DNA of 51,818 bases, taken from Eubacteriales bacterium. GTDB lineage: Bacteria > Bacillota > Clostridia > Oscillospirales > CAG-272. The stretch is taken from contig JAZNYH010000076.1 of the NCBI GenBank assembly GCA_045594305.1, positions 1 through 51,818 of the forward strand. The letters are read 5' to 3'. The notes beneath the pieces were generated by a model that searched no databases, was not told the DNA's origin, and saw only the letters and a list, made by a program, of their open reading frames with translations. This document shows positions 1 through 51,818 of the stretch, one piece after another. Every line of letters starts with the position of its first letter. Position 1 is the stretch's first letter. The translations under genes and the position numbers were made by a program.

Positions 1-46
1 TTATTAACCTTTGAGAATTATTAACCGTCGCAATGCGTCGTTGTTC

Positions 47-368
47 CTCGTAGCCGACCTTGACTATCGCAAGATAGCCAGCGTCCGTCTACTGTGGTAC
101 GCCTTGTCTTGCTCGGTTACTAACTCTCAATCTGAGAATTATTAACCTGCGTTATACGGCGTTAGGTGACACTCCAAGAACACGAGCGAGAGCGAAGTGC
201 GATTGGTTAGTGGAAGCTATACATGGGAGCGTAGCGAGTCGGATGCTACTCGTAGCCGACCTTGACTATCGCATCATCGGGGTCCCCGTAAAAATCAGCA
301 GATTTTTTGGGGTGAGGGGTAGCCAGCGTCCGTCTACTGTGGTACGCCTTGCCTTGCTCGGTTACTAA
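47..368. repeat. Two copies of a REP/MITE-like intergenic repeat (47-124 and 249-368)
   Basis: CTCGTAGCCGACCTTGACTATCGCA...TAGCCAGCGTCCGTCTACTGTGGTACGCCTTG(T/C)CTTGCTCGGTTACTAA occurs twice; the second copy carries a 46-nt hairpin insert at 274-319. Confidence 0.8.
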
Positions 369-408
369 TCCTCAAACCATCAAGGTACTAATCCTCAAAC
401 CATCAAGG
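363..408. repeat. 23-bp tandem duplication TACTAATCCTCAAACCATCAAGG x2, with a degenerate third copy at ~419-441
   Basis: Read directly from the sequence. Confidence 0.85.
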
Positions 409-548
409 TTTAATGGGTTACTAACCTTCAAACCAACAGGGTTGAGAGCAAGCTCAATTCTCAACAACAATTTATGCGACCATGTCGCGTTTTTCCCACC
501 GGCAAATTAACCCACAAACGCCAGCAGGGGCGTAAACCTGCAAAAGGA

Positions 549-1187
549 ATGGAAAAGATTTATTACAAGATTGAGAAAATCAAAAAAACGCCACAGGGCT
601 TCATCTTTTATATAACCTCAAGCCTTGGAACAAGCTTTGAAATGCCCGTTTCCCCCGACCAGTTCGAGAGATTTGACTTAGAGCAGGGCGAGACAATCGA
701 CGACGAGCACTTCTTGCGAATTAGAGAGGAGCATCTCTTTGATAATGCACGCCGTCACGCATTCTCAATTCTTTCCTACGGAGAGAATAACAAGAAAATG
801 CTCATTACAAAGCTTCAAGCACAGGGCTTCTCACGAGAGCTTAGCGAAAATGTTGCTCTCTATATGGAGCATAGAGGCTATATCGATGAAAAGAAGCAAA
901 TGGGGCTTTTAATCGACACATATCTCAAAAAGAAATTCGGCAGAATAAAAATTGTCGAGGAGCTTATTGCAAAGGGCTACCGTCGTGATCAGGTTAGCGA
1001 ATATGCAAAGGAGGCTTTAAAGGATGTGGACTTTGTTGCAAACTGCGCTTGGATTATCGAGCACAAGTACAACCCCCTTCCAAAGAGCCCCGATGAGCTT
1101 AAAAAGATGATAGCCGCCCTTATGCGCTACGGCTACAACATAGCAGATATAAAGGCAGGAATACACCTGTTTCAGGAGGCTGAATAA
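549..1187 (+). CDS. recX: Regulatory protein RecX
   Basis: RecX-like helical repeats (A..ILSY....L..KL...GF, GYIDE, FGRIKIVEELIAKG, LMRYGY); start re-assigned to ATG at 549 (MEKIYY). Confidence 0.8.
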   Translation: MEKIYYKIEKIKKTPQGFIFYITSSLGTSFEMPVSPDQFERFDLEQGETIDDEHFLRIREEHLFDNARRHAFSILSYGENNKKMLITKLQAQGFSRELSENVALYMEHRGYIDEKKQMGLLIDTYLKKKFGRIKIVEELIAKGYRRDQVSEYAKEALKDVDFVANCAWIIEHKYNPLPKSPDELKKMIAALMRYGYNIADIKAGIHLFQEAE

Positions 1188-2518
1188 TGGCTATAAGAGT
1201 TGGCTTTGTGTCGCTCGGTTGCCCGAAAAATCAGCTTGATACCGAGGTAATGCTCGGTCATCTTGTGTCGGCAGGCTATGACATAACCCCCGACGAAACT
1301 GAGGCAGACATAGTCGTTATAAACACCTGCGCCTTTATAAATGATGCAAAGCAGGAGTCAATCGACAATATTCTTGATATAGCGTGGCTCAAGGAAAATA
1401 ACAATTTAAAGGGAATTATCGTCACAGGGTGCCTTGCAGAGAGGTATCGTGATGAGGTAATGAAGGAAATGCCCGAGGTAGATGCCGTTCTTGGCACGGG
1501 AAGCGTTCACAGCGTTGTAAAGGCAGTAGAGAGCGTTTTGGATGGCGAGAGGTTCAGCGAATACCTTGACAAAAACGAGGTAGCCCTCGGTGGAGATAGA
1601 ATTATAACCACAGGGGACACTATGGCATACCTTAAAATAAGCGAGGGCTGTGACAATCGTTGCACCTATTGCGCTATTCCCGACATAAGAGGAAAATTCC
1701 GCTCACGCCCAATGGATGAGCTGATTTGCGAGGCAAAGGAGCTTGCCGAAATGGGCATAAAGGAGCTTGTCGTGATAGGACAGGACACCACCGCCTACGG
1801 CATAGACCTCTATGGTCGCTACGCCCTACCCGAGCTTCTTCGACGCTTAGCCGAGGAAACCGAGGTTAGGTGGCTTAGAATTTTGTACTGCTATCCCGAT
1901 AAAATCACCCCCGAGCTTATCGCAGAATTTAACGAAAATCCCAAGCTTGTAAAATACATAGATCTACCAATACAGCACATAAGCGACCGAGTTCTAAAAC
2001 GAATGAATCGCAAAGGAGATGGAGCTCTTGTGCGTGAGGTAATAAGAAAATTACGCACACAGGTAGAGGGTATTTCTATACGCTCCACAGCAATTGTAGG
2101 CTTCCCAGGAGAAACCGAGGAGGACTTTACAGAGCTATGCGAGTTTATAAAAGAGGCACGCTTTGAGCATTTTGGAGCGTTCACCTACTCCCGAGAGGAG
2201 GGCACCCCCGCCTACAAGCTCGACAATCAAATTGATGAGCAAATAAAGCAAGACCGTTACGATATTCTTATGGAGCATCAGCTATCCATAAGTGAGGAAA
2301 TACAAAAGCAAAAAATTGGCACAAAAATAGAGGTTTTAATAGAGGCATACGACCCCGTTAGCGAGTCATATAGTGCAAGAACCTCAAAGGACGCCCCCGA
2401 CATAGACGGCAAGGTGTTCATTCCTGCCAAAAAGGGTACAATCGAGGAAGGTAGCTTTATCACAGTTGAGATAGTAGACGCCCTTGATTACGACCTAATC
2501 GCTTCTAAGTGCAAATAA
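1187..2518 (+). CDS. rimO: Ribosomal protein S12 methylthiotransferase RimO
   Basis: SLGCPKN, NTCAFI, GCLAER, radical-SAM CDNRCTYC, IVGFPGET, C-terminal TRAM with DAPDIDG. Confidence 0.95.
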   Translation: MAIRVGFVSLGCPKNQLDTEVMLGHLVSAGYDITPDETEADIVVINTCAFINDAKQESIDNILDIAWLKENNNLKGIIVTGCLAERYRDEVMKEMPEVDAVLGTGSVHSVVKAVESVLDGERFSEYLDKNEVALGGDRIITTGDTMAYLKISEGCDNRCTYCAIPDIRGKFRSRPMDELICEAKELAEMGIKELVVIGQDTTAYGIDLYGRYALPELLRRLAEETEVRWLRILYCYPDKITPELIAEFNENPKLVKYIDLPIQHISDRVLKRMNRKGDGALVREVIRKLRTQVEGISIRSTAIVGFPGETEEDFTELCEFIKEARFEHFGAFTYSREEGTPAYKLDNQIDEQIKQDRYDILMEHQLSISEEIQKQKIGTKIEVLIEAYDPVSESYSARTSKDAPDIDGKVFIPAKKGTIEEGSFITVEIVDALDYDLIASKCK

Positions 2519-2660
2519 GCGTCGTTCTTCTGCGTTGCTACTCGTTCACGACCTCAGCGTATGTCATATACGCTATCGCCCGTGTACTTGCCGTTGCGCC
2601 TTGCCTACCTCGATTACCAATCCTCAAAGAGCTGAGGGAATTAACCTAAATTATACAGCG
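2519..2660. repeat. Diverged member of the REP-like family seen at 47-368
   Basis: Shares CGTTG..CTCG, a central hairpin (AGCGTAT-GTCAT-ATACGCT), CGCCTTGCC..CTCG.TTAC.AATCCTCAAA and ATTAACC segments. Confidence 0.55.
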
Positions 2661-2696
2661 TTGGTCGAGAAGCCTCGACGGGCATATTGACAAAAC

Positions 2697-2747
2697 AAAA
2701 AAGCAGACCTGAGGTGAACCCCATTTGGTTCAGGTCTGCTTTTTTTA
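2697..2747. terminator. Bidirectional intrinsic terminator between rimO and the convergent gene
   Basis: AAAAAAGCAGACC...GGTCTGCTTTTTTT stem. Confidence 0.8.
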
Positions 2748-3851
2748 TTATTCAACTGCGGTGAATGAAAAATATCCGTCGGGGTGGGCGTAATAGAAGC
2801 TATTTGTAAGACCGAAGCTCTTAGCGACGCTCCAAATAACGCTTGCGTACGCCTTTTCATCAAAGCCCTTAGGCACACGGAAATAATAGCTAATCTTACC
2901 CTGCATAGCCTCGGGCGAGCTACTTAGGAACTCGCTAAGTGGAGCTCTTATATCCTCGGGACTTTCAAAATACAGCCCCTTGTAGCGATAATAGTTATAT
3001 TTTGTGTTATTACAAACGATTTCGGGATACTCCTCGTGGTTAAACATATGCCCCGTTTCAACAGCCTCCTCATCGGTTATGTTAAAGTGCATAAATTGAG
3101 GCGTCTGCTTATCGAGAGTGTAGTTTTCATCAAAGGTAATATCAAGGTGATAATAATCGCCATCTATTTTAACGGCAAGCCACGAGTGTAGCTCCAAATC
3201 CTCGCCCTCCTCGCCTGCCATAGCGAGAATATTCGCAACCTCAACACCGTGCCTTTGTAGAATGAGCTGAGCAAGACGGATAATACCACCACATACGCCC
3301 TTGCCCGTTTTCAAAAGGCTCGCAACCGTGAAAATTTCCTCTCCACGCCTATCTCCAACAGGATATTCCTTGTATTCGTGGTCGTAATCATACGATTCCG
3401 TTATAAATTTATGAACGGCAAGCTCCAATTCAAAGACATCATCAATTCCGTCAAAGCGATGCACAATTTCATCAAGACGGGCATCAAGCTCGGCAATTTC
3501 CTCCTCGGAATAGTCACAAACGCCCTCGCCTGCTCGGAAAAGCCCATTTTTTTCAAAGCGTAGCTCCAAATTGGACATAAAGTAAAGCTCGGGGCAATCC
3601 CAAAGCAAGGCGTCATAAACCTTAAATATATTAGCCCAATTTTCCTCACGGAACGGATACAGGTAGCAGGGAATAGACTTAAACTCCTCATCCGTTGGCA
3701 TCAGCTCATCATCAAAAAGGTAGAAAAACTTAAAGGTGTGATTGAAAAACAGCTCAGCCATATAAAGATAGAGCTTCTTTTCATCATCATTTAGCCTCTT
3801 GTAGTAAAACCTTGTTTCAAGGTGAAAATCCTTTGGTATCATTTTTACCAT
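2748..3851 (-). CDS. Transglutaminase-like domain protein
   Basis: GKGVCGG (Cys), HSW and YHLDITF (His/Asp) triad typical of transglutaminase-like cysteine proteases. Confidence 0.8.
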   Translation of the reverse strand: MVKMIPKDFHLETRFYYKRLNDDEKKLYLYMAELFFNHTFKFFYLFDDELMPTDEEFKSIPCYLYPFREENWANIFKVYDALLWDCPELYFMSNLELRFEKNGLFRAGEGVCDYSEEEIAELDARLDEIVHRFDGIDDVFELELAVHKFITESYDYDHEYKEYPVGDRRGEEIFTVASLLKTGKGVCGGIIRLAQLILQRHGVEVANILAMAGEEGEDLELHSWLAVKIDGDYYHLDITFDENYTLDKQTPQFMHFNITDEEAVETGHMFNHEEYPEIVCNNTKYNYYRYKGLYFESPEDIRAPLSEFLSSSPEAMQGKISYYFRVPKGFDEKAYASVIWSVAKSFGLTNSFYYAHPDGYFSFTAVE

Positions 3852-3954
3852 TCCTTAAAATAAAAATTGCTAACTAAATTATATACTATCTCCAAGACAA
3901 AGTCAATAAATCCAAGCAAAAATAAGAGCCGTCGCACAGCGACAGCCCTTGAAA

Positions 3955-6192
3955 TTATTTCTTTGTTGGCACACCATTTACCAATTCCCACTCACCTCTA
4001 TAAAGAGTTGTTTTATAGGAGCTTGAGCTTGTGTAGCACCAAGAGCTATTCCAGGTAGAAGGAATATCGCTTGATGAGCTGTGGTACAAATAAAGGGTGC
4101 AATAATTATTGCTATTACATTCTATTGCGTATGCATCCATATAGGTTATATTTGAGGGCACAACAAAATGGTATCTTTCATATGTGCCTGATGGAATCTC
4201 ATAGCACGCTGAGCGTATTCCGTAAACGGATTTGCCATCGACAGCGTCGGGGATGAATATAACATCATTAGAGTTGATTTTTGGTAGGTATCTAACCAAA
4301 TAAATCTTACCCGAGATTTGCTCATACAAAAGAGTGCCGTCAGAGCTTATATCAAAATTCGAGCTCAAAATATACTCATCAATGCTTGAATACCAGGAGG
4401 AATCCCAGTTTTCAGGGATTGTGTTATGCTCAATGTAAACGGTACAGTTAGAAACGCTGTAAAAGCCGTAGTTGTTTACAATATCCACGCTATCGGGAAC
4501 CGAAACCGCTTTTAGATTGGATGAGGAATAAAAGGCGTACTTTGCAATTCTTTCAACACCGTCGCTGATTTTTACGGCGGTTGTGAGAGTGTCATCGTAA
4601 AGAGCATATTTGTTGATGCAGGCTACCTTATATCCCTTGTATGTGCCGGGGATAGTGACAAATGAGGAATTGTTTTTAATTGACACAACCTCATACGATA
4701 GCGTCTTTTTAATATAAACAATATCGTCGTCATCAACAATATCATCAGGGGAAACACCGAGCATATATCTTTTAACGCCCAAATCACTCTCGATGCTATC
4801 AGCATAGCTAAGGGTGCTATCCTCAAAGAATACATAGGTTTGCTCATAGCCCAAATCAAGAAATTCATCATCTGGCAAGAAATCAAGCTCTCCACAAGCA
4901 GTTATGGAGCTTGGAACAAACAGGGAGTGAAGATTCTTACAGCCCATAAAGGCATAATCTCCAATTTTGGAAACGGAGCTTGAAATCTCAACCCTTTCAA
5001 GGCGAGCCTGACCGACAAATGCGTATTTTGCAATCTCGGTTACATCCTTGCCATCAAGCTTTTTGGGAAGGGCTATTCTTTCCTCATCGCCATCGTAGTA
5101 AAGCAGGGCGGCACTAAGGTCGTTATCAATATAATAATAGCCATCATCTGTTATTCTTACATTGCAGTAAAGGAAATCTGATGTAAACGCAATCGAGTCA
5201 CCTGCATAGTAAACCATAGTTTCATCATCAAAAGCGTCGCTTGCAATAGAGGTTACATTTGCAGGAATGTAAATGAAGGGAACAGGACCCGTCAAAATCC
5301 TTTCCTCGGCATCAAAGCAACCATAAAACGCATACGAGCCAATTTCCTTTATACCAGAAAAGTCAAATTCTTTAAGGGCAGTATTGCGAAAGGCGTACGC
5401 ACCTATTGTTCTTAGATTTTCGTAATTTGTAATCTCGGAAAGCTTAGTACAGTCATAGAACGCATCGCCGACAAGCGTGCTTACAGGAGCACTATTAAAG
5501 TCAAACTTGGTAAGATTTGTGTAGTCCTCAAAGCAAGGCAAATACTGTGTATTTGAGCTTATAGAAACAGAGGTAATAGTGGTTGGTAGAGCATCCTGTG
5601 CTATTGAAACAACAGGGGAATTAAAGATAAAGTTAGGAATTACAATATCTGTTTCTGTTCCCTCGTAGCCGTAAACCTCGTAGCCTGCAACTCCACCACG
5701 AACAGTAGTTCTAAACAAAAGCCCGTCCGTGCCGATTCTGTCCATATTTTCAACCACAGCCTTAACGCCCGTGTCCTTGCCGTCTACCCACCAGTTGCCG
5801 TTTTCGCCAATGTAAGGGGTTTTTCCGTCCTCGCCATCAGTTACGGTAAAGGTTGTGTATGTGCCGTCAGAGAATGAGATTATATACACGCAGGAGCGGT
5901 CACTTATAGGGGTTTTTATCACAGATGTAACAGTAAGTGGCTCGGCATCCTTGCCTGCATCACCCTTTTCTCCGTCTTGTCCGTCCTCGCCCCTTGGACC
6001 GGCAGGACCTGTCTCGCCCTGCTCACCCTGAGCACCCTGCTCGCCTTGGTCACCCTTTGGACCTTGTGCGACAATTCCTAAGTCCTCATCGCCATCCCAC
6101 CAGTTGCCGTTTTCGCCAACATGAAGCTCGCTTTCGCAGGAAACGAGCAATAGCGCAAGGATTAAAGCCAAAATCAATAAAAGTCTTTTCAT
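3955..6192 (-). CDS. BspA-type leucine-rich-repeat lipoprotein with collagen-like segment
   Basis: Lipobox LLVSC; G-X-Y run; two (Y/H)(I/V)GENGNWW motifs; repeated I..YAF..C..L LRR_5-like units. Confidence 0.8.
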   Translation of the reverse strand: MKRLLLILALILALLLVSCESELHVGENGNWWDGDEDLGIVAQGPKGDQGEQGAQGEQGETGPAGPRGEDGQDGEKGDAGKDAEPLTVTSVIKTPISDRSCVYIISFSDGTYTTFTVTDGEDGKTPYIGENGNWWVDGKDTGVKAVVENMDRIGTDGLLFRTTVRGGVAGYEVYGYEGTETDIVIPNFIFNSPVVSIAQDALPTTITSVSISSNTQYLPCFEDYTNLTKFDFNSAPVSTLVGDAFYDCTKLSEITNYENLRTIGAYAFRNTALKEFDFSGIKEIGSYAFYGCFDAEERILTGPVPFIYIPANVTSIASDAFDDETMVYYAGDSIAFTSDFLYCNVRITDDGYYYIDNDLSAALLYYDGDEERIALPKKLDGKDVTEIAKYAFVGQARLERVEISSSVSKIGDYAFMGCKNLHSLFVPSSITACGELDFLPDDEFLDLGYEQTYVFFEDSTLSYADSIESDLGVKRYMLGVSPDDIVDDDDIVYIKKTLSYEVVSIKNNSSFVTIPGTYKGYKVACINKYALYDDTLTTAVKISDGVERIAKYAFYSSSNLKAVSVPDSVDIVNNYGFYSVSNCTVYIEHNTIPENWDSSWYSSIDEYILSSNFDISSDGTLLYEQISGKIYLVRYLPKINSNDVIFIPDAVDGKSVYGIRSACYEIPSGTYERYHFVVPSNITYMDAYAIECNSNNYCTLYLYHSSSSDIPSTWNSSWCYTSSSSYKTTLYRGEWELVNGVPTKK

Positions 6193-6295
6193 GATATCTC
6201 CTTTGATGCTTGAATATACTTTTATTAAAGTATATCACAAAAGCAACCACATTTCAAGAATAAGATTGCTCTTAAAACAAAAAAGAGACAGGCGT

Positions 6296-6445
6296 AAAGG
6301 CAGGCTCTCATAAGGATATTAAGTAAATCCAAGAGAAAATGCCGATTGAGAGTGGCTAAACAAGAAAAATGCAACATGGACGAAAAGTCTGTGTTGCATT
6401 TTTCGTTATGTGTCCGCACCTCAAAATTTGCGCCGCAATAAACAA
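6296..6445 (+). repeat. Conserved left end shared with 15636-15786, including hairpin AAAAATGCAACATGGAC-GAAAA-GTCTGTGTTGCATTTTT
   Basis: Near-identical ~150-bp sequence at both loci. Confidence 0.9.
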
Positions 6446-6649
6446 GGAAATCCATCACGGGCAAGAGTCTGTGATGGATTATCTCTTTCATACTCGACTC
6501 AAATATCAATTGTTTGGGAATTATTCACACGAAAATAGACTTTTTAACTACAAATCGATTAAAAATTCAAAAGAAAATAGCAAAATCTCTTGTAATTATT
6601 TATGCGATGATGTATAATGGTATAAAAGATTTATATTTCGAGGTGCAAC

Positions 6650-6859
6650 ATGGCTATTTGTTACAACAAACTATGGAAGCTTTTAATAGATCGAAAAATG
6701 AAAAAGAAGGATTTGCTTGAGCAAGCCGGAATCAGTCGCGGAACATTAACTAAGCTCAACAAAGATGAAAATGTTTCAACTGAAACCCTTGTTCGTATTT
6801 GCACTGCTTTAAAATGTGATATCAGCGATATTGTTGAAATCACTGATATTGAGAATTAA
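6650..6859 (+). CDS. Cro/C1-type (XRE) HTH transcriptional regulator
   Basis: YNKLWKLLID..MKK.DL...AGIS..TL.KL...ENVS...L.RIC.AL.CDI.DI signature; RBS GAGGTG. Confidence 0.9.
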   Translation: MAICYNKLWKLLIDRKMKKKDLLEQAGISRGTLTKLNKDENVSTETLVRICTALKCDISDIVEITDIEN

Positions 6860-6872
6860 GAGAGGTTTCCTC

Positions 6873-7811
6873 ATGACAGAAATAGAAAAGATTGCGTACG
6901 CAAAATCATTTATTGATAAATTAGCCATTGGTATTGATCCTACTGACGGCACACTTATCCCCGACGGCGAGGTTGCGCTTAACCCAAGACTATCAAAATG
7001 CTTTTTATATGTAGCGGATATCTTATCTAAAATCATTGAAAATCCGTCTGCCTTAACAGAAATGTATAAGACTAACGAGTGGATCGTCACGCCCGATGTT
7101 CTTGCAAGAATCGAATGCTCTGCATTAAGAGTGGGCATAAGCACTTTTGCAAAGCGAGTAAACGATGCGTTAAGATCAACTCGTAAATTTACCGCAACCG
7201 AGATAAACAATTGGCTTTTGCATGAAGGATATTTGACGAGAATTGCAACGAGCGATAATAAGATGACCAAACGCCCTACGCAAAAAGGAGTTAATCTCGG
7301 TATTACCACGGATGAGGTAATAAAGGACAACGGCCGAGCAAAATACTATGTTCGATGCAATGTGAACGCTCAACGCTTCATAAGAGATCATCTTTCGGAA
7401 ATTATTGAATTCTCTAAAACTTCCGTAGCATATTCGGATACATCAGTTAGACACAAGCCTTCCGAACCGTTTGAAATCACTCAGGCGGAGCTTGCAAAAT
7501 TTGAATTCTCTGAAACACCTTTGATGATAAGTCAGATTATTGACAGAATAAATGCGTTAAAGACAAACACGAGTGCAGCGAAATTAAAAGCAACGGATAT
7601 TACAGAGTGGTTGTTGAGCGTTGGAATTCTGAAAGTGGTTGCGCTTGATGCAAAGAACTATAAATTGCCGAGTGATATCGGTAGCGAAATGGGCATCAGC
7701 GTTGAACGCAGAAGCAGTAGCAACGGGGAGTATAGCATTGCTCTTTACAATATCGAAGCGCAAAAATTTATAATCGATAACTTGCACGCAATAGTAAGAA
7801 TCATTTTATAA
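6873..7811 (+). CDS. Hypothetical protein with two tandem winged-helix-like repeats
   Basis: RBS GAGAGG before ATG 6873; internal duplication (IS....R.N....AT.I..WLL..G.L...K.P...G...GI...AQ.FI.D.L). Confidence 0.75.
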   Translation: MTEIEKIAYAKSFIDKLAIGIDPTDGTLIPDGEVALNPRLSKCFLYVADILSKIIENPSALTEMYKTNEWIVTPDVLARIECSALRVGISTFAKRVNDALRSTRKFTATEINNWLLHEGYLTRIATSDNKMTKRPTQKGVNLGITTDEVIKDNGRAKYYVRCNVNAQRFIRDHLSEIIEFSKTSVAYSDTSVRHKPSEPFEITQAELAKFEFSETPLMISQIIDRINALKTNTSAAKLKATDITEWLLSVGILKVVALDAKNYKLPSDIGSEMGISVERRSSSNGEYSIALYNIEAQKFIIDNLHAIVRIIL

Positions 7812-7830
7812 GAACAATTCGGAGGCCGAT

Positions 7831-10800
7831 ATGGCAAAAAGCATAGTATTCTTCGACACGGAAATTAGTGTCCATGAAAACAAAATACTTGACATAGGTG
7901 CGGTTAGAGGTGACAAAACTGTTTTTCATTCTCCATCCGTGTCGGAGTTTTGCGCCTTCGTGGCAGGTGCGGAGTTTCTATGCGGTCACAATGTTGTTCA
8001 TCACGATATGAAGCATATCAAACCACACATAGGGGAGGCTCTTCATCAGAAAGTGATAGATACGCTCTATCTTTCTCCTCTGATGTTTCCCAAGCGTCCT
8101 TACCACAAACTGCTTAAGGATGATAAGCTTCAAGTCGAAGAATTAAATAATCCCGTCAACGACAGCCGCAAAGCATCCACCTTGTTTTACGACGAAGTAA
8201 ATGCATTTTGTCAGTTGTCAAAAAATCGCAAAATGATATATTGCGGTTTGCTTTATAGCCATCCGGAATTCCAAGGATTTTTTGACTATGTGGATTTCAA
8301 GCCTTATAAATATAATTTAGCGCAACTGATTAGTGATGAATTTTCAGGAAGGATATGTGCAAACGCAGATTTAGATGTTCTTATAAAGCACTATTCCGTA
8401 GAATTGGCGTATGCACTCGCTTTAGTAGGTTGTGATGATCATTATTCAACTACACCGCCTTGGCTTCTCTATAACTATCCCAAAATTGAGAATGTTATAA
8501 AATTTTTATGTAACACTCCATGTGAAGAGCATTGCGAATACTGTCGCAACGCTCTTGATATTCATGAGTGGCTGAAACCCTTCTTCGGTCATTCCGGTTT
8601 CCGTAAGTTTGCCGGTGATGAGATCTCGTTGCAAGAAGTTGCCGCGCAAGCAGCCGTTGATGGAAAATCGCTTCTTGCTGTGTTCCCAACAGGTGGTGGA
8701 AAGTCAATTACATTCCAATTGCCTGCACTTATGGCAGGGAGAGCAATGCATGGTCTTACGGTTGTAATTTCTCCTCTTCAGTCATTAATGAAAGACCAAG
8801 TTGACAACCTTGTAGAGAAAGGCATCGAGGGCGCAGTAACCATTAATGGAATGATGAATCCCATCGAACGCGCAGACGCCATTGAAAGAGTAAAGAATGG
8901 CAAAGCATCTCTGCTTTACATATCCCCTGAACAGCTTCGTTCAAAAACGATAGAGCGACTCTTGATGTCGCGCAATATTGTGCGTTTTGTTATCGATGAA
9001 GCGCATTGTTTCTCTGCTTGGGGGCAGGACTTCAGAGTAGATTATTTGTATATCGGAGATTTCATTCGCAAGCTTCAGAAGGATAAGAAAACCGAGCGTA
9101 AACCGATCCCCGTGTCCTGTTTTACTGCAACAGCAAAGCAAAAGGTTATCTCTGACATATGCGATTATTTCTATAAAAAGCTCGATTTGACATTGGAGAT
9201 CTTCGCTTCAAAAGCCACGAGAGAAAACCTTCACTACACCGTATTACACAAAGAAACGGATGAAGAAAAATACAGTGCATTGAGAACGTTGATCGCTCAA
9301 AAGCAATGCCCGACGATTGTTTATGTTTCACGAACAAAACGCACATTTGAGCTTGCCGCCAAACTGACGAGCGATGGTTTTAAAGCTCTTCCGTACAATG
9401 GAAAGATGGATGCCAACGACAAGATTATCAATCAAGAGGCATTCATGAACAATGATGTATCCATCATTGTAGCAACCTCAGCTTTTGGTATGGGTGTTGA
9501 CAAGAGAGATGTAAAGCTTGTTATACACTATGACATATCGGACTCTCTTGAAAATTATGTTCAGGAAGCAGGCAGAGCCGGACGAGATCAATCCTTGCAA
9601 GCTGAATGCTATGTTCTTTTTAACGATAACGATCTTGACAAGCATTTCATATTGCTGAACCAAACAAAATTAAGCATCAGCCAAATCCAGCAAGTATGGA
9701 AAGCTATCAAGGATCTCACGCAAAATCGCCCCAATATATGCTGTTCTGCTCTTGAAATTGCGCGTCAGGCGGGATGGGATGACTCTGCAGGTGCTGAAAT
9801 GGAAACCCGTGTCAGAACTGCCATCTCAGCACTTGAAACCGCAGGCTATATTGTGCGAGGCAGAAATGTGCCGAAGGTGTTTGCTACGAGCATAAGAGCA
9901 AAGGATATGACCGAAGCATCTTATCGTATTCGAAGCTCGTCCCTCTTTTCAGAAGAACAACGCACAGCAGCTCTGCGCATAATTAAATCCTTAATATCAA
10001 GCCGTAGTATTGCGACGGCTGGTAATGATGAAGCTGAATCACGCATAGATTATCTTGCCGACAATCTTGCACTGTCAAAAGAAGCCGTTATTGAGGCAAT
10101 CAATTTGATGCGTCAGGAAGGTCTGCTGGAAGATTACAGCGATATGTCCGCATACATTAACGATTCGGACAGTCACCATAAGTCGTCGCTAATTCTTGAA
10201 AGATTTGCAAAGCTTGAACGCTTTATTCTTTCAAAGATTGATGACGAAGGTGCTAATTTCGGATTTAAAGAATTAAATGAGTCTGCTCAAGCAGAAGGAA
10301 TTACCACATCAACAATAAAGAATATAAAAACCATCCTCTATTTTCTTTCTATCAAGAACTATATTCACAAAGAAGAAAATCGAGATAGTGTTTCCGTGGA
10401 TGTAGTTCCGGCATTGGGTCTTAAAAATCTGATGGACAAGTTTGAGAGGCGTATTGAACTGTGCAGATTCATACTTGCCGAGCTGTATGCAAAAGCCGAG
10501 CAGAAAGGAAAAGAAGCAGAGGGCGAGGATCTGAAGCCTGTTGTCTTTTCTCTGGTGGGGCTTTACAAGGAATATCAAAACGCGCCTAAAATGAACATAG
10601 GCGGAATTCCTGTGGAGTTAAGTGATGTCGAGGATGCTCTTCTGTATATGTCCAAGATTGGTGCGCTGAAGCTTGAAGGCGGATTTCTCGTCCTCTACAA
10701 TGCTATGGAAATCAAGCGTATCGTAAGAGATAACCGAATTAAATACAAGGTTGACGATTATAGATTGCTTGACGAATTCTATAAGCAGAAAATCCGTCAA

Positions 10801-12648
10801 ATCCACATCGTAGGTGAGTACGCAAATCTTATGGTGCGTGATTATGATGCTGCCTTACAGTTTGTTCAGGACTACTTCAATATGGAATTCAAGAAATTCA
10901 TAGCGAAGTATTTCAAGGGAGAGCGCGCAAAAGAGATTGAGCGAAATATCACGCCCGACAGATACAATCAACTGTTTGGTGATCTTTCCGATATACAAGA
11001 GGAAATCATCAACGATATATCCAAATATATAGTTGTGGCAGCCGGCCCCGGAAGCGGAAAAACAAGAGTTCTTGTTCACAAGCTCGCTTCGCTTTATCAG
11101 TTGGAGGACGTAAAACATGAGCAGATGCTTATGTTGACCTTCTCACGGGCGGCGGCTACCGAATTTAAAAAACGGTTACATACGCTTATTGGAAATGCGG
11201 CGAATTTCATCGAAATCAAAACATTCCACTCCTACTGCTTTGATTTACTCGGCAAGATCGGAACGCTTGAAGCATCGGAAAATATTGTAAGAGATGCTGC
11301 CGAAATGATTCGCAACGGAGAGGTTGAGCAAGGTAAAATTACCAAGACCGTTCTTGTTATTGATGAGGCACAAGATATGGACGAGCATGAATTCGCTCTC
11401 GTTCGTGCTTTGATGGCTCAAAATGACGATATGCGAATCATAGCCGTTGGCGATGACGATCAAAACATCTATGAGTTCCGTGGCTCTAATTCCGTTCATT
11501 TAAGAACGCTGATTGAACAGTACGGCGCAAACAAATACGAAATGGTCGAAAATTATCGTAGCAAAGCTAATGTGGTTGCATTGGCGAATGCGTTTGCGGA
11601 AACGATTACGAATCGTATGAAGGTTGCTCCCGTCGAGCCTGTTACCGAGGAAACAGGAGTTGTAAAAATCACACGCCACACTTCTGCTAATATGGAAGAA
11701 GCAGTCGTTCAAAATCTAATTGAAACATATACCGGCGGCAGAGCTTGTGTGCTTACGAACACCAATGATGAAGCACTTCGCATAATGGGATTGCTTTTGA
11801 AATACGGAAAATGCGCAAAGCTTATACAATCACTCGACGGCTTTAAATTAATCAATCTCGTAGAGGTGCGAGTATTTCTTAACGCCATTAAAAAAGATCT
11901 GCATTCGCCCGTTATCCCCGACGAGATATGGAATAAGGCGAAAAAGGAACTCTTTAGCAAGTACTATAATAGCTCTTGCGTTGATAATATTCGCAAGCTG
12001 GTGCTTGATTTTGAAGCCACTCATTCGGTAAAATACATTTCCGATTTGGAGGAATTCATAAGCGAATCAAACTATGAAGATTTTTATGTTGATAGCGAAG
12101 CAGAGGTAATCTATGTTTCGACTATACATAAATCTAAGGGGCGTGAATTTGATAGCGTATACATGATGCTTAAGGATGCTCACGGAAAGAATGATGAAGA
12201 ATGTAGAAAGCTATATGTCGGAATGACAAGATCTAAGAGCAATTTATTCATTCATACTAACACCGATCTGTTTGCAAAATATGTTCTCCCCGATGTAATT
12301 CATGTTGCTGACAGCAACGATTATAGTGAGCCGTCAGAAATCGTATTGCAAACAACGCACAGAGAAGTTGTTCTCGATTATTTCAAAAACAAAAAGGAAC
12401 TCATATTCGATTTAAGAAGCAGCACCTCATTAAAGATAGACGATGTTTATCTTAGCGCTGAACTTCATGGTCGAGATGTGCGTGTGGCGAAATTCTCAAA
12501 AGCTTTTGTAGAAACGCTTGAAAAACTTAAAACCAAAGGGTATGTGCCTACCTCTTCGGAAGTTCGTTTCATTGTAGCATGGAAAGGCGAGGAAGATGAT
12601 CAGGAAACCCCGATCCTTCTTACCGACATCCATTTTCAAAAACAATAA
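7831..12648 (+). CDS. Exonuclease-like + RecQ (SF2) + UvrD-like (SF1) helicase fusion protein
   Basis: N-terminal FFDTE/GHN/DTL DEDD-like motifs; PTGGGKS, DEAH, TATA, QEAGRAGRD (RecQ); AGPGSGKT, DEAQD, GDDDQ, TIHKSKGRE, YVGMTR (UvrD). Confidence 0.9.
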   Translation: MAKSIVFFDTEISVHENKILDIGAVRGDKTVFHSPSVSEFCAFVAGAEFLCGHNVVHHDMKHIKPHIGEALHQKVIDTLYLSPLMFPKRPYHKLLKDDKLQVEELNNPVNDSRKASTLFYDEVNAFCQLSKNRKMIYCGLLYSHPEFQGFFDYVDFKPYKYNLAQLISDEFSGRICANADLDVLIKHYSVELAYALALVGCDDHYSTTPPWLLYNYPKIENVIKFLCNTPCEEHCEYCRNALDIHEWLKPFFGHSGFRKFAGDEISLQEVAAQAAVDGKSLLAVFPTGGGKSITFQLPALMAGRAMHGLTVVISPLQSLMKDQVDNLVEKGIEGAVTINGMMNPIERADAIERVKNGKASLLYISPEQLRSKTIERLLMSRNIVRFVIDEAHCFSAWGQDFRVDYLYIGDFIRKLQKDKKTERKPIPVSCFTATAKQKVISDICDYFYKKLDLTLEIFASKATRENLHYTVLHKETDEEKYSALRTLIAQKQCPTIVYVSRTKRTFELAAKLTSDGFKALPYNGKMDANDKIINQEAFMNNDVSIIVATSAFGMGVDKRDVKLVIHYDISDSLENYVQEAGRAGRDQSLQAECYVLFNDNDLDKHFILLNQTKLSISQIQQVWKAIKDLTQNRPNICCSALEIARQAGWDDSAGAEMETRVRTAISALETAGYIVRGRNVPKVFATSIRAKDMTEASYRIRSSSLFSEEQRTAALRIIKSLISSRSIATAGNDEAESRIDYLADNLALSKEAVIEAINLMRQEGLLEDYSDMSAYINDSDSHHKSSLILERFAKLERFILSKIDDEGANFGFKELNESAQAEGITTSTIKNIKTILYFLSIKNYIHKEENRDSVSVDVVPALGLKNLMDKFERRIELCRFILAELYAKAEQKGKEAEGEDLKPVVFSLVGLYKEYQNAPKMNIGGIPVELSDVEDALLYMSKIGALKLEGGFLVLYNAMEIKRIVRDNRIKYKVDDYRLLDEFYKQKIRQIHIVGEYANLMVRDYDAALQFVQDYFNMEFKKFIAKYFKGERAKEIERNITPDRYNQLFGDLSDIQEEIINDISKYIVVAAGPGSGKTRVLVHKLASLYQLEDVKHEQMLMLTFSRAAATEFKKRLHTLIGNAANFIEIKTFHSYCFDLLGKIGTLEASENIVRDAAEMIRNGEVEQGKITKTVLVIDEAQDMDEHEFALVRALMAQNDDMRIIAVGDDDQNIYEFRGSNSVHLRTLIEQYGANKYEMVENYRSKANVVALANAFAETITNRMKVAPVEPVTEETGVVKITRHTSANMEEAVVQNLIETYTGGRACVLTNTNDEALRIMGLLLKYGKCAKLIQSLDGFKLINLVEVRVFLNAIKKDLHSPVIPDEIWNKAKKELFSKYYNSSCVDNIRKLVLDFEATHSVKYISDLEEFISESNYEDFYVDSEAEVIYVSTIHKSKGREFDSVYMMLKDAHGKNDEECRKLYVGMTRSKSNLFIHTNTDLFAKYVLPDVIHVADSNDYSEPSEIVLQTTHREVVLDYFKNKKELIFDLRSSTSLKIDDVYLSAELHGRDVRVAKFSKAFVETLEKLKTKGYVPTSSEVRFIVAWKGEEDDQETPILLTDIHFQKQ

Positions 12649-12742
12649 TTAAATGTTCAAGGTCACACAAGTATGATCGCTTATGTGGCCTTGTTTTTTG
12701 AAAGTCAAAAATCCGTGACAATCCGGGAGCGAAATAACGACA

Positions 12743-12823
12743 AAGCACAGCAAAACCGCAACGCAGCAGATCCACATCTACTTCCGCTATATCGGAAAGC
12801 TCGTACCCAAAGCAGTCGCCTAC
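12743..12823 (+). pseudogene. Remnant of the serine recombinase C-terminal tail
   Basis: Translates KHSKTATQQIHIYFRYIGKLVPKAVA, nearly identical to the end of the ORF at 22175-22709. Confidence 0.75.
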
Positions 12824-12838
12824 CCCCACAAAATGGAA

Positions 12839-12920
12839 TAGGACGGACAGCCGAAACTGTCCGTCCTACATACCGAGTGCCGCCTATACGCAGTTAATAT
12901 CCTTATGAGAAACTGCGTAA
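12839..12920 (+). repeat. Conserved right end (hairpin TAGGACGGACAG-CCGAAA-CTGTCCGTCCTA plus att arm), shared with 22725-22804
   Basis: CGCCTATACGCAGTTAATATCCTTATGAGAAACTGCGTAA is identical at both loci. Confidence 0.9.
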
Positions 12921-12940
12921 TTGGTGTCCTTTTTTGTATG

Positions 12941-13989
12941 TGGCGCGCCACAGTTAACCTCAGTTGAACACCTAAGTAAAAATTCAGAAAAGCCTTATAG
13001 TATAAGCCTTTTTAGCGTTTTTTAAAATGCTAATTTTTTGGAATTTTGTATATATAACAGCTCAAAAAGACCATTAAAATACCTTTTTAAAGATATTGAC
13101 AATATGGTGAAAATAGTGATACAATTATAAATGAGCCGTTCAAAGCATCTTTTTACAAGATAGCTTAAAGCATTTTAACGCAGTGTTTTAAGCCATTTGG
13201 ATGGTGAAATTGAATCTCAAATTAAAAAGAAAAGAAAGAAAAAATCTAAAAATACAGTATTAAAATCTGCTGTTTCTAAACTTAATATGAAAATAAAATA
13301 CAAGGGAGTAAAGATAGATATTGTTCTTCCAATATCTCAACAACTAATAAGTTCAATAATCAATGTCTTATGTTAAGGAGGTTTTTATGGATTTAGCATT
13401 GTATGAAAATATCATAATGAAAAGGCTTGCTTATTTTGTTACAATAGGTATTCTTGTTATATGCTTGGCTGTATTTGCTATGATATATGTAATAAAAAAG
13501 ATGAGACAACAAGATAAGGCGCTTTTCTTTGCACTGATTATATTGTGTATAGCCTTGATAATTGGTAGTATAATATTAATTGGAAAAGTATTATTTGAGT
13601 CTATTTATGATGTTAGTAATCAAGCTTATGTAGTTTGGGATGGTGAATTCATAGTGGGAACCGATGTTGAAAATCGTTCTGGAACATGTAGCTTGTATTT
13701 GCCTGATGAAAATGGAATAAAACTTGAAACGGATGCTTATGAATTAAAGTCTGGTAAATATATTGGACAAGTAATATACGGAGAAAAAACCAAAATTGTT
13801 TTAGAAATTAAAACAGAAGACTGATGATAAGAAAAAATAAAGTTTTGTCAGCTTGACGAGTAAAATTGTCAAGCTGATTTTTGTATAACGAAAACCACGC
13901 GATAGTGAAGTGAACCCCATTTAGTGCACAAAAAATAAAAAAGACTCAGCATAACCACAGGGGTTCAACTGAGTCTCTCTTGGCGCGCC
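12941..13989. mobile_element. Single-gene cassette at the tRNA-Arg 3' end
   Basis: TGGCGCGCC (tRNA 3' end) duplicated at 12941 and 13981; inward inverted arms CTCAGTTGAAC (12959-12969) / GTTCAACTGAG (13963-13973); AT-rich interior. Confidence 0.65.
13387..13824 (+). CDS. Hypothetical membrane protein (two predicted TM helices)
   Basis: GGAGG RBS before ATG 13387; two hydrophobic segments followed by a soluble tail; terminator-like hairpin at ~13848-13880. Confidence 0.7.
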   Translation: MDLALYENIIMKRLAYFVTIGILVICLAVFAMIYVIKKMRQQDKALFFALIILCIALIIGSIILIGKVLFESIYDVSNQAYVVWDGEFIVGTDVENRSGTCSLYLPDENGIKLETDAYELKSGKYIGQVIYGEKTKIVLEIKTED

Positions 13990-14056
13990 CCGGGGGATTC
14001 GAACCCTCGACCTACCGGTTCGTAGCCGGGCACTCTATCCGCTGAGCTAGGAGCGC
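13981..14056 (-). tRNA. tRNA-Arg (ACG)
   Basis: Reverse complement GCGCTCCTAGCTCAGCGGATAGAGTGCCCGGCT-ACG-AACCGGTAGGTCGAGGGTTCGAATCCCCCGGGGCGCGCCA folds as a cloverleaf with CCA end. Confidence 0.95.
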
Positions 14057-14081
14057 ATACACTTTTTCTTTGTGCCTAAGT

Positions 14082-14110
14082 ATAATAACACAATATTTTT
14101 CAAAAGTCAA
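14082..14110 (-). promoter_or_regulatory. sigmaA-type promoter for tRNA-Arg
   Basis: TTGACT-17 nt-TATTAT with extended TG on the minus strand. Confidence 0.6.
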
Positions 14111-14209
14111 TAGGAAATTTGAAATTTCTTTTTTCTAAGATTATTTTGTCAAAAATCCAAGGACATATTGCAAAAGAACGGATTAAAATAACAAAAACGA
14201 AAAAAACTA

Positions 14210-14238
14210 TTGACAACGCCAAAGAAATTGTGTATAAT
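14210..14238 (+). promoter_or_regulatory. Consensus sigmaA promoter for tRNA-Ser
   Basis: TTGACA-17 nt-TATAAT with A-rich UP element. Confidence 0.85.
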
Positions 14239-14280
14239 TTAAAAGCAAACTCGGGAAACGGGAGTTTGCAAGTGCTTTAT

Positions 14281-14371
14281 GGAGAAGTACTCAAGTGGCC
14301 GAAGAGGCGCCCCTGCTAAGGGTGTAGGTCGGGTAACCGGCGCGGAAGTTCAAATCTTCTCTTCTCCGCCA
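14281..14371 (+). tRNA. tRNA-Ser (GCT)
   Basis: GGAGAAG acceptor stem, anticodon loop CT-GCT-AA, long variable arm, GTTCAAATC T-loop, CCA end. Confidence 0.95.
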
Positions 14372-14374
14372 AGC

Positions 14375-14405
14375 AAAAAAGACAGGTCTTGCACCTGTCT
14401 TTTTT
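14375..14405 (+). terminator. tRNA-Ser terminator (duplicated at 15416-15447)
   Basis: AAAAAAGACAGGT-CTTGC-ACCTGTCTTTTTT. Confidence 0.85.
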
Positions 14406-14610
14406 GTTTTTTGTGCGGTGAAGAATTTGAATTTCATCTGTGTCGGTTACCGCCGGCAAGGAAGGGACGGTTCCGAGCGCACCCAGTGGGTGATACAGCG
14501 AGGAATAAGGAGTGGCAGTCGTCCAAGAAAACGAGCAATCAACCGATTGCGATGCTTGATTGGCTAACGACAACAGTTCGACGGAACGAGGAGCGTTCCT
14601 AGATAATCTT

Positions 14611-15410
14611 CTCCGCCAAGTGAGACCAAAATCGAACTAATTCGGTTTTGGTCTTTTCTTATGCCTATTTTTAGGTTTTTGTGGCGTTCAAATTTCTAAT
14701 ATAAAGCATTTTAGCAGGGCTTTTTGCCCTGTTTTTTATTTGCTTAACCTTGATAATGTGATTTGATTTTCGCTTAAAAGTAGCTTTTATGCCGCGAAAG
14801 ACGATTGCCAAGGACTATTACTTTTTTATAATTAAAGCCCATTTTCTATTTCACCGATTTTTATATCAACCATTTTCTTCATAAATGATAAATCTGTTTC
14901 GCTTGGGTTATCAATCCTAAAGGTGCAACAACATACTCTTGAAAACCTTTTTCCAAAAATCTCTTTAGGTTTTCCACCACTACAACCACCACATAAGCCA
15001 CATTGGTCAACATATTTCCAAGCGGTTTCTTTCAAATTTTCTTCTATTGGGTAATTTGCAAGATAATCAGAACTTATATCATCTGACCAAACAGTCCAAT
15101 TCCTGTCAGGCTCTTCAGGGTCTTTAATTGCTATAAAGCATATACATTTTTCTTGATTATATCTAATCCAATAATAAATCTTGTCTTTCCAGCAAGCGCC
15201 TTCATCTTTGTAAAACTCCAAATTCTTTTCTCTCAAATATCTTACAAATTCTAAAGCGATTTTTTGGTCGTTTCCCAATAAATTTTCTTCTATGTATTCT
15301 TCAATTGTCTTAATCATTTTTGCCTCCAATTTTTGAGATATAAGTTATTATATCATTTCTTCGTCAAAAAGTAAAGAATTTTAGTTCGATTTTCATCTCA
15401 CTTGCTCCGC
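14611..15410. mobile_element. Single-gene cassette inserted in a copy of the tRNA-Ser 3' end
   Basis: 24-bp terminal inverted repeats with 2 mismatches (14617-14640 CAAGTGAGACCAAAATCGAACTAA / 15381-15404), flanked by direct CTCCGC. Confidence 0.8.
14832..15317 (-). CDS. Hypothetical protein with Cys cluster (CGLCGGC...VCCC)
   Basis: GGAGG RBS before ATG 15317; AT-rich ORF inside the cassette. Confidence 0.7.
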   Translation of the reverse strand: MIKTIEEYIEENLLGNDQKIALEFVRYLREKNLEFYKDEGACWKDKIYYWIRYNQEKCICFIAIKDPEEPDRNWTVWSDDISSDYLANYPIEENLKETAWKYVDQCGLCGGCSGGKPKEIFGKRFSRVCCCTFRIDNPSETDLSFMKKMVDIKIGEIENGL

Positions 15411-15885
15411 CAAGCAAAAAAGACAGGTCTTGCACCTGTCTTTTTTTGTATATCACGCTATTGGTAGTCATCTTACATTACAATTGAGGCGTGGTAAAAT
15501 AAGAATATCAAGCAAAAGGGGGACTATTATCTCTATATAGATGATAGCTTTTCCAAACAGAGCGAGTATTGTAAGCTATACATAGACCTAAAGCAAGCCG
15601 AGCTTGAATAAGTAATCGCAACAAAAAAGTCACCAAAAGGCAGGTTCTCATAAGGATATTGAGTTAAATCCAAGAGAAAATGCCGATTGAGAGTGGTTCA
15701 ACAAGAAAAATGCAACATGGACGAAAAGTCTGTGTTGCATTTTTCTTTATACTTCTGCTCCCCAAAATTTGCGCCGCAATAAACAAAGAATAAGTTTGGC
15801 GAAAAAGTTAGATTTATTTTCGAAAAAGTGCTGGACTTCCGCAACATTCTGTGGTATGTTGTTGTGCTAACAGGAGGTGCAACAC

Positions 15886-16152
15886 GTGGATAACCCAATA
15901 AAAGAACTATGGCACGGAAACATAATACCGCAAGAGGACAGCAGAAATAACTCAAAGGAGATGAAGGAGCTACTTGGATACATGGCACGGCATCACGAAG
16001 ATTTGGAGAAAACCTTCACAGACGAACAAAAGGAGATCTTCGAAAAGTTCCGTGACTGCTGGGATGAGTACGTAAGCCTCGCCGAAGCAGCTATCTTCGA
16101 GTATGCCTTCAAGTTAGGAATGCAGATAGCAATAGAAACATTAACCGAATAG
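15886..16152 (+). CDS. Small clostridial hypothetical protein (DUF6809-like)
   Basis: GGAGG RBS before GTG 15886; ELW.GNI.P...EQKEIFEKF.DCW.EY....E.AIF.YAFKLG pattern, recognised from memory. Confidence 0.65.
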   Translation: MDNPIKELWHGNIIPQEDSRNNSKEMKELLGYMARHHEDLEKTFTDEQKEIFEKFRDCWDEYVSLAEAAIFEYAFKLGMQIAIETLTE

Positions 16153-16328
16153 TAAATAGGGCTGAGCGCATGGATGTGTTCAGTCATCTATAATTGAGTT
16201 GCTATTGGAAATATTGATGGATTTTATGACTAAGATTCGATATTTTCAAACTAAATTACCACGAGTGAAAATTTACTATTAATGTTTTAAAATATTTTGA
16301 TATATAAACCACAAATTGTGCATAGCAC

Positions 16329-16357
16329 TTGACAATTTCGCCCAGACGAAGTATAAT
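16329..16357 (+). promoter_or_regulatory. Perfect-consensus sigmaA promoter for the HTH-ThiC-like-ADH-TIR operon
   Basis: TTGACA-17 nt-TATAAT ending 34 nt before the HTH start codon. Confidence 0.8.
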
Positions 16358-16391
16358 TATTACGTAGAATTATATCAAAAAAGAGGATTGT

Positions 16392-16595
16392 ATGGAATTT
16401 AACTATATTTCCACGAAAGATGCGGCTAAAATTCTTGGCATAACCGAAAGATACGTGCAAATGCTTTGCAAAGAAGGTAAAATTGAAGGTGCGATTAAAT
16501 TCAATGGACAAGGTGTTTGGTTGGTGCCGCACTTGTCTGTAAAAAAGATCAACAAAAAAAGAAGTTTTAAATACACCGAGGAGGAAGAGCGATGA
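16392..16595 (+). CDS. Excisionase/MerR-like HTH DNA-binding protein
   Basis: YISTKDAAKILGITERYVQMLCKEGKIEGA.K....WLVP; stop overlaps the next start (ATGA). Confidence 0.85.
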   Translation: MEFNYISTKDAAKILGITERYVQMLCKEGKIEGAIKFNGQGVWLVPHLSVKKINKKRSFKYTEEEER

Positions 16596-17770
16596 ATACT
16601 GTAAAAGAAGAATATTATGGTGTTTTTTCTAATGCAGAAATTGAGCAAAAAGTAGCAAACGGAGAAATTTTGCGTTTTAAAGCTAAACGGCCAATACTTA
16701 TTGGGACTCAATGCATGCTTAAAGTTAATATGAATGTTGGGGTTTCGAATGAGGATTTCTATGATGTCGAAGTGGATAAAATTGCAAAAATTTCATCCTT
16801 GCCGTATCGTCCTGATTCAATGATGGACCACACAATAGTTCCCTTGAAAAAGCCTTTGTGGAAAACGATGCTAGAGGTATTTGATGGTGCCGTTGGAACA
16901 TTACCACATTACCTTGTTTTTGACGAAAACAAGGGAATTGATGAAAATGACCTTTTTGATAACTTGTTAGACATGGTAAAAGGTGGAGTGAGTTTTATGA
17001 CATTACACCCAACTGCGGATATAAGTATTTACCATAGGGCGGTAGCCTCGCACAGAATAGTTCCTACCACTTCACGAGGTGGATATGTTTTGTTAAAAGA
17101 TCAAGCTATTAATAGAAGATGCGAAAATATAATCGCAAAGAATTTCGAAAAAATAATGGATATTTTTCGCGAGAACAATGTTGCGGTAAGTATCGGAACG
17201 GTTTTTAGACCTGCCACAATACACGAAGCTTTGGATGAATTTCACAGAGAAGAAACTGTTTTGCAAAAAAAATACATAGACATAGCCAAAGCGCGTGGTG
17301 TCCAGGTCATGATGGAAGGAATCGGACACATTTCACTAGACAAAATGGAAGAATACTCCGAAATAATTCGTCCTTACAATGTTCCGTTAATGCCACTTGG
17401 TCCAATGCCCTCCGATGAGATAATTGGATTCGATCACATTTCAAATGCTTTAGGAGCCTTATCTATGGCACAAACCGGCGTCGTTGGTATGATCAATTCG
17501 GTAACAAGGGAGGAACATACGGGAAAAGTTCCCTCGTTTGATTCCATTCTCGAAGGCCTTAAGACCGCTAGAGCAACCGCACATTGTTATAATATTAGTA
17601 AATTCCCAAAGTACAAAGAAGCGACGGAAGTGATAGGTATTACTCGTGCACAACATGAAACCTGCGTGCAGCGAGGAGGAATTTTTGGATTCACATCGGT
17701 TGATGATAAGGAGTCAGAATCTTGCACTAGATGTCGTAGAGAGTGTCCATTAAAAAAAATAATTGTATGA
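16592..17770 (+). CDS. Divergent ThiC/BzaAB-family radical-SAM enzyme
   Basis: KVNMNVG, MD, GTLPHY, FMTLH, SRGG, VQVMMEG.GH, LGP..SD...GFDHI, VT.EEH and C-terminal CTRCRREC align with ThiC motifs. Confidence 0.85.
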   Translation: MNTVKEEYYGVFSNAEIEQKVANGEILRFKAKRPILIGTQCMLKVNMNVGVSNEDFYDVEVDKIAKISSLPYRPDSMMDHTIVPLKKPLWKTMLEVFDGAVGTLPHYLVFDENKGIDENDLFDNLLDMVKGGVSFMTLHPTADISIYHRAVASHRIVPTTSRGGYVLLKDQAINRRCENIIAKNFEKIMDIFRENNVAVSIGTVFRPATIHEALDEFHREETVLQKKYIDIAKARGVQVMMEGIGHISLDKMEEYSEIIRPYNVPLMPLGPMPSDEIIGFDHISNALGALSMAQTGVVGMINSVTREEHTGKVPSFDSILEGLKTARATAHCYNISKFPKYKEATEVIGITRAQHETCVQRGGIFGFTSVDDKESESCTRCRRECPLKKIIV

Positions 17771-17838
17771 TAACAATAGGTTAGATGTTATAAAAGGTTA
17801 ACAGCACCAATTTAAAATCAATTTATAGGAGATATATT

Positions 17839-18987
17839 ATGAATCTTAGTTATTGCAACACCACGAAAGTTTTTTTTACCAATGAAATTAAAGATATTTA
17901 TGATTTTGTTTGTTCGTCTGGATTTAACAAGGTTTTATTCGTTACAGGTGGACAATCTACTAAAAAAATTGCTCTTCAAATCAAAGATGGCTTTAATACT
18001 TCTAATATTCAGTGCATTGTTTTGGATGGAATTACCACTAATCCGTTGTCGGAGACGATAGAAGAAATGGCTAAAGTAGCAAAGAGTTTTTCTCCCGATG
18101 TGATATTAACTGTCGGTGGAGGAAGCGTTCACGATGCGGGGAAGGCTATTTCAATAATGGTGTTTTCTGAGAACAACAATGTTGAAGACTATACTGTGAA
18201 CGGAAAATTAAGCGTTCCTGGAATAGTCAAAACAATTCCCGTTATTACTATTCCTACTGTTTGGGGATCGGGGGCAGAAGTATCCCCGGCAGCACTTGTT
18301 CGAATTGGTAAAGAAAAAAGAGTTATATTTTCACCAATGTTGCATCCTGTCGCAACATTTATTAACACTAACTTTGCAGATAGTCTCACTAATTATCAAA
18401 TTTCGAGATCGTCTTTTGATTCATTTGTGCAAGCATTAGAAGGATTTATTTCAACATCGTCGAACAACATTTCTAATTCTTTTGCAAAGATTGCAATTGA
18501 TAATTATAATACATGTCTACCTTCGCTGTTCCATAACCAGATAACCAATGATGTTTTGGAAAAATTGGCAATATCGTCTGTTTTCTCATCATATGTTTGC
18601 TCTACTGCTAGCGTAGGAGCAATTCATGCAATATCTGATCCAATTAGCGGTAGATACGATACACATCACGCTGTTGCATTAGCGATGATTGCTGTAGATG
18701 TGTTGAAGAAAAATCTATCAGTAGTTGATGAGGGTAAGATTCAAGAATTGGATAAGATGCTGTACAATATCCCCAGTTTCTTTAATGATGTTACGGAACG
18801 AGTTTTGGATAAAGTAAAATATATTATTGCTCAACTTGATCTAGTTAATAAAGAGAAAACATTTATTGAGAAGCAAGATTTAGATGCTATGGCAGATGAA
18901 TCATATAACGGAGACATGGTGGGCAATCCGTACGAATTTGAGAAATTTGAAATAGTTGAGATTTTAAGGAAGCATTGTAATGATTAA
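17839..18987 (+). CDS. Iron-containing (group III) alcohol dehydrogenase family protein
   Basis: NP, GGGSVHDAGK, IPTVWGSGAEVS, DSFVQALE, HAI..., HH metal-site motifs. Confidence 0.9.
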   Translation: MNLSYCNTTKVFFTNEIKDIYDFVCSSGFNKVLFVTGGQSTKKIALQIKDGFNTSNIQCIVLDGITTNPLSETIEEMAKVAKSFSPDVILTVGGGSVHDAGKAISIMVFSENNNVEDYTVNGKLSVPGIVKTIPVITIPTVWGSGAEVSPAALVRIGKEKRVIFSPMLHPVATFINTNFADSLTNYQISRSSFDSFVQALEGFISTSSNNISNSFAKIAIDNYNTCLPSLFHNQITNDVLEKLAISSVFSSYVCSTASVGAIHAISDPISGRYDTHHAVALAMIAVDVLKKNLSVVDEGKIQELDKMLYNIPSFFNDVTERVLDKVKYIIAQLDLVNKEKTFIEKQDLDAMADESYNGDMVGNPYEFEKFEIVEILRKHCND

Positions 18988-20821
18988 TGTTGCTAATTTT
19001 GAAAGACGATCACGGTTTCTTGTTAAAGCGATAGCTGACAAGGTAAAATACGATAATGAGTCTTCGCCAAAATATGCATATTGGGCACTGTATTTAGATG
19101 ATAATAGAAAAAAGCCTCGTGAAGTTGATACTTGTGCAACTAGTTATTGTATATCAATATTAGAGACAGAAAAACAACGTTTAATGTCTGGTGGCGGTGT
19201 AGATAAATACATTTACCATGATATAATTCAGCAGGCCGTTCGCACATTGATACGCCTTCGTGGGAAAAATGGGGCTTGGCCTTCTGTTGTAGAGCCTAAG
19301 ATTCTCCAATCTCCTCCTGTATCTGAGTATTGTGGTGAAGTGGCAATTGGAGATAATTATTTCGCTTTAACAGCACTTCTTGATGTTGGATTTTTAAGTA
19401 AACAATTTGAGTATATAAGTAATATTCCTGAGGAATTACAAGAGTTAGAAGGTCGTGTGGAATATGTGTGTCAAACAGTTGATTGGTTAATTCTCAATCG
19501 TGTTGCTCCTGAAAATTATGGTTGGTATTATACAAATGCGGCGAACGAGTCCTCGACACAACCTGTAACTATAGCAACTGCTAATGTTCTTTCCGTGCTT
19601 AATAGAGTAAAAAATGCTATTAAGGGATATGAAAAATTCTTAAATTTTTACAAAAGAATTGAAAAAACAATTAATGAGACCAATGAGTATTTTGCTATTA
19701 ATATAAAGGCCGACGGTGGAATTGGTAAGTTTATCTCTTCAAGCACAACATCATCTTCATTATTGCATACTTGTAAAATGATAGATGCATTAATTTTAAG
19801 TGAAAATTATGAGTATTTGGACGAGCTTGAGCATGCAATAAAGTTTGTTGTCGACACTTGCAATCGTTTTCCTGATTGCAATCTTGCTACTCTTGGTGTT
19901 GATTTTTATAGCGAAACATACAATCTGGTATTGCCATCTGAAGATGAGATTACAATTCGGCATGAGAACTATTCGGAAGGATTACTGCTTTATACAATGC
20001 TCAATATTTTACACTTATATAGTCAAAGTGGTAGTTATATTTCAAAGGTGAAAATCGATCCAGTTGCAATCACTGATATCGTAAACTTGGTGATTAAACA
20101 ATTGGAAAACATGCAAACTAAAGAAGGCACCAACAATGGTCTGTTTAGATGTCATGTAGTTAGATCAGAAGGTATGCATCCAGTTTATGCAAGTTTTGAA
20201 GGCTATCGTGCATTCCGCATGTATATGTCTTTAGATAAGCATATTTTGACAGAAAACGATAAACTTAATTTGCAAGAAGAGATTAAGAAGAGTAACCCTT
20301 TCGATCCTGATGCTCCATATCTTTTCATAAGCTATTCTCACAAGAATGATGATGTTGTTTTGTTGGATGTTCAACGATTAAAAAAGCAATATAACTGTTG
20401 GATTGACTTTGAAAATTTGGACGGAGGTCGTTCAGCAACAGAAGATGACTGGACAGAAAAAGTTCAACCTGTTTTGGATAATCCGAATTGCAAGGGTGTA
20501 ATAATGTACATTAGCAAAGAAGGTATGAATTCTAACGGGCTTATGAGAGAAGCGGAATGGATATCTAAACGAAAATTGGACTTCTACACATTTTGGGTTG
20601 GGTTTAGTAATACGATAACGCCAAAGGAAATGGCAACTATAATATATGAAATCCCCGATGATGACACTCAACGCAAATTGAGAAAAATCTTGGCATTTTC
20701 ATATATTGGACAAACGAGCAAAGATCCTACAGAATTCTCGTATTATCACCGACAGGATACTTTTTCACATTTGTCCCATCCTGATTTTCACAATTGGTTA
20801 AAGAAAATCAATTTAGTATAA
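18980..20821 (+). CDS. Prenyltransferase/terpene-cyclase-like alpha/alpha barrel fused to a C-terminal TIR domain
   Basis: N-terminal QW-like repeats (LRGKNGAWP, PENYGWY, IKADGGIG, MQTKEG..NGLF); C-terminal YLFISYSHKN, CWID, W...V..., S..LMREAE TIR_2 pattern with the putative catalytic Glu. Confidence 0.75.
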   Translation: MINVANFERRSRFLVKAIADKVKYDNESSPKYAYWALYLDDNRKKPREVDTCATSYCISILETEKQRLMSGGGVDKYIYHDIIQQAVRTLIRLRGKNGAWPSVVEPKILQSPPVSEYCGEVAIGDNYFALTALLDVGFLSKQFEYISNIPEELQELEGRVEYVCQTVDWLILNRVAPENYGWYYTNAANESSTQPVTIATANVLSVLNRVKNAIKGYEKFLNFYKRIEKTINETNEYFAINIKADGGIGKFISSSTTSSSLLHTCKMIDALILSENYEYLDELEHAIKFVVDTCNRFPDCNLATLGVDFYSETYNLVLPSEDEITIRHENYSEGLLLYTMLNILHLYSQSGSYISKVKIDPVAITDIVNLVIKQLENMQTKEGTNNGLFRCHVVRSEGMHPVYASFEGYRAFRMYMSLDKHILTENDKLNLQEEIKKSNPFDPDAPYLFISYSHKNDDVVLLDVQRLKKQYNCWIDFENLDGGRSATEDDWTEKVQPVLDNPNCKGVIMYISKEGMNSNGLMREAEWISKRKLDFYTFWVGFSNTITPKEMATIIYEIPDDDTQRKLRKILAFSYIGQTSKDPTEFSYYHRQDTFSHLSHPDFHNWLKKINLV

Positions 20822-20957
20822 TTTATCATTTCAAAGTGCTTAAATAAATCTATAAATGCCCTTTAGATGCATTATACATAAAGTTTTTCTTAATTTGAAA
20901 AGAGCGAGATTGCACTTTATTTTTGCAATCTCGCTTTAAGTATTTATATTGAGGTGA

Positions 20958-21604
20958 ATGATGAAAAAAGAACTTGTTGGACAAGCGATATCATTTATTA
21001 AGGAATTGTTTGAAAATGAGTGTAGTGGACATGACTACTTTCATGCATTTCGAGTATTTAAAATGGCAACACATATTGCAAGCAAAGAATATGCTAATTT
21101 GGAAATTGTACAACTTGCGGCATTGTTGCACGATGTTGATGATAGAAAACTATCTCCCGAGACTTATGCGGAACAGAGCAACGCAAAGGCTTTTTTGCAA
21201 CAAACGGCGTGGATAATTCAATGATTGACACCATATGTCAAATTATCTGTAAAACATCATATATGGGAAAGGATTCTGTTATCCCTGAGACGATTGAGGG
21301 AAAATGTGTGCAAGATGCTGACAGGTTAGATGCTATCGGAGCAATTGGTATTGCAAGAACTTTTGCATATGGTGGAAAGCACAATAGGTTAATACATAAT
21401 CCGGATATTAAGCCTAATATGGATATGGGGGCAGAAGAATATGTTAACAGTCAATCAACAAGCATTAATCATTTTTACGAAAAACTATTCCAATTGACCG
21501 AGTTAATGAATACGCCCTCGGCAAAAGAGATTGCAAAAAGCAGAGAAAACTATATGAAAGAATATATTGCAGAATTTATGGCAGAATGGGAAGGAATTCG
21601 TTAA
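20958..21604 (+). pseudogene. HD-domain phosphohydrolase (YedJ/YpgQ-like), split by a 1-nt frameshift
   Basis: GHDYFH..RV and LAALLHD in the first frame; VQDADRLDAIGAIGIARTF and HFYEKL in the second; break near 21198-21205. Confidence 0.8.
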
Positions 21605-21900
21605 TTTTTAATAGATTATACAAAATAGTAACTCAAATCTATTAAAAAGGCACAAGTTTATGTTTCGATTTTATGATAAAACTGAAGCAACTATATCAGC
21701 CATCAATGTTTGCATTACGATAATCAAAGAAAAAACTATCTATGAAATTGCTGATAACAAAAATAGCACAGAAGGTTTACTCTCAAAATGAAGGACAGAC
21801 CTCTTCCCACAAAATCCGTGAAGTGAAATAACGGTGTTTTAGACCGATTGTGCCAAAAGAAATATTATTTCCAAAAACGAAAAAAATATTCAAAAAGCTA

Positions 21901-21929
21901 TTGACAAAGTAAAAATCCTATGTTAGAAT
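21901..21929 (+). promoter_or_regulatory. sigmaA promoter with extended -10, ahead of a structured leader
   Basis: TTGACA-17 nt-TAGAAT, TG at -15/-14. Confidence 0.7.
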
Positions 21930-22174
21930 AAAGCCCCTCACGAAGATGCGAGCTTCAAAATTGAATATATGTATCAAGTGCCAAATTAACTCTTCGGAGT
22001 AAACACAAAAGATCGCTCGACGATCCTCAAAACTGATCTGAGTCAAAAGACTCGTACTTACATATCGGCACGGAGCATTATAGTTTTAGCGAACGAGTGC
22101 CGTTCGCTTATTGGTGTTTCCGTAAAAATCTGTGTGTAAATACGAGTCTTTTTGTTTTGTCATCAGGAGGTAAA

Positions 22175-22709
22175 AATGAAACACAAAAATTTCTTTATTG
22201 TTCCCAATCAAATATTCAAGGTAACCTACTACGCACGCGCACAAACCCGTGAGTTCGTCAGCTTTATAAATCAAAAAAGCTCTGCGGAAAACCGCAGAGA
22301 GCTGAATGCAAAGATGGTAGAGCTTGCGAGTCTTGAAAAGCGCAACAACGAGCTGAACGCTCTGTTCAGGCGACTCTATGAGGAGAATGTTCTCGGCAAG
22401 GTTACGAACGAACAGTTCCGTATGCTCTCCGACGGTTATAATACCGAGCAAAGAGAAATCACCGAGCAACTTCCGATAGTGAAGCAAGAGATTGAAGATT
22501 TGAAAGCGGCCGCTACTAATGTCGAAAGATTTGTGGATATTGCAAACAAGTACACAGATTTAAGGGAGCTGACTCCCGAAGTGCTTCGCACATTCATAGA
22601 GCGAATTATTATCCACGAAAGAACAGCAAAGCATAGCAAAACCGCAATGCAGCAGATCGACATCTACTTCCGCTATATCGGAAAACTCGCCCCCGAAGCA
22701 GTCGCCTAA
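22175..22709 (+). pseudogene. Truncated large serine recombinase C-terminus (DUF4368/TnpX-like tail) behind a short unrelated N-terminus
   Basis: RLYEENVLGKV..E.F..LS..Y..EQ, F.....KYTDL.ELTPE.LR.FIERI.IHE, QQIDIYFRYIG; no resolvase catalytic domain; GGAGG RBS. Confidence 0.8.
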
Positions 22710-22818
22710 CCTCACAAAGCGAAATAGGACGGACAGTCGAAACTGTCCGTCCTACAATCGATACCGCCTATACGCAGTTAATATCCTTATGAGAAACTGC
22801 GTAAAGGTGGCTTTTTCT

Positions 22819-24984
22819 TTATATAAGTGTGAATTTTGCGAATGGCTTGCAGGCTGAATCCTTGCCGATAAAGACCTCGAAATCGCCCTTTTCTGCAACG
22901 AATTTAATATCACGGTTCCAGAATTTGAGCATTTCCTCGGTGATTTCAAAGGAAACGATTTTCTCCTCGCCAGCGTCAAGCTCAAGCTTTTCAAAGCCCT
23001 TTAATTCCTTAACAGGGCGAACACAAGAGCCAACAATATCTCTTATGTAGAGCTGAACGGCCTCCTTGGCACGATATTTGCCCGTGTTCTTAATTTTCGC
23101 ACTTGCGATAAGCTTACCGCCCGCACTCATTTTTGTATCGCTAAGGGTTAAATCGCTATACTCAAAGCTTGAATACGACAAGCCATATCCAAATGGATAA
23201 AGAGGGCTGTTTGCCATATCAAGATATGATGCAGTAAAGCGAACGAAGGTTTTGTCGTCCTCCTCAGCCTTAGGTCTGCCTGTCATATAGTGGTTGTAGT
23301 AGATTGGGCATTGACCGAGAGTGCGAGGGAAGGTCATTGTGAGCTTTCCTGATGGAATAGCATCGCCAAAGAGAAGGTTAGCACACGCATTACCGCCCTC
23401 AGTTCCAGGCATCCACATATTAAGGATTGCAGGAGCGAGCTTGTCAAGTCTGCTAATTGCAAGAGGTCTACCTGTAAATAGAGCAACTGCAACATTTTTA
23501 TTTACTTCAAGTATTCTATCGAGAAGCTTGTATTGAATATCGGGCAAATCAATAAACGCACGGCAGTTTGACTCGCCTGAGTATTCCTGATGCTCGCCAA
23601 GGCAGAGAACAACACACTCGCTATTCTTGGCAAGCTCGCACGCCTCATCAAGCATAGAGGTATCCTCGGAGTCGAACTCAATCGCACAGCCGGGGGCGTA
23701 TTTTACCTTGTCGCCAAGAAGGTTAGTAAGACCATCAAGCACGCTTACGGTTTCCTCTATTCTACCGCCACATTTCCAGCTACCGTGGATTTCTCCTGTT
23801 GCACCGAGAGGGCCAATTACAGCCACACTACCCACGCTCTTGCTGAAAGGAAGAATACCCTCGTTTTTAAGAAGAACGGCACTCTCCTCAGCTCCTCTGC
23901 GAGCGATAGCACGATGCTCAGGACCAACCTGAACTCTCCTTGCCTCCTCGACATCAACGCTACGGAATGGGTTGTCAAGAACACCAAGCTCCTCTTTAAG
24001 ATTGAGAACTCTCATAACTGATTTGTCGAGCTGAGCCTCGGTGATTTTTCCTTCCTCAATAAGCTCTTTAAGGTGACGACCGTAGGAGCTTGACATCATT
24101 TCAATATCACAGCCAGCCTTCATAGCGAGGTAAGCGCACTCCTTTTGAGTTTCGCACACACCGTGAATAATCATCTCGGTAAATGCTCCGTAGTCACTTA
24201 TAACAACGCCATCAAAGCCCCATTCATCTCTTAGAATTTCCTTTACAAGATGCTCATTTCCTACACAGGGCATACCGTCTACAATGTTAAATGCAGTCAT
24301 TAGCATCTTAACGCCAGCGTCAACAGCACTCTTGTAGGCGGGTAGATAATACTCACGAAGAGTTCTTTCGCTGACATCAACCGTGTTATAGTCACGACCA
24401 CCCTCAGCTCCACCATAAGCAGCAAAGTGCTTTACGCACGCAGCGATATTATACTTGCCCATATCGCCTTGAAGTCCCTCAACGGTAGCCCTTGCCATCT
24501 CGCTATTGAGATAAGGGTCCTCACCGCTTGACTCCATAACTCGTCCCCAACGAGGATCACGAACGAGGTCAACCATAGGAGCGAAGGTAACGCTAACGCC
24601 GTCAAGGCTCGCTTCCTTAGCAGCCATTTGAGCAAGCTCACGAGCAAGCTCTCTATTAAACGAGCAAGCAACTGCAAGGTTGATAGGGTAGAGCGTGCGA
24701 TGTCCGTGAATTACATCCTGCATAATCATAAGAGAAATCTTATTTTTGCTACCCTTTAAGAAGTTGTTGGTTGCATCAATCATAGTTTCAGCACCAACAA
24801 GGTTGAGTGTTGTTCCAACATCCTTAACAAGCTCCTTGTCGTGCTTTAATTTGCTATCAGGACCTGTAACGATATCAAGTCCCTTGCCTGTCGACAAAAA
24901 CGACGCAGTGGTAATCTGCTCAAGCTGATAAATCTTTTCATCAAGCGTAAGGCTTGCAAGAATTTGTTCTGTTCTTTTGCTCAT
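22819..24984 (-). CDS. GH3 beta-glucosidase (BglX-like)
   Basis: DVIHG, DPRWGR..E..GED, KHFAAYG, ISDY nucleophile, C-terminal fibronectin-like domain. Confidence 0.92.
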   Translation of the reverse strand: MSKRTEQILASLTLDEKIYQLEQITTASFLSTGKGLDIVTGPDSKLKHDKELVKDVGTTLNLVGAETMIDATNNFLKGSKNKISLMIMQDVIHGHRTLYPINLAVACSFNRELARELAQMAAKEASLDGVSVTFAPMVDLVRDPRWGRVMESSGEDPYLNSEMARATVEGLQGDMGKYNIAACVKHFAAYGGAEGGRDYNTVDVSERTLREYYLPAYKSAVDAGVKMLMTAFNIVDGMPCVGNEHLVKEILRDEWGFDGVVISDYGAFTEMIIHGVCETQKECAYLAMKAGCDIEMMSSSYGRHLKELIEEGKITEAQLDKSVMRVLNLKEELGVLDNPFRSVDVEEARRVQVGPEHRAIARRGAEESAVLLKNEGILPFSKSVGSVAVIGPLGATGEIHGSWKCGGRIEETVSVLDGLTNLLGDKVKYAPGCAIEFDSEDTSMLDEACELAKNSECVVLCLGEHQEYSGESNCRAFIDLPDIQYKLLDRILEVNKNVAVALFTGRPLAISRLDKLAPAILNMWMPGTEGGNACANLLFGDAIPSGKLTMTFPRTLGQCPIYYNHYMTGRPKAEEDDKTFVRFTASYLDMANSPLYPFGYGLSYSSFEYSDLTLSDTKMSAGGKLIASAKIKNTGKYRAKEAVQLYIRDIVGSCVRPVKELKGFEKLELDAGEEKIVSFEITEEMLKFWNRDIKFVAEKGDFEVFIGKDSACKPFAKFTLI

Positions 24985-24999
24985 TTTAGTTATACCTCG

Positions 25000-25611
25000 T
25001 TATAAAATATTATCAAGAAATTCTTTAAGGGCAAGGGGATTGCCGTCAAAGAGATATGTGCCTAAGCCAAACGCCTTAGCTCCTGCTATGTTAGAGGCGT
25101 TATCATCAATGAAAACGGTTTGCTCGGGTAGAATGTCACATTCGGTGCAAAGGTGCTCAAAAATCTGTCTGCTTGGCTTTACAATGCCAATTGGAGCGGA
25201 GAATATACATTTGTCAATTTTAGAAAGAATTGGAATCTCGCTTGCGTGAGAGGCAAAATACCTTGAAATGTTAGAAAGAAGAAAGACCTTAACGCCATAT
25301 TTCGAGCGAATATAGTCGATAAGAGCACTCATTCCCTCAATCTCGGGTATGTTGTAAATCCAATTGTAATAGATTTTTTCAGCCACATCCCAAAGGCGAG
25401 AGGGCAATCGAGAGCGACACGCCTCAATAACCTGCTCGTTTTCTATTGTGCCAGCATCGAGCTTATCCCAATAAAGACGGTCAAAGACAACCTCCTCGAG
25501 GAGCGAGGCGTCGTCCTTGTCGCTAACATAGACGCCAACCATATATTTTGGCTCAAAGCGAACAAGCACCTGACCGAAATCAAAAACTACATTTTTAATA
25601 CTCATAGCCAC
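25000..25611 (-). CDS. HAD-family phosphatase
   Basis: FDFGQVL, LSN, KP, FIDD..SN motifs. Confidence 0.88.
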   Translation of the reverse strand: MAMSIKNVVFDFGQVLVRFEPKYMVGVYVSDKDDASLLEEVVFDRLYWDKLDAGTIENEQVIEACRSRLPSRLWDVAEKIYYNWIYNIPEIEGMSALIDYIRSKYGVKVFLLSNISRYFASHASEIPILSKIDKCIFSAPIGIVKPSRQIFEHLCTECDILPEQTVFIDDNASNIAGAKAFGLGTYLFDGNPLALKEFLDNIL

Positions 25612-25614
25612 TCC

Positions 25615-26838
25615 TTAGCAAAAGTCGAAGTAATTCTTTGCGTTAAAGTAGCAAATATCACGAGCGATTTTTTTGAGCATCTCCATATCATGAGGATACT
25701 CTCCGTCCTCAACCCACTCTCCGAGAAGATTGCAAAGTATTCTTCTAAAATACTCGTGACGGGTGTATGAAACAAAGCTACGGCTATCGGTGAGCATACC
25801 AACAAAGCGAGAGAGCATACCAAGGTTAGCAAGTGCACGCATTTGTCCAACCATACCGTCACGCTGGTCGTTAAACCACCAGCCAGAGCCGAACTGAATT
25901 TTACCGGGGATACCACCGCCTTGGAAGTTTCCAAGCATAGTGCCAAGAACATAGTTGTCCTTTGGATTTAGGCAATACAAAATGGTCTTAGGCAAAGCAC
26001 CCTTAGCGTCGAGCGTGTCGAGGATTTTTGAAAGTCCAACGGCAATCTCAAAATCGTTTATTGAGTCAAAGCCCGTGTCAGGGCCAAGAGAGTTGAACAT
26101 TCTTGTATTGTTGTTTCTAAGAGCGCCTATGTGTAATTGCCATACCCAGCCACGCTTAGCGTATTGCTCGCCAAGGAGAACAAGGGCATTTATGGTTTCC
26201 TCATCCATTCTATCAACGGCGTGGTCGGAGAGGCGACAGCCGTTTTCGTGGAAGTAGTCAAGCCTTTGCTCCAAATTTGCGGGGAGATTATAAATGTCGG
26301 GACGAAAGGCGGGAACAACCTTAACCTCAAAGTCACGAAGAGCCTTGTGGTATTCAAGGGTGTCGTTTGGAGCGTCGGTTGTGCAAATAACCTCAACGCC
26401 CGAGCGTTTTATAAGCCCCTGTGTCGTAAATTCGTCCTTTTCAAGACAAGCGTTTACCTTGTCCCAAATCTGCTTTGCGGTTTCCTCGCAAAGAGGAGTG
26501 TCAATATCGAAATATCTCTTTAATTCAAGGTGAGTCCAATGGTAAAGAGGATTGCCGATAAGGTATGGCATTGTTTTTGCGAAGGCAAGCCACTTGTCGT
26601 AGTCCTCGGCATCACCTGTTATGTATTTTTCGTCAACGCCATTTGTACGCATTTGACGCCACTTGTAGTGGTCACCGCCAAGAAAAAGCTCATATGCATT
26701 CTTGAAGCGGTAGTTTTCAGCAATCATCTTGGGGCTTATGTGACAATGGTAGTCAATGATTGGCAAATCCTTAACTGCCTCAAAAAGCTCCCTTGCTGTG
26801 TCGTTCTTTAACATAAAATTATCGTTTATAATGCTCAT
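25615..26838 (-). CDS. uxaC: Uronate isomerase
   Basis: IIDYHCH, GDHYKWR, GNPLYHWTHLEL, WWFND, GMLTDSRSF.SY.RHEYFRR. Confidence 0.95.
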   Translation of the reverse strand: MSIINDNFMLKNDTARELFEAVKDLPIIDYHCHISPKMIAENYRFKNAYELFLGGDHYKWRQMRTNGVDEKYITGDAEDYDKWLAFAKTMPYLIGNPLYHWTHLELKRYFDIDTPLCEETAKQIWDKVNACLEKDEFTTQGLIKRSGVEVICTTDAPNDTLEYHKALRDFEVKVVPAFRPDIYNLPANLEQRLDYFHENGCRLSDHAVDRMDEETINALVLLGEQYAKRGWVWQLHIGALRNNNTRMFNSLGPDTGFDSINDFEIAVGLSKILDTLDAKGALPKTILYCLNPKDNYVLGTMLGNFQGGGIPGKIQFGSGWWFNDQRDGMVGQMRALANLGMLSRFVGMLTDSRSFVSYTRHEYFRRILCNLLGEWVEDGEYPHDMEMLKKIARDICYFNAKNYFDFC

Positions 26839-28220
26839 AGCGTTACACCGTCCTTAAATATTGCTATTTCCTCATAGCCGTTTTTCTCATTTTGGGTTTT
26901 CTCTCCGCTTGCAACCCTTGCGATTAGGTCGATAAGCTCGGAGGTTAGGTCACAGCCGTCAAGCAAGGGAGAGGAATCGAAATCAATCCACCCTGCCTTT
27001 TTGGTTGCGAGAGCGTGGTTAGATGCTATTTTAATTGTCGGCACAGCCGAGCCAAGAGGAGTGCCTCTGCCCGTGGTGAACAAAATAAGATGAACGCCAC
27101 TTGCCATAAGATTGGTTATAGCGACCATATCGTTACCAACGCCGTTAAGCAGAGAAAGACCTGCCTTAGATACGCCCTCGCCATAATTTAAAACATCGAC
27201 AACGGGAGAAAATCCACCCTTTTGGATACAGCCAAGGGATTTTTCCTCAAGAGTTGTAATTCCACCCGCCTTGTTTCCGGGAGAGGGATTTTCGTAGATG
27301 ACCTGATTGTGTCTTGTGTAGTAGTCCTTAAAATCGTTTATAAGAGAAACGGTCTTGTCGAACACCTCACGGCTAACACAGCGACGCATCAAAAGATGCT
27401 CAGCGCCGAACATCTCGGGCACCTCGGTAAGCACGCAAGAGCCACCCATAGAGCAAAGAGCGTCACATACTCTGCCAACAAGAGGGTTTGCACAAATGCC
27501 CGAAAAGGCATCACTACCACCACATTTAAGACCTACTTTAAGCCTTGAAATGGGGAATTTCTTGCGAGAATCTCTCTTAGCAAGCTCCCTAAGCTCGGAG
27601 ATTAAGCGAGCGCCCTCGGCAAGCTCATCCTCGAAGTCCTGTGTGTTCAAAAAGCGTACACGCTCCTTATCGTAATCGCCGATAAGTGGCTCAAAAACGC
27701 CAATATTATTATTCTCACAGCCAAGCCCAAGCACCAAAACGCCACCTGCGTTAGGGTGTCTTACCATAGCTGAGAGAATTTTTTGAGTTGTTGCTTGGTC
27801 GTCGCCAAGCTGAGAGCATCCGTAGGGGTGAGTAAAGCACTTAGCCCCCGTCATATTGGCAAGCCGTTGTGCTATTTTGTTTACACAGCCAACGGTAGGC
27901 ACAATCCAAATGTCGTTACGAATACCTACCTCGCCGTTTTTCCTCTCGTAGCCCTCGAAGAAAATATCGCACTCTCTTGGGCAAAGCTCGCTCACAAAGG
28001 GAGAGAAGGTGTATTCAAGTTTGCCCGAAAGGGCAGTTTTGAGGTTGTGCGTGTGCACATGCTCGCCAACGGCAATATCAGCCGTAGCAATGCCGATTAC
28101 CTCGCCATATTTTATAACGGCGTCGCCTGCCTTTATAGGCACACGGGCGTACTTGTGTCCGTTTTCTACGCTTATCTCGACGCTATCTTTGTTATGGATT
28201 AACATACTTTGAAACCTCAT
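26835..28220 (-). CDS. uxaA: Altronate dehydratase
   Basis: N-terminal SAF domain, PTVGCVN, HPYGCSQLG, KCGGSD, NPSPGNKAGG, FTTGRGTP. Confidence 0.93.
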   Translation of the reverse strand: MRFQSMLIHNKDSVEISVENGHKYARVPIKAGDAVIKYGEVIGIATADIAVGEHVHTHNLKTALSGKLEYTFSPFVSELCPRECDIFFEGYERKNGEVGIRNDIWIVPTVGCVNKIAQRLANMTGAKCFTHPYGCSQLGDDQATTQKILSAMVRHPNAGGVLVLGLGCENNNIGVFEPLIGDYDKERVRFLNTQDFEDELAEGARLISELRELAKRDSRKKFPISRLKVGLKCGGSDAFSGICANPLVGRVCDALCSMGGSCVLTEVPEMFGAEHLLMRRCVSREVFDKTVSLINDFKDYYTRHNQVIYENPSPGNKAGGITTLEEKSLGCIQKGGFSPVVDVLNYGEGVSKAGLSLLNGVGNDMVAITNLMASGVHLILFTTGRGTPLGSAVPTIKIASNHALATKKAGWIDFDSSPLLDGCDLTSELIDLIARVASGEKTQNEKNGYEEIAIFKDGVTL

Positions 28221-29457
28221 CGTAAAGGAAGCTTAAATCCTCGCCCCAAAGCTCAGTGCTTGCCAAAATCTCGGCGACGCTTGATTTCTTCATTATAGAG
28301 CAAATTTTAGCGTCGTCATTTGTCATATCTGTACGATAGAACTCAATGAGCTTAGCAAAGGAGAAGATAAGATTTTTTGGGGCAGAGCCAAATCTTTTTA
28401 TATATTCAAGAATAGAGGGGAGAACACGAACTCTAAACTTGCTCACCGAGTTGAGAGCAATAGATGAGAGGTAGTGCTTTATGTAAGGGTTAGAGAAGCG
28501 AGTTAAAACATTCTCGGCATACTCAATAAGCTCCTCTCTTGGAAGGTCAAGGGTAGGAACAATCTCATCGAACACGCACGCTTTGATAAAGGATAGCATG
28601 CTCTCGTTATCCATACAGGACTTAACTGTATCAAAGCCACAAAGAAGAGCATAGGGAACAAAGGAGGTGTGTGCTCCGTTTAGAATACGCACCTTTCTTG
28701 TGCGATAGCGGTGTAGCTCGCTTGTAAGAATAACATTTAAGCCACACTTGTCAAGGGGAAGCTCCTCAAATAAGCCCTCATAGCCCTCAATTACCCAAAG
28801 GTGAAAATACTCCGAGGTGTTGAGCATAGCATCATCAATGCCAAGCTCCTCGCCCCTTGGATAGCCTGTATTTATTCTATCAACCAAGGTGTTGCAGAAG
28901 ATGTTGTCATTTTCAATCCAAGCCTTAAAGTCATCGCCAAGCGACCACATATCAGCGTATTCAAGAATACAACGCTTTAATTCTGCGCCGTTTTTGTCGA
29001 TAAGCTCGCAGGGGAGAAAAACGAAGCCGTTAAAGCCAAGCTCAAAGCGGCGAAAGAGAAGCTGAGTGAGCTTTCCAACAAAGCCACCTGCGGGGGAGTC
29101 GGTGATTTTGTCACCCTTGCAGACGCAAATGCCTGCCTCGGTGGTGTTTGAGATGATAAAGCGAAAATCGGGATTTTCTGCAAGTGCGATATAGCTATCA
29201 AAATCATCGTATGGCTTTACGCAACGGGAGATAACATCTATTTTTGATTGCATAACACCCTCTGCACCACGGCAAAGGTGAGTGTATACACAGCCCTGCT
29301 CGGTAAGAGCGTCGCAAAGCCCCTTTTCAATAGGCTGAACGACAACGACGCTACCGTTAAAGTTGGTTTTTTCGTTTACTTGCTGGAGCATCCAATCGGC
29401 AAAGCCACGCAAAAAGCCACCCTCGCCAAACTGAATAATTCTTTCTGTTCTTTTCAT
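28192..29457 (-). CDS. uxaB: Tagaturonate reductase (altronate oxidoreductase)
   Basis: IIQFGEG.FLRGF.DW, SNTTEAGI, PCELI..NG, NTLVDRI, KVRILNGAHT. Confidence 0.93.
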   Translation of the reverse strand: MKRTERIIQFGEGGFLRGFADWMLQQVNEKTNFNGSVVVVQPIEKGLCDALTEQGCVYTHLCRGAEGVMQSKIDVISRCVKPYDDFDSYIALAENPDFRFIISNTTEAGICVCKGDKITDSPAGGFVGKLTQLLFRRFELGFNGFVFLPCELIDKNGAELKRCILEYADMWSLGDDFKAWIENDNIFCNTLVDRINTGYPRGEELGIDDAMLNTSEYFHLWVIEGYEGLFEELPLDKCGLNVILTSELHRYRTRKVRILNGAHTSFVPYALLCGFDTVKSCMDNESMLSFIKACVFDEIVPTLDLPREELIEYAENVLTRFSNPYIKHYLSSIALNSVSKFRVRVLPSILEYIKRFGSAPKNLIFSFAKLIEFYRTDMTNDDAKICSIMKKSSVAEILASTELWGEDLSFLYDEVSKYVNP

Positions 29458-29467
29458 TATTTTCTCC

Positions 29468-30850
29468 TTAAAGGTTGTAATCTGTTAGATATTTCTTAGT
29501 GTTTTCTACCATTTCATCAAACATTTTTCTTGCATCGTCTATGCCACAAGTAACAAGAGGGTCTGAGGCAAAGGCGTTAAAGATAGCCTCAATGTCACGG
29601 TCAGCAATAGCCTTAGAAACAGCCTCCTGCTCGGAGCAAATTTTAGAAACAAGGGGATAAATCTCACAAGGAATCTCGCCTGCGAAAACAGGGGTTAGCT
29701 CGCCTGAACGGAAGATAGCGTTTGTTTCAACAACTGCACCAAGAGGAAGATTAGGAATTTGTCCTCTGTTTGGAATGTTTACATTTGTTATAAGATCATC
29801 AAGTCCAAGAAGAGCACGCATTTGGTTAACGCCCTCCTCGCCCGTATTCCAAAGCTTGATTTCACCACCGTTAAGAAGCTCACGGCTTCTTTTAAGACGG
29901 TTTTCAAGGTCCTCTTTTCTCCAAGAAACGGGAGTTAGACCAAACTTCATTTCCTTAACTCTCTCGGGGCTTTCAAGATACCACTTGCCGGGGCAGAATT
30001 CTGCAAGGTGACGGTCACCTGCCGCAGAAATATAGCCAAATCTTCTAAATAGGTCAAAGGTTACCTTGCCGGCACAGGCAAAGGAGTTGTTCATCCAGTT
30101 GTTATCAACCTTAGCGGGTAGTCCGTCCGCATACTTCTCGCAGTATTTAGCGTAGTATGGGAACAGGTCGATATTTTTATATGTAGCACTCGTAAGCCAG
30201 GTGAAGTGGTTAACGGCAACGGGGTTTACCTTTATGTCGTTTCTTGTAGCCTTCTCGCCGAGGTATTCCTCAACTACCCAAGTAAGTAGCCTTTGAGTTC
30301 CAAAAACCTCGTGACAACAGCCAAACGCCTTAATCTCGGGGAATACACGATAAAGTGTCTTAACGCAGAGAGTCATTGGGTTGGTGTAGTTAATTACCCA
30401 AGCGTCGGGGCAGTATTCCTTAATGTAATTACCGATTTGCTCGAACATAGGAATAGCTCTCATAGCACGAACGATTCCGCCAGGGCCGGTTGTATCACCA
30501 ACGGACTGATAAATGCCATATTTTTCGGGAGTGTGAACATCGCTCTCCATTTCATCAAAGGTGCCTGGAAGAATGGATATTACAACAAAGTCAGCACCAG
30601 TTAGAGCCTCCCTTGGAGTCTTAGTTGCCTTGTAGGTCCAGCTTGATTTAGCGTCCTTGCACTCGCTAAATCTGTTACCGATAATTTCGTTAGCCCTTGC
30701 CGCCTCATAGTCGATATCGTAGAGAGCAACCTCGCCACTCATATCCTCACAGCCCGCAAGGTCACTCATAAGTCCCCAAGCCCAGCCACGAGAGCCACCA
30801 CCAATGTAGGCAATTTTTACGCCAACAGCCTTTTTGTCAATGTATTTCAT
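29468..30850 (-). CDS. GH4 alpha-galacturonidase (LplD-like)
   Basis: GGGSRGW, QSVGDT.GPGG, NYTNPM and the CHEV motif diagnostic of GH4 alpha-galacturonidases; upstream of uxaBAC. Confidence 0.88.
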   Translation of the reverse strand: MKYIDKKAVGVKIAYIGGGSRGWAWGLMSDLAGCEDMSGEVALYDIDYEAARANEIIGNRFSECKDAKSSWTYKATKTPREALTGADFVVISILPGTFDEMESDVHTPEKYGIYQSVGDTTGPGGIVRAMRAIPMFEQIGNYIKEYCPDAWVINYTNPMTLCVKTLYRVFPEIKAFGCCHEVFGTQRLLTWVVEEYLGEKATRNDIKVNPVAVNHFTWLTSATYKNIDLFPYYAKYCEKYADGLPAKVDNNWMNNSFACAGKVTFDLFRRFGYISAAGDRHLAEFCPGKWYLESPERVKEMKFGLTPVSWRKEDLENRLKRSRELLNGGEIKLWNTGEEGVNQMRALLGLDDLITNVNIPNRGQIPNLPLGAVVETNAIFRSGELTPVFAGEIPCEIYPLVSKICSEQEAVSKAIADRDIEAIFNAFASDPLVTCGIDDARKMFDEMVENTKKYLTDYNL

Positions 30851-30934
30851 AAAGCATCTCCTAATATTAAAATTTGTTATGTAAATTATAGCATAGGCAA
30901 AATCTAAATTCAACCTATAACTGATAAAAATAAT

Positions 30935-30960
30935 AAAAAAAGAGGCATAAAGCCTCTTTA
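30935..30960. terminator. Intrinsic terminator after the HtrA-like gene
   Basis: AAAGAGGC-ATAAA-GCCTCTTT with a T-run on the minus strand. Confidence 0.7.
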
Positions 30961-30974
30961 ATTATGGAGTACAA

Positions 30975-32375
30975 TTATTTTTCGGAAGTAAAGCAGGTGC
31001 TTGTAAGGGTAATGGTGATTTCCTTCTCAGTAAAGCCACTGCCACTTGGACGGTCAACAACAAGAGTTACAGTTGAGCCAGCCCTGCCAAGGAGTAACGC
31101 ATCAAGCAAATCGTGCTGACGCACAATATTTGTTGTCTTGCCGTCAATTGTTATTGATTTTATAACATCGTTTTTATAAAGCTTGCCGTAAGCAAGACCA
31201 GATGAGCTAACGGAGTAAACAACATTTTTTTCGATGATGTGAATTTCGCCCGTCGCTGTATCAAGCTCGGTTGTTACGCCATCAACAATAATCTCGATGC
31301 CGAGCAGAGGACGCATAACAGTTTCAGTCGTGGTGTTGTAGCAGAAATTGATGATATTTTCTGCAAGTGCACTTGCCAAGGAGATAGGAATAGCGTAGCC
31401 TATGTTGTCAACCTCTTCCTTTACAAGCTTAGCATTTACAATGCCAACAAGCCTGCCATTTGCATCGAAAAGTCCACCACCCGAGTTACCGCCATTTACA
31501 GCAGCATCTGTACGCAAAACACGAAGAGAAATAGTTCCGTTTCCGTCGGGAGAGGATAGCTCAATCTCCTCAGAGATGACATTTACAATGCCACAGGTGA
31601 CGGAAATTCCCTCGCCCTCGGGGTTTCCAACTGCAATAACGCTCTCGCCAAGGGTAAGACCTGTGTCGATAGTAGCAGGGACTAAAACCCCACGATTTTT
31701 TGCATCAAGCAAAACGGAGCTTTGCTCAACTCGTAGAACTGCAATATCGTAGTTCATAGAGCCACCGACATATGTAGCCTCAATGGCATAATCGGAAAAT
31801 TCCATACCATAGAGGAAAACTGAAATATCATCGCTTATTTTGTTTGAGGTGTTACAGTCCTTGTCGTAAACAACATGGTGGTTGGTAACGATAAAGGCAC
31901 TTCCGTCGTCCTCAAGCCTGTAAATAACTCCCGAGCCAGCAGCGTAGTAAGTCTCTGTTCCGTTAGAAAAGGCAGTTATGATAGATACAACGCTCCTTAT
32001 CGCAATGCCTGAGGCGTGTCTAACATCAATAGCCTCGCCCGAGATTGTAATATCGTTTTGGGTAATGTCTTGATTTATGGTCTGCTCGATTACCGATGGC
32101 TCTCCGTCCTTGCCGTTTGCACCATCAGCACCGTCGACACCGTCTTTTCCGTCCTTACCGTCCTTGCCGTCGACGCCGTTTGCACCATCAGCTCCCTTTA
32201 AGCTTTCGAGCCATTCCTGCTCCGTGCCGATATAGCCGTTTTTGACCGCTATCTCATAGGCACTAAGACCATTATCGGGTGCGATTACCGCAGTCAACTG
32301 CTCGCACGAGGTAAGAGTGGCTGCAAGAAGCATCAAAAGAGCGAGAAGCAACGCTAAAAATCTTGTTCTTTTCAT
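30975..32375 (-). CDS. HtrA/DegP-type serine protease lipoprotein with collagen-like repeat
   Basis: Lipobox LTSC; TNHHV, DIAVL, GNSGG triad; C-terminal PDZ-like region; G-X-D repeats. Confidence 0.88.
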   Translation of the reverse strand: MKRTRFLALLLALLMLLAATLTSCEQLTAVIAPDNGLSAYEIAVKNGYIGTEQEWLESLKGADGANGVDGKDGKDGKDGVDGADGANGKDGEPSVIEQTINQDITQNDITISGEAIDVRHASGIAIRSVVSIITAFSNGTETYYAAGSGVIYRLEDDGSAFIVTNHHVVYDKDCNTSNKISDDISVFLYGMEFSDYAIEATYVGGSMNYDIAVLRVEQSSVLLDAKNRGVLVPATIDTGLTLGESVIAVGNPEGEGISVTCGIVNVISEEIELSSPDGNGTISLRVLRTDAAVNGGNSGGGLFDANGRLVGIVNAKLVKEEVDNIGYAIPISLASALAENIINFCYNTTTETVMRPLLGIEIIVDGVTTELDTATGEIHIIEKNVVYSVSSSGLAYGKLYKNDVIKSITIDGKTTNIVRQHDLLDALLLGRAGSTVTLVVDRPSGSGFTEKEITITLTSTCFTSEK

Positions 32376-32480
32376 ATAATAATCCTTTCGCTTGGTGGGC
32401 AAAATAGATGCCCTATATCTAAGTAGACAATTTTAGAAGTGAATTGGTTGGATATATTATACACTATTTTATAGTATTTT

Positions 32481-33116
32481 TCAAGAGATTGTTTTAATAA
32501 TGAGGTTTTTGTCGAACACTCCACGAAGGGAGAGCAGAGGATAGGCACGAGTGCCCTTGCCGATAACACAGCCGGGGTTTAAAACGCACGAGCAACCGAT
32601 TTCTGCCCCGTCACCCACAAACGCACCGACCTTTCTGCGACCTGTTTCGTATTCACGCTCGGCGTGGATAACCACATTTGAGCCATCGCCCTTCAAATTG
32701 GAGCAAATCGCACCAGCCCCAAGGTGAGAGCGTACACCGAGAATACTATCTCCAACATAGTTGTAGTGTGGAGCCTGAGCGCCATCTAAGAGAATACAAT
32801 TTTTCAGCTCTGTCGAGTTGCCAATAACGCACCCCGAGCCAAGAATAACCCCGCCACGAATAAATGCTCCTTGGCGTAGCTCACAGCCATCACCAATGAT
32901 AGCAGGGCCAAAAATTCTTGCCCCTGTGTCGATTTTTACACCCTTTCCCACAAAAACACCACTTGAAAGCTCCTCAAAGCCCTCGGGCAAAAGCCCGCAT
33001 AGCTCCGAAATAAACGAGGGCAGAGCATCTAATATCTGCCAAGGATACTCATACTCCTCGAAAAGTGGCATAAGATAAGGCGTGCTACACGAAAAAAGCT
33101 CCTTTGTTTTAACCAT
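32481..33116 (-). CDS. Hexapeptide-repeat acyltransferase (GlmU C-terminal-like)
   Basis: GPAIIG, HYNYVGDSILG, HLGAG..SN, GRRKVGA; no nucleotidyltransferase domain. Confidence 0.8.
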   Translation of the reverse strand: MVKTKELFSCSTPYLMPLFEEYEYPWQILDALPSFISELCGLLPEGFEELSSGVFVGKGVKIDTGARIFGPAIIGDGCELRQGAFIRGGVILGSGCVIGNSTELKNCILLDGAQAPHYNYVGDSILGVRSHLGAGAICSNLKGDGSNVVIHAEREYETGRRKVGAFVGDGAEIGCSCVLNPGCVIGKGTRAYPLLSLRGVFDKNLIIKTIS

Positions 33117-33326
33117 AATAAATCCCCCCTTTAAGAGTATATTATGAGTTTTCCCACCAAGGCGTGAATTTATGTAGATAAAAGAACAAAGTAAGAGCAA
33201 CAGGCTTTTTGCAAAAATGAAATAATTAGTTGAAAGAAAATATTGAATTTTATAATATATTATGATAACATTAAGTTAGTGAAATATATTAAAATATGCC
33301 AAGCATTGGCACAAAAGAGGAAGCTT

Positions 33327-35006
33327 ATGTTAGATTTTGCGAAGGATAAAAAATTATGGGAAAGAGTTCGCACAAGTGATGAGTTTGAACAGCACCGAAG
33401 AGAAATAAGGGAGCTATACGACAAGGCGTTTGAGGTAGAGCCTCGCTCGCACTCGGCTTGGGACATATTAGACAATAACGATAACGGACTTTGGAGATTG
33501 CAGTTTGACCACCTTCAAGCCTCTGCCCTAATGGCACTTATCTACCCCGATAACGAGGAGTATTATCGCCGTCTTGTAGAAACTATATGGGCGTACCTTA
33601 ACGAATACACCTGGGCACCACTTGGACACTATACCGAGCTTTACTATGGCGTCACCCCAAAGGACTTTGACTTTGGACTTATTGATATTTTTGCCTCGTC
33701 AGTAGCCTTTTCGCTTGCCGAGATAAAAAATCTTTTCAAGGATCGCTTCCCACAGCTTTTGCTCGATAGAATTTCCTACGAGCTCAGGCGTAGAACAATA
33801 GAGCCATACCTTTCAAGAAAATACTTTTGGGAGAGCCACGACAACAATTGGACAGCCGTTTGCACGGGTGCAGTTGGCGGAGTTCTTATGTACGAGGCTC
33901 CCGAGCTATTTTTTGAAAATCAAGAAAGACTACATAAATCAATGGAGTGCTACCTCGCAAGCTATAACGATGACGGAATGTGCGTCGAGGGAGTCGGCTA
34001 TTGGGAGTTTGGCTTTGGCTTTTTCTGCTCCTTTGCAATGCTTGAAAGAGAGCTGACAAATGGAGAGGTCGATTGGTTCAAGAGAGAAAAGGTCAAGGAA
34101 ATCTCAAAATTCATTCAAAAGACCTTCCTTTTAAATGATGTAATGCTCACATTTAGCGATTGTAGCACCCTTCAAAAATACTTTTTCAGCCTGACTCATA
34201 TGCTTCGCTCCGTCTATGGCGATGAGCTTGAGCCTATCCCTTGCGAGCTTGGTCAGGTGGTGCACGATAACACCCACTTCAACTTTGCCCTTCGCTCCGT
34301 AATTTATTATAGCAAGGACAATATAGCAACCAAGCTAAGAGGCGACATAACATATAGCGTCGACGGCTCGTGCTATCTTATCAAGCGTAAGGGAGAGTAC
34401 GGCTTTGCCGTAAAGGGTGGACACAATGGCGAGAGCCATAACCACATAGATTGTGGCACCTTTATCCTTGCACATAACGGAAAGCAGATAATCTGCGACA
34501 CAGGTGCAGGTCCATACGAGGACGGCTACCACACCGATAAAAGATACACCTTCTTCCAGCCAAGTGCATATGCGCACTCAATGCCACTTTTTGACGGAGT
34601 AGGCGAGGACAGCATTAGCAGAGAGCCAATTGTCGTTCACTACGACAAGGAGCGTGAGCGTGCCTCGATGGATATTGCCATAGCGTATGGAATGGATTTT
34701 GTAAAAAGCGTCAAGCGAGAGTTTGACTTCGAAAAGAGCAAAATAACCCTTACCGACACCTTTGATTTGACCGAGAAGAAGGAAATAACCGAGCGATTTA
34801 TAGCGACCACCGAGCCAAAAATGGTAAATGGTCTGCTCGTTATCGACAAAGTAACCCTTAATACCACCCTTACACCGAAAATTACGGTAAAGGAGCTTAT
34901 CTACCACACGGGCGGAAAATATAACGCATACATAATCGACTATGTCCTGCCCGAGGGAGAAACACAGTTTAAAATAACCTTTGATATAGAGGAGAGAGAA
35001 AAATGA
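33327..35006 (+). CDS. Heparinase II/III-like protein
   Basis: NNW, DG.C.EGVGYW, KGGHNGESHNH.D.G.F, D.GAG.Y, HS motifs. Confidence 0.85.
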   Translation: MLDFAKDKKLWERVRTSDEFEQHRREIRELYDKAFEVEPRSHSAWDILDNNDNGLWRLQFDHLQASALMALIYPDNEEYYRRLVETIWAYLNEYTWAPLGHYTELYYGVTPKDFDFGLIDIFASSVAFSLAEIKNLFKDRFPQLLLDRISYELRRRTIEPYLSRKYFWESHDNNWTAVCTGAVGGVLMYEAPELFFENQERLHKSMECYLASYNDDGMCVEGVGYWEFGFGFFCSFAMLERELTNGEVDWFKREKVKEISKFIQKTFLLNDVMLTFSDCSTLQKYFFSLTHMLRSVYGDELEPIPCELGQVVHDNTHFNFALRSVIYYSKDNIATKLRGDITYSVDGSCYLIKRKGEYGFAVKGGHNGESHNHIDCGTFILAHNGKQIICDTGAGPYEDGYHTDKRYTFFQPSAYAHSMPLFDGVGEDSISREPIVVHYDKERERASMDIAIAYGMDFVKSVKREFDFEKSKITLTDTFDLTEKKEITERFIATTEPKMVNGLLVIDKVTLNTTLTPKITVKELIYHTGGKYNAYIIDYVLPEGETQFKITFDIEEREK

Positions 35007-36280
35007 TAATTACAAGCACACAAAAGGAGCTTTTCAAGGAAGGAAAGAGGACAAGCGAGGCAGGAATTTCCCTTGAATTTGGCGACAAGGGGCAACAGAT
35101 AAGAGGCTTTGGCTGTTGCTTTAGCGAGCTTAGTGCAAGAGCACTCAACACCCTTAGCGAGAAGGACAAAAGGGCGATACTTGATGAGCTTTTCTTGCCC
35201 GAAAACGCTAACTTTAACTACTGCCGTACACCAATAGGAGCAAGCGACTTTGCGACAAGCTTCTATTCATATAACGAAAACGACGGCGACTATAAAATGG
35301 AAAAATTCTCAATCGAGCGTGACAGAGAATTGCTTCTTCCCCTTATTTTAGAGGGAGTAAAAAGACAGGATAAGATGCAAATGTTCGCATCTCCCTGGTG
35401 CCCACCCCTTTGGCTAAAAACACACCATACATACAGCTATGGAGTTTTTGACCGTACCCCCGAAAAATTAGAGGCATACGCACTCTACTTCAAGAAATAT
35501 GTTCAAGCCTACCATAGCGCAGGCGTGCCACTTGTTCACATTCACCCACAAAATGAGCCTTGTAGCAATCAGGTATTCCCGTCGTGCGTTTGGCGTGGCG
35601 ATGAGCTTGCCGACTTTATCGGTGGCTATCTCGGTCCTATGCTTGAGGGCGAGGGAGTGGATATATTCTACGGCACAATAAATGGTCCAGAGGGAGACTC
35701 ACGCTACGAATGGACAAAGTATAGCAACTACCTTGGCTACGCAATGCAATGCCCCGAGGCAAGAAAATACATAAAGGGCGTCGGCTACCAATGGGCAGGC
35801 AAATTTGCCCTACCACAAACAAGAGATGATTATCCCGAGCTTGAAATAATCCAAACCGAGAGCGAGTGTGGAGATGGCAAGAACACATGGGATAGAGCAA
35901 TCGAGGTCTTTGGACTTGCACGCCACTACTTCCGCTTTGGTGCAAGTGCATATGTCTATTGGAACCTTGCTCTTATGGAGGGCGAGCCATCTACCTGGGG
36001 CTGGCACCAAAACTCTCTTGTAACCGTAAAGGACAAAAAAGCGACACTTACCCCCGAATTTTACCTAATGAAGCACCTTTCTGCCTTTGTTAAGCGTGGA
36101 GCACGCTATGTTGAGATGAGGGGCGAGGCATCATCAAGCTGTATTGCCTTTGAAAACCCCGACGGACAAAGGGTGCTTGCCATCTATAATCCATACACCT
36201 TCGAGCAAAAAATCACAGTAGCAGGTCAGGGCTACAAGCTCCCGCCTCGCTCAATAAATACAATAGTAATAGAGGAGTAA
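35003..36280 (+). CDS. GH30 glycoside hydrolase
   Basis: GFG.CFSE, RTPIGASDF, ASPW.PP.W, QNEP acid/base, QTESE nucleophile. Confidence 0.9.
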   Translation: MIITSTQKELFKEGKRTSEAGISLEFGDKGQQIRGFGCCFSELSARALNTLSEKDKRAILDELFLPENANFNYCRTPIGASDFATSFYSYNENDGDYKMEKFSIERDRELLLPLILEGVKRQDKMQMFASPWCPPLWLKTHHTYSYGVFDRTPEKLEAYALYFKKYVQAYHSAGVPLVHIHPQNEPCSNQVFPSCVWRGDELADFIGGYLGPMLEGEGVDIFYGTINGPEGDSRYEWTKYSNYLGYAMQCPEARKYIKGVGYQWAGKFALPQTRDDYPELEIIQTESECGDGKNTWDRAIEVFGLARHYFRFGASAYVYWNLALMEGEPSTWGWHQNSLVTVKDKKATLTPEFYLMKHLSAFVKRGARYVEMRGEASSSCIAFENPDGQRVLAIYNPYTFEQKITVAGQGYKLPPRSINTIVIEE

Positions 36281-36281
36281 T

Positions 36282-38564
36282 ATGAATAGCTATATAGATA
36301 AATTTTACGACTATCGCTGGGGAGTTTTCAACCACTTCATAAGCGTAATTCAAAATAATCCAAGCCTACCAAACAGCTATGGCAAATGCACCTCTTGGGA
36401 TGAGCTTATCGACGGCTTCGATGTGAAAAAGCTCGCACGAGCACTAAATGAAATAGGGGCAAAATACTATGTTATAACCGTTATGCAGGGCACAGAGTTT
36501 ATGCTCGCTCCAAACGCTACCTTTGATAAAATCGCAGGCACTAAGCCGGGCGAGGCGTGTAGCACCCGTGACCTTATAATGGAGCTTGCAGACGCTCTCG
36601 ATAGATACAATATCGACCTTTTCCTCTACTTTACAGGCGACGGACCATACAAAAACGAGAAAATCGGAGCAAAATTCGGCTTTATTGAGCCACGCTCAGA
36701 CGGAGTAACAATGGAATTTGTTAAGCGTTGGGCAAGCGTGCTTGAGGAGTATTCTCTAAGATATGGCGACAAGATAAAGGGCTGGTGGGTTGACGGCTGT
36801 TACCGTGACCACTTCAAGTACACCGATGAGCTTTTAGAGCCACTTTACAAGGCGTGCAAGAGTGGAAATCCCGACGCAATAGTCGCTTTAAATGGTGGAG
36901 TTGGAAACAAATTCGAAATGAACTACCCCGACGAGGACTTCGTTTGTGGTGAGTTTAACACCCTTGATTGCTTGCCAAGGGAGAGATTTATAAACGGCAA
37001 GGCTCAGGCTCATATTCTCGCACCTCTTGGAACGGGAGATAGCGGAATAGGAGCAACATGGGGCTCGTTTGGACTTGGATACACCAAGGAATATATTGCA
37101 GACTACATACGCAGAGTTCACGACGCAGGTGGAGTTGTCACCCTTGATATAGGCGTTTATCGTGACGGAAGCCTCGATGAGGAGCAAATGTCTGCTCTAA
37201 AATATGTGGCAAAAAATATTTGGTTCTCACCCGAGGTCAAAATCGAAAACAGGGTAAGCATAAATTGTAATAGCGAGCTTGGTAAAATTAAGCCAATGCA
37301 CGCAGTAAATAACGGGCCCGTTGTTGCAGGAGCAGACCAAACAAGAGGCAACCAAAACGAGTATGCCGCAGCAAAAATCCCCTATGCAAGAACACACGAC
37401 GCAGGCTTTTTCTCGGGCTACGGCGGAGAGCATACAGTAGATGTTCAAGCTATTTTCCCACGCTTTGAGGCTGATGAGAATGATCCTAATAGCTACGACT
37501 TTGCCTGCACCGACCACTATATGAAGCAAATCATACAATATGGAGCAAAGCCCTTTTATCGACTCGGCTCAAAGATAGAGCACGGCGTTAAGAAATACGG
37601 CACACTCCCCCCGCCCGATTTTGAAAAGTGGGCAAGAATTTGCGAGCATATTATAAGACACTATAACGAGGGCTGGGCAGACGGCTTCCATATGAACATT
37701 GAATATTGGGAAATATGGAACGAGCCAGACCTCGATGATGACGACAGCACAAATAAGCGTTGTTGGGGTGGAACCGAGAAGGAGTTCGCTCGCTTCTATT
37801 GTATCGCCTCAAAGCATCTTAAAAAATGCTTCCCACACCTTAAAATAGGTGGCCCTGCACTCGCTTGGAACGAGGATTGGTTAAAGAGATTTTTCGCTAA
37901 TATCGAGGATGAGATGCCACCTATGGACTTTCTCTCGTGGCATTGGTACGGCACAAATCCTCGCCATATGTCGCAAAAGGGCTCAAATATAAGAAAAATA
38001 GCACGAAAAATGGGCTATGGCGATGCCGAAAGCATACTTAACGAATGGAATTATGTTCGTGGATGGAGCGAGGATTTTGTTTACTCAATCGAGCAAATTA
38101 TCGGCATAAAGGGAGCAGCGTTTACCTCTGCGTGCATGGCGTGTGGACAAAGCAACCCCGATATTGATATGCTTATGTACTACGACGCACGCCCAACAGG
38201 CTTTAACGGCTTGTTTGATATGTATACCTATCGCCCATTAAAGGGCTATTATCCCTTCCTTATTTATTCAAGGCTCTTTGAGCTTGGCACTCAAATAGAG
38301 GCAACCTCAACAAATGATGATGTCTATGTCGTATCAGCCAAAAACGGCGACAGGGTAGGGGCAATGATAACCTACTTTGCCGAGGACGACAACAAGGGAG
38401 CGATTAAGGTTGATATCGACCTTGGCGATTTTGATATGTCGGGAGCAAGAATTTTTGTTGTCGACAAAAATAGAACAATGGAGCAGGATTTTGTAAACCA
38501 CTTTGACGGTGGCAAAGTGAGTATAAGAATGGAGAGAAACACGGTGCTCTATATCGAAAAATGA
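36282..38564 (+). CDS. Fusion of a GH29-like N-terminal domain and a GH39-like C-terminal domain
   Basis: WGVFNHF, GAKY, RDLI.EL..A, GWWVDG (GH29-like); ARTHD, YWEIWNEPD, GGPA, DFLSWHWY, LNEWN (GH39-like). Confidence 0.75.
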   Translation: MNSYIDKFYDYRWGVFNHFISVIQNNPSLPNSYGKCTSWDELIDGFDVKKLARALNEIGAKYYVITVMQGTEFMLAPNATFDKIAGTKPGEACSTRDLIMELADALDRYNIDLFLYFTGDGPYKNEKIGAKFGFIEPRSDGVTMEFVKRWASVLEEYSLRYGDKIKGWWVDGCYRDHFKYTDELLEPLYKACKSGNPDAIVALNGGVGNKFEMNYPDEDFVCGEFNTLDCLPRERFINGKAQAHILAPLGTGDSGIGATWGSFGLGYTKEYIADYIRRVHDAGGVVTLDIGVYRDGSLDEEQMSALKYVAKNIWFSPEVKIENRVSINCNSELGKIKPMHAVNNGPVVAGADQTRGNQNEYAAAKIPYARTHDAGFFSGYGGEHTVDVQAIFPRFEADENDPNSYDFACTDHYMKQIIQYGAKPFYRLGSKIEHGVKKYGTLPPPDFEKWARICEHIIRHYNEGWADGFHMNIEYWEIWNEPDLDDDDSTNKRCWGGTEKEFARFYCIASKHLKKCFPHLKIGGPALAWNEDWLKRFFANIEDEMPPMDFLSWHWYGTNPRHMSQKGSNIRKIARKMGYGDAESILNEWNYVRGWSEDFVYSIEQIIGIKGAAFTSACMACGQSNPDIDMLMYYDARPTGFNGLFDMYTYRPLKGYYPFLIYSRLFELGTQIEATSTNDDVYVVSAKNGDRVGAMITYFAEDDNKGAIKVDIDLGDFDMSGARIFVVDKNRTMEQDFVNHFDGGKVSIRMERNTVLYIEK

Positions 38565-38590
38565 GCCACTCTGTGTGAAAAAATGAGATT

Positions 38591-39988
38591 ATGAAAAGAT
38601 TTTTGTGTATTTTAATGTCAATGCTTTTGCTTCTTTCAACGCTTTGCCTGTTCTCCTGCGAAAAGGAAGAGGACGGTGATGACACCTCATCAAGCACCTC
38701 GACAAGTAGCAGTAGCTCTTCAAGTAGCAGTAGCGTTTCGAGCAAGGAAGAAAAAGAGGACCCTGCCGATGTAGTCAACCCCGACGAGCCAGAGGCTAAG
38801 GAGCTTGAAATAATTTCACAGCAGGGAGCAAGCGAGTATGTAATCGTTTGCGACACCTCAAACGAAAGAGACCACGCCCTTGCAAAGGATATTAAGGAGC
38901 TTTTTTCAAATAAATATAGCACAAGCCTTGAAATCGTAGATAAGGCAGACAGATACGAGAGCGACAAGGAGCTTATCATAGGAAAAATTGGTGAAGAGGG
39001 CGAGGGAGTGGTTAAAAAGCTATACACCTCAAACGATTTTGCTATCTATGAGTGGGGCGATGATGTCGTTTTCTATGCAACAAGCGAATACCTTTATGAT
39101 TATTTGCTTGTTATGACGGAAAAGATTTTCGATGGCGAGAGAACAACCTTTACAAGCAAGAATAACTTTATATACCACAAGTCAAGCTATAAGGGTACGC
39201 TCTTTGCACAGTATGTAAAGACCACACGCCCATCGGGTATTTTCGACCACGAGGGACTTTTGCAGGTGTTTGAGCCAAAGTCAATTGAGGCAACCGACGG
39301 CACAAGGCTAAATTATAGAATATATGTTCCATCAAGCTACGATCCCGAAAACGATTACCCTGTGGTGCTTTTCCTACACGGAGCAGGCGAGCGTGGTAGT
39401 GATAATGCAAGGCAGCTTTTAAATATGCTACCATTCCTTTTCTCATTAAAGGATAACCCCTATCACGAGGCAATTGTGATAGCCCCTCAATGCCCAGGCG
39501 GACAGCAATGGGTGGATACTCCGTGGGGAAATGGAAATTATAGCACCGAGACAGTAAAGGAAAGCAACGAATTAAAGGCGGTTGTGGAGCTTATTAATAA
39601 GGTGGGCGAGGATTTCTCCACGGACAAGAGCAGATACTACGCAATGGGAATATCAATGGGTGGCTTTGGCACTTGGGATATAATTATGCGTCATACCGAA
39701 ATGTTTGCAGGAGCAATGCCTCTTTGTGGTGGAGCAGATCCACAAATGGCAAGCAAGCTTGTAGGCTTCCCAATTTGGACCTTCCACGATATGGGAGATA
39801 CAACAGTTCCAGCAAAGGGAACTAAGGAAATGGCAGACGCTATAAAGCAGGCGTGCAAGGACGCAGGCGTTAGCGAAAGCATAACCTACACACAGCTATC
39901 GGGCTATGGACACATAATTTGGAATCAGGTCGGCAAAACCTCAGCCTACTCAAAATGGCTCTTTGAGCAAAAAAGGGTAATTGAATAA
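38591..39988 (+). CDS. Lipoprotein with Ser-rich linker and C-terminal alpha/beta-hydrolase (esterase-like) domain
   Basis: Lipobox LFSC; FLHGAGERG, APQCP, GISMGG, FH..GD.TVP, GH. Confidence 0.82.
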   Translation: MKRFLCILMSMLLLLSTLCLFSCEKEEDGDDTSSSTSTSSSSSSSSSSVSSKEEKEDPADVVNPDEPEAKELEIISQQGASEYVIVCDTSNERDHALAKDIKELFSNKYSTSLEIVDKADRYESDKELIIGKIGEEGEGVVKKLYTSNDFAIYEWGDDVVFYATSEYLYDYLLVMTEKIFDGERTTFTSKNNFIYHKSSYKGTLFAQYVKTTRPSGIFDHEGLLQVFEPKSIEATDGTRLNYRIYVPSSYDPENDYPVVLFLHGAGERGSDNARQLLNMLPFLFSLKDNPYHEAIVIAPQCPGGQQWVDTPWGNGNYSTETVKESNELKAVVELINKVGEDFSTDKSRYYAMGISMGGFGTWDIIMRHTEMFAGAMPLCGGADPQMASKLVGFPIWTFHDMGDTTVPAKGTKEMADAIKQACKDAGVSESITYTQLSGYGHIIWNQVGKTSAYSKWLFEQKRVIE

Positions 39989-39989
39989 G

Positions 39990-40044
39990 AAAAAAGCACC
40001 TCGAATGAGAACTAAATAGGGCTCGCTTCAATGAGGTGCTTTTT
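39990..40044 (+). terminator. Terminator-like inverted repeat with a long loop
   Basis: AAAAAGCACCTC...GAGGTGCTTTTT. Confidence 0.6.
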
Positions 40045-40124
40045 AAATATTACTTGATATGTTGCTATAAGTATGTTACAATATAGTTAAATAAGGTTAG
40101 GGCAACGCCCAAAAGGAGAAAAAT

Positions 40125-41975
40125 ATGAGAACTAAAAAATCGCTCTTGGCACTGTTGATAGCTATACTAATGCTATTTAATGTGTGTCTTGTTAGCTGTA
40201 ACGAGGAAGAGGAGCCAAGTAGCTCTTCAAGCGTCGTAACAAGCTCATCAAGCTCATCAAGCAGTAGTAGCTCATCGAGTAGCTCAAAGGAAGACGACGA
40301 CAAGGAAGAAACACCAAAGGAGGCAACACAAAAGGAAATGGTAGATGAACTTTTGGTATCAAAGAAGAAAATATCATTTGACGAGGACGGTAATTTTAAG
40401 GCTCTTATTCTTGCCGATGTTCACGCATCGGGAACACTTCCTGCCAATGTTCAAGCTAACATTAAGACTCTTATCGACAGAGAAAATCCTCAGCTTGTAA
40501 TCTTTACAGGCGATAATGCAATTTGCTCAAATGAAACAACATTGCGTCAGGCAATCGACTCAATGGTCGGCTATATCGAGGAGAAGGAAATTCCTTGGTG
40601 CCATGTGTACGGCAACCACGACCACGAGGGCGGAATGAGCAAGGAAAGCATGCAGAAAATCTTTGAATCCTACGAGTATTGCGTTTCTAAGAGAGGCGAT
40701 ACAACAATTAGTGGCGTAGGAAACTATGTTTTGCCTGTATATAAGTACGATAGCGATGAGGTAGGCTTCCTTGTATGGTGTCTTGACTCGGGTAACTATA
40801 TTTCAGAGGGCGCAAAGGGAGCTCTTGGCGTATCAGCTAACCCATATGATCCATATTCAGGCTCAAGCTATGACTACATAAAGCCAAACCAAATAAGCTG
40901 GTACTACTCAACCTCTGTTCTCTTTGAGCAATACTTTGGAACAAAAATGAACTCAATTATGGCGTTCCACATTCCACTCCAAGAGAACCATTACGCTTGG
41001 GAAAATCGTGACAAGGCGACAAGCTGGGCAGGCTCACTTCAAGAAACAATTTGTGCATCTGCTATAAACTCAGGACTATTTGTAAATCTTGTAACCCGTG
41101 GCGATGTAAGAGCAGTTGTAACAGGACACGACCATAAAAACGACTATATGATAGAAACAGGTGGAATAAAGCTTTGCTCATCACCAAATGTCAGCACAAC
41201 CACCTACCACGATACAGCTCAGCAGGGAGCAAGAGTATTTCAGGTAACGGAAAAGAACCCACGCACGGTTAAGACCTATGTAAACTACCTTATCGAGCGT
41301 GAAAATGTAGATCCCGATGATTACGAGGAGATTGCAACAGGCACAACCATTTCAAGCTTTGAGAGCGAAACCGAGGTAAACTCATACTTCTACGAAACAT
41401 CAAACACCGATAACACCCATGTAGCAGAGATAGCAGAGGGCAAGGGAGTTGATGGAACAGACGCCTTGATGGTTGGAAGAACCACCTTTGCAGGAGCGTA
41501 TAATGTTGATAACACCGCAGTTATTTGGAAGCTTGATACACCGGGCATGCTTGGTGATAATAAGTACCTAATCGTTTGGCTTGACTTCACAGGACAAAAC
41601 GCAGAGGCAGTAAACTTCCGTAAGGCTTGCTTTGGACTTATGGTAGCAGGAAGCAATAGCCCATATAGAACTGATGACAAGGACGAGCCAACACCCTTTT
41701 ACTACTTGGCAGACGGAAGCACCACATGGCAAGAAATGTCACACGGAAGTGACGGATGCTTTGGAGCAGACCAAGGCTCATCTATAAGTGGCAAGAAGGG
41801 CTATTTTGCATTCCCAATAGATAATATGCTCCAAGGAAGCATAGCCCTTACAGGCACCTCTATAATTTCGGGCGTTTATATGTACTATACCTACGCCTAT
41901 GGCACGCAAAATTGTAGCAAGTTCTACATTGATGATGTTAGACTCGTAGAGGATTATACTACATTTACAAAATAA
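40125..41975 (+). CDS. Lipoprotein metallophosphoesterase (Dcr2-like) with Ser-rich linker and C-terminal accessory domain
   Basis: Lipobox LVSC; D.H, TGD, GNHD, FHIP, GHDH.ND calcineurin-like motifs. Confidence 0.85.
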   Translation: MRTKKSLLALLIAILMLFNVCLVSCNEEEEPSSSSSVVTSSSSSSSSSSSSSSSKEDDDKEETPKEATQKEMVDELLVSKKKISFDEDGNFKALILADVHASGTLPANVQANIKTLIDRENPQLVIFTGDNAICSNETTLRQAIDSMVGYIEEKEIPWCHVYGNHDHEGGMSKESMQKIFESYEYCVSKRGDTTISGVGNYVLPVYKYDSDEVGFLVWCLDSGNYISEGAKGALGVSANPYDPYSGSSYDYIKPNQISWYYSTSVLFEQYFGTKMNSIMAFHIPLQENHYAWENRDKATSWAGSLQETICASAINSGLFVNLVTRGDVRAVVTGHDHKNDYMIETGGIKLCSSPNVSTTTYHDTAQQGARVFQVTEKNPRTVKTYVNYLIERENVDPDDYEEIATGTTISSFESETEVNSYFYETSNTDNTHVAEIAEGKGVDGTDALMVGRTTFAGAYNVDNTAVIWKLDTPGMLGDNKYLIVWLDFTGQNAEAVNFRKACFGLMVAGSNSPYRTDDKDEPTPFYYLADGSTTWQEMSHGSDGCFGADQGSSISGKKGYFAFPIDNMLQGSIALTGTSIISGVYMYYTYAYGTQNCSKFYIDDVRLVEDYTTFTK

Positions 41976-41978
41976 GCT

Positions 41979-42007
41979 AAAAGGGAAGCGATTTGCTTCC
42001 CTTTTTA
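41979..42007. terminator. Bidirectional terminator between convergent genes
   Basis: AAAAGGGAAGC-GATTT-GCTTCCCTTTT. Confidence 0.85.
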
Positions 42008-43993
42008 TTTTAGTAGTGTTTGATTAGCCCTTATCCACACATAGCGTGAAAGACCACAATCGGGAGTGCGTGGAAAGCGAGGGGCAAGCGTGATTTTTAT
42101 CTCGTCGGAGCGAGAATGAAAGCCACCGCCATTTATCTCATCGGGAGAATAGATGGCGTAGCTAACGCCGTTTTTGTCAATCTTGGAAAAATTGGTCATA
42201 AAGCCGTTTTTCGCACGCAATAGATGCTCGTAGCTTCCACTTAGCTCATACATAAGAAAGTCAGCCTCTGCACGCCAAATGCTCCAAGCGTGACCTGCAC
42301 AAATGGCAGGACCGTCAGCGTCACCCTCCCACTGTGTCTCCCACCAGCGAAGCGTTGAGCCGTGCATTTGACAAATGGGAGCTTTTATAATCCAAGCATT
42401 ATGAATATCTAAAATCTCCTTTGCCTTTGTGATATAATCCTCACAAAAACGAACATTTTTACAATAGTATAAAAGAGAAAGAGCCGTGCAAGAGATAGAG
42501 CCGTCCTCCATTTCAGCCTCTGCAAGAGATGAGACGCACCCCTCGGTTGGAAAGCAAAGCCCACGCTTATATAAATGCGACGCAAGGGCAGAGGCACGCT
42601 CTAAGTAAAGCGAGGAGCGAGAGGGGTCCTTGTCATCGAGGAATAGAGCCATGTCAACAAGAGGTATCATAGGAGAGCATACGGTAGAGTAGTCATCAAC
42701 TGAGCCGTTTTTCCAATCGATAAAGATACGCCCGTCCTTGCCTTGATAATTATTAATTAGACAATCTGTTGCCCCTATGGCGTATTCATAATAAAGGGGA
42801 TTTTTAAAGTATTTGTATGCATCAAGAAGAATAGTGATGCCAAAGAAAAGCTCCTGCACACGGCAAGACTTGAATACATTGTACGCACCAAAGCCGTCGT
42901 GTGGCTCACGCATAATAGTAATTCTTGGGGTTGCACGCTCAATGCTTGGCTCGGTTATTATGTCGAGAAGAGACCTTACCTTGTCCTCGTAGCACCTACG
43001 CTCGCTCTCGCTTAGCGTATCGCCAAAGCGAATAAGATATCGTAGCATTGCACTTGACCAGCATTGATGCTCACAAAGGTTGGAATCGGTATGGTTTTTT
43101 ATGATTTCAAGGCTCACTGTATCCATAGAACGCTTGTAGAGGCGTAGTAAATCATCGTAGGCGTAAAGCGTAGCATCAGCACCACGCACACCCTTGCACA
43201 TAGGAATCAAACGCACCTCGCCCTCGTGTGTAAGCGTGTAGGTCGAGGAAAAATCAAGCACTCGCTGTCCGTTTGCACTTACCTCTAAAAGAGAGTCTAT
43301 TTCGCCATATGGAGTAAGAGTGATGTCTTCGCCTATTTTGCCACCACCAAGGTCATAGTCGATAAAGGGAACGCCATAAAGCTTGCTTAATAGAAAAAGA
43401 GCATTGTCAAAGCCACTACACGGCAAAATAGCCACACGCAAGGACCTTTTTGTGCTACCCGTGCCAAAGGCCTTATCAAGCGAGGCGAATAGCCTCAGGC
43501 TTATAAAATAATGTCCAAAGGAGTAAGGGGAGTAGTCCATCTTCCACCCGTCCCCCTCACTAAGCACAGCGACAATTATGTCGTTTCCGCTTGGGCTTGA
43601 AAGATATGAATATATGATTTTTCTATCTTGGGAAATATAGGGTGAGTTAAAGAGCAATTGGTTATCCCATTTTCCGCCCCTCTTACCCATAAAATCAAAG
43701 GGCAAAACGAGTCCAAGCTCGCTTAGATTTTCTCCCCTGCTTGAAAGGTCAAAACAAAGCCCTTCGCCAATAGTGGACACGCAAAGGGTGGAGAGCGTGT
43801 CGTTAAAGCAGAGAGTGCTATCACTCAGGCTTGCCTTGTCCTCACGGTCAAGATATGGAGTGCAACAGGGCTTTTCCCCCGTGGTTATATCATCACTTAA
43901 AAGCGTGTAGCAAACGCTTGGTACACTAAGAATAGGCAAATCTGTGCCTCTGCGTGTGTCAAAAACACACCCGTTTTCGAAAATAAGAGCCAT
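42005..43993 (-). CDS. Large hypothetical protein, possibly with an alpha/alpha-barrel carbohydrate-active C-terminal half
   Basis: GGAG RBS before ATG 43993; long clean ORF; helical, Trp/acid-rich C-terminal half. Confidence 0.7.
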   Translation of the reverse strand: MALIFENGCVFDTRRGTDLPILSVPSVCYTLLSDDITTGEKPCCTPYLDREDKASLSDSTLCFNDTLSTLCVSTIGEGLCFDLSSRGENLSELGLVLPFDFMGKRGGKWDNQLLFNSPYISQDRKIIYSYLSSPSGNDIIVAVLSEGDGWKMDYSPYSFGHYFISLRLFASLDKAFGTGSTKRSLRVAILPCSGFDNALFLLSKLYGVPFIDYDLGGGKIGEDITLTPYGEIDSLLEVSANGQRVLDFSSTYTLTHEGEVRLIPMCKGVRGADATLYAYDDLLRLYKRSMDTVSLEIIKNHTDSNLCEHQCWSSAMLRYLIRFGDTLSESERRCYEDKVRSLLDIITEPSIERATPRITIMREPHDGFGAYNVFKSCRVQELFFGITILLDAYKYFKNPLYYEYAIGATDCLINNYQGKDGRIFIDWKNGSVDDYSTVCSPMIPLVDMALFLDDKDPSRSSLYLERASALASHLYKRGLCFPTEGCVSSLAEAEMEDGSISCTALSLLYYCKNVRFCEDYITKAKEILDIHNAWIIKAPICQMHGSTLRWWETQWEGDADGPAICAGHAWSIWRAEADFLMYELSGSYEHLLRAKNGFMTNFSKIDKNGVSYAIYSPDEINGGGFHSRSDEIKITLAPRFPRTPDCGLSRYVWIRANQTLLK

Positions 43994-44127
43994 TTTTTCT
44001 CCTTGCGTATAGCGGTAATGTATAAATAAATTATAGCATTTATGTAAATGCTTGTCAAGAATACTTGACAAGTCGAGGGGCGTGGTATAAAATTAAAGCA
44101 TAGGATAAAAAGTAAAGCGAGAGAAAA

Positions 44128-44808
44128 ATGAAAATAATGACCTTTAACACTCAGCATTGCCTTGATTATAAGGCGGGAGTGGTTGACTATGAGCTTATGG
44201 CAAGAACCATAAGGGGCGAGGGGGCAGAGCTTGTTGCCCTTAATGAAATGTTTAATGGTGGCAAATTTTGCGAGCAGACAAGGGAGCTTAGCACCCTTAC
44301 AGGATTAAAGCACCATTACTTTGCACAGGCAATAATTGACCGTGATGGACCATACGGAAACGGGCTTTTGTCAAGCGTGCCCTTTAAGAGCGTGGAAACA
44401 ATAATAATCCCAGACCCTTCTCCAAAAAGAGAGGGTGGCTGGTATGAAACAAGATGCCTTTTGAAGGCAAGACTTGAAAATGGACTCTTGGTGCTTGTCA
44501 CACACTTTGGCTTAGAGCCTGATGAGCAAAGGAATGCAGTTAAAGCCGTGCTTGAACACATAGAGCCAACGATGTGTGTTTTAATGGGCGATTTTAATAT
44601 CACGCCAGATAATGCTCTGCTCGATAAAATCCGTGAAAAAATGGTCGATACGCTACACGGCACCGACCTTAAAAGCTGGCCGTCTGATGAGCCAAGGCTG
44701 AAAATCGACTATATATTCACAACCCCCGATATTAAGGTGATAAGAGCTGATATCCCACCAATTGTCGCATCTGACCACCGTCCACATATTGCAGAAATAC
44801 AGCTTTAA
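44128..44808 (+). CDS. Endonuclease/exonuclease/phosphatase family protein
   Basis: MTFN, LNE, YGN, TH, GDFN, IDYIF, SDH. Confidence 0.9.
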   Translation: MKIMTFNTQHCLDYKAGVVDYELMARTIRGEGAELVALNEMFNGGKFCEQTRELSTLTGLKHHYFAQAIIDRDGPYGNGLLSSVPFKSVETIIIPDPSPKREGGWYETRCLLKARLENGLLVLVTHFGLEPDEQRNAVKAVLEHIEPTMCVLMGDFNITPDNALLDKIREKMVDTLHGTDLKSWPSDEPRLKIDYIFTTPDIKVIRADIPPIVASDHRPHIAEIQL

Positions 44809-44814
44809 AAAGCA

Positions 44815-44841
44815 AAAAAGCAGACCAAGTGTCTGCTTTTT
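44815..44841. terminator. Intrinsic terminator
   Basis: AAAAAGCAGAC-CAAGT-GTCTGCTTTTT. Confidence 0.8.
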
Positions 44842-44898
44842 GTTTGTTTTGTGTGCTTTTTGTTTGTTTTGTTTTCTTTTTGCCTACTTTTTCTTCTA

Positions 44899-45636
44899 CT
44901 AAAGAAAAAGTAGGGGCTTCTTAGCGATTTGTGAATTGTTGCGAGGATATTTTTTAGGGGTGTTAGCCACCTTTCTTATAACGATAATTGAGCGATTTAA
45001 TACTTCGCTTCCGTCTGTGAGGGTATATTCGGTAACGCCTTCAAGCTCTGCACCGAGCAGAGAAAGAGCGCCTCTTGCCTCATCAAGCTCCTCGCTTGTA
45101 GTAAGGGCCTTCATAGCAATAAACGCACCGCCCACCTTAACAAGAGGCAGACAAAGCTCATAAAGAAGGTGAAGCCTACCAACGCCACGAGCAGTTACAA
45201 TATCGTATTTCTCACGATGAAGAGCATCCTGACCGAGCACCTCGGCACGAGCATTAGACACGCTGACATTGTCAAGCCCCAAAAGAGAGGCAGTGCCCTT
45301 TACATACTCAACCTTCTTAGTCACGCTATCAAGACCTAAAACGGACACATCAGGGCGTAAAATAGCCACAGGCAGGGACGGAAAGCCACCACCACAGCCG
45401 ACATCGACAACGCTTGCCCCCTTAGGAATAAAGGGAAGCACGGCAACCGAGTCAACAAGATGCTTTAAAATAACGCCGTCCTCATCTCTTATAGCGGTGA
45501 GGTTCATTTTGTCGTTAACGCTGAGCATATGTGAGCAAAGAGCCTCAAGGGTGGTTGCACCCTGCTCATCGATTGCGCCCCTTGTGGCATCATTCAAATC
45601 AGCCACATATAAGAGTTTTTTTGTAAAAGCAGACAT
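44899..45636 (-). CDS. rsmG: 16S rRNA m7G527 methyltransferase
   Basis: MNLTAI, KHLVDS, DVGCGGGFP, RAE, TP.KYPR. Confidence 0.93.
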   Translation of the reverse strand: MSAFTKKLLYVADLNDATRGAIDEQGATTLEALCSHMLSVNDKMNLTAIRDEDGVILKHLVDSVAVLPFIPKGASVVDVGCGGGFPSLPVAILRPDVSVLGLDSVTKKVEYVKGTASLLGLDNVSVSNARAEVLGQDALHREKYDIVTARGVGRLHLLYELCLPLVKVGGAFIAMKALTTSEELDEARGALSLLGAELEGVTEYTLTDGSEVLNRSIIVIRKVANTPKKYPRNNSQIAKKPLLFL

Positions 45637-45639
45637 AAT

Positions 45640-46569
45640 TTAATCCTTTGATTGGTTTTCTAAAATGGTTAAAAGAGCCTTAAAATTATCGGGTAGCTCA
45701 CACTCAAAGTGCATAAGCTCGCCTGTTTTTGGGTGAGGGAAGGAAAGCTCCTTGGCGTGTAGGCATTGCTCATCAAGATATTTTGCGTGCGTACGCTCAA
45801 ATTGAGTTTTTCCACCACCATAGGTCGTATCACCAATAATTGGGTGACCAATGTGCGAGGTGTGAACCCTTATTTGGTGAGTTCTGCCCGTTTCAAGATT
45901 CATTTTTGCGTAGGTAAAGCCGTTATACTCACGGATTACCTCGTAGTGCGTAATGGCATCTCTGCCACCTTGAATAACAGTCATTTTCTTTCTGTCAAGA
46001 GGGTGTCTTGCAATCGGGGCATCTATTGTGCCGTGACTCTCTTTTAATCGACCTGTGACAATGGCGTGATAGGTACGCTTTATTTGGTGGTCTTTAAGCA
46101 GAGAGGACAAAAATATGTGTGCCTCATCGGTCTTTGCGACAACCAAAAGACCACTTGTAAACTTGTCAATTCTATGAACAATACCGGGGCGAATAACACC
46201 ATTTATCCCCGATAGAGTGTCCTTACAATGGTATAAAAGGGCATTTACGAGCGTTCCACTCTCGTTTCCAACAGCAGGGTGGACAACCATACCCGAGGGC
46301 TTGTTTACAACAATAAGCTCGCTGTCCTCGTAGATAATGTCAAGGGGAATGTTTTCAGCCTCGGCACTAAGCTCTCTTTGAGGTAGCTCCTCAATTTCAA
46401 GCTCATCTCCTGCCTTAATGCGATAATTCTTTGGCTGTGGCTTGCCGTTTACTAAGACAAGCTCGCAATCTATAAGCACCTGTGCGTGCGAGCGAGAAAC
46501 GCCCGAATATTCACTTACAAACACATCAAGACGCTTTTTCTCATCATTGCTGGTCGCTATCATCGGCAC
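45640..46569 (-). CDS. rluD: RluA-family pseudouridine synthase with S4 domain (RluD-like)
   Basis: RLD, NKPSGMVVHP, RPGIVHRIDK.TSG, LETGRTHQIRVH. Confidence 0.88.
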   Translation of the reverse strand: MPMIATSNDEKKRLDVFVSEYSGVSRSHAQVLIDCELVLVNGKPQPKNYRIKAGDELEIEELPQRELSAEAENIPLDIIYEDSELIVVNKPSGMVVHPAVGNESGTLVNALLYHCKDTLSGINGVIRPGIVHRIDKFTSGLLVVAKTDEAHIFLSSLLKDHQIKRTYHAIVTGRLKESHGTIDAPIARHPLDRKKMTVIQGGRDAITHYEVIREYNGFTYAKMNLETGRTHQIRVHTSHIGHPIIGDTTYGGGKTQFERTHAKYLDEQCLHAKELSFPHPKTGELMHFECELPDNFKALLTILENQSKD

Positions 46570-47152
46570 TCTCCTTTGCCTCGACTACCTGGTCGACCTT
46601 GCCATTATCGTCAGCCTCGCTATCACCGTCAGCCTTGTCACCCTCGACACAGGGCACGGCTGATTTTTTCTTTTCTGCCTTATATTCCTTAATTGTTTCA
46701 AGGATTATTCCGAGCACGGCAATACCAACTCCAACGCAAACGCACGAGTCAGCAACATTGAATACCCAAGGGAAGAGGCTTCCGAGGAAGGACATTTGTA
46801 TCATATCGATAACAAAGCCGAGCACGGTTCTGTCAATCATATTTCCAATGCCACCACCTAAAACGAGGGCAAGACCGATTTTGGTAAGACGGGTGTCCTT
46901 GCTAAAACGGAATAGGTAGACGCTAATTGCAATAATACCGATAATAGACGCAACGATAAACACCCACCTGTGGTCGCTAAGCCAGCCAAACGCCATACCG
47001 TCGTTTTCAACATAGGTGAGCTTAAAAAGCCCTATTATGCTAATAGGATCGCTCTCGAGCGACTCGCTATTAAAGAACACAATCCATTTAGTGAGCTGAT
47101 CAACGCCGACAGCACCGACGATGATGAGAATTAAAACTACAAAAAACGGCAT
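46544..47152 (-). CDS. lspA: Signal peptidase II
   Basis: DQLTK, N.GMAFG, GGIGNMIDR, FNVAD. Confidence 0.93.
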   Translation of the reverse strand: MPFFVVLILIIVGAVGVDQLTKWIVFFNSESLESDPISIIGLFKLTYVENDGMAFGWLSDHRWVFIVASIIGIIAISVYLFRFSKDTRLTKIGLALVLGGGIGNMIDRTVLGFVIDMIQMSFLGSLFPWVFNVADSCVCVGVGIAVLGIILETIKEYKAEKKKSAVPCVEGDKADGDSEADDNGKVDQVVEAKESADDSDQQ

Positions 47153-47161
47153 AAAAAACTC

Positions 47162-47455
47162 CTAAATCAATTTATAGAGAAGAAAGGGAACAAGGCTTTG
47201 AGCAACCGAAACGAGAATGACGAGGAGCAAAAACGACAAATCAATAGGACAACGCCTTGCAAACTCCCATCTCATCATTACATCACGAATAGGTCTTAAA
47301 AATGGCTCGGTAGCCCTGTAAAGAAAATCGTAGACTCTTGTGTTGCGAGTGCTTGGAATCCACGAGCAAATGGCACGGGCAAACAGTAAAAGCTCAAAGA
47401 CGGATAGGACAGAGCTTAAAACTCTTACGATAATTATAATTACAGTTGCTCTCAT
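47162..47455 (-). CDS. yggT: YggT/YlmG membrane protein
   Basis: R...SW, TEP.LRPIR, IDLS; conserved position after sepF. Confidence 0.88.
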   Translation of the reverse strand: MRATVIIIIVRVLSSVLSVFELLLFARAICSWIPSTRNTRVYDFLYRATEPFLRPIRDVMMRWEFARRCPIDLSFLLLVILVSVAQSLVPFLLYKLI

Positions 47456-47838
47456 AGGTCAGAGAAGGTGTCGTCACCGTCATCATCAAAATCCTCACCC
47501 GAAACATCAACATCACGGGGAGCGATAAAGTATGAGTCAGCGGTTGCACTTTTTATAGTTGCATTAAGAGCATACGCAACGCCTGCGATAAAGTCAATCA
47601 TTCTACGGCAAAGAGCCTTATCAAGCCCTTCGAGGTTGAGAAGCACGGTTTTGCCCTCAACAAGGTAGTCACCAGCTGTGAGAATTTGATTAAATTGAGT
47701 AGGCTTTACAACCTTTAATTCGATATTAGAGCCACCAAAGGCAACATTAGCGCCCTCGTCGTCATCAAATGCCTCAATATCGTCCTCGTCATCAAAATCC
47801 TCGTAGTCTATTTTCTTTCCAAATCCAAAAAGTCCCAT
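47452..47838 (-). CDS. sepF: Cell division protein SepF
   Basis: P..F, VLLNLE, RR.IDF.AG..YAL, F.IAP. Confidence 0.9.
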   Translation of the reverse strand: MGLFGFGKKIDYEDFDDEDDIEAFDDDEGANVAFGGSNIELKVVKPTQFNQILTAGDYLVEGKTVLLNLEGLDKALCRRMIDFIAGVAYALNATIKSATADSYFIAPRDVDVSGEDFDDDGDDTFSDL

Positions 47839-48509
47839 TATAAATACTTCCTTTCACCAAATATTGCACTTCCAACACGGACAAGCGTTGCCCCTGCCTC
47901 GGCAGCGTATTCATAGCTCTCGCTCATACCCATAGAGAGAATAGCGTCGCTATCATTTTTAAATAGCTTATCAAAAATCTCCTTAGTCAGGGAGAAATAT
48001 TTCAGGTATTCCTCACGGCAGGAGCACCTCGGAGCCATAGTCATAAGACCACGCACACGAATAGAGCTAAGAGACTTTAAGGAATTATAAAAATCCTCAA
48101 CGCCCTCGGGCATAATACCACCCTTGCTTTCCTCTCTGCCACTATTTACCTCTATTAGAATATCCATAACCCTGCCGATTTTTTCACACCTCTTGTTAAT
48201 TTCCTCTGCAAGCGAGAGGGAGTCAACGGAGTGAATAAGGTCGACCTTGTCGCAGATATATTTTACCTTGTTCTTTTGTAGCGTGCCAATAAAGTGAACG
48301 CTTGCACGCTTATCATAGCCCTCGTATTTTTCCAAAAGCTCATTAACCCTATTCTCGCCAATTGTGTCAACGCCGAGGGATATAAGATAGTTTATATCCT
48401 CAACGCTTTGCATCTTTGTCGCAGCGAGAACGGTTATTTTTCTGTCCTTAGTGTATGGGCTGAGGCGAGAGAGAACAGCCTCATAGCCAGCCTTAATTTT
48501 TTCGTTCAT
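47838..48509 (-). CDS. yggS: PLP homeostasis protein YggS/YlmE
   Basis: AATK, GENRV.E, HFIGTLQKNK, GLMTM, LSMGMS, VRVGSAIFG. Confidence 0.95.
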   Translation of the reverse strand: MNEKIKAGYEAVLSRLSPYTKDRKITVLAATKMQSVEDINYLISLGVDTIGENRVNELLEKYEGYDKRASVHFIGTLQKNKVKYICDKVDLIHSVDSLSLAEEINKRCEKIGRVMDILIEVNSGREESKGGIMPEGVEDFYNSLKSLSSIRVRGLMTMAPRCSCREEYLKYFSLTKEIFDKLFKNDSDAILSMGMSESYEYAAEAGATLVRVGSAIFGERKYL

Positions 48510-49447
48510 AGTTCTCCAATTGTGCTAAGCACAAAATCGAGAGGGGATACCTCATCAATATATACTGTGTGATAATTCTTTTTCTTAAACCAAGTAATTT
48601 GACGCTTTGCGTAGTGCCTTGTCGATAGCTTTAATTGAGCCACGCACTCATCGAGCGACGCCTCACCCTTAATATACGGAATTAGCTCCTTGTAGCCAAT
48701 AGCACCCGAGGCGGTAGTGTCGCCATTTAAAAAGCCCTGCTCAAAAAGACGCCTGCACTCATCAACAAGCCCCATATCAAGCATTACATCGACACGCTCC
48801 TCAATCCTTTTGAAAAGACGCTCCTTGTCCCTCGCACTAAGGAAGAACACGGTGCTGTCATATGGGGATACGACGCTTTTAGATACGGCATCAAGCTCGC
48901 TCTTTTTCTTTCCCGTCGTTTTGTAAATTTCAAGAGCACGAATAACTCTTTTTATGTTGTTCTCGTGGATAGCATCAGCACTCTCGGGGTCTACCTCTCG
49001 TAGCCTTTCGTGTAGAGCGTGAGCCCCCTCGCTTTTAGCAAGCTCCTCACATTCACGACGGAAATCGTCATCTCGTGAGGTGTCTGCAAACGAGGAAATT
49101 TCAAGCACGCTATCAAGATAAAGCCCCGTGCCACCACATAAAATAGGGAGCTTGCCACGACTAATAATGTCGCTTATAGCCTCACGGGCAAGGGTAGCAT
49201 AGTCAGCACAGGAAAAGTCCTCGCTTGGGCTTATTATGTCAATTAGGTGGTGCTTGATTTCGGCACGCTCGTCCTTTGTAGCCTTAGCTGTGCCAATGTC
49301 CATTCCCTTGTATATCTGCATAGAGTCGCAGGAGATAATTTCACCATTTAAGCGCTTAGCAAGAGAAATGGCAAGAGCGCTCTTTCCAACCGCCGTAGGC
49401 CCAACAATAGCGAGCACACGGGGGCGAGGGTTATTTAAGTTTTCCAT
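48506..49447 (-). CDS. miaA: tRNA dimethylallyltransferase
   Basis: GPTAVGKS, DSMQIY.GMDIGTAK, GGTGLY, YAKRQ.TWF. Confidence 0.96.
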   Translation of the reverse strand: MENLNNPRPRVLAIVGPTAVGKSALAISLAKRLNGEIISCDSMQIYKGMDIGTAKATKDERAEIKHHLIDIISPSEDFSCADYATLAREAISDIISRGKLPILCGGTGLYLDSVLEISSFADTSRDDDFRRECEELAKSEGAHALHERLREVDPESADAIHENNIKRVIRALEIYKTTGKKKSELDAVSKSVVSPYDSTVFFLSARDKERLFKRIEERVDVMLDMGLVDECRRLFEQGFLNGDTTASGAIGYKELIPYIKGEASLDECVAQLKLSTRHYAKRQITWFKKKNYHTVYIDEVSPLDFVLSTIGEL

Positions 49448-49539
49448 AGCCTTCTCCTATCAGCGTTACCTTTGCGTTTTCGTGCCTTGCCTGTAAGCTG
49501 TAATTGCAAAGCACCTAAACCGATGTGTTTTTTGTAAAT

Positions 49540-50619
49540 TTAGGGTAAAATAAGCATAGCATCTCCAAAGGAGAAGAAGCGATATTTTTCCTCTACCGCC
49601 ACCTTGTAGGCGTCCATAATTCTTTCTCTGCCATAGAGGGCAGAAACGAGCATAAGAAGAGTGCTCTCAGGCAGATGGAAGTTTGTCACAAGAGCGTCAA
49701 CTGCCTTGAAGGTGTAGCCGGGGAATATGAAAATTCCCGTTTCATCAGCAACTGCGTGAACCTCGCCGTCGGGCGTAGATGCACTTTCGAGCGTACGAAG
49801 AGAGGTGGTGCCAACTGCAATTGTGCGTCCGCCTGCACGCCTACGCTCGTTTATTATTTTAGCAGATTTTTCGCTAATTTCGATATACTCAGCGTGCATA
49901 ATGTGGTCAGTAATAGACTCCTCCTTTACAGGACGGAAGGTGCCAAGACCGACATGGAGCATAACGGGAACAATCTCAACCCCACGCTCCCTTATTTTTT
50001 GAAGAAGCTCAGGGGTGAAGTGAAGGCCGGCGGTTGGAGCTGCCGCAGAGCCATTTTCACGGGCATAAACCGTTTGGTATCTGTCCTTGTCCTCGAGCTT
50101 TTTTGTAATGTATGGTGGCAGAGGCATAGAGCCGATAAGCTCCAAAACCTCGTAAATACTTGTGTATTTTTCCTTGTCGTAATCAAAGCGGACTATTCTG
50201 TTTCCGTCCTCGACAACGCTCTCAACGGTAGCAGTAAGAATATCGCCAAAGCGAACGCTACCACCGAGCTTTATTTTTTTGGCAGGGCGTAAAAGCACCT
50301 CCCACCTGTCCGTGTCCCTTTGCTTCAAAAGAAGCATTTCTATTCTTGATGGCTCGGACACAAAGTCCCCAGAGCGAACCTTTTCGCCCCAAAGCCTTGC
50401 AGGGATAACCCTTGAATCGTTTATAACGAGAGTGTCGCCCTCCTTTAAGTAATCAATAAGGTCGTAAAAGTGCTTGTGAGAAATGCTTCCGTTTTCAAGC
50501 ACCATAAGACGGGAATGATCACGAGGCTCAATCGGGGTTTGAGCGATAAGCTCGCTCGGTAGGTCGTAAAAGAAATCAGCCGTTTTAAGCTCGGTTGAGG
50601 GTAAAGTGTTTTTAATCAT
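49540..50619 (-). CDS. queA: S-adenosylmethionine:tRNA ribosyltransferase-isomerase
   Basis: LIAQ.P, PLPPYI, YQTVYA, AAPTAGLHF, LHVGLGTF, TNFHLP.STL, YRFFSFGDAM; start re-assigned to 50619. Confidence 0.96.
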   Translation of the reverse strand: MIKNTLPSTELKTADFFYDLPSELIAQTPIEPRDHSRLMVLENGSISHKHFYDLIDYLKEGDTLVINDSRVIPARLWGEKVRSGDFVSEPSRIEMLLLKQRDTDRWEVLLRPAKKIKLGGSVRFGDILTATVESVVEDGNRIVRFDYDKEKYTSIYEVLELIGSMPLPPYITKKLEDKDRYQTVYARENGSAAAPTAGLHFTPELLQKIRERGVEIVPVMLHVGLGTFRPVKEESITDHIMHAEYIEISEKSAKIINERRRAGGRTIAVGTTSLRTLESASTPDGEVHAVADETGIFIFPGYTFKAVDALVTNFHLPESTLLMLVSALYGRERIMDAYKVAVEEKYRFFSFGDAMLILP

Positions 50620-50748
50620 ATATATCCTTTGACAAGCCAAAAGAGAATGGCATAAAATGTAGTGTGTACTATAATACTTTCTTATAGTATATATTATAAA
50701 TAAAAATTTTTCAACTGATTTTTTTATTTTTTGGAGGAAATTCAGTTT

Positions 50749-51633
50749 ATGAACACAAAGCACAAGCCGATAAAGGGGTGCTCAACGGCAATCGTGACGC
50801 CCTTTAAGAACGGCGAAATAGATTTTTTATCGCTCTCTCGCCTAATAGAGCGTCAAATAGAGAGTGGTGTTTTGTCGATAGTGCTCCTTGGCACAACGGG
50901 GGAAAGCCCGACTATTCTTTACGAGGAGAGAGATGAGCTTATAAGGCGAGCCAAGGAGATGATAAACGGCAGAGCCTCGCTCATAGTTGGAGCAGGCTCA
51001 AACTCAACAAAAAACGCCATAAAGCTCATACAGGGTGCGGAAAAAGCGGGGGCAGATGGGCTTTTGTGCGTCACTCCCTACTACAACAAGGCAACCCCGT
51101 CCTCGCTCGCTATGCACTACAAGGAGCTTGCACGCTCAACCGAGCTTGATATCATACTTTATAATGTTCCGTCACGAACAGGTCTTAGTCTTGGCGAGGC
51201 TACGCTTGAGGCACTTTGCGAGGTGGAAAACATTGTCGCAATAAAGGAAGCGAGTGGCGATATTTGTGAGCTTGAAAGAAAAATTGCACGCTTTGGCGAG
51301 TATTTTTGGTTTTACTCGGGCTGTGATGAGCTGATACTGCCCTCATATAGCGTGGGAGCAGTAGGAGTTATCTCTGCCGTGGCGAATGTAATTCCGTCAA
51401 AAATCGCCACCCTGTGTACGCTAATTGAGGAAAACAGGTGGAGCGAGGCAAGAGAGCTAACGCATAAGCTATCCCCACTTATAAGGGAGCTTTACGCCGA
51501 GGTAAACCCCGTGCCCGTCAAGTGTGCGCTTAGTCAGCTTGGACTGTGCGAAAACGAGCTTAGATTGCCACTTGCCCCCTCAACAAGGGAAAAGCAAATT
51601 GCCGAAAGGCTAATAAGTGCAGGCTTGAATTAG
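50749..51633 (+). CDS. dapA: 4-hydroxy-tetrahydrodipicolinate synthase
   Basis: VTPF, GTTGES, TPYYNK, LYNVPSRTG, IKEASG, NPVPVK. Confidence 0.94.
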   Translation: MNTKHKPIKGCSTAIVTPFKNGEIDFLSLSRLIERQIESGVLSIVLLGTTGESPTILYEERDELIRRAKEMINGRASLIVGAGSNSTKNAIKLIQGAEKAGADGLLCVTPYYNKATPSSLAMHYKELARSTELDIILYNVPSRTGLSLGEATLEALCEVENIVAIKEASGDICELERKIARFGEYFWFYSGCDELILPSYSVGAVGVISAVANVIPSKIATLCTLIEENRWSEARELTHKLSPLIRELYAEVNPVPVKCALSQLGLCENELRLPLAPSTREKQIAERLISAGLN

Positions 51634-51744
51634 TCAAGCCTCACACCGATATAAGAAAGCCATCATATGAAAAAGCAGACACAGCCTAAGAGTGTCGCTC
51701 TAAAGGACAGTTTTCAATTTAAGGAAACAGTACCTACCGACAGG

Positions 51745-51790
51745 AAAAAGGACAGAGAATGTAAAAACATTCTCTGTCCTCTTTTCTTTT
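51745..51790. terminator. Intrinsic terminator
   Basis: AGGACAGAGAATG-TAAAAA-CATTCTCTGTCCT followed by a T-rich tail. Confidence 0.75.
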
Positions 51791-51818
51791 CAAGCACTGC
51801 ATTTGTAGACACAAATGC

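Follow-up and report, generated by a model that had tools for sequence, protein, structure and literature searches.

Two islands with shared ends, different cargo and no recombinase in a Clostridia contig

Two elements with common ends

We analysed a 51,818-nt contig (JAZNYH010000076.1 of assembly GCA_045594305.1), hereafter the window, from a metagenome-assembled genome (MAG) of a Eubacteriales bacterium. Within it lie two elements, E1 (6296-12920) and E2 (15636-22804), which had been predicted from the bare sequence to share their ends and to differ in cargo. BLAST bore this out, aligning the left ends at 91.6% over 155 nt and the right ends at 89.5% over 191 nt. The left-end similarity falls into two blocks (E1/E2: 6296-6327/15636-15667, 91%; 6324-6449/15665-15790, 92%), as does that of the right ends (12730-12870/22616-22756, 89%; 12880-12920/22764-22804, 100%), the last 41 nt being the same in both elements. 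The ends comprise the following features:

6296-6449, plus strand: left end of E1, with a terminal inverted repeat (6296-6320) and a terminator-like hairpin (6364-6404)
12838-12869, minus strand: right-end hairpin of E1, with a GAAA loop on the plus strand, 14 pairs and a T-rich tail; a terminator when read on the minus strand
12880-12920, plus strand: right terminus of E1, same sequence as that of E2, with a terminal inverted repeat at 12896-12920 (repeat family D4)
15636-15790, plus strand: left end of E2, with a terminal inverted repeat (15636-15660) and a hairpin (15705-15747)
22724-22755, minus strand: right-end hairpin of E2; a terminator when read on the minus strand, facing a GH3 gene
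22764-22804, plus strand: right terminus of E2, with a terminal inverted repeat at 22780-22804 (repeat family D4)

The GAAA-loop hairpins described earlier thus lie in both right ends (12839-12868 and 22725-22754). The termini are inverted repeats: the right end reads AATATCCTTATGAGAAACTGCGTAA and the left end, once reverse-complemented, AATATCCTTATGAGAACCTGCCTTT; the two agree at 16 of 16 outer bases and partially further in. The dinucleotide AA is present at both junctions of E1 and of E2, and the shared sequence is limited to these 2 bp, with no longer target duplication. Such termini, with AA at all four junctions, agree with the imperfect palindrome centred on AA that the original prediction had drawn by joining right end to left.

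The interior of E1 consists of three cargo genes and a remnant:

6650-6859, plus strand: Cro/C1-type HTH regulator, 69 aa (Pfam HTH_26, E = 6.7e-21)
6873-7811, plus strand: 312-aa protein without a Pfam, PADLOC or NCBIfam match
7831-12648, plus strand: 1605-aa fused helicase, with a RecQ/DEAD-type N-terminal half and a UvrD/PcrA-type C-terminal half
12740-12841, plus strand: remnant of a recombinase gene, about 27 codons (...TKHSKTATQQIHIYFRYIGKL...), its original stop codon lost

The 312-aa protein belongs to a 90% cluster of 105 members, and copies 96-97% identical at the protein level occur in seven other MAGs. The helicase matched DpdF-like (1.2e-94) and GajB-like (3.2e-44) models, recQ_fam above its cut-off, and also the PsyrT model. 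The partner proteins of known helicase defence systems (Gabija, Dpd, PsyrTA) were not found in E1: PADLOC detected no GajA, PsyrA or other Dpd protein among the ORFs tested.

E2 carries a different set of genes, along with more of the backbone that is described below:

15877-16152, plus strand: DUF6809 backbone gene (Pfam E = 1.1e-20), in the same position as in intact elements
16392-16595, plus strand: cargo, HTH_17/excisionase-family DNA-binding protein, 67 aa (NCBIfam match below cut-off)
16592-17770, plus strand: cargo, ThiC-like radical SAM protein, 392 aa (3e-58; below the ThiC equivalog cut-offs)
17839-18987, plus strand: cargo, iron-containing alcohol dehydrogenase family protein, 382 aa
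18980-20821, plus strand: cargo, 613-aa protein with a weak TIR-like stretch at residues 449-528
20958-21604, plus strand: cargo, HD phosphohydrolase gene, split in two frames at a T6 run near 21190
21813-22217, plus strand: backbone, comprising the region upstream of the HTH_36 gene of intact elements and its first 14 codons (92% to contig G014:C24)
22176-22709, plus strand: fusion ORF, 177 aa, 14 HTH_36 codons joined in frame to recombinase residues 381-543 (DUF4368, 6.8e-22)

The original prediction took both cargoes for candidate defence modules, and the two fared differently. A defence role is plausible for the E1 cargo, given its RecQ/UvrD-type fused helicase with DpdF-/GajB-like matches. 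For the E2 cargo such a role is at most weakly suggested by the 613-aa protein, whose TIR_2 match (23.4 bits) is below the Pfam cut-off of 28, whose PADLOC matches reach only 2.8e-4 and 9.4e-4, and whose nearest Atlas clusters are TIR proteins at 0.89, which is a lead only; no PADLOC model for a ThsA-like partner matched in E2. A cluster look-up placed this protein on 13 other contigs, and a related-locus search of the genome contig collection found no relatives. Among the matches listed in 24 same-genus and 16 same-order genomes, the E2 cargo was absent and E1 had a single match of 199 nt at 71%.

The island family, its recombinase and its targets

A search with the terminal motif returned 59 matching loci, two of them (L039 and L048) chance matches and the rest made up of 24 right and 33 left ends in Clostridia MAGs. 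Because the same termini recur at these 57 further places, the ends of E1 and E2 are not a chance resemblance; the islands that bear them are small and form a family in Clostridia of the ruminant gut. Five of the 24 right ends follow a recombinase frame of 547-571 aa that stops 74-76 nt before the terminal repeat, and one more follows a frame of 456 aa that is open at the contig edge. Another ten have a cut-down recombinase tail or none, and eight cannot be judged, so copies without a recombinase (L106 and L130 are further examples) equal or outnumber intact ones (10 versus 5-6 of 24). Among tail matches sampled from the order, 9 of 24 fall in frames below 410 aa, three of these close to a contig start.

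Intact members encode a 543-aa large serine recombinase of the TnpX/TndX type, with Resolvase, Recombinase, Zn_ribbon_recom and DUF4368 domains; among solved structures, the TnpX catalytic domain is closest to it (2mhc, E = 5.7e-43). The enzyme ends in ...QQIDIYFRYIGKL..., the tail by which the original prediction had proposed to recognize an intact enzyme, and its presence in relatives with the same ends supports the assignment of the AA-core sites to this type. The order of an intact element is left end, DUF6809 gene, cargo slot, HTH_36 gene, recombinase gene and right end, and the termini change together with the recombinase subfamily. For 2 kb inward from either end, the elements behind two pairs of loci (L052/L046 and L070/L066) agree at 99.9%, yet their flanks differ. 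Finding the same element at two sites points to recent mobility of an intact member.

Across the family the ends and backbone are fixed and the cargo differs widely, including elsewhere a phosphate transporter and surface proteins, in line with the earlier suggestion that cargo swaps between fixed ends. The E1 cargo (6440-12739) is 94% identical to that of three relatives (L167, L168 and L170), where it sits between the DUF6809 gene and the region upstream of HTH_36. The same module, again at 94%, occurs at L165 next to a DUF6809 gene; there a 550-aa recombinase with the same four domains, only 45% identical to that of the family, adjoins an HK97-type capsid gene and a D5-type primase.

All 61 flanks, those of E1 and E2 included, differ from one another, so the family inserts at many sites. 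These sites have a common form: in 58 of 61 flanks a G/C-rich stretch is followed by a T-run 8-20 nt out, while 6 of 54 control stretches lying another 300 nt away from the element have a T-run, and sister subfamilies have the same signature in 28 of 30 right flanks. This pattern indicates that the targets are the loops of terminator-like hairpins. When target sites were rebuilt, six of seven folded at -12.5 to -33.7 kcal/mol versus -4 to -8 for shuffles. In the window, the E1 target rebuilt from both flanks gave -12.5 kcal/mol (shuffles, -5.6 +/- 2.1) and the E2 target -13.4 kcal/mol (shuffles, -4.0 +/- 2.1). The halves of these two sites, and the neighbouring gene, are:

6277-6295, no strand: left half of the E1 target hairpin (A-run and stem half)
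12921-12937, no strand: right half of the E1 target hairpin (stem half and T-run)
15624-15635, no strand: left half of the E2 target hairpin (AAAAAAGTCACC)
22805-22816, no strand: right half of the E2 target hairpin (AGGTGGCTTTTT), 3 nt from the GH3 stop codon
22819-24984, minus strand: GH3 gene next to E2

In relatives, too, GH3 is followed by a hairpin at this position. Each element end carries a terminator-like hairpin of its own, and these would replace the terminator that insertion splits. The literature records retrieved for serine recombinases together with intrinsic or rho-independent terminators concerned engineering or unrelated work only, and a search for DUF6809 returned none.

Loss of the recombinase and the question of mobility

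As had been claimed, neither copy has a catalytic domain: Pfam detected no Resolvase domain in any E1 or E2 ORF, and PF00239, run against all six frames of the genome, matched contigs C89 and C49 only, not on the contig of E1 and E2. A large serine recombinase is encoded by the intact relatives with the same ends, not by these two. Alignment of E2 to contig G014:C24 gave two segments, 21813-22217 at 92% and 22210-22822 at 91%, which in G014:C24 are separated by 2,370 nt. By this comparison, E2 is an intact backbone with a 2.37-kb internal deletion, whose junction (22210-22217) lies inside the fusion ORF. E1, of whose recombinase only residues ~517-543 are kept, appears to be two ends around a helicase module from the family's normal cargo slot, its deletions being read from what is missing. 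The view of the family itself as recombinase-less cassettes therefore does not hold, as a full-length recombinase gene lies next to at least five of the 24 other right ends, and E1 and E2 are internal-deletion derivatives.

An independent metagenome contig (record 31 of run X5, 4,560 nt) runs from 15442-15637, with 5 differences and 1 gap, straight into 22805-24300, with 21 differences in 1,496 (a flank 98.6% identical). The joint from 15637 to 22805 is a precise empty site for E2; it fits a crossover at AA, and it establishes E2 as a discrete unit. Since E2 is absent from a strain with so similar a flank, we take its insertion and its deletion both to be recent. Seventeen sequencing runs were checked; each contained a fraction of 0.12 at most of the words of 15000-23400, and four were compared with the window. 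Among the joints listed in these four, none fell at the E1 ends and none that 'goes back' fell at the ends of E1 or E2; joints with sides of fewer than 30 letters (6480 to 15802, 12728 to 21828 and others) were left out, as they come from related elements.

We consider it probable that E1 and E2 are two separate insertions of one island family that lost the recombinase afterwards by internal deletion and are now similar to CIMEs. The recombinase would join the palindromic junction of the element to a chromosomal palindrome by crossover at the AA dinucleotide, and the palindromes it uses on the chromosome would be hairpin loops of terminator-like form (A-run, G/C stem, loop, stem, T-run). In E2 a single 2.37-kb deletion would have run from HTH_36 codon 14 to recombinase residue 380. 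In E1 deletions would have taken DUF6809 on one side and, on the other, the stretch that begins with the HTH_36 region and ends near residue 516 of the recombinase. Both copies would now be non-autonomous and, at present, probably immobile. Signs of decay are a private change in the E1 left repeat, the lost stop codon of the E1 tail and the frameshifted HD gene of E2. The ends of both nevertheless stay close to the family consensus, the E1 left end departing from that of 31 other left ends in two ways, by the loss of 1 nt and by a C at position 10 of the repeat that is private to it. Since the attachment sites of both copies seem usable, another element could move them by supplying a cognate recombinase; the identity of the 41-nt terminus, though the neighbouring 141 nt differ by 11%, and the near-consensus ends leave room for such a helper.

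A more far-reaching reading, which we think rather unlikely, is that the clade homes on intrinsic-terminator loops, brings replacement terminators and has a plug-in cargo slot, and that its recombinase-less derivatives are moved in trans by intact ones. Together this would amount to a system by which gut Clostridia exchange cassettes of genes for defence, restriction, transport and surface functions, with insertion nearly harmless owing to the replacement terminators at both ends.

The original proposal that E1 and E2 arrived without a recombinase, inserted by one encoded elsewhere as members of a set of trans-mobilised cassettes, is in our judgement unlikely. It would account for attachment sites that look intact and a 41-nt terminus that is identical, for the frequency of recombinase-less copies (10 of 24 right ends, as well as L106 and L130), and for E2 being polymorphic between close strains; moreover, TnpX-type enzymes are described as needing no accessory factor for excision or integration (PMC5704250). 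A second HTH_36-to-tail fusion, with another junction, is common to three protein clusters (P0035, P0039 and P0040), so at least one deletion derivative has persisted and diverged; across 401 genomes of the order, this P0035-type fusion was not matched over its full length. However, no recombinase-less copy was seen at two sites, and, apart from the E2/L016 backbone, right ends without a recombinase have no interior stretch of 600 nt or longer in common with any other right end. The E2 junction product was on one contig only: its fusion ORF forms a cluster of 1 member on 1 contig among ~15 billion proteins, in a look-up that depends on gene calls and exact starts, and a 27-nt probe for the junction gave 0 matches in the metagenome contig collection, which was never shown to hold the family. 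The E1 junctions were absent from six loci that hold the whole E1 cargo, so that neither the probe, these loci nor the cluster look-up revealed a second site for a junction of E1 or E2.

No cognate recombinase was found in this MAG, which is 95% complete; mobile DNA is often missing from bins. The one large serine recombinase of the MAG (C89, 549 aa) differs in its tail, and the sole DUF4368 match in the genome is the E2 tail. None of the ten MAGs with recombinase-less right ends was among those with an at least 93% identical recombinase (80 matches listed; accession prefixes compared by hand). The predicted circle junction did not appear: joined ends (two 15-nt terminal repeats 15-25 nt apart) numbered 0 in the genome, metagenome and viral contig collections, where contigs cannot show rare forms and the family is known only from the genome collection, and none was among the joints listed in the runs. 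The terminal motif itself had 0 matches in the viral contig collection. With no cognate recombinase, no joined-end junction and the E2 deletion product on one contig, the original prediction of mobilisation in trans is not supported.

We regard it as very improbable that the E2 tail functions as a gene. On that reading the HTH_36 promoter would drive an in-frame fusion of the HTH_36 start with the DUF4368 and coiled-coil portion of the recombinase, and the product would interfere with related recombinases that come in. In its favour, a promoter-like site (21901-21929, scoring 11/12) precedes the fusion, the frame is kept, and the dN/dS of the tail against intact genes is low (0.045-0.097, compared to 0.030-0.035 among intact genes). 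Similar fusions exist at another junction, and many short DUF4368-only proteins lie on long contigs. Yet chance alone keeps the frame in a third of deletions, E1 keeps just ~27 decayed codons, and the E2 fusion is unique to this contig. A low dN/dS, here only a little above the range among intact genes, is to be expected after a young deletion; it fits a very young one, without proving it.

We find it scarcely credible that the ends were duplicated by faulty assembly, or that they are inverted repeats of a DDE-type transposon or MITE: the contig is metagenome-assembled and repeats can mislead assemblers, but the copies differ by 8-10%, so they were not collapsed or duplicated by the assembler, and an independent contig gives the exact empty site; further, the junctions have no more than 2 bp in common, without a longer target duplication, and the termini lie 74-76 nt from a serine recombinase gene in five of five intact copies and change with the recombinase subfamily.

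For the window, the outcome is mostly a clarification: both copies are decayed, and for one of them an empty site is documented. A fixed backbone, a variable cargo slot and ready decay to recombinase-less islands matter for how 'defence islands' in MAGs are read. Targeting of terminator loops would explain spread through small gut genomes without gene breakage, and suggests a rule for predicting landing sites.

Comparison with known systems

The recombinase of the family resembles those of Tn4451/Tn4453 (TnpX) and Tn5397 (TndX) in domain order, and TnpX provides its best solved relative. The core of Tn4451 is GA, whereas that of the islands is AA. The islands also differ from Tn4451 and Tn5397 in that their targets are terminator-hairpin loops, that the recombinase gene is at the right end by HTH_36 and the DUF6809 gene at the left end, and that E1 and E2 themselves have no enzyme. 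Unlike the Tn4451 type, E1, E2 and the intact element L088 have no relaxase or mobilisation gene of their own and no resistance gene (Pfam, ORFs submitted); unlike L165-type islands, these three have no capsid or primase gene. TnpX and TndX are described as acting by 2-bp-core crossover on imperfect inverted ends with low target specificity, one protein serving excision and integration (PMC5704250). Imperfect inverted ends and an identical 2-bp core without a longer duplication are what we found in E1 and E2.

CIMEs are decayed ICEs or IMEs that keep attL and attR (PMC5704250). E1 and E2 are similar, as they have lost the integration gene, have no integrase or transfer genes, keep both attachment sites and derive from an autonomous element by deletion, probably so in E1. 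In contrast, CIMEs are described for site-specific elements and are carried along by an incoming neighbour, whereas the recombinase here is multi-targeting; no tandem or accreted junction of the CIME kind was found in the three contig collections.

The multi-targeting clade of large serine recombinases (Durrant et al., 2022, PMC10083194) comprises DUF4368-containing, TndX-like enzymes with many attB sites, a TT (= AA) core and ends enriched in T and A, and PMC13137831 describes the clade in the same way. These papers describe enzymes and sites; in their main texts we found no recombinase-less derivatives or cargo slot, and the terms 'terminator' and 'palindrom' are absent, while their supplementary motif figures may show the same pattern. 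The island family has DUF4368, many sites and the AA core in common with this clade. If its targets are as we propose, 'multi-targeting' serine recombinases gain a concrete natural target, in which the A/T-rich arms reported for their sites would be the A- and T-runs of terminator hairpins, with crossover in the loop.

Shared ends of the two elements

The original prediction had described two sister elements, E1 and E2, with common left and right ends, a GAAA-loop hairpin, an identical terminus and no catalytic domain. Repeat search, BLAST, the junction sequences and domain searches showed that this anatomy is right. The features in and around the pair are as follows.

3955–6192, minus strand: 745-aa protein with BspA-type leucine-rich repeats and a collagen-repeat stretch, adjoining E1
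6296–12920: E1
6296–6327 and 15636–15667: paired left ends, 91% identical
6324–6449 and 15665–15790: paired left ends, 92%
12730–12870 and 22616–22756: paired right ends, 89%
12880–12920 and 22764–22804: paired right ends, 41 nt, identical
14281–14371: tRNA-Ser
14364–14405 and 15405–15446: identical 42-nt direct repeat (tRNA-Ser 3' end and terminator)
14832–15329, minus strand: 165-aa ORF of no known family
15636–22804: E2
20958–21604: HD phosphohydrolase gene of E2, in two frames

By BLAST within the genome, the ends of E1 and E2 matched over 155 nt at 91.6% (left) and 191 nt at 89.5% (right), with no further copy on the other 104 contigs. In both elements the sequences show terminal inverted repeats, the GAAA-loop hairpin set about 50 nt in from the right end, and AA at all four junctions. 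Across other copies (31 left, 21 right), conservation spans about 150–200 nt at both ends. A Pfam search found no Resolvase domain in the ORFs of E1 or E2, and in a six-frame search of the genome PF00239 matches were confined to contigs C89 and C49. E2 keeps a 177-aa ORF with DUF4368; E1 keeps about 27 codons of recombinase tail and has lost the stop codon. We conclude that E1 and E2 are genuine and well delimited: two decayed mobile islands from a widespread but poorly described family.

Several features lie in or beside the pair. The left flank of E1 (6283–6295) ends in GCGTAA, the same six letters that end the right terminus, which may mean that the target resembled the junction of the element itself, or may be left over from an older copy. 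The 42-nt repeats bracket about 1 kb, apparently what remains of a small island that inserted at the tRNA; its ORF region is 92% identical to a contig of another genome (G004:C26). The HD gene is split at a T6 run near 21190, by a true frameshift or by an error in assembly.

A family with fixed ends and differing cargo

An exact scan for the 21-nt terminal motif, in one genome per prokaryote species, produced 59 loci. Two, in unrelated MAGs, match by chance; Clostridia MAGs, mainly from ruminant gut samples by record title, account for the remaining 57, of which 24 are right ends and 33 are left ends. Five of the 24 right ends have a frame of 547–571 aa whose stop lies 74–76 nt before the repeat, and one has a frame cut by the contig at 456 aa. 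Four retain a shortened recombinase tail (56, 76, 78 or 268 aa), six have none, and eight, on contigs that stop short, were left unjudged. The full-length enzyme (543 aa from ATG; Resolvase, Recombinase, Zn_ribbon_recom and DUF4368 domains) ends in ...QQIDIYFRYIGKLAPEQVA, the tail noted in the original prediction. Among solved structures it is closest to the TnpX catalytic domain (2mhc, E 5.7e-43), and a protein search returned 557 relatives. Recombinase subfamilies at 64–78% identity carry their own terminal-repeat variants, indicating that ends and enzyme change together. According to the part of Durrant et al. (2022; PMC10083194) consulted, DUF4368 occurs in 63% of a 'multi-targeting' clade that has TndX-like enzymes among its members, and the sites of this clade have arms rich in T and A around a TT core. 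The genome of E1 and E2 also contains two termini of a sister subfamily (AACTTCCTTATGAGAACCAGC; C88:2640–2660 and C92:60455–60475), each with a hairpin before and a G/C-rich stretch and T-run after; a genome-wide Resolvase search gave no match on either contig.

One intact element, at locus L088 (1096–11729), consists in order of the left end, a DUF6809 gene, cargo, an HTH_36 gene with a short stretch of small ORFs, the recombinase gene and the right end. Its cargo, on the opposite strand, is a Pst phosphate transporter with PhoU and a PhoR/PhoB pair. The same element recurs in a second MAG (G014:C24), where the 2 kb at either end are 99.9% identical and the flanks are different, and thus the autonomous form moved recently.

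Table. Cargo and recombinase state of family members (locus; cargo; recombinase).
L088, G014; phosphate transporter; intact
L087, 14 kb; two large surface proteins with Listeria-Bacteroides repeats; intact
L084; AAA_11/AAA_12 helicase and ClpB-like ATPase; intact
L130, 4.4 kb; radical SAM protein and two unknowns; cut to 231 aa
L106; two DNA methylases and ICEA-like nuclease; no catalytic domain
L018/L027; BspA-type LRR protein, the type also adjoining E1; no tail
E1; HTH, 312-aa unknown, RecQ/UvrD-type fused helicase; about 27 codons left
E2; HTH_17, ThiC-like radical SAM, Fe-ADH, 613-aa protein with sub-threshold TIR match, frameshifted HD hydrolase; 163 residues left

Ends and backbone are therefore fixed while cargo differs, as had been predicted, and the cargo of the family extends beyond defence, for instance to the phosphate transporter and surface proteins. 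The E1 cargo also occurs elsewhere. At L165 (3598–16137), a satellite-like island of another subfamily, the neighbours of the module (94% nucleotide identity) are a serine recombinase of 550 aa (45% identical), an HK97-type capsid gene and a D5-type primase, and a DUF6809 gene comes after the module. L168, another locus with this cargo, encodes upstream of its DUF6809 gene (5935–7788) a protein of 617 aa that starts with a TIR domain (2.1e-18) and also has FtsK/SpoIIIE and FtsK-gamma domains.

Insertion targets and an empty site

Outward from the core, positions 3–9 are G/C-rich and positions 11–16 are 69–97% T on both sides. At least five T in six occurred within 8–20 nt in 58/61 flanks, compared to 6/54 controls taken 300 nt further out, and sister subfamilies showed the same signature at 28/30 right flanks. 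When sites were rebuilt for the seven elements with both flanks, six folded with the core in the loop (−12.5 to −33.7 kcal/mol, versus −4 to −8 for shuffled sequences); the L015/L016 site did not. Judged by sequence, the targets are loops of predicted terminator hairpins. The inner left end of the element (AGGCAGGTTCTC) resembles the target consensus, so this preference may reflect ordinary half-site recognition that terminators happen to satisfy. Each end itself bears a strong hairpin and T-rich tail facing transcription arriving from the flank, and the best three terminator-like sites in the region are at 22755–22724 and 12869–12838 (minus) and 6364–6404 (plus). These end hairpins would replace the terminator split by insertion. 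A search of literature listings found no report of terminators as natural serine-recombinase targets, and neither 'terminator' nor 'palindrom' appears in the main texts of PMC10083194 and PMC13137831.

We compared four public metagenome runs with 5300–24300 at 90% likeness. A 4,560-nt contig from one run (X5) passes from 15442–15637 (5 differences, 1 gap) straight into 22805–24300 (21 differences in 1,496), skipping 7,167 nt; three letters at the joint could belong to either side. This empty allele of E2 is the junction expected of an AA crossover, in which an attB of ...GTCACC-AAAA-GGTGGC... yields both junctions in the window. A contig from a second run (X3) joins 15628 to 22805 via ten other letters, and the hairpin so formed is perfect but has another loop. 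After the GH3 gene, ten same-genus relatives carry other sequence, mostly a hairpin with a T-run; in one (G008), the tRNA-Ser gene and its terminator adjoin GH3. No empty site for E1 was found in the runs or relatives compared, in which its neighbourhood (the BspA-type gene on the left, 12921–13540 on the right) is itself missing or different.

Probable loss of the recombinase in place, and comparison with known systems

E2 matches G014:C24 at 92% over 21813–22217 and 91% over 22210–22822; in G014 these stretches lie 2,370 nt apart, making E2 a normal backbone minus one deletion. The deletion joins HTH_36 codon 14, in frame, to recombinase residue 381, and the DUF6809 gene is retained at the left end. 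Loci in six other MAGs match the interior of E1 (6440–12739) at 94% identity, and at three of them, L167, L168 and L170, it occupies the normal cargo slot, with a DUF6809 gene on one side and the region upstream of HTH_36 on the other. In E1 itself, the left end leads directly into cargo and the cargo directly into the last 27 recombinase codons, which marks it as a copy trimmed on both cargo sides; by eye, the printed sequences have short similar strings at both junctions.

We consider it probable that both elements inserted with a recombinase and then lost it in place. The original prediction had them moved in trans by a recombinase encoded elsewhere, which we regard as unlikely; the anatomy that it described stands. 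Movement in trans would fit attachment sites that look usable from their letters, the last 41 nt being identical in E1 and E2 yet the adjoining 141 nt differing by 11%, and the polymorphism of E2 between close strains. Recombinase-less copies are also common in the family, and three protein clusters (P0035, P0039 and P0040; 155–156 aa) share a fusion of about 45 HTH_36 residues to the recombinase tail. The junction of that fusion is unlike that of E2, indicating that deletions between these two genes recur. However, the MAG (95% complete) contains no cognate enzyme: its only DUF4368 match is E2's own tail, and its only large serine recombinase has another C-terminus. The E2 fusion ORF forms a cluster by itself, on one contig, whereas the 613-aa cargo protein is found on 13 others, and the E1 junctions are absent from the six loci sharing its whole cargo. 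No joined-end junction appeared in three collection scans or among the listed joints of the four metagenome runs. Decay is visible in a private change in the left repeat of E1, its lost stop codon and the frameshifted HD gene of E2. The dN/dS of the E2 tail (0.045–0.097) is close to that among intact genes (0.030–0.035), as expected for a young deletion. Together, these observations favour loss in place.

The family shares its enzyme type and 2-bp-core mechanism with the Tn4451/Tn5397 kind and the multi-targeting clade, but E1 and E2 do not themselves encode the enzyme, the defining feature. Both correspond to CIMEs, which, in the part of PMC5704250 consulted, have lost integration and transfer genes and kept attL and attR. 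Compared with the descriptions of these systems, as far as the sources were covered, the family differs in being without any relaxase among the scanned ORFs of E1, E2 and L088, in its predicted terminator-loop targets, in the terminator-like hairpins built into both ends and in its layout of DUF6809 gene, cargo, HTH_36 gene and recombinase.

What the first reader, a model, noticed from the sequence alone, without database searches (positions are those of the whole stretch)
16329..21604. Candidate new system: HTH + ThiC-like radical SAM + Fe-ADH + barrel-TIR fusion (+ HD hydrolase)
Seen: a visibly AT-rich operon under a perfect sigmaA promoter inside a mobile cassette. HTH/ThiC-like and ADH/TIR reading frames overlap. 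There is no recognisable TPP or B12 riboswitch, and no thiD/thiE/thiM or bza/cob genes in the window. Established: ThiC/Bza enzymes rearrange aminoimidazole ribotide into heterocycles; bacterial TIR domains are NAD+-processing enzymes central to Thoeris and other immune systems; radical-SAM viperins defend by making modified nucleotides. I know of no described system combining these families. Inference: a chemical-defence or signalling module in which ThiC-like and ADH enzymes make or modify a nucleotide-like molecule that the barrel-TIR protein senses, or uses in NAD+ cleavage or base exchange, with the HD enzyme possibly as an eraser.
Basis: partly seen in the sequence, partly recalled or inferred. 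Interest (0 to 1): 0.9.

Follow-up and report, generated by a model that had tools for sequence, protein, structure and literature searches.

The report
ThiC-like, dehydrogenase, toroid-TIR gene module
A rare, horizontally moving three-gene set pairs a deeply divergent relative of the thiamine enzyme ThiC with an alcohol dehydrogenase and a barrel-shaped protein that here carries an immune-type TIR domain; it probably makes or alters a nucleotide-like small molecule, possibly for defence against viruses, and no description of it was found in print.

Summary
A low-GC operon (0.356, flanks 0.42-0.45) runs from a 12/12 sigma-70-type promoter (16329-16357) through HTH, ThiC-like, Fe-ADH and a 613-aa (alpha/alpha)6-toroid-TIR protein to a strong hairpin (20901-20937).

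The conserved unit is three genes: ThiC-like, ADH and toroid. They are colinear in 11 of 11 metagenome loci found through the toroid, and in 4 of 7 readable genome loci found through the ThiC-like protein. The HTH (0 of 22 loci) and the frameshifted HD gene (0 of 28 loci) are not part of it.

The TIR is optional. Most relatives are about 500 aa without it, one carries a metallophosphoesterase and one a SIR2 domain.

The ThiC-like protein belongs to a third deep clade, separate from ThiC and BzaA/B/F (100/100 support). It keeps the SAM, metal, cluster, phosphate and ribose residues. Both residues that contact the aminoimidazole ring of AIR are replaced in 23 of 23 members. The genome has no ThiE match over the family cut-off and no other ThiC.

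Neighbours include ThsB, ThsA-ThsB, Old, GmrSD, type I RM and recombinases, but some loci have housekeeping flanks.

Best reading: a new mobile small-molecule module, probably defensive. Function is untested. I found no paper describing it.

The parts
16329..16357 (+). Sigma-70-type promoter, TTGACA-17 nt-TATAAT
   Evidence: 12 of 12 consensus positions; the only perfect match in 15400-22800. This is a consensus match only; transcription was not shown.
16392..16595 (+). 67-aa HTH protein (HTH_17 / excisionase-like). Specific to this locus, overlaps the ThiC-like start by 4 nt, probably a regulator or a part of the mobile element
   Evidence: PF12728 30.5 bits; TIGR01764 25.6 bits, below its cut-off. 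No homologue upstream of the ThiC-like gene in 0 of 22 loci examined.
16592..17770 (+). ThiC-superfamily radical SAM enzyme of a new third clade (392 aa)
   Evidence: PF01964 198 bits, but ThiC and BzaB equivalog models score 132-192 bits against cut-offs of 410-700. The tree splits it from ThiC and Bza at 100/100. Y107, H139, S161-R162-G163, R206, E242, H246, E308-H309 and C378/C381/C385 are kept. T203 and M267 replace AtThiC Asp383 and Tyr449.
17839..18987 (+). Group III iron-type alcohol dehydrogenase (382 aa)
   Evidence: PF00465 110 bits and PF25137 71.6 bits. The best NCBIfam match, ErcA, scores 139 bits against a cut-off of 550. PDB relatives are 1,3-propanediol dehydrogenase and FucO, E about 1e-22. 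GGGS is at residues 93-96.
18980..20251 (+). (alpha/alpha)6 toroid domain of the 613-aa protein (residues 1-424), with family-invariant pocket residues D50, C52, R159, W182, T185, T264, H328, E329 and Y403
   Evidence: AF2 model. VIA Z 23-27 to AGE epimerases and single-domain class II terpene cyclases. Atlas nearest clusters are SQHop_cyclase and Prenyltrans. Invariants come from 20 sequences down to 19% identity.
20312..20821 (+). TIR domain (about residues 445-613) with invariant Glu524 in the sequence MREAEW
   Evidence: TIR_2 23.4 bits in the window. 6 of 20 A1 members match at E<=0.01, best 1.9e-7. PADLOC TIR-containing models match at E 3e-4 to 9e-4. Invariant residues are listed; numbering is.
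20901..20937 (+). 14-bp hairpin after the last gene of the operon, a probable terminator
   Evidence: RNA fold -20.6 kcal/mol, z -5.97, 0 of 200 shuffles as stable. The simple terminator scan did not list it because the loop is 9 nt.

Best explanation
This is a self-contained, horizontally mobile three-enzyme module that makes or transforms a ribotide-derived small molecule inside the cell. It most likely acts in conflict with phages or other mobile elements. Inferred steps follow. (1) The ThiC-like enzyme uses its C-terminal [4Fe-4S] cluster, second metal site and SAM to make a 5'-deoxyadenosyl radical. It then rearranges a ribose-5-phosphate-bearing substrate whose base or aglycone is not aminoimidazole. 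(2) The Fe-type dehydrogenase oxidises or reduces a hydroxyl or carbonyl of the product with NAD(P). (3) The toroid domain, with its invariant Asp-x-Cys, His-Glu, Arg, Trp and Tyr pocket, carries out a further step or holds the product. (4) In this locus the fused TIR domain (Glu524) adds an NAD+-consuming activity, either as an effector or as a supplier or acceptor of ADP-ribose. Other versions carry SIR2, a metallophosphoesterase or only a helical tail at that position. Shown: the gene set, its conservation and order, the clade split, the residue pattern, the fold, the domain swaps and the neighbourhoods. Inferred: every catalytic step, the substrate, the product and the defensive role.
For: Conserved unit. 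All three genes hit in the same order and strand in 11 of 11 metagenome loci retrieved through the toroid. They are whole in L002, L003, L005, L006, L007, L009, L010 and L011; L004, L008 and L012 are partial or fragmented. Among clade-A genome loci retrieved through the ThiC-like protein, ADH plus toroid follow in 4 (L021, L022, L023, L025), and the contig ends inside the ADH in 1 (L024). Genes overlap or abut.

Not thiamine or cobamide synthesis. The new clade is separated from ThiC and BzaA/B/F at 100/100 support by about 3 substitutions per site. Asp383 becomes Thr/Ser and Tyr449 becomes Met in 23 of 23 members, against Asp and Tyr/Phe in 22 of 22 ThiC and Bza rows; these are the AIR-ring contacts named in PMC4389238 passages. 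Phosphate, ribose, SAM, metal and cluster residues are kept. The own genome, 95% complete, has no other PF01964 match and no ThiE match over the cut-off. Its only TPP riboswitch is on another contig.

Rarity and mobility. There are 34 hits in 5.8 billion clusters and 265 representatives in 1.84 billion. The toroid is found in 0 of 60 relatives' genomes. The island is low in GC and sits beside tRNA-Ser with repeated ends. Recombinases, an integrase or transposases lie next to L010, L019, L020, L025 and L026.

Conflict flavour. C-terminal TIR, SIR2_2 (74.7 bits) and metallophosphoesterase domains are interchangeable on the toroid. PADLOC-confirmed neighbours are ThsB1 (L002, 2e-62), GmrSD/HEC-06 (L009), Old (L022, 2e-103), type I RM (L027) and ThsA-ThsB (L031, 1e-135). 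In the window there is a DpdF/GajB-like helicase.
Against: There are no functional data. No RNA run holds the stretch. Defence neighbours were confirmed in only 5 of 28 fetched loci, and I chose which neighbours to scan. The flanks of L021, L023 and L024 are housekeeping genes. PADLOC has no model for the ThiC-like, ADH or toroid parts, so there is no independent defence call. The family was not found in phage, plasmid or viral-contig collections. Most toroid proteins have no recognisable effector domain, which fits a plain biosynthetic pathway as well. The TIR match is below Pfam's cut-off in the window, and no solved TIR matched by sequence. The toroid fold is generic, with scores tied across epimerases, glycosidases and terpene cyclases, so its chemistry is open. 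The gene context of the SIR2 fusion (P0075) could not be fetched.
Confidence: 0.5

Rival explanations
1. Specialised metabolism without an immune role. The module builds a heterocyclic metabolite, cofactor or antimetabolite. The TIR, SIR2 or phosphoesterase domains act as pathway enzymes, for example by NAD+-dependent ribosyl or ADP-ribosyl transfer to the new base and by later trimming. This would be analogous to lower-ligand activation in cobamide synthesis; that analogy is recalled, not tested.
For: All three core proteins are enzymes with conserved catalytic residues. Most versions lack any effector-like domain. Several loci have metabolic neighbours. TIR and SIR2 both use NAD+, so swapping one for the other also fits a shared substrate rather than a shared killing role.
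Against: No transporter, immunity gene or further tailoring gene is conserved with it. Its distribution is extremely patchy and it sits on mobile elements beside RM, Thoeris, Old and GmrSD genes. The same TIR module occurs on unrelated N-terminal domains, as is usual for conflict domains.
Confidence: 0.3
2. Signal-and-effector system. The ThiC-like enzyme, with the ADH, makes a messenger on infection. The toroid is its receptor and switches on the fused TIR, SIR2 or phosphoesterase effector, which stops growth.
For: The ThiC-like clade is found with several different partner sets: ADH plus toroid with TIR, SIR2 or MPE; cupin plus an SQHop-type toroid in L020; a 179-aa protein with a hydrophobic N-terminus in L019; and a 420-aa unknown protein in clade B. 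This recalls one synthase with many effectors. The toroid pocket is invariant while its C-terminus varies.
Against: About 500-aa toroid proteins without an effector domain are the majority. The ADH always travels with the toroid, which suggests a pathway rather than a receptor. Nothing shows that the product is made only on infection.
Confidence: 0.2
3. Ordinary thiamine (HMP-P) or cobamide lower-ligand (5-hydroxybenzimidazole) synthesis, carried by chance next to a TIR gene.
For: PF01964 matches over nearly the full length. SAM, metal, cluster and phosphate residues are intact.
Against: Scores are far below every ThiC and BzaB equivalog cut-off. It lies outside both clades. Both AIR-ring contacts are replaced in 23 of 23 members. 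The genome has no ThiE over the cut-off, and the window has no riboswitch. It is linked to the ADH and toroid rather than to thi or cob genes.
Confidence: 0.03

Closest known systems
ThiC (HMP-P synthase) and BzaA/B/F (5-hydroxybenzimidazole synthase)
   Same: Same Pfam family (PF01964). The C-terminal CX2CX3C cluster motif is as in short-type ThiC and Bza. The two His of the second metal site, the Glu that binds the SAM ribose, and the phosphate and ribose contacts are all kept.
   Different: It forms a third deep clade. Equivalog scores are 132-192 bits against cut-offs of 410-700. Asp383 becomes Thr/Ser and Tyr449 becomes Met at the aminoimidazole contacts, and Leu259 becomes His in 13 of 14 clade-A rows. 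The genomic partners are different.
Thoeris (ThsB TIR plus ThsA-type effector)
   Same: It contains a bacterial TIR domain with a conserved Glu. Two loci sit next to true Thoeris genes.
   Different: The 613-aa protein matches no ThsB model. There is no separate signal-sensing effector in the operon. The TIR is dispensable across the family. Radical SAM and ADH partners are not mentioned in the main text of the 2025 TIR survey preprint (word search only).
Prokaryotic viperins (radical SAM chemical defence)
   Same: The idea is the same: a radical SAM enzyme on a mobile or defence locus that alters a nucleotide-like substrate. This is an analogy from established knowledge.
   Different: The radical SAM architecture is unrelated (ThiC-type, non-canonical). 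Two further obligatory enzymes are present. No antiviral product has been shown.
Class II terpene cyclase / prenyltransferase (alpha/alpha)6 toroids
   Same: The fold matches (VIA Z about 24-25, 13-17% identity to squalene-hopene cyclases). The nearest Atlas clusters are these families. Distant family members give weak SQHop_cyclase_C and Prenyltrans hits.
   Different: Pfam scores are below the cut-offs. AGE epimerases score equally well or better. The conserved VDTCATS motif only resembles the catalytic acid or zinc motifs of those enzymes, and that resemblance is recalled, not tested.

Membership tests
ThiC, HMP-P synthase | Scores above the curated equivalog cut-off (NF009895, TIGR00190, NF006763) | tested here: not met
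   192.4 bits against 410, 170 against 460 and 136.5 against 650.
ThiC, HMP-P synthase | Residues that contact the aminoimidazole ring of AIR (AtThiC Asp383, Tyr449) | tested here: not met
   Thr/Ser and Met in 23 of 23 clade members; Asp and Tyr/Phe in 22 of 22 ThiC and Bza rows.
ThiC superfamily (PF01964 radical SAM) | Fold match, C-terminal Cys cluster motif, second metal His pair, SAM-ribose Glu | tested here: met
   PF01964 198 bits over profile positions 25-416 of 420. C378/C381/C385, H246, H309 and E308 are invariant.
ThiC, HMP-P synthase | Thiamine pathway context (ThiE in the genome, TPP riboswitch upstream) | tested here: not met
   No ThiE over the cut-off; best match 19 bits against 27. 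No riboswitch in the window. The one TPP element is on contig C79.
BzaA/B/F, 5-hydroxybenzimidazole synthase | TIGR04386 cut-off and placement inside the Bza clade | tested here: not met
   132 bits against 700. It lies outside the Bza rows in the tree.
Thoeris | ThsB-type TIR protein recognised by ThsB models | tested here: not met
   PADLOC gives only weak SAVED_TIR and Aga_TIR hits (E 3e-4 and 9e-4) and no ThsB hit. hhalign against the L002 ThsB gives probability 0.4.
Thoeris | A separate effector with a signal-binding domain (ThsA type) in the same operon | tested here: not met
   The operon genes are HTH, ThiC-like, ADH and toroid-TIR only. The genome's best ThsA1 match is 34.6 bits, on another contig.
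TIR domain (PF13676) | Pfam match above the gathering score, and a conserved catalytic Glu | tested here: inconclusive
   The window scores 23.4 bits against 28. 6 of 20 A1 members match at E<=0.01, best 1.9e-7. Glu524 is invariant in 6 of 6 sequences. Its catalytic role is inferred from a recalled TIR motif.
Group III Fe-dependent alcohol dehydrogenase | PF00465 and PF25137 above their cut-offs; GGGS nucleotide motif | tested here: met
   110.2 bits against 31.3 and 71.6 against 27. GGGS at 93-96. PDB relatives are listed. No NCBIfam equivalog cut-off is reached, so the substrate is unknown.
Class II terpene cyclase / prenyltransferase toroid | Pfam SQHop_cyclase or Prenyltrans above the cut-off | tested here: not met
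   No hit in the window protein. Distant members score 23.7 against 26.1 and 21.6 against 26.5. The fold match itself is generic.
Known anti-phage systems (PADLOC-DB 2.0) | Any model matching the core genes | tested here: not met
   0 families for the ThiC-like and ADH proteins, and only the TIR part of the 613-aa protein matches. DefenseFinder was not available.

The most novel reading that the evidence does not exclude
The new ThiC-like clade is a previously unknown class of immune small-molecule synthase. It would be a radical SAM enzyme that rearranges a ribotide other than AIR into an antiviral or signalling compound. It would work with interchangeable partner modules: ADH plus toroid carrying TIR, SIR2 or a phosphoesterase; cupin plus toroid; a 420-aa unknown protein; or a small membrane-type protein. 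This would be comparable to the way CD-NTases or Thoeris TIRs pair with many effectors.
Probability: 0.3. Interest if true: 0.9.

Novelty: categorically new. Interest (0 to 1): 0.8.

Why it matters
Only two activities are known for the ThiC superfamily, HMP-P synthesis and 5-hydroxybenzimidazole synthesis, and both start from AIR. A third clade that keeps the radical machinery but has a rebuilt base pocket predicts new radical rearrangement chemistry. Its strict link to a dehydrogenase and a toroid protein, and that protein's fusions to TIR, SIR2 or a phosphoesterase on mobile elements beside known defence genes, make a new kind of chemical or NAD+-linked immunity directly testable. The construct needed is only about 4.6 kb. 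Even if the module turns out to be purely metabolic, it would define a new pathway in gut and rumen anaerobes.

Tried and rejected
Thiamine or B12 reading: rejected.

HD as an eraser and HTH as a core part: rejected. Neither gave a tblastn hit in any locus, with one exception: the HTH query hit a place downstream of the gene in L034. There is no HTH-like small ORF upstream in 0 of 22 loci.

A difference in the Cys-motif spacing was considered and dropped. Short-type ThiC and Bza have the same CX2CX3C spacing.

Sequence searches against solved structures gave nothing meaningful. This applies to the toroid profile, the TIR segment and the TIR profile.

The toroid fold search could not pick one family. 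LanC and prenyltransferase beta subunits are not among the 50 rows shown, which excludes nothing.

The 420-aa clade-B partner stayed unexplained. It has no Pfam or PADLOC hit and no profile match to the toroid. Its AF2 pLDDT is 68.8 and the best VIA Z is 6.2. The Atlas gives only hypothetical proteins, with DUF6236 in 12-16% of members.

The first genome-contig scan, with toroid patterns, found 0 relatives. Viral contigs gave 0. The toroid is absent from the plasmid and phage collections. The ThiC-like clade is absent from plasmids, and only canonical thiC appears in the phage records.

No RNA holder is listed for the stretch and only small-share DNA rows came back.

tblastn of two serine recombinases against the window found nothing.

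Paper searches found no description. The 'ThiC' hits in PMC12926258 were the word 'thick'.

Rows left out of the tree: L004, L008, L012, L034 and L035 (partial), L009 (near-copy of L007), and L047 and L048 (broken or short).

Full report
WHAT IS THERE

On the + strand, 16329-20937 is one compact transcription-unit-like block. It begins with a perfect TTGACA-17-TATAAT promoter match at 16329-16357, the only 12/12 match in 15400-22800. Four genes follow:
- a 67-aa HTH protein (16392-16595);
- a 392-aa ThiC-family protein (16592-17770);
- a 382-aa Fe-type alcohol dehydrogenase (17839-18987);
- a 613-aa protein (18980-20821).

The HTH and ThiC-like frames overlap by 4 nt, and the ADH and 613-aa frames by 8 nt. 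A 14-bp hairpin closes the block at 20901-20937 (-20.6 kcal/mol, z -5.97).

The block has GC 0.356, against 0.424 on the left and 0.450 on the right. It lies in a 13-22.7 kb low-GC stretch. That stretch starts at tRNA-Arg and tRNA-Ser and contains an exact 42-nt repeat of the tRNA-Ser 3' end at 15405-15446. It ends at a 185-aa piece bearing only DUF4368, a domain recalled as the C-terminal part of serine recombinases (22152-22709).

Rfam finds no riboswitch in the window.

The HD gene downstream is split by a frameshift into 20958-21224 and 21209-21604. Both pieces match the same phosphohydrolase model.

WHAT IS CONSERVED

The 613-aa protein has only 34 relatives among 5.8 billion protein clusters.

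A metagenome scan with their alignment returned 11 loci. In 11 of 11, tblastn finds ThiC-like, ADH and toroid in that order on one strand. All three are whole in L002, L003, L005, L006, L007, L009, L010 and L011. L004 keeps only a 53-residue ThiC-like remnant. L008 is cut by the fetched range. L012 is a fragmented, low-coverage contig.

The reverse test used a genome scan with the ThiC-like alignment. It gave eight clade-A loci:
- ADH plus toroid follow in L021, L022, L023 and L025;
- L024 ends inside the ADH;
- L020 has a cupin-like ORF plus a bona fide SQHop_cyclase-type toroid (74 bits) instead;
- L019 has neither, but has a translationally coupled 179-aa protein with a hydrophobic N-terminus and an integrase;
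- L035 is too short to judge.

Nine further loci hold a sister clade B. In 7 of the 9, an unknown protein of about 420 aa precedes the gene with a 4-nt overlap; the other two contigs start at the gene. L005 joins both worlds: the 428-aa protein, a clade-B ThiC-like gene, ADH, and a toroid fused to a metallophosphoesterase.

The HTH and HD genes recur nowhere.

THE THIC-LIKE ENZYME

PF01964 matches over nearly its whole length at 198 bits. Canonical ThiC from relatives scores about 650 bits, and every ThiC or BzaB equivalog cut-off is missed by a wide margin.

In a 45-row maximum-likelihood tree, the 23 new-clade rows separate from 22 ThiC, BzaA, BzaB and BzaF-like rows with 100/100 support on a branch of about 3 substitutions per site. 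Clades A and B are each supported, at 99/98 and 97/96. The groups were labelled by gene context, and the partial rows named under Tried and rejected were left out.

I mapped the residues that Fenwick et al. 2015 name for AtThiC (PMC4389238, passages read) through the 3EPM alignment and a 45-row alignment.
- Kept in the new clade: the phosphate contacts (Y107, H139, S161/R162/G163, R206), the ribose contacts (N48 or Ser, E242), the second-metal histidines (H246, H309), the SAM-ribose Glu (E308) and the Cys motif. S161 is Ala in 2 of the 14 clade-A rows; the other residues are in all 23 rows.
- Changed: the two residues that touch the aminoimidazole ring. Asp383 becomes Thr/Ser in 23 of 23, against Asp in 22 of 22. 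Tyr449 becomes Met in 23 of 23, against Tyr/Phe in 22 of 22.
- Leu259 becomes His in 13 of 14 clade-A rows.

I infer a radical SAM ribotide rearrangase with a different base pocket.

The host genome (1.85 Mb, 95% complete) has no second PF01964 gene and no ThiE match over the cut-off. Its single TPP riboswitch is on another contig. Only 2 of 36 genomes from other species of the genus have any PF01964 match.

THE 613-AA PROTEIN

AlphaFold2 (pLDDT 86.4, pTM 0.78) gives an (alpha/alpha)6 toroid for residues 1 to about 424 and an alternating beta-alpha domain for about 445-613.

Foldseek and the VIA second look tie many toroid families. AGE-type epimerases score Z 26-27. Single-domain and classical squalene-hopene cyclases and drimenyl diphosphate synthase score Z about 24-25 at 13-17% identity. 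GH76 and others also appear.

The protein Atlas places the domain nearest SQHop_cyclase, Prenyltrans and TED clusters (0.92, 176 shared features). Distant members give sub-threshold hits to the same Pfam families.

Across 20 sequences down to 19% identity, D50, C52, R159, W182, T185, T264, H328, E329 and Y403 are invariant. They sit at the starts of predicted helices, where toroid enzymes usually place their active sites; that last point is established knowledge and an inference here. The Asp-x-Cys plus His pattern recalls zinc sites of prenyltransferase beta subunits, and VDTCATS recalls the acid motif of triterpene cyclases. Both are recollections and were not tested.

The TIR assignment rests on several lines:
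- TIR_2 at 23.4 bits in the window, below the cut-off;
- 6 of 20 alignment members matching at E<=0.01, best 1.9e-7;
- weak PADLOC TIR models;
- a source name on P0029;
- a set of invariant residues including Glu524 and Trp527.

The same TIR module also sits on unrelated N-terminal domains in P0029, P0032 and P0034.

DOMAIN SWAPS

A profile of the toroid run against 1.84 billion representatives finds 265 proteins at E<=1e-3 and 62 at E<=1e-30.
- Most are 470-520 aa: a toroid plus a helical tail of about 80 residues.
- TIR fusions form three representative clusters: P0004, P0015 and P0023.
- P0017 (L005) carries a metallophosphoesterase.
- P0075 (758 aa) carries a C-terminal SIR2_2 domain at 74.7 bits.
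- A weaker group has the toroid behind an unknown N-terminal extension of 230-310 residues.

NEIGHBOURHOODS

PADLOC confirms the following neighbours:
- a full-length ThsB1 800 bp upstream in L002 (2e-62);
- a GmrSD/HEC-06 enzyme in L009;
- an Old nuclease in L022 (2e-103);
- type I RM specificity and methylase genes in L027;
- a ThsA-ThsB fusion in L031 (1e-135);
- in the window itself, a 1605-aa DpdF/PsyrT-like plus GajB-like helicase.

Other neighbours are an LRR-Roc-COR protein (L005), an RdRP-like protein (L003), a Tox-GHH nuclease (L010) and a 1642-aa AAA_16 protein (L023). Serine recombinases, an integrase and transposases adjoin L010, L019, L020, L025 and L026.

Against this, the flanks of L021, L023 and L024 are housekeeping genes. 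I chose which neighbours to scan, and L007-L011 are near-copies of one element. The association is therefore suggestive and not measured.

The toroid is absent from 60 relatives' genomes, from viral contigs and from the plasmid and phage collections. The ThiC-like clade was not found in the plasmid or phage collections either.

INTERPRETATION

Strict co-inheritance of three enzymes, with no conserved transporter, regulator or immunity gene, points to an intracellular pathway. The retained ribotide and SAM sites, together with a rebuilt base pocket, point to a new substrate and product.

The interchange of TIR, SIR2 and a phosphoesterase on one protein is what conflict systems typically look like. 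So are the mobile, patchy distribution and the company of RM, Thoeris, Old and GmrSD genes. I put about 0.5 on a defence or conflict role.

I put about 0.3 on specialised metabolism in which the NAD+-using domains are pathway enzymes. I put about 0.03 on ordinary vitamin synthesis. It is weakened by the many effector-less toroids and by the ADH always travelling with the toroid.

NOVELTY

Seven full-text searches combined ThiC or its synonyms, radical SAM, TIR, SIR2, terpene-cyclase-type toroids and phage defence. They returned nothing that describes this gene set.

The 2025 survey preprint of TIR systems (10.64898/2025.12.03.692087; abstract, outline and a word search of the main text) has no mention of radical, dehydrogenase, prenyl, squalene, thiamin or toroid.

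Noticed in passing
window 6816-12648 (+): A 331-aa ORF with no Pfam or PADLOC hit is followed by a 1605-aa fusion of a DEAD/Helicase_C module (DpdF/PsyrT-like, 316 bits) and a UvrD module (GajB-like). This may be a separate defence gene pair just left of the tRNAs.
   Followed up: partly
window 13981-15446: tRNA-Arg (-) and tRNA-Ser (+) are here. The last bases of tRNA-Ser plus a terminator-like stretch (14364-14405) recur exactly at 15405-15446, and 14 nt recur at 14607-14620. These look like nested integration scars.
   Followed up: partly
window 20958-21604 (+): A YedJ-like HD phosphohydrolase is split by a frameshift, read by eye as lying near a run of T at about 21193-21224. It is either a pseudogene or an assembly error, and it is not linked to the module elsewhere.
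   Followed up: yes
L026-L033, L005: Sister clade B of the ThiC-like enzyme always follows an unknown protein of about 420 aa with a 4-nt overlap. That protein has no Pfam, PADLOC or fold match. The clade-B proteins of Roseburia sp. 1XD42-69 and Dorea sp. 5-2 are identical, which suggests recent transfer.
   Followed up: partly
L019 7435-9161; L020 7929-10736: There are variant partner sets for the clade-A ThiC-like gene. In L019 it is a coupled 179-aa protein with a hydrophobic N-terminal stretch. In L020 it is a cupin-like 105-aa ORF plus a 423-aa SQHop_cyclase-type toroid.
   Followed up: partly
own genome G000: C49, C34, C26, C105, C54, C76: Six ORFs with TIR_2 matches in a 1.85-Mb genome, four of them over the Pfam cut-off and in proteins of 409-1012 aa. 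That seems many for a genome of this size.
   Followed up: no
L031 5292-7220 (-): A 642-aa protein joins a full ThsA1 match (1e-135) to a ThsB1 TIR match (4e-21). It is a fused Thoeris protein next to a clade-B module.
   Followed up: no
L003 9876-12389 (-): An 837-aa protein with a eukaryote-type RdRP Pfam match (39.4 bits) lies convergent to the module. PADLOC has no hit for it.
   Followed up: no
window 3955-6192 (-): A 745-aa protein with BspA-type leucine-rich repeats and a collagen triple-helix repeat.
   Followed up: no
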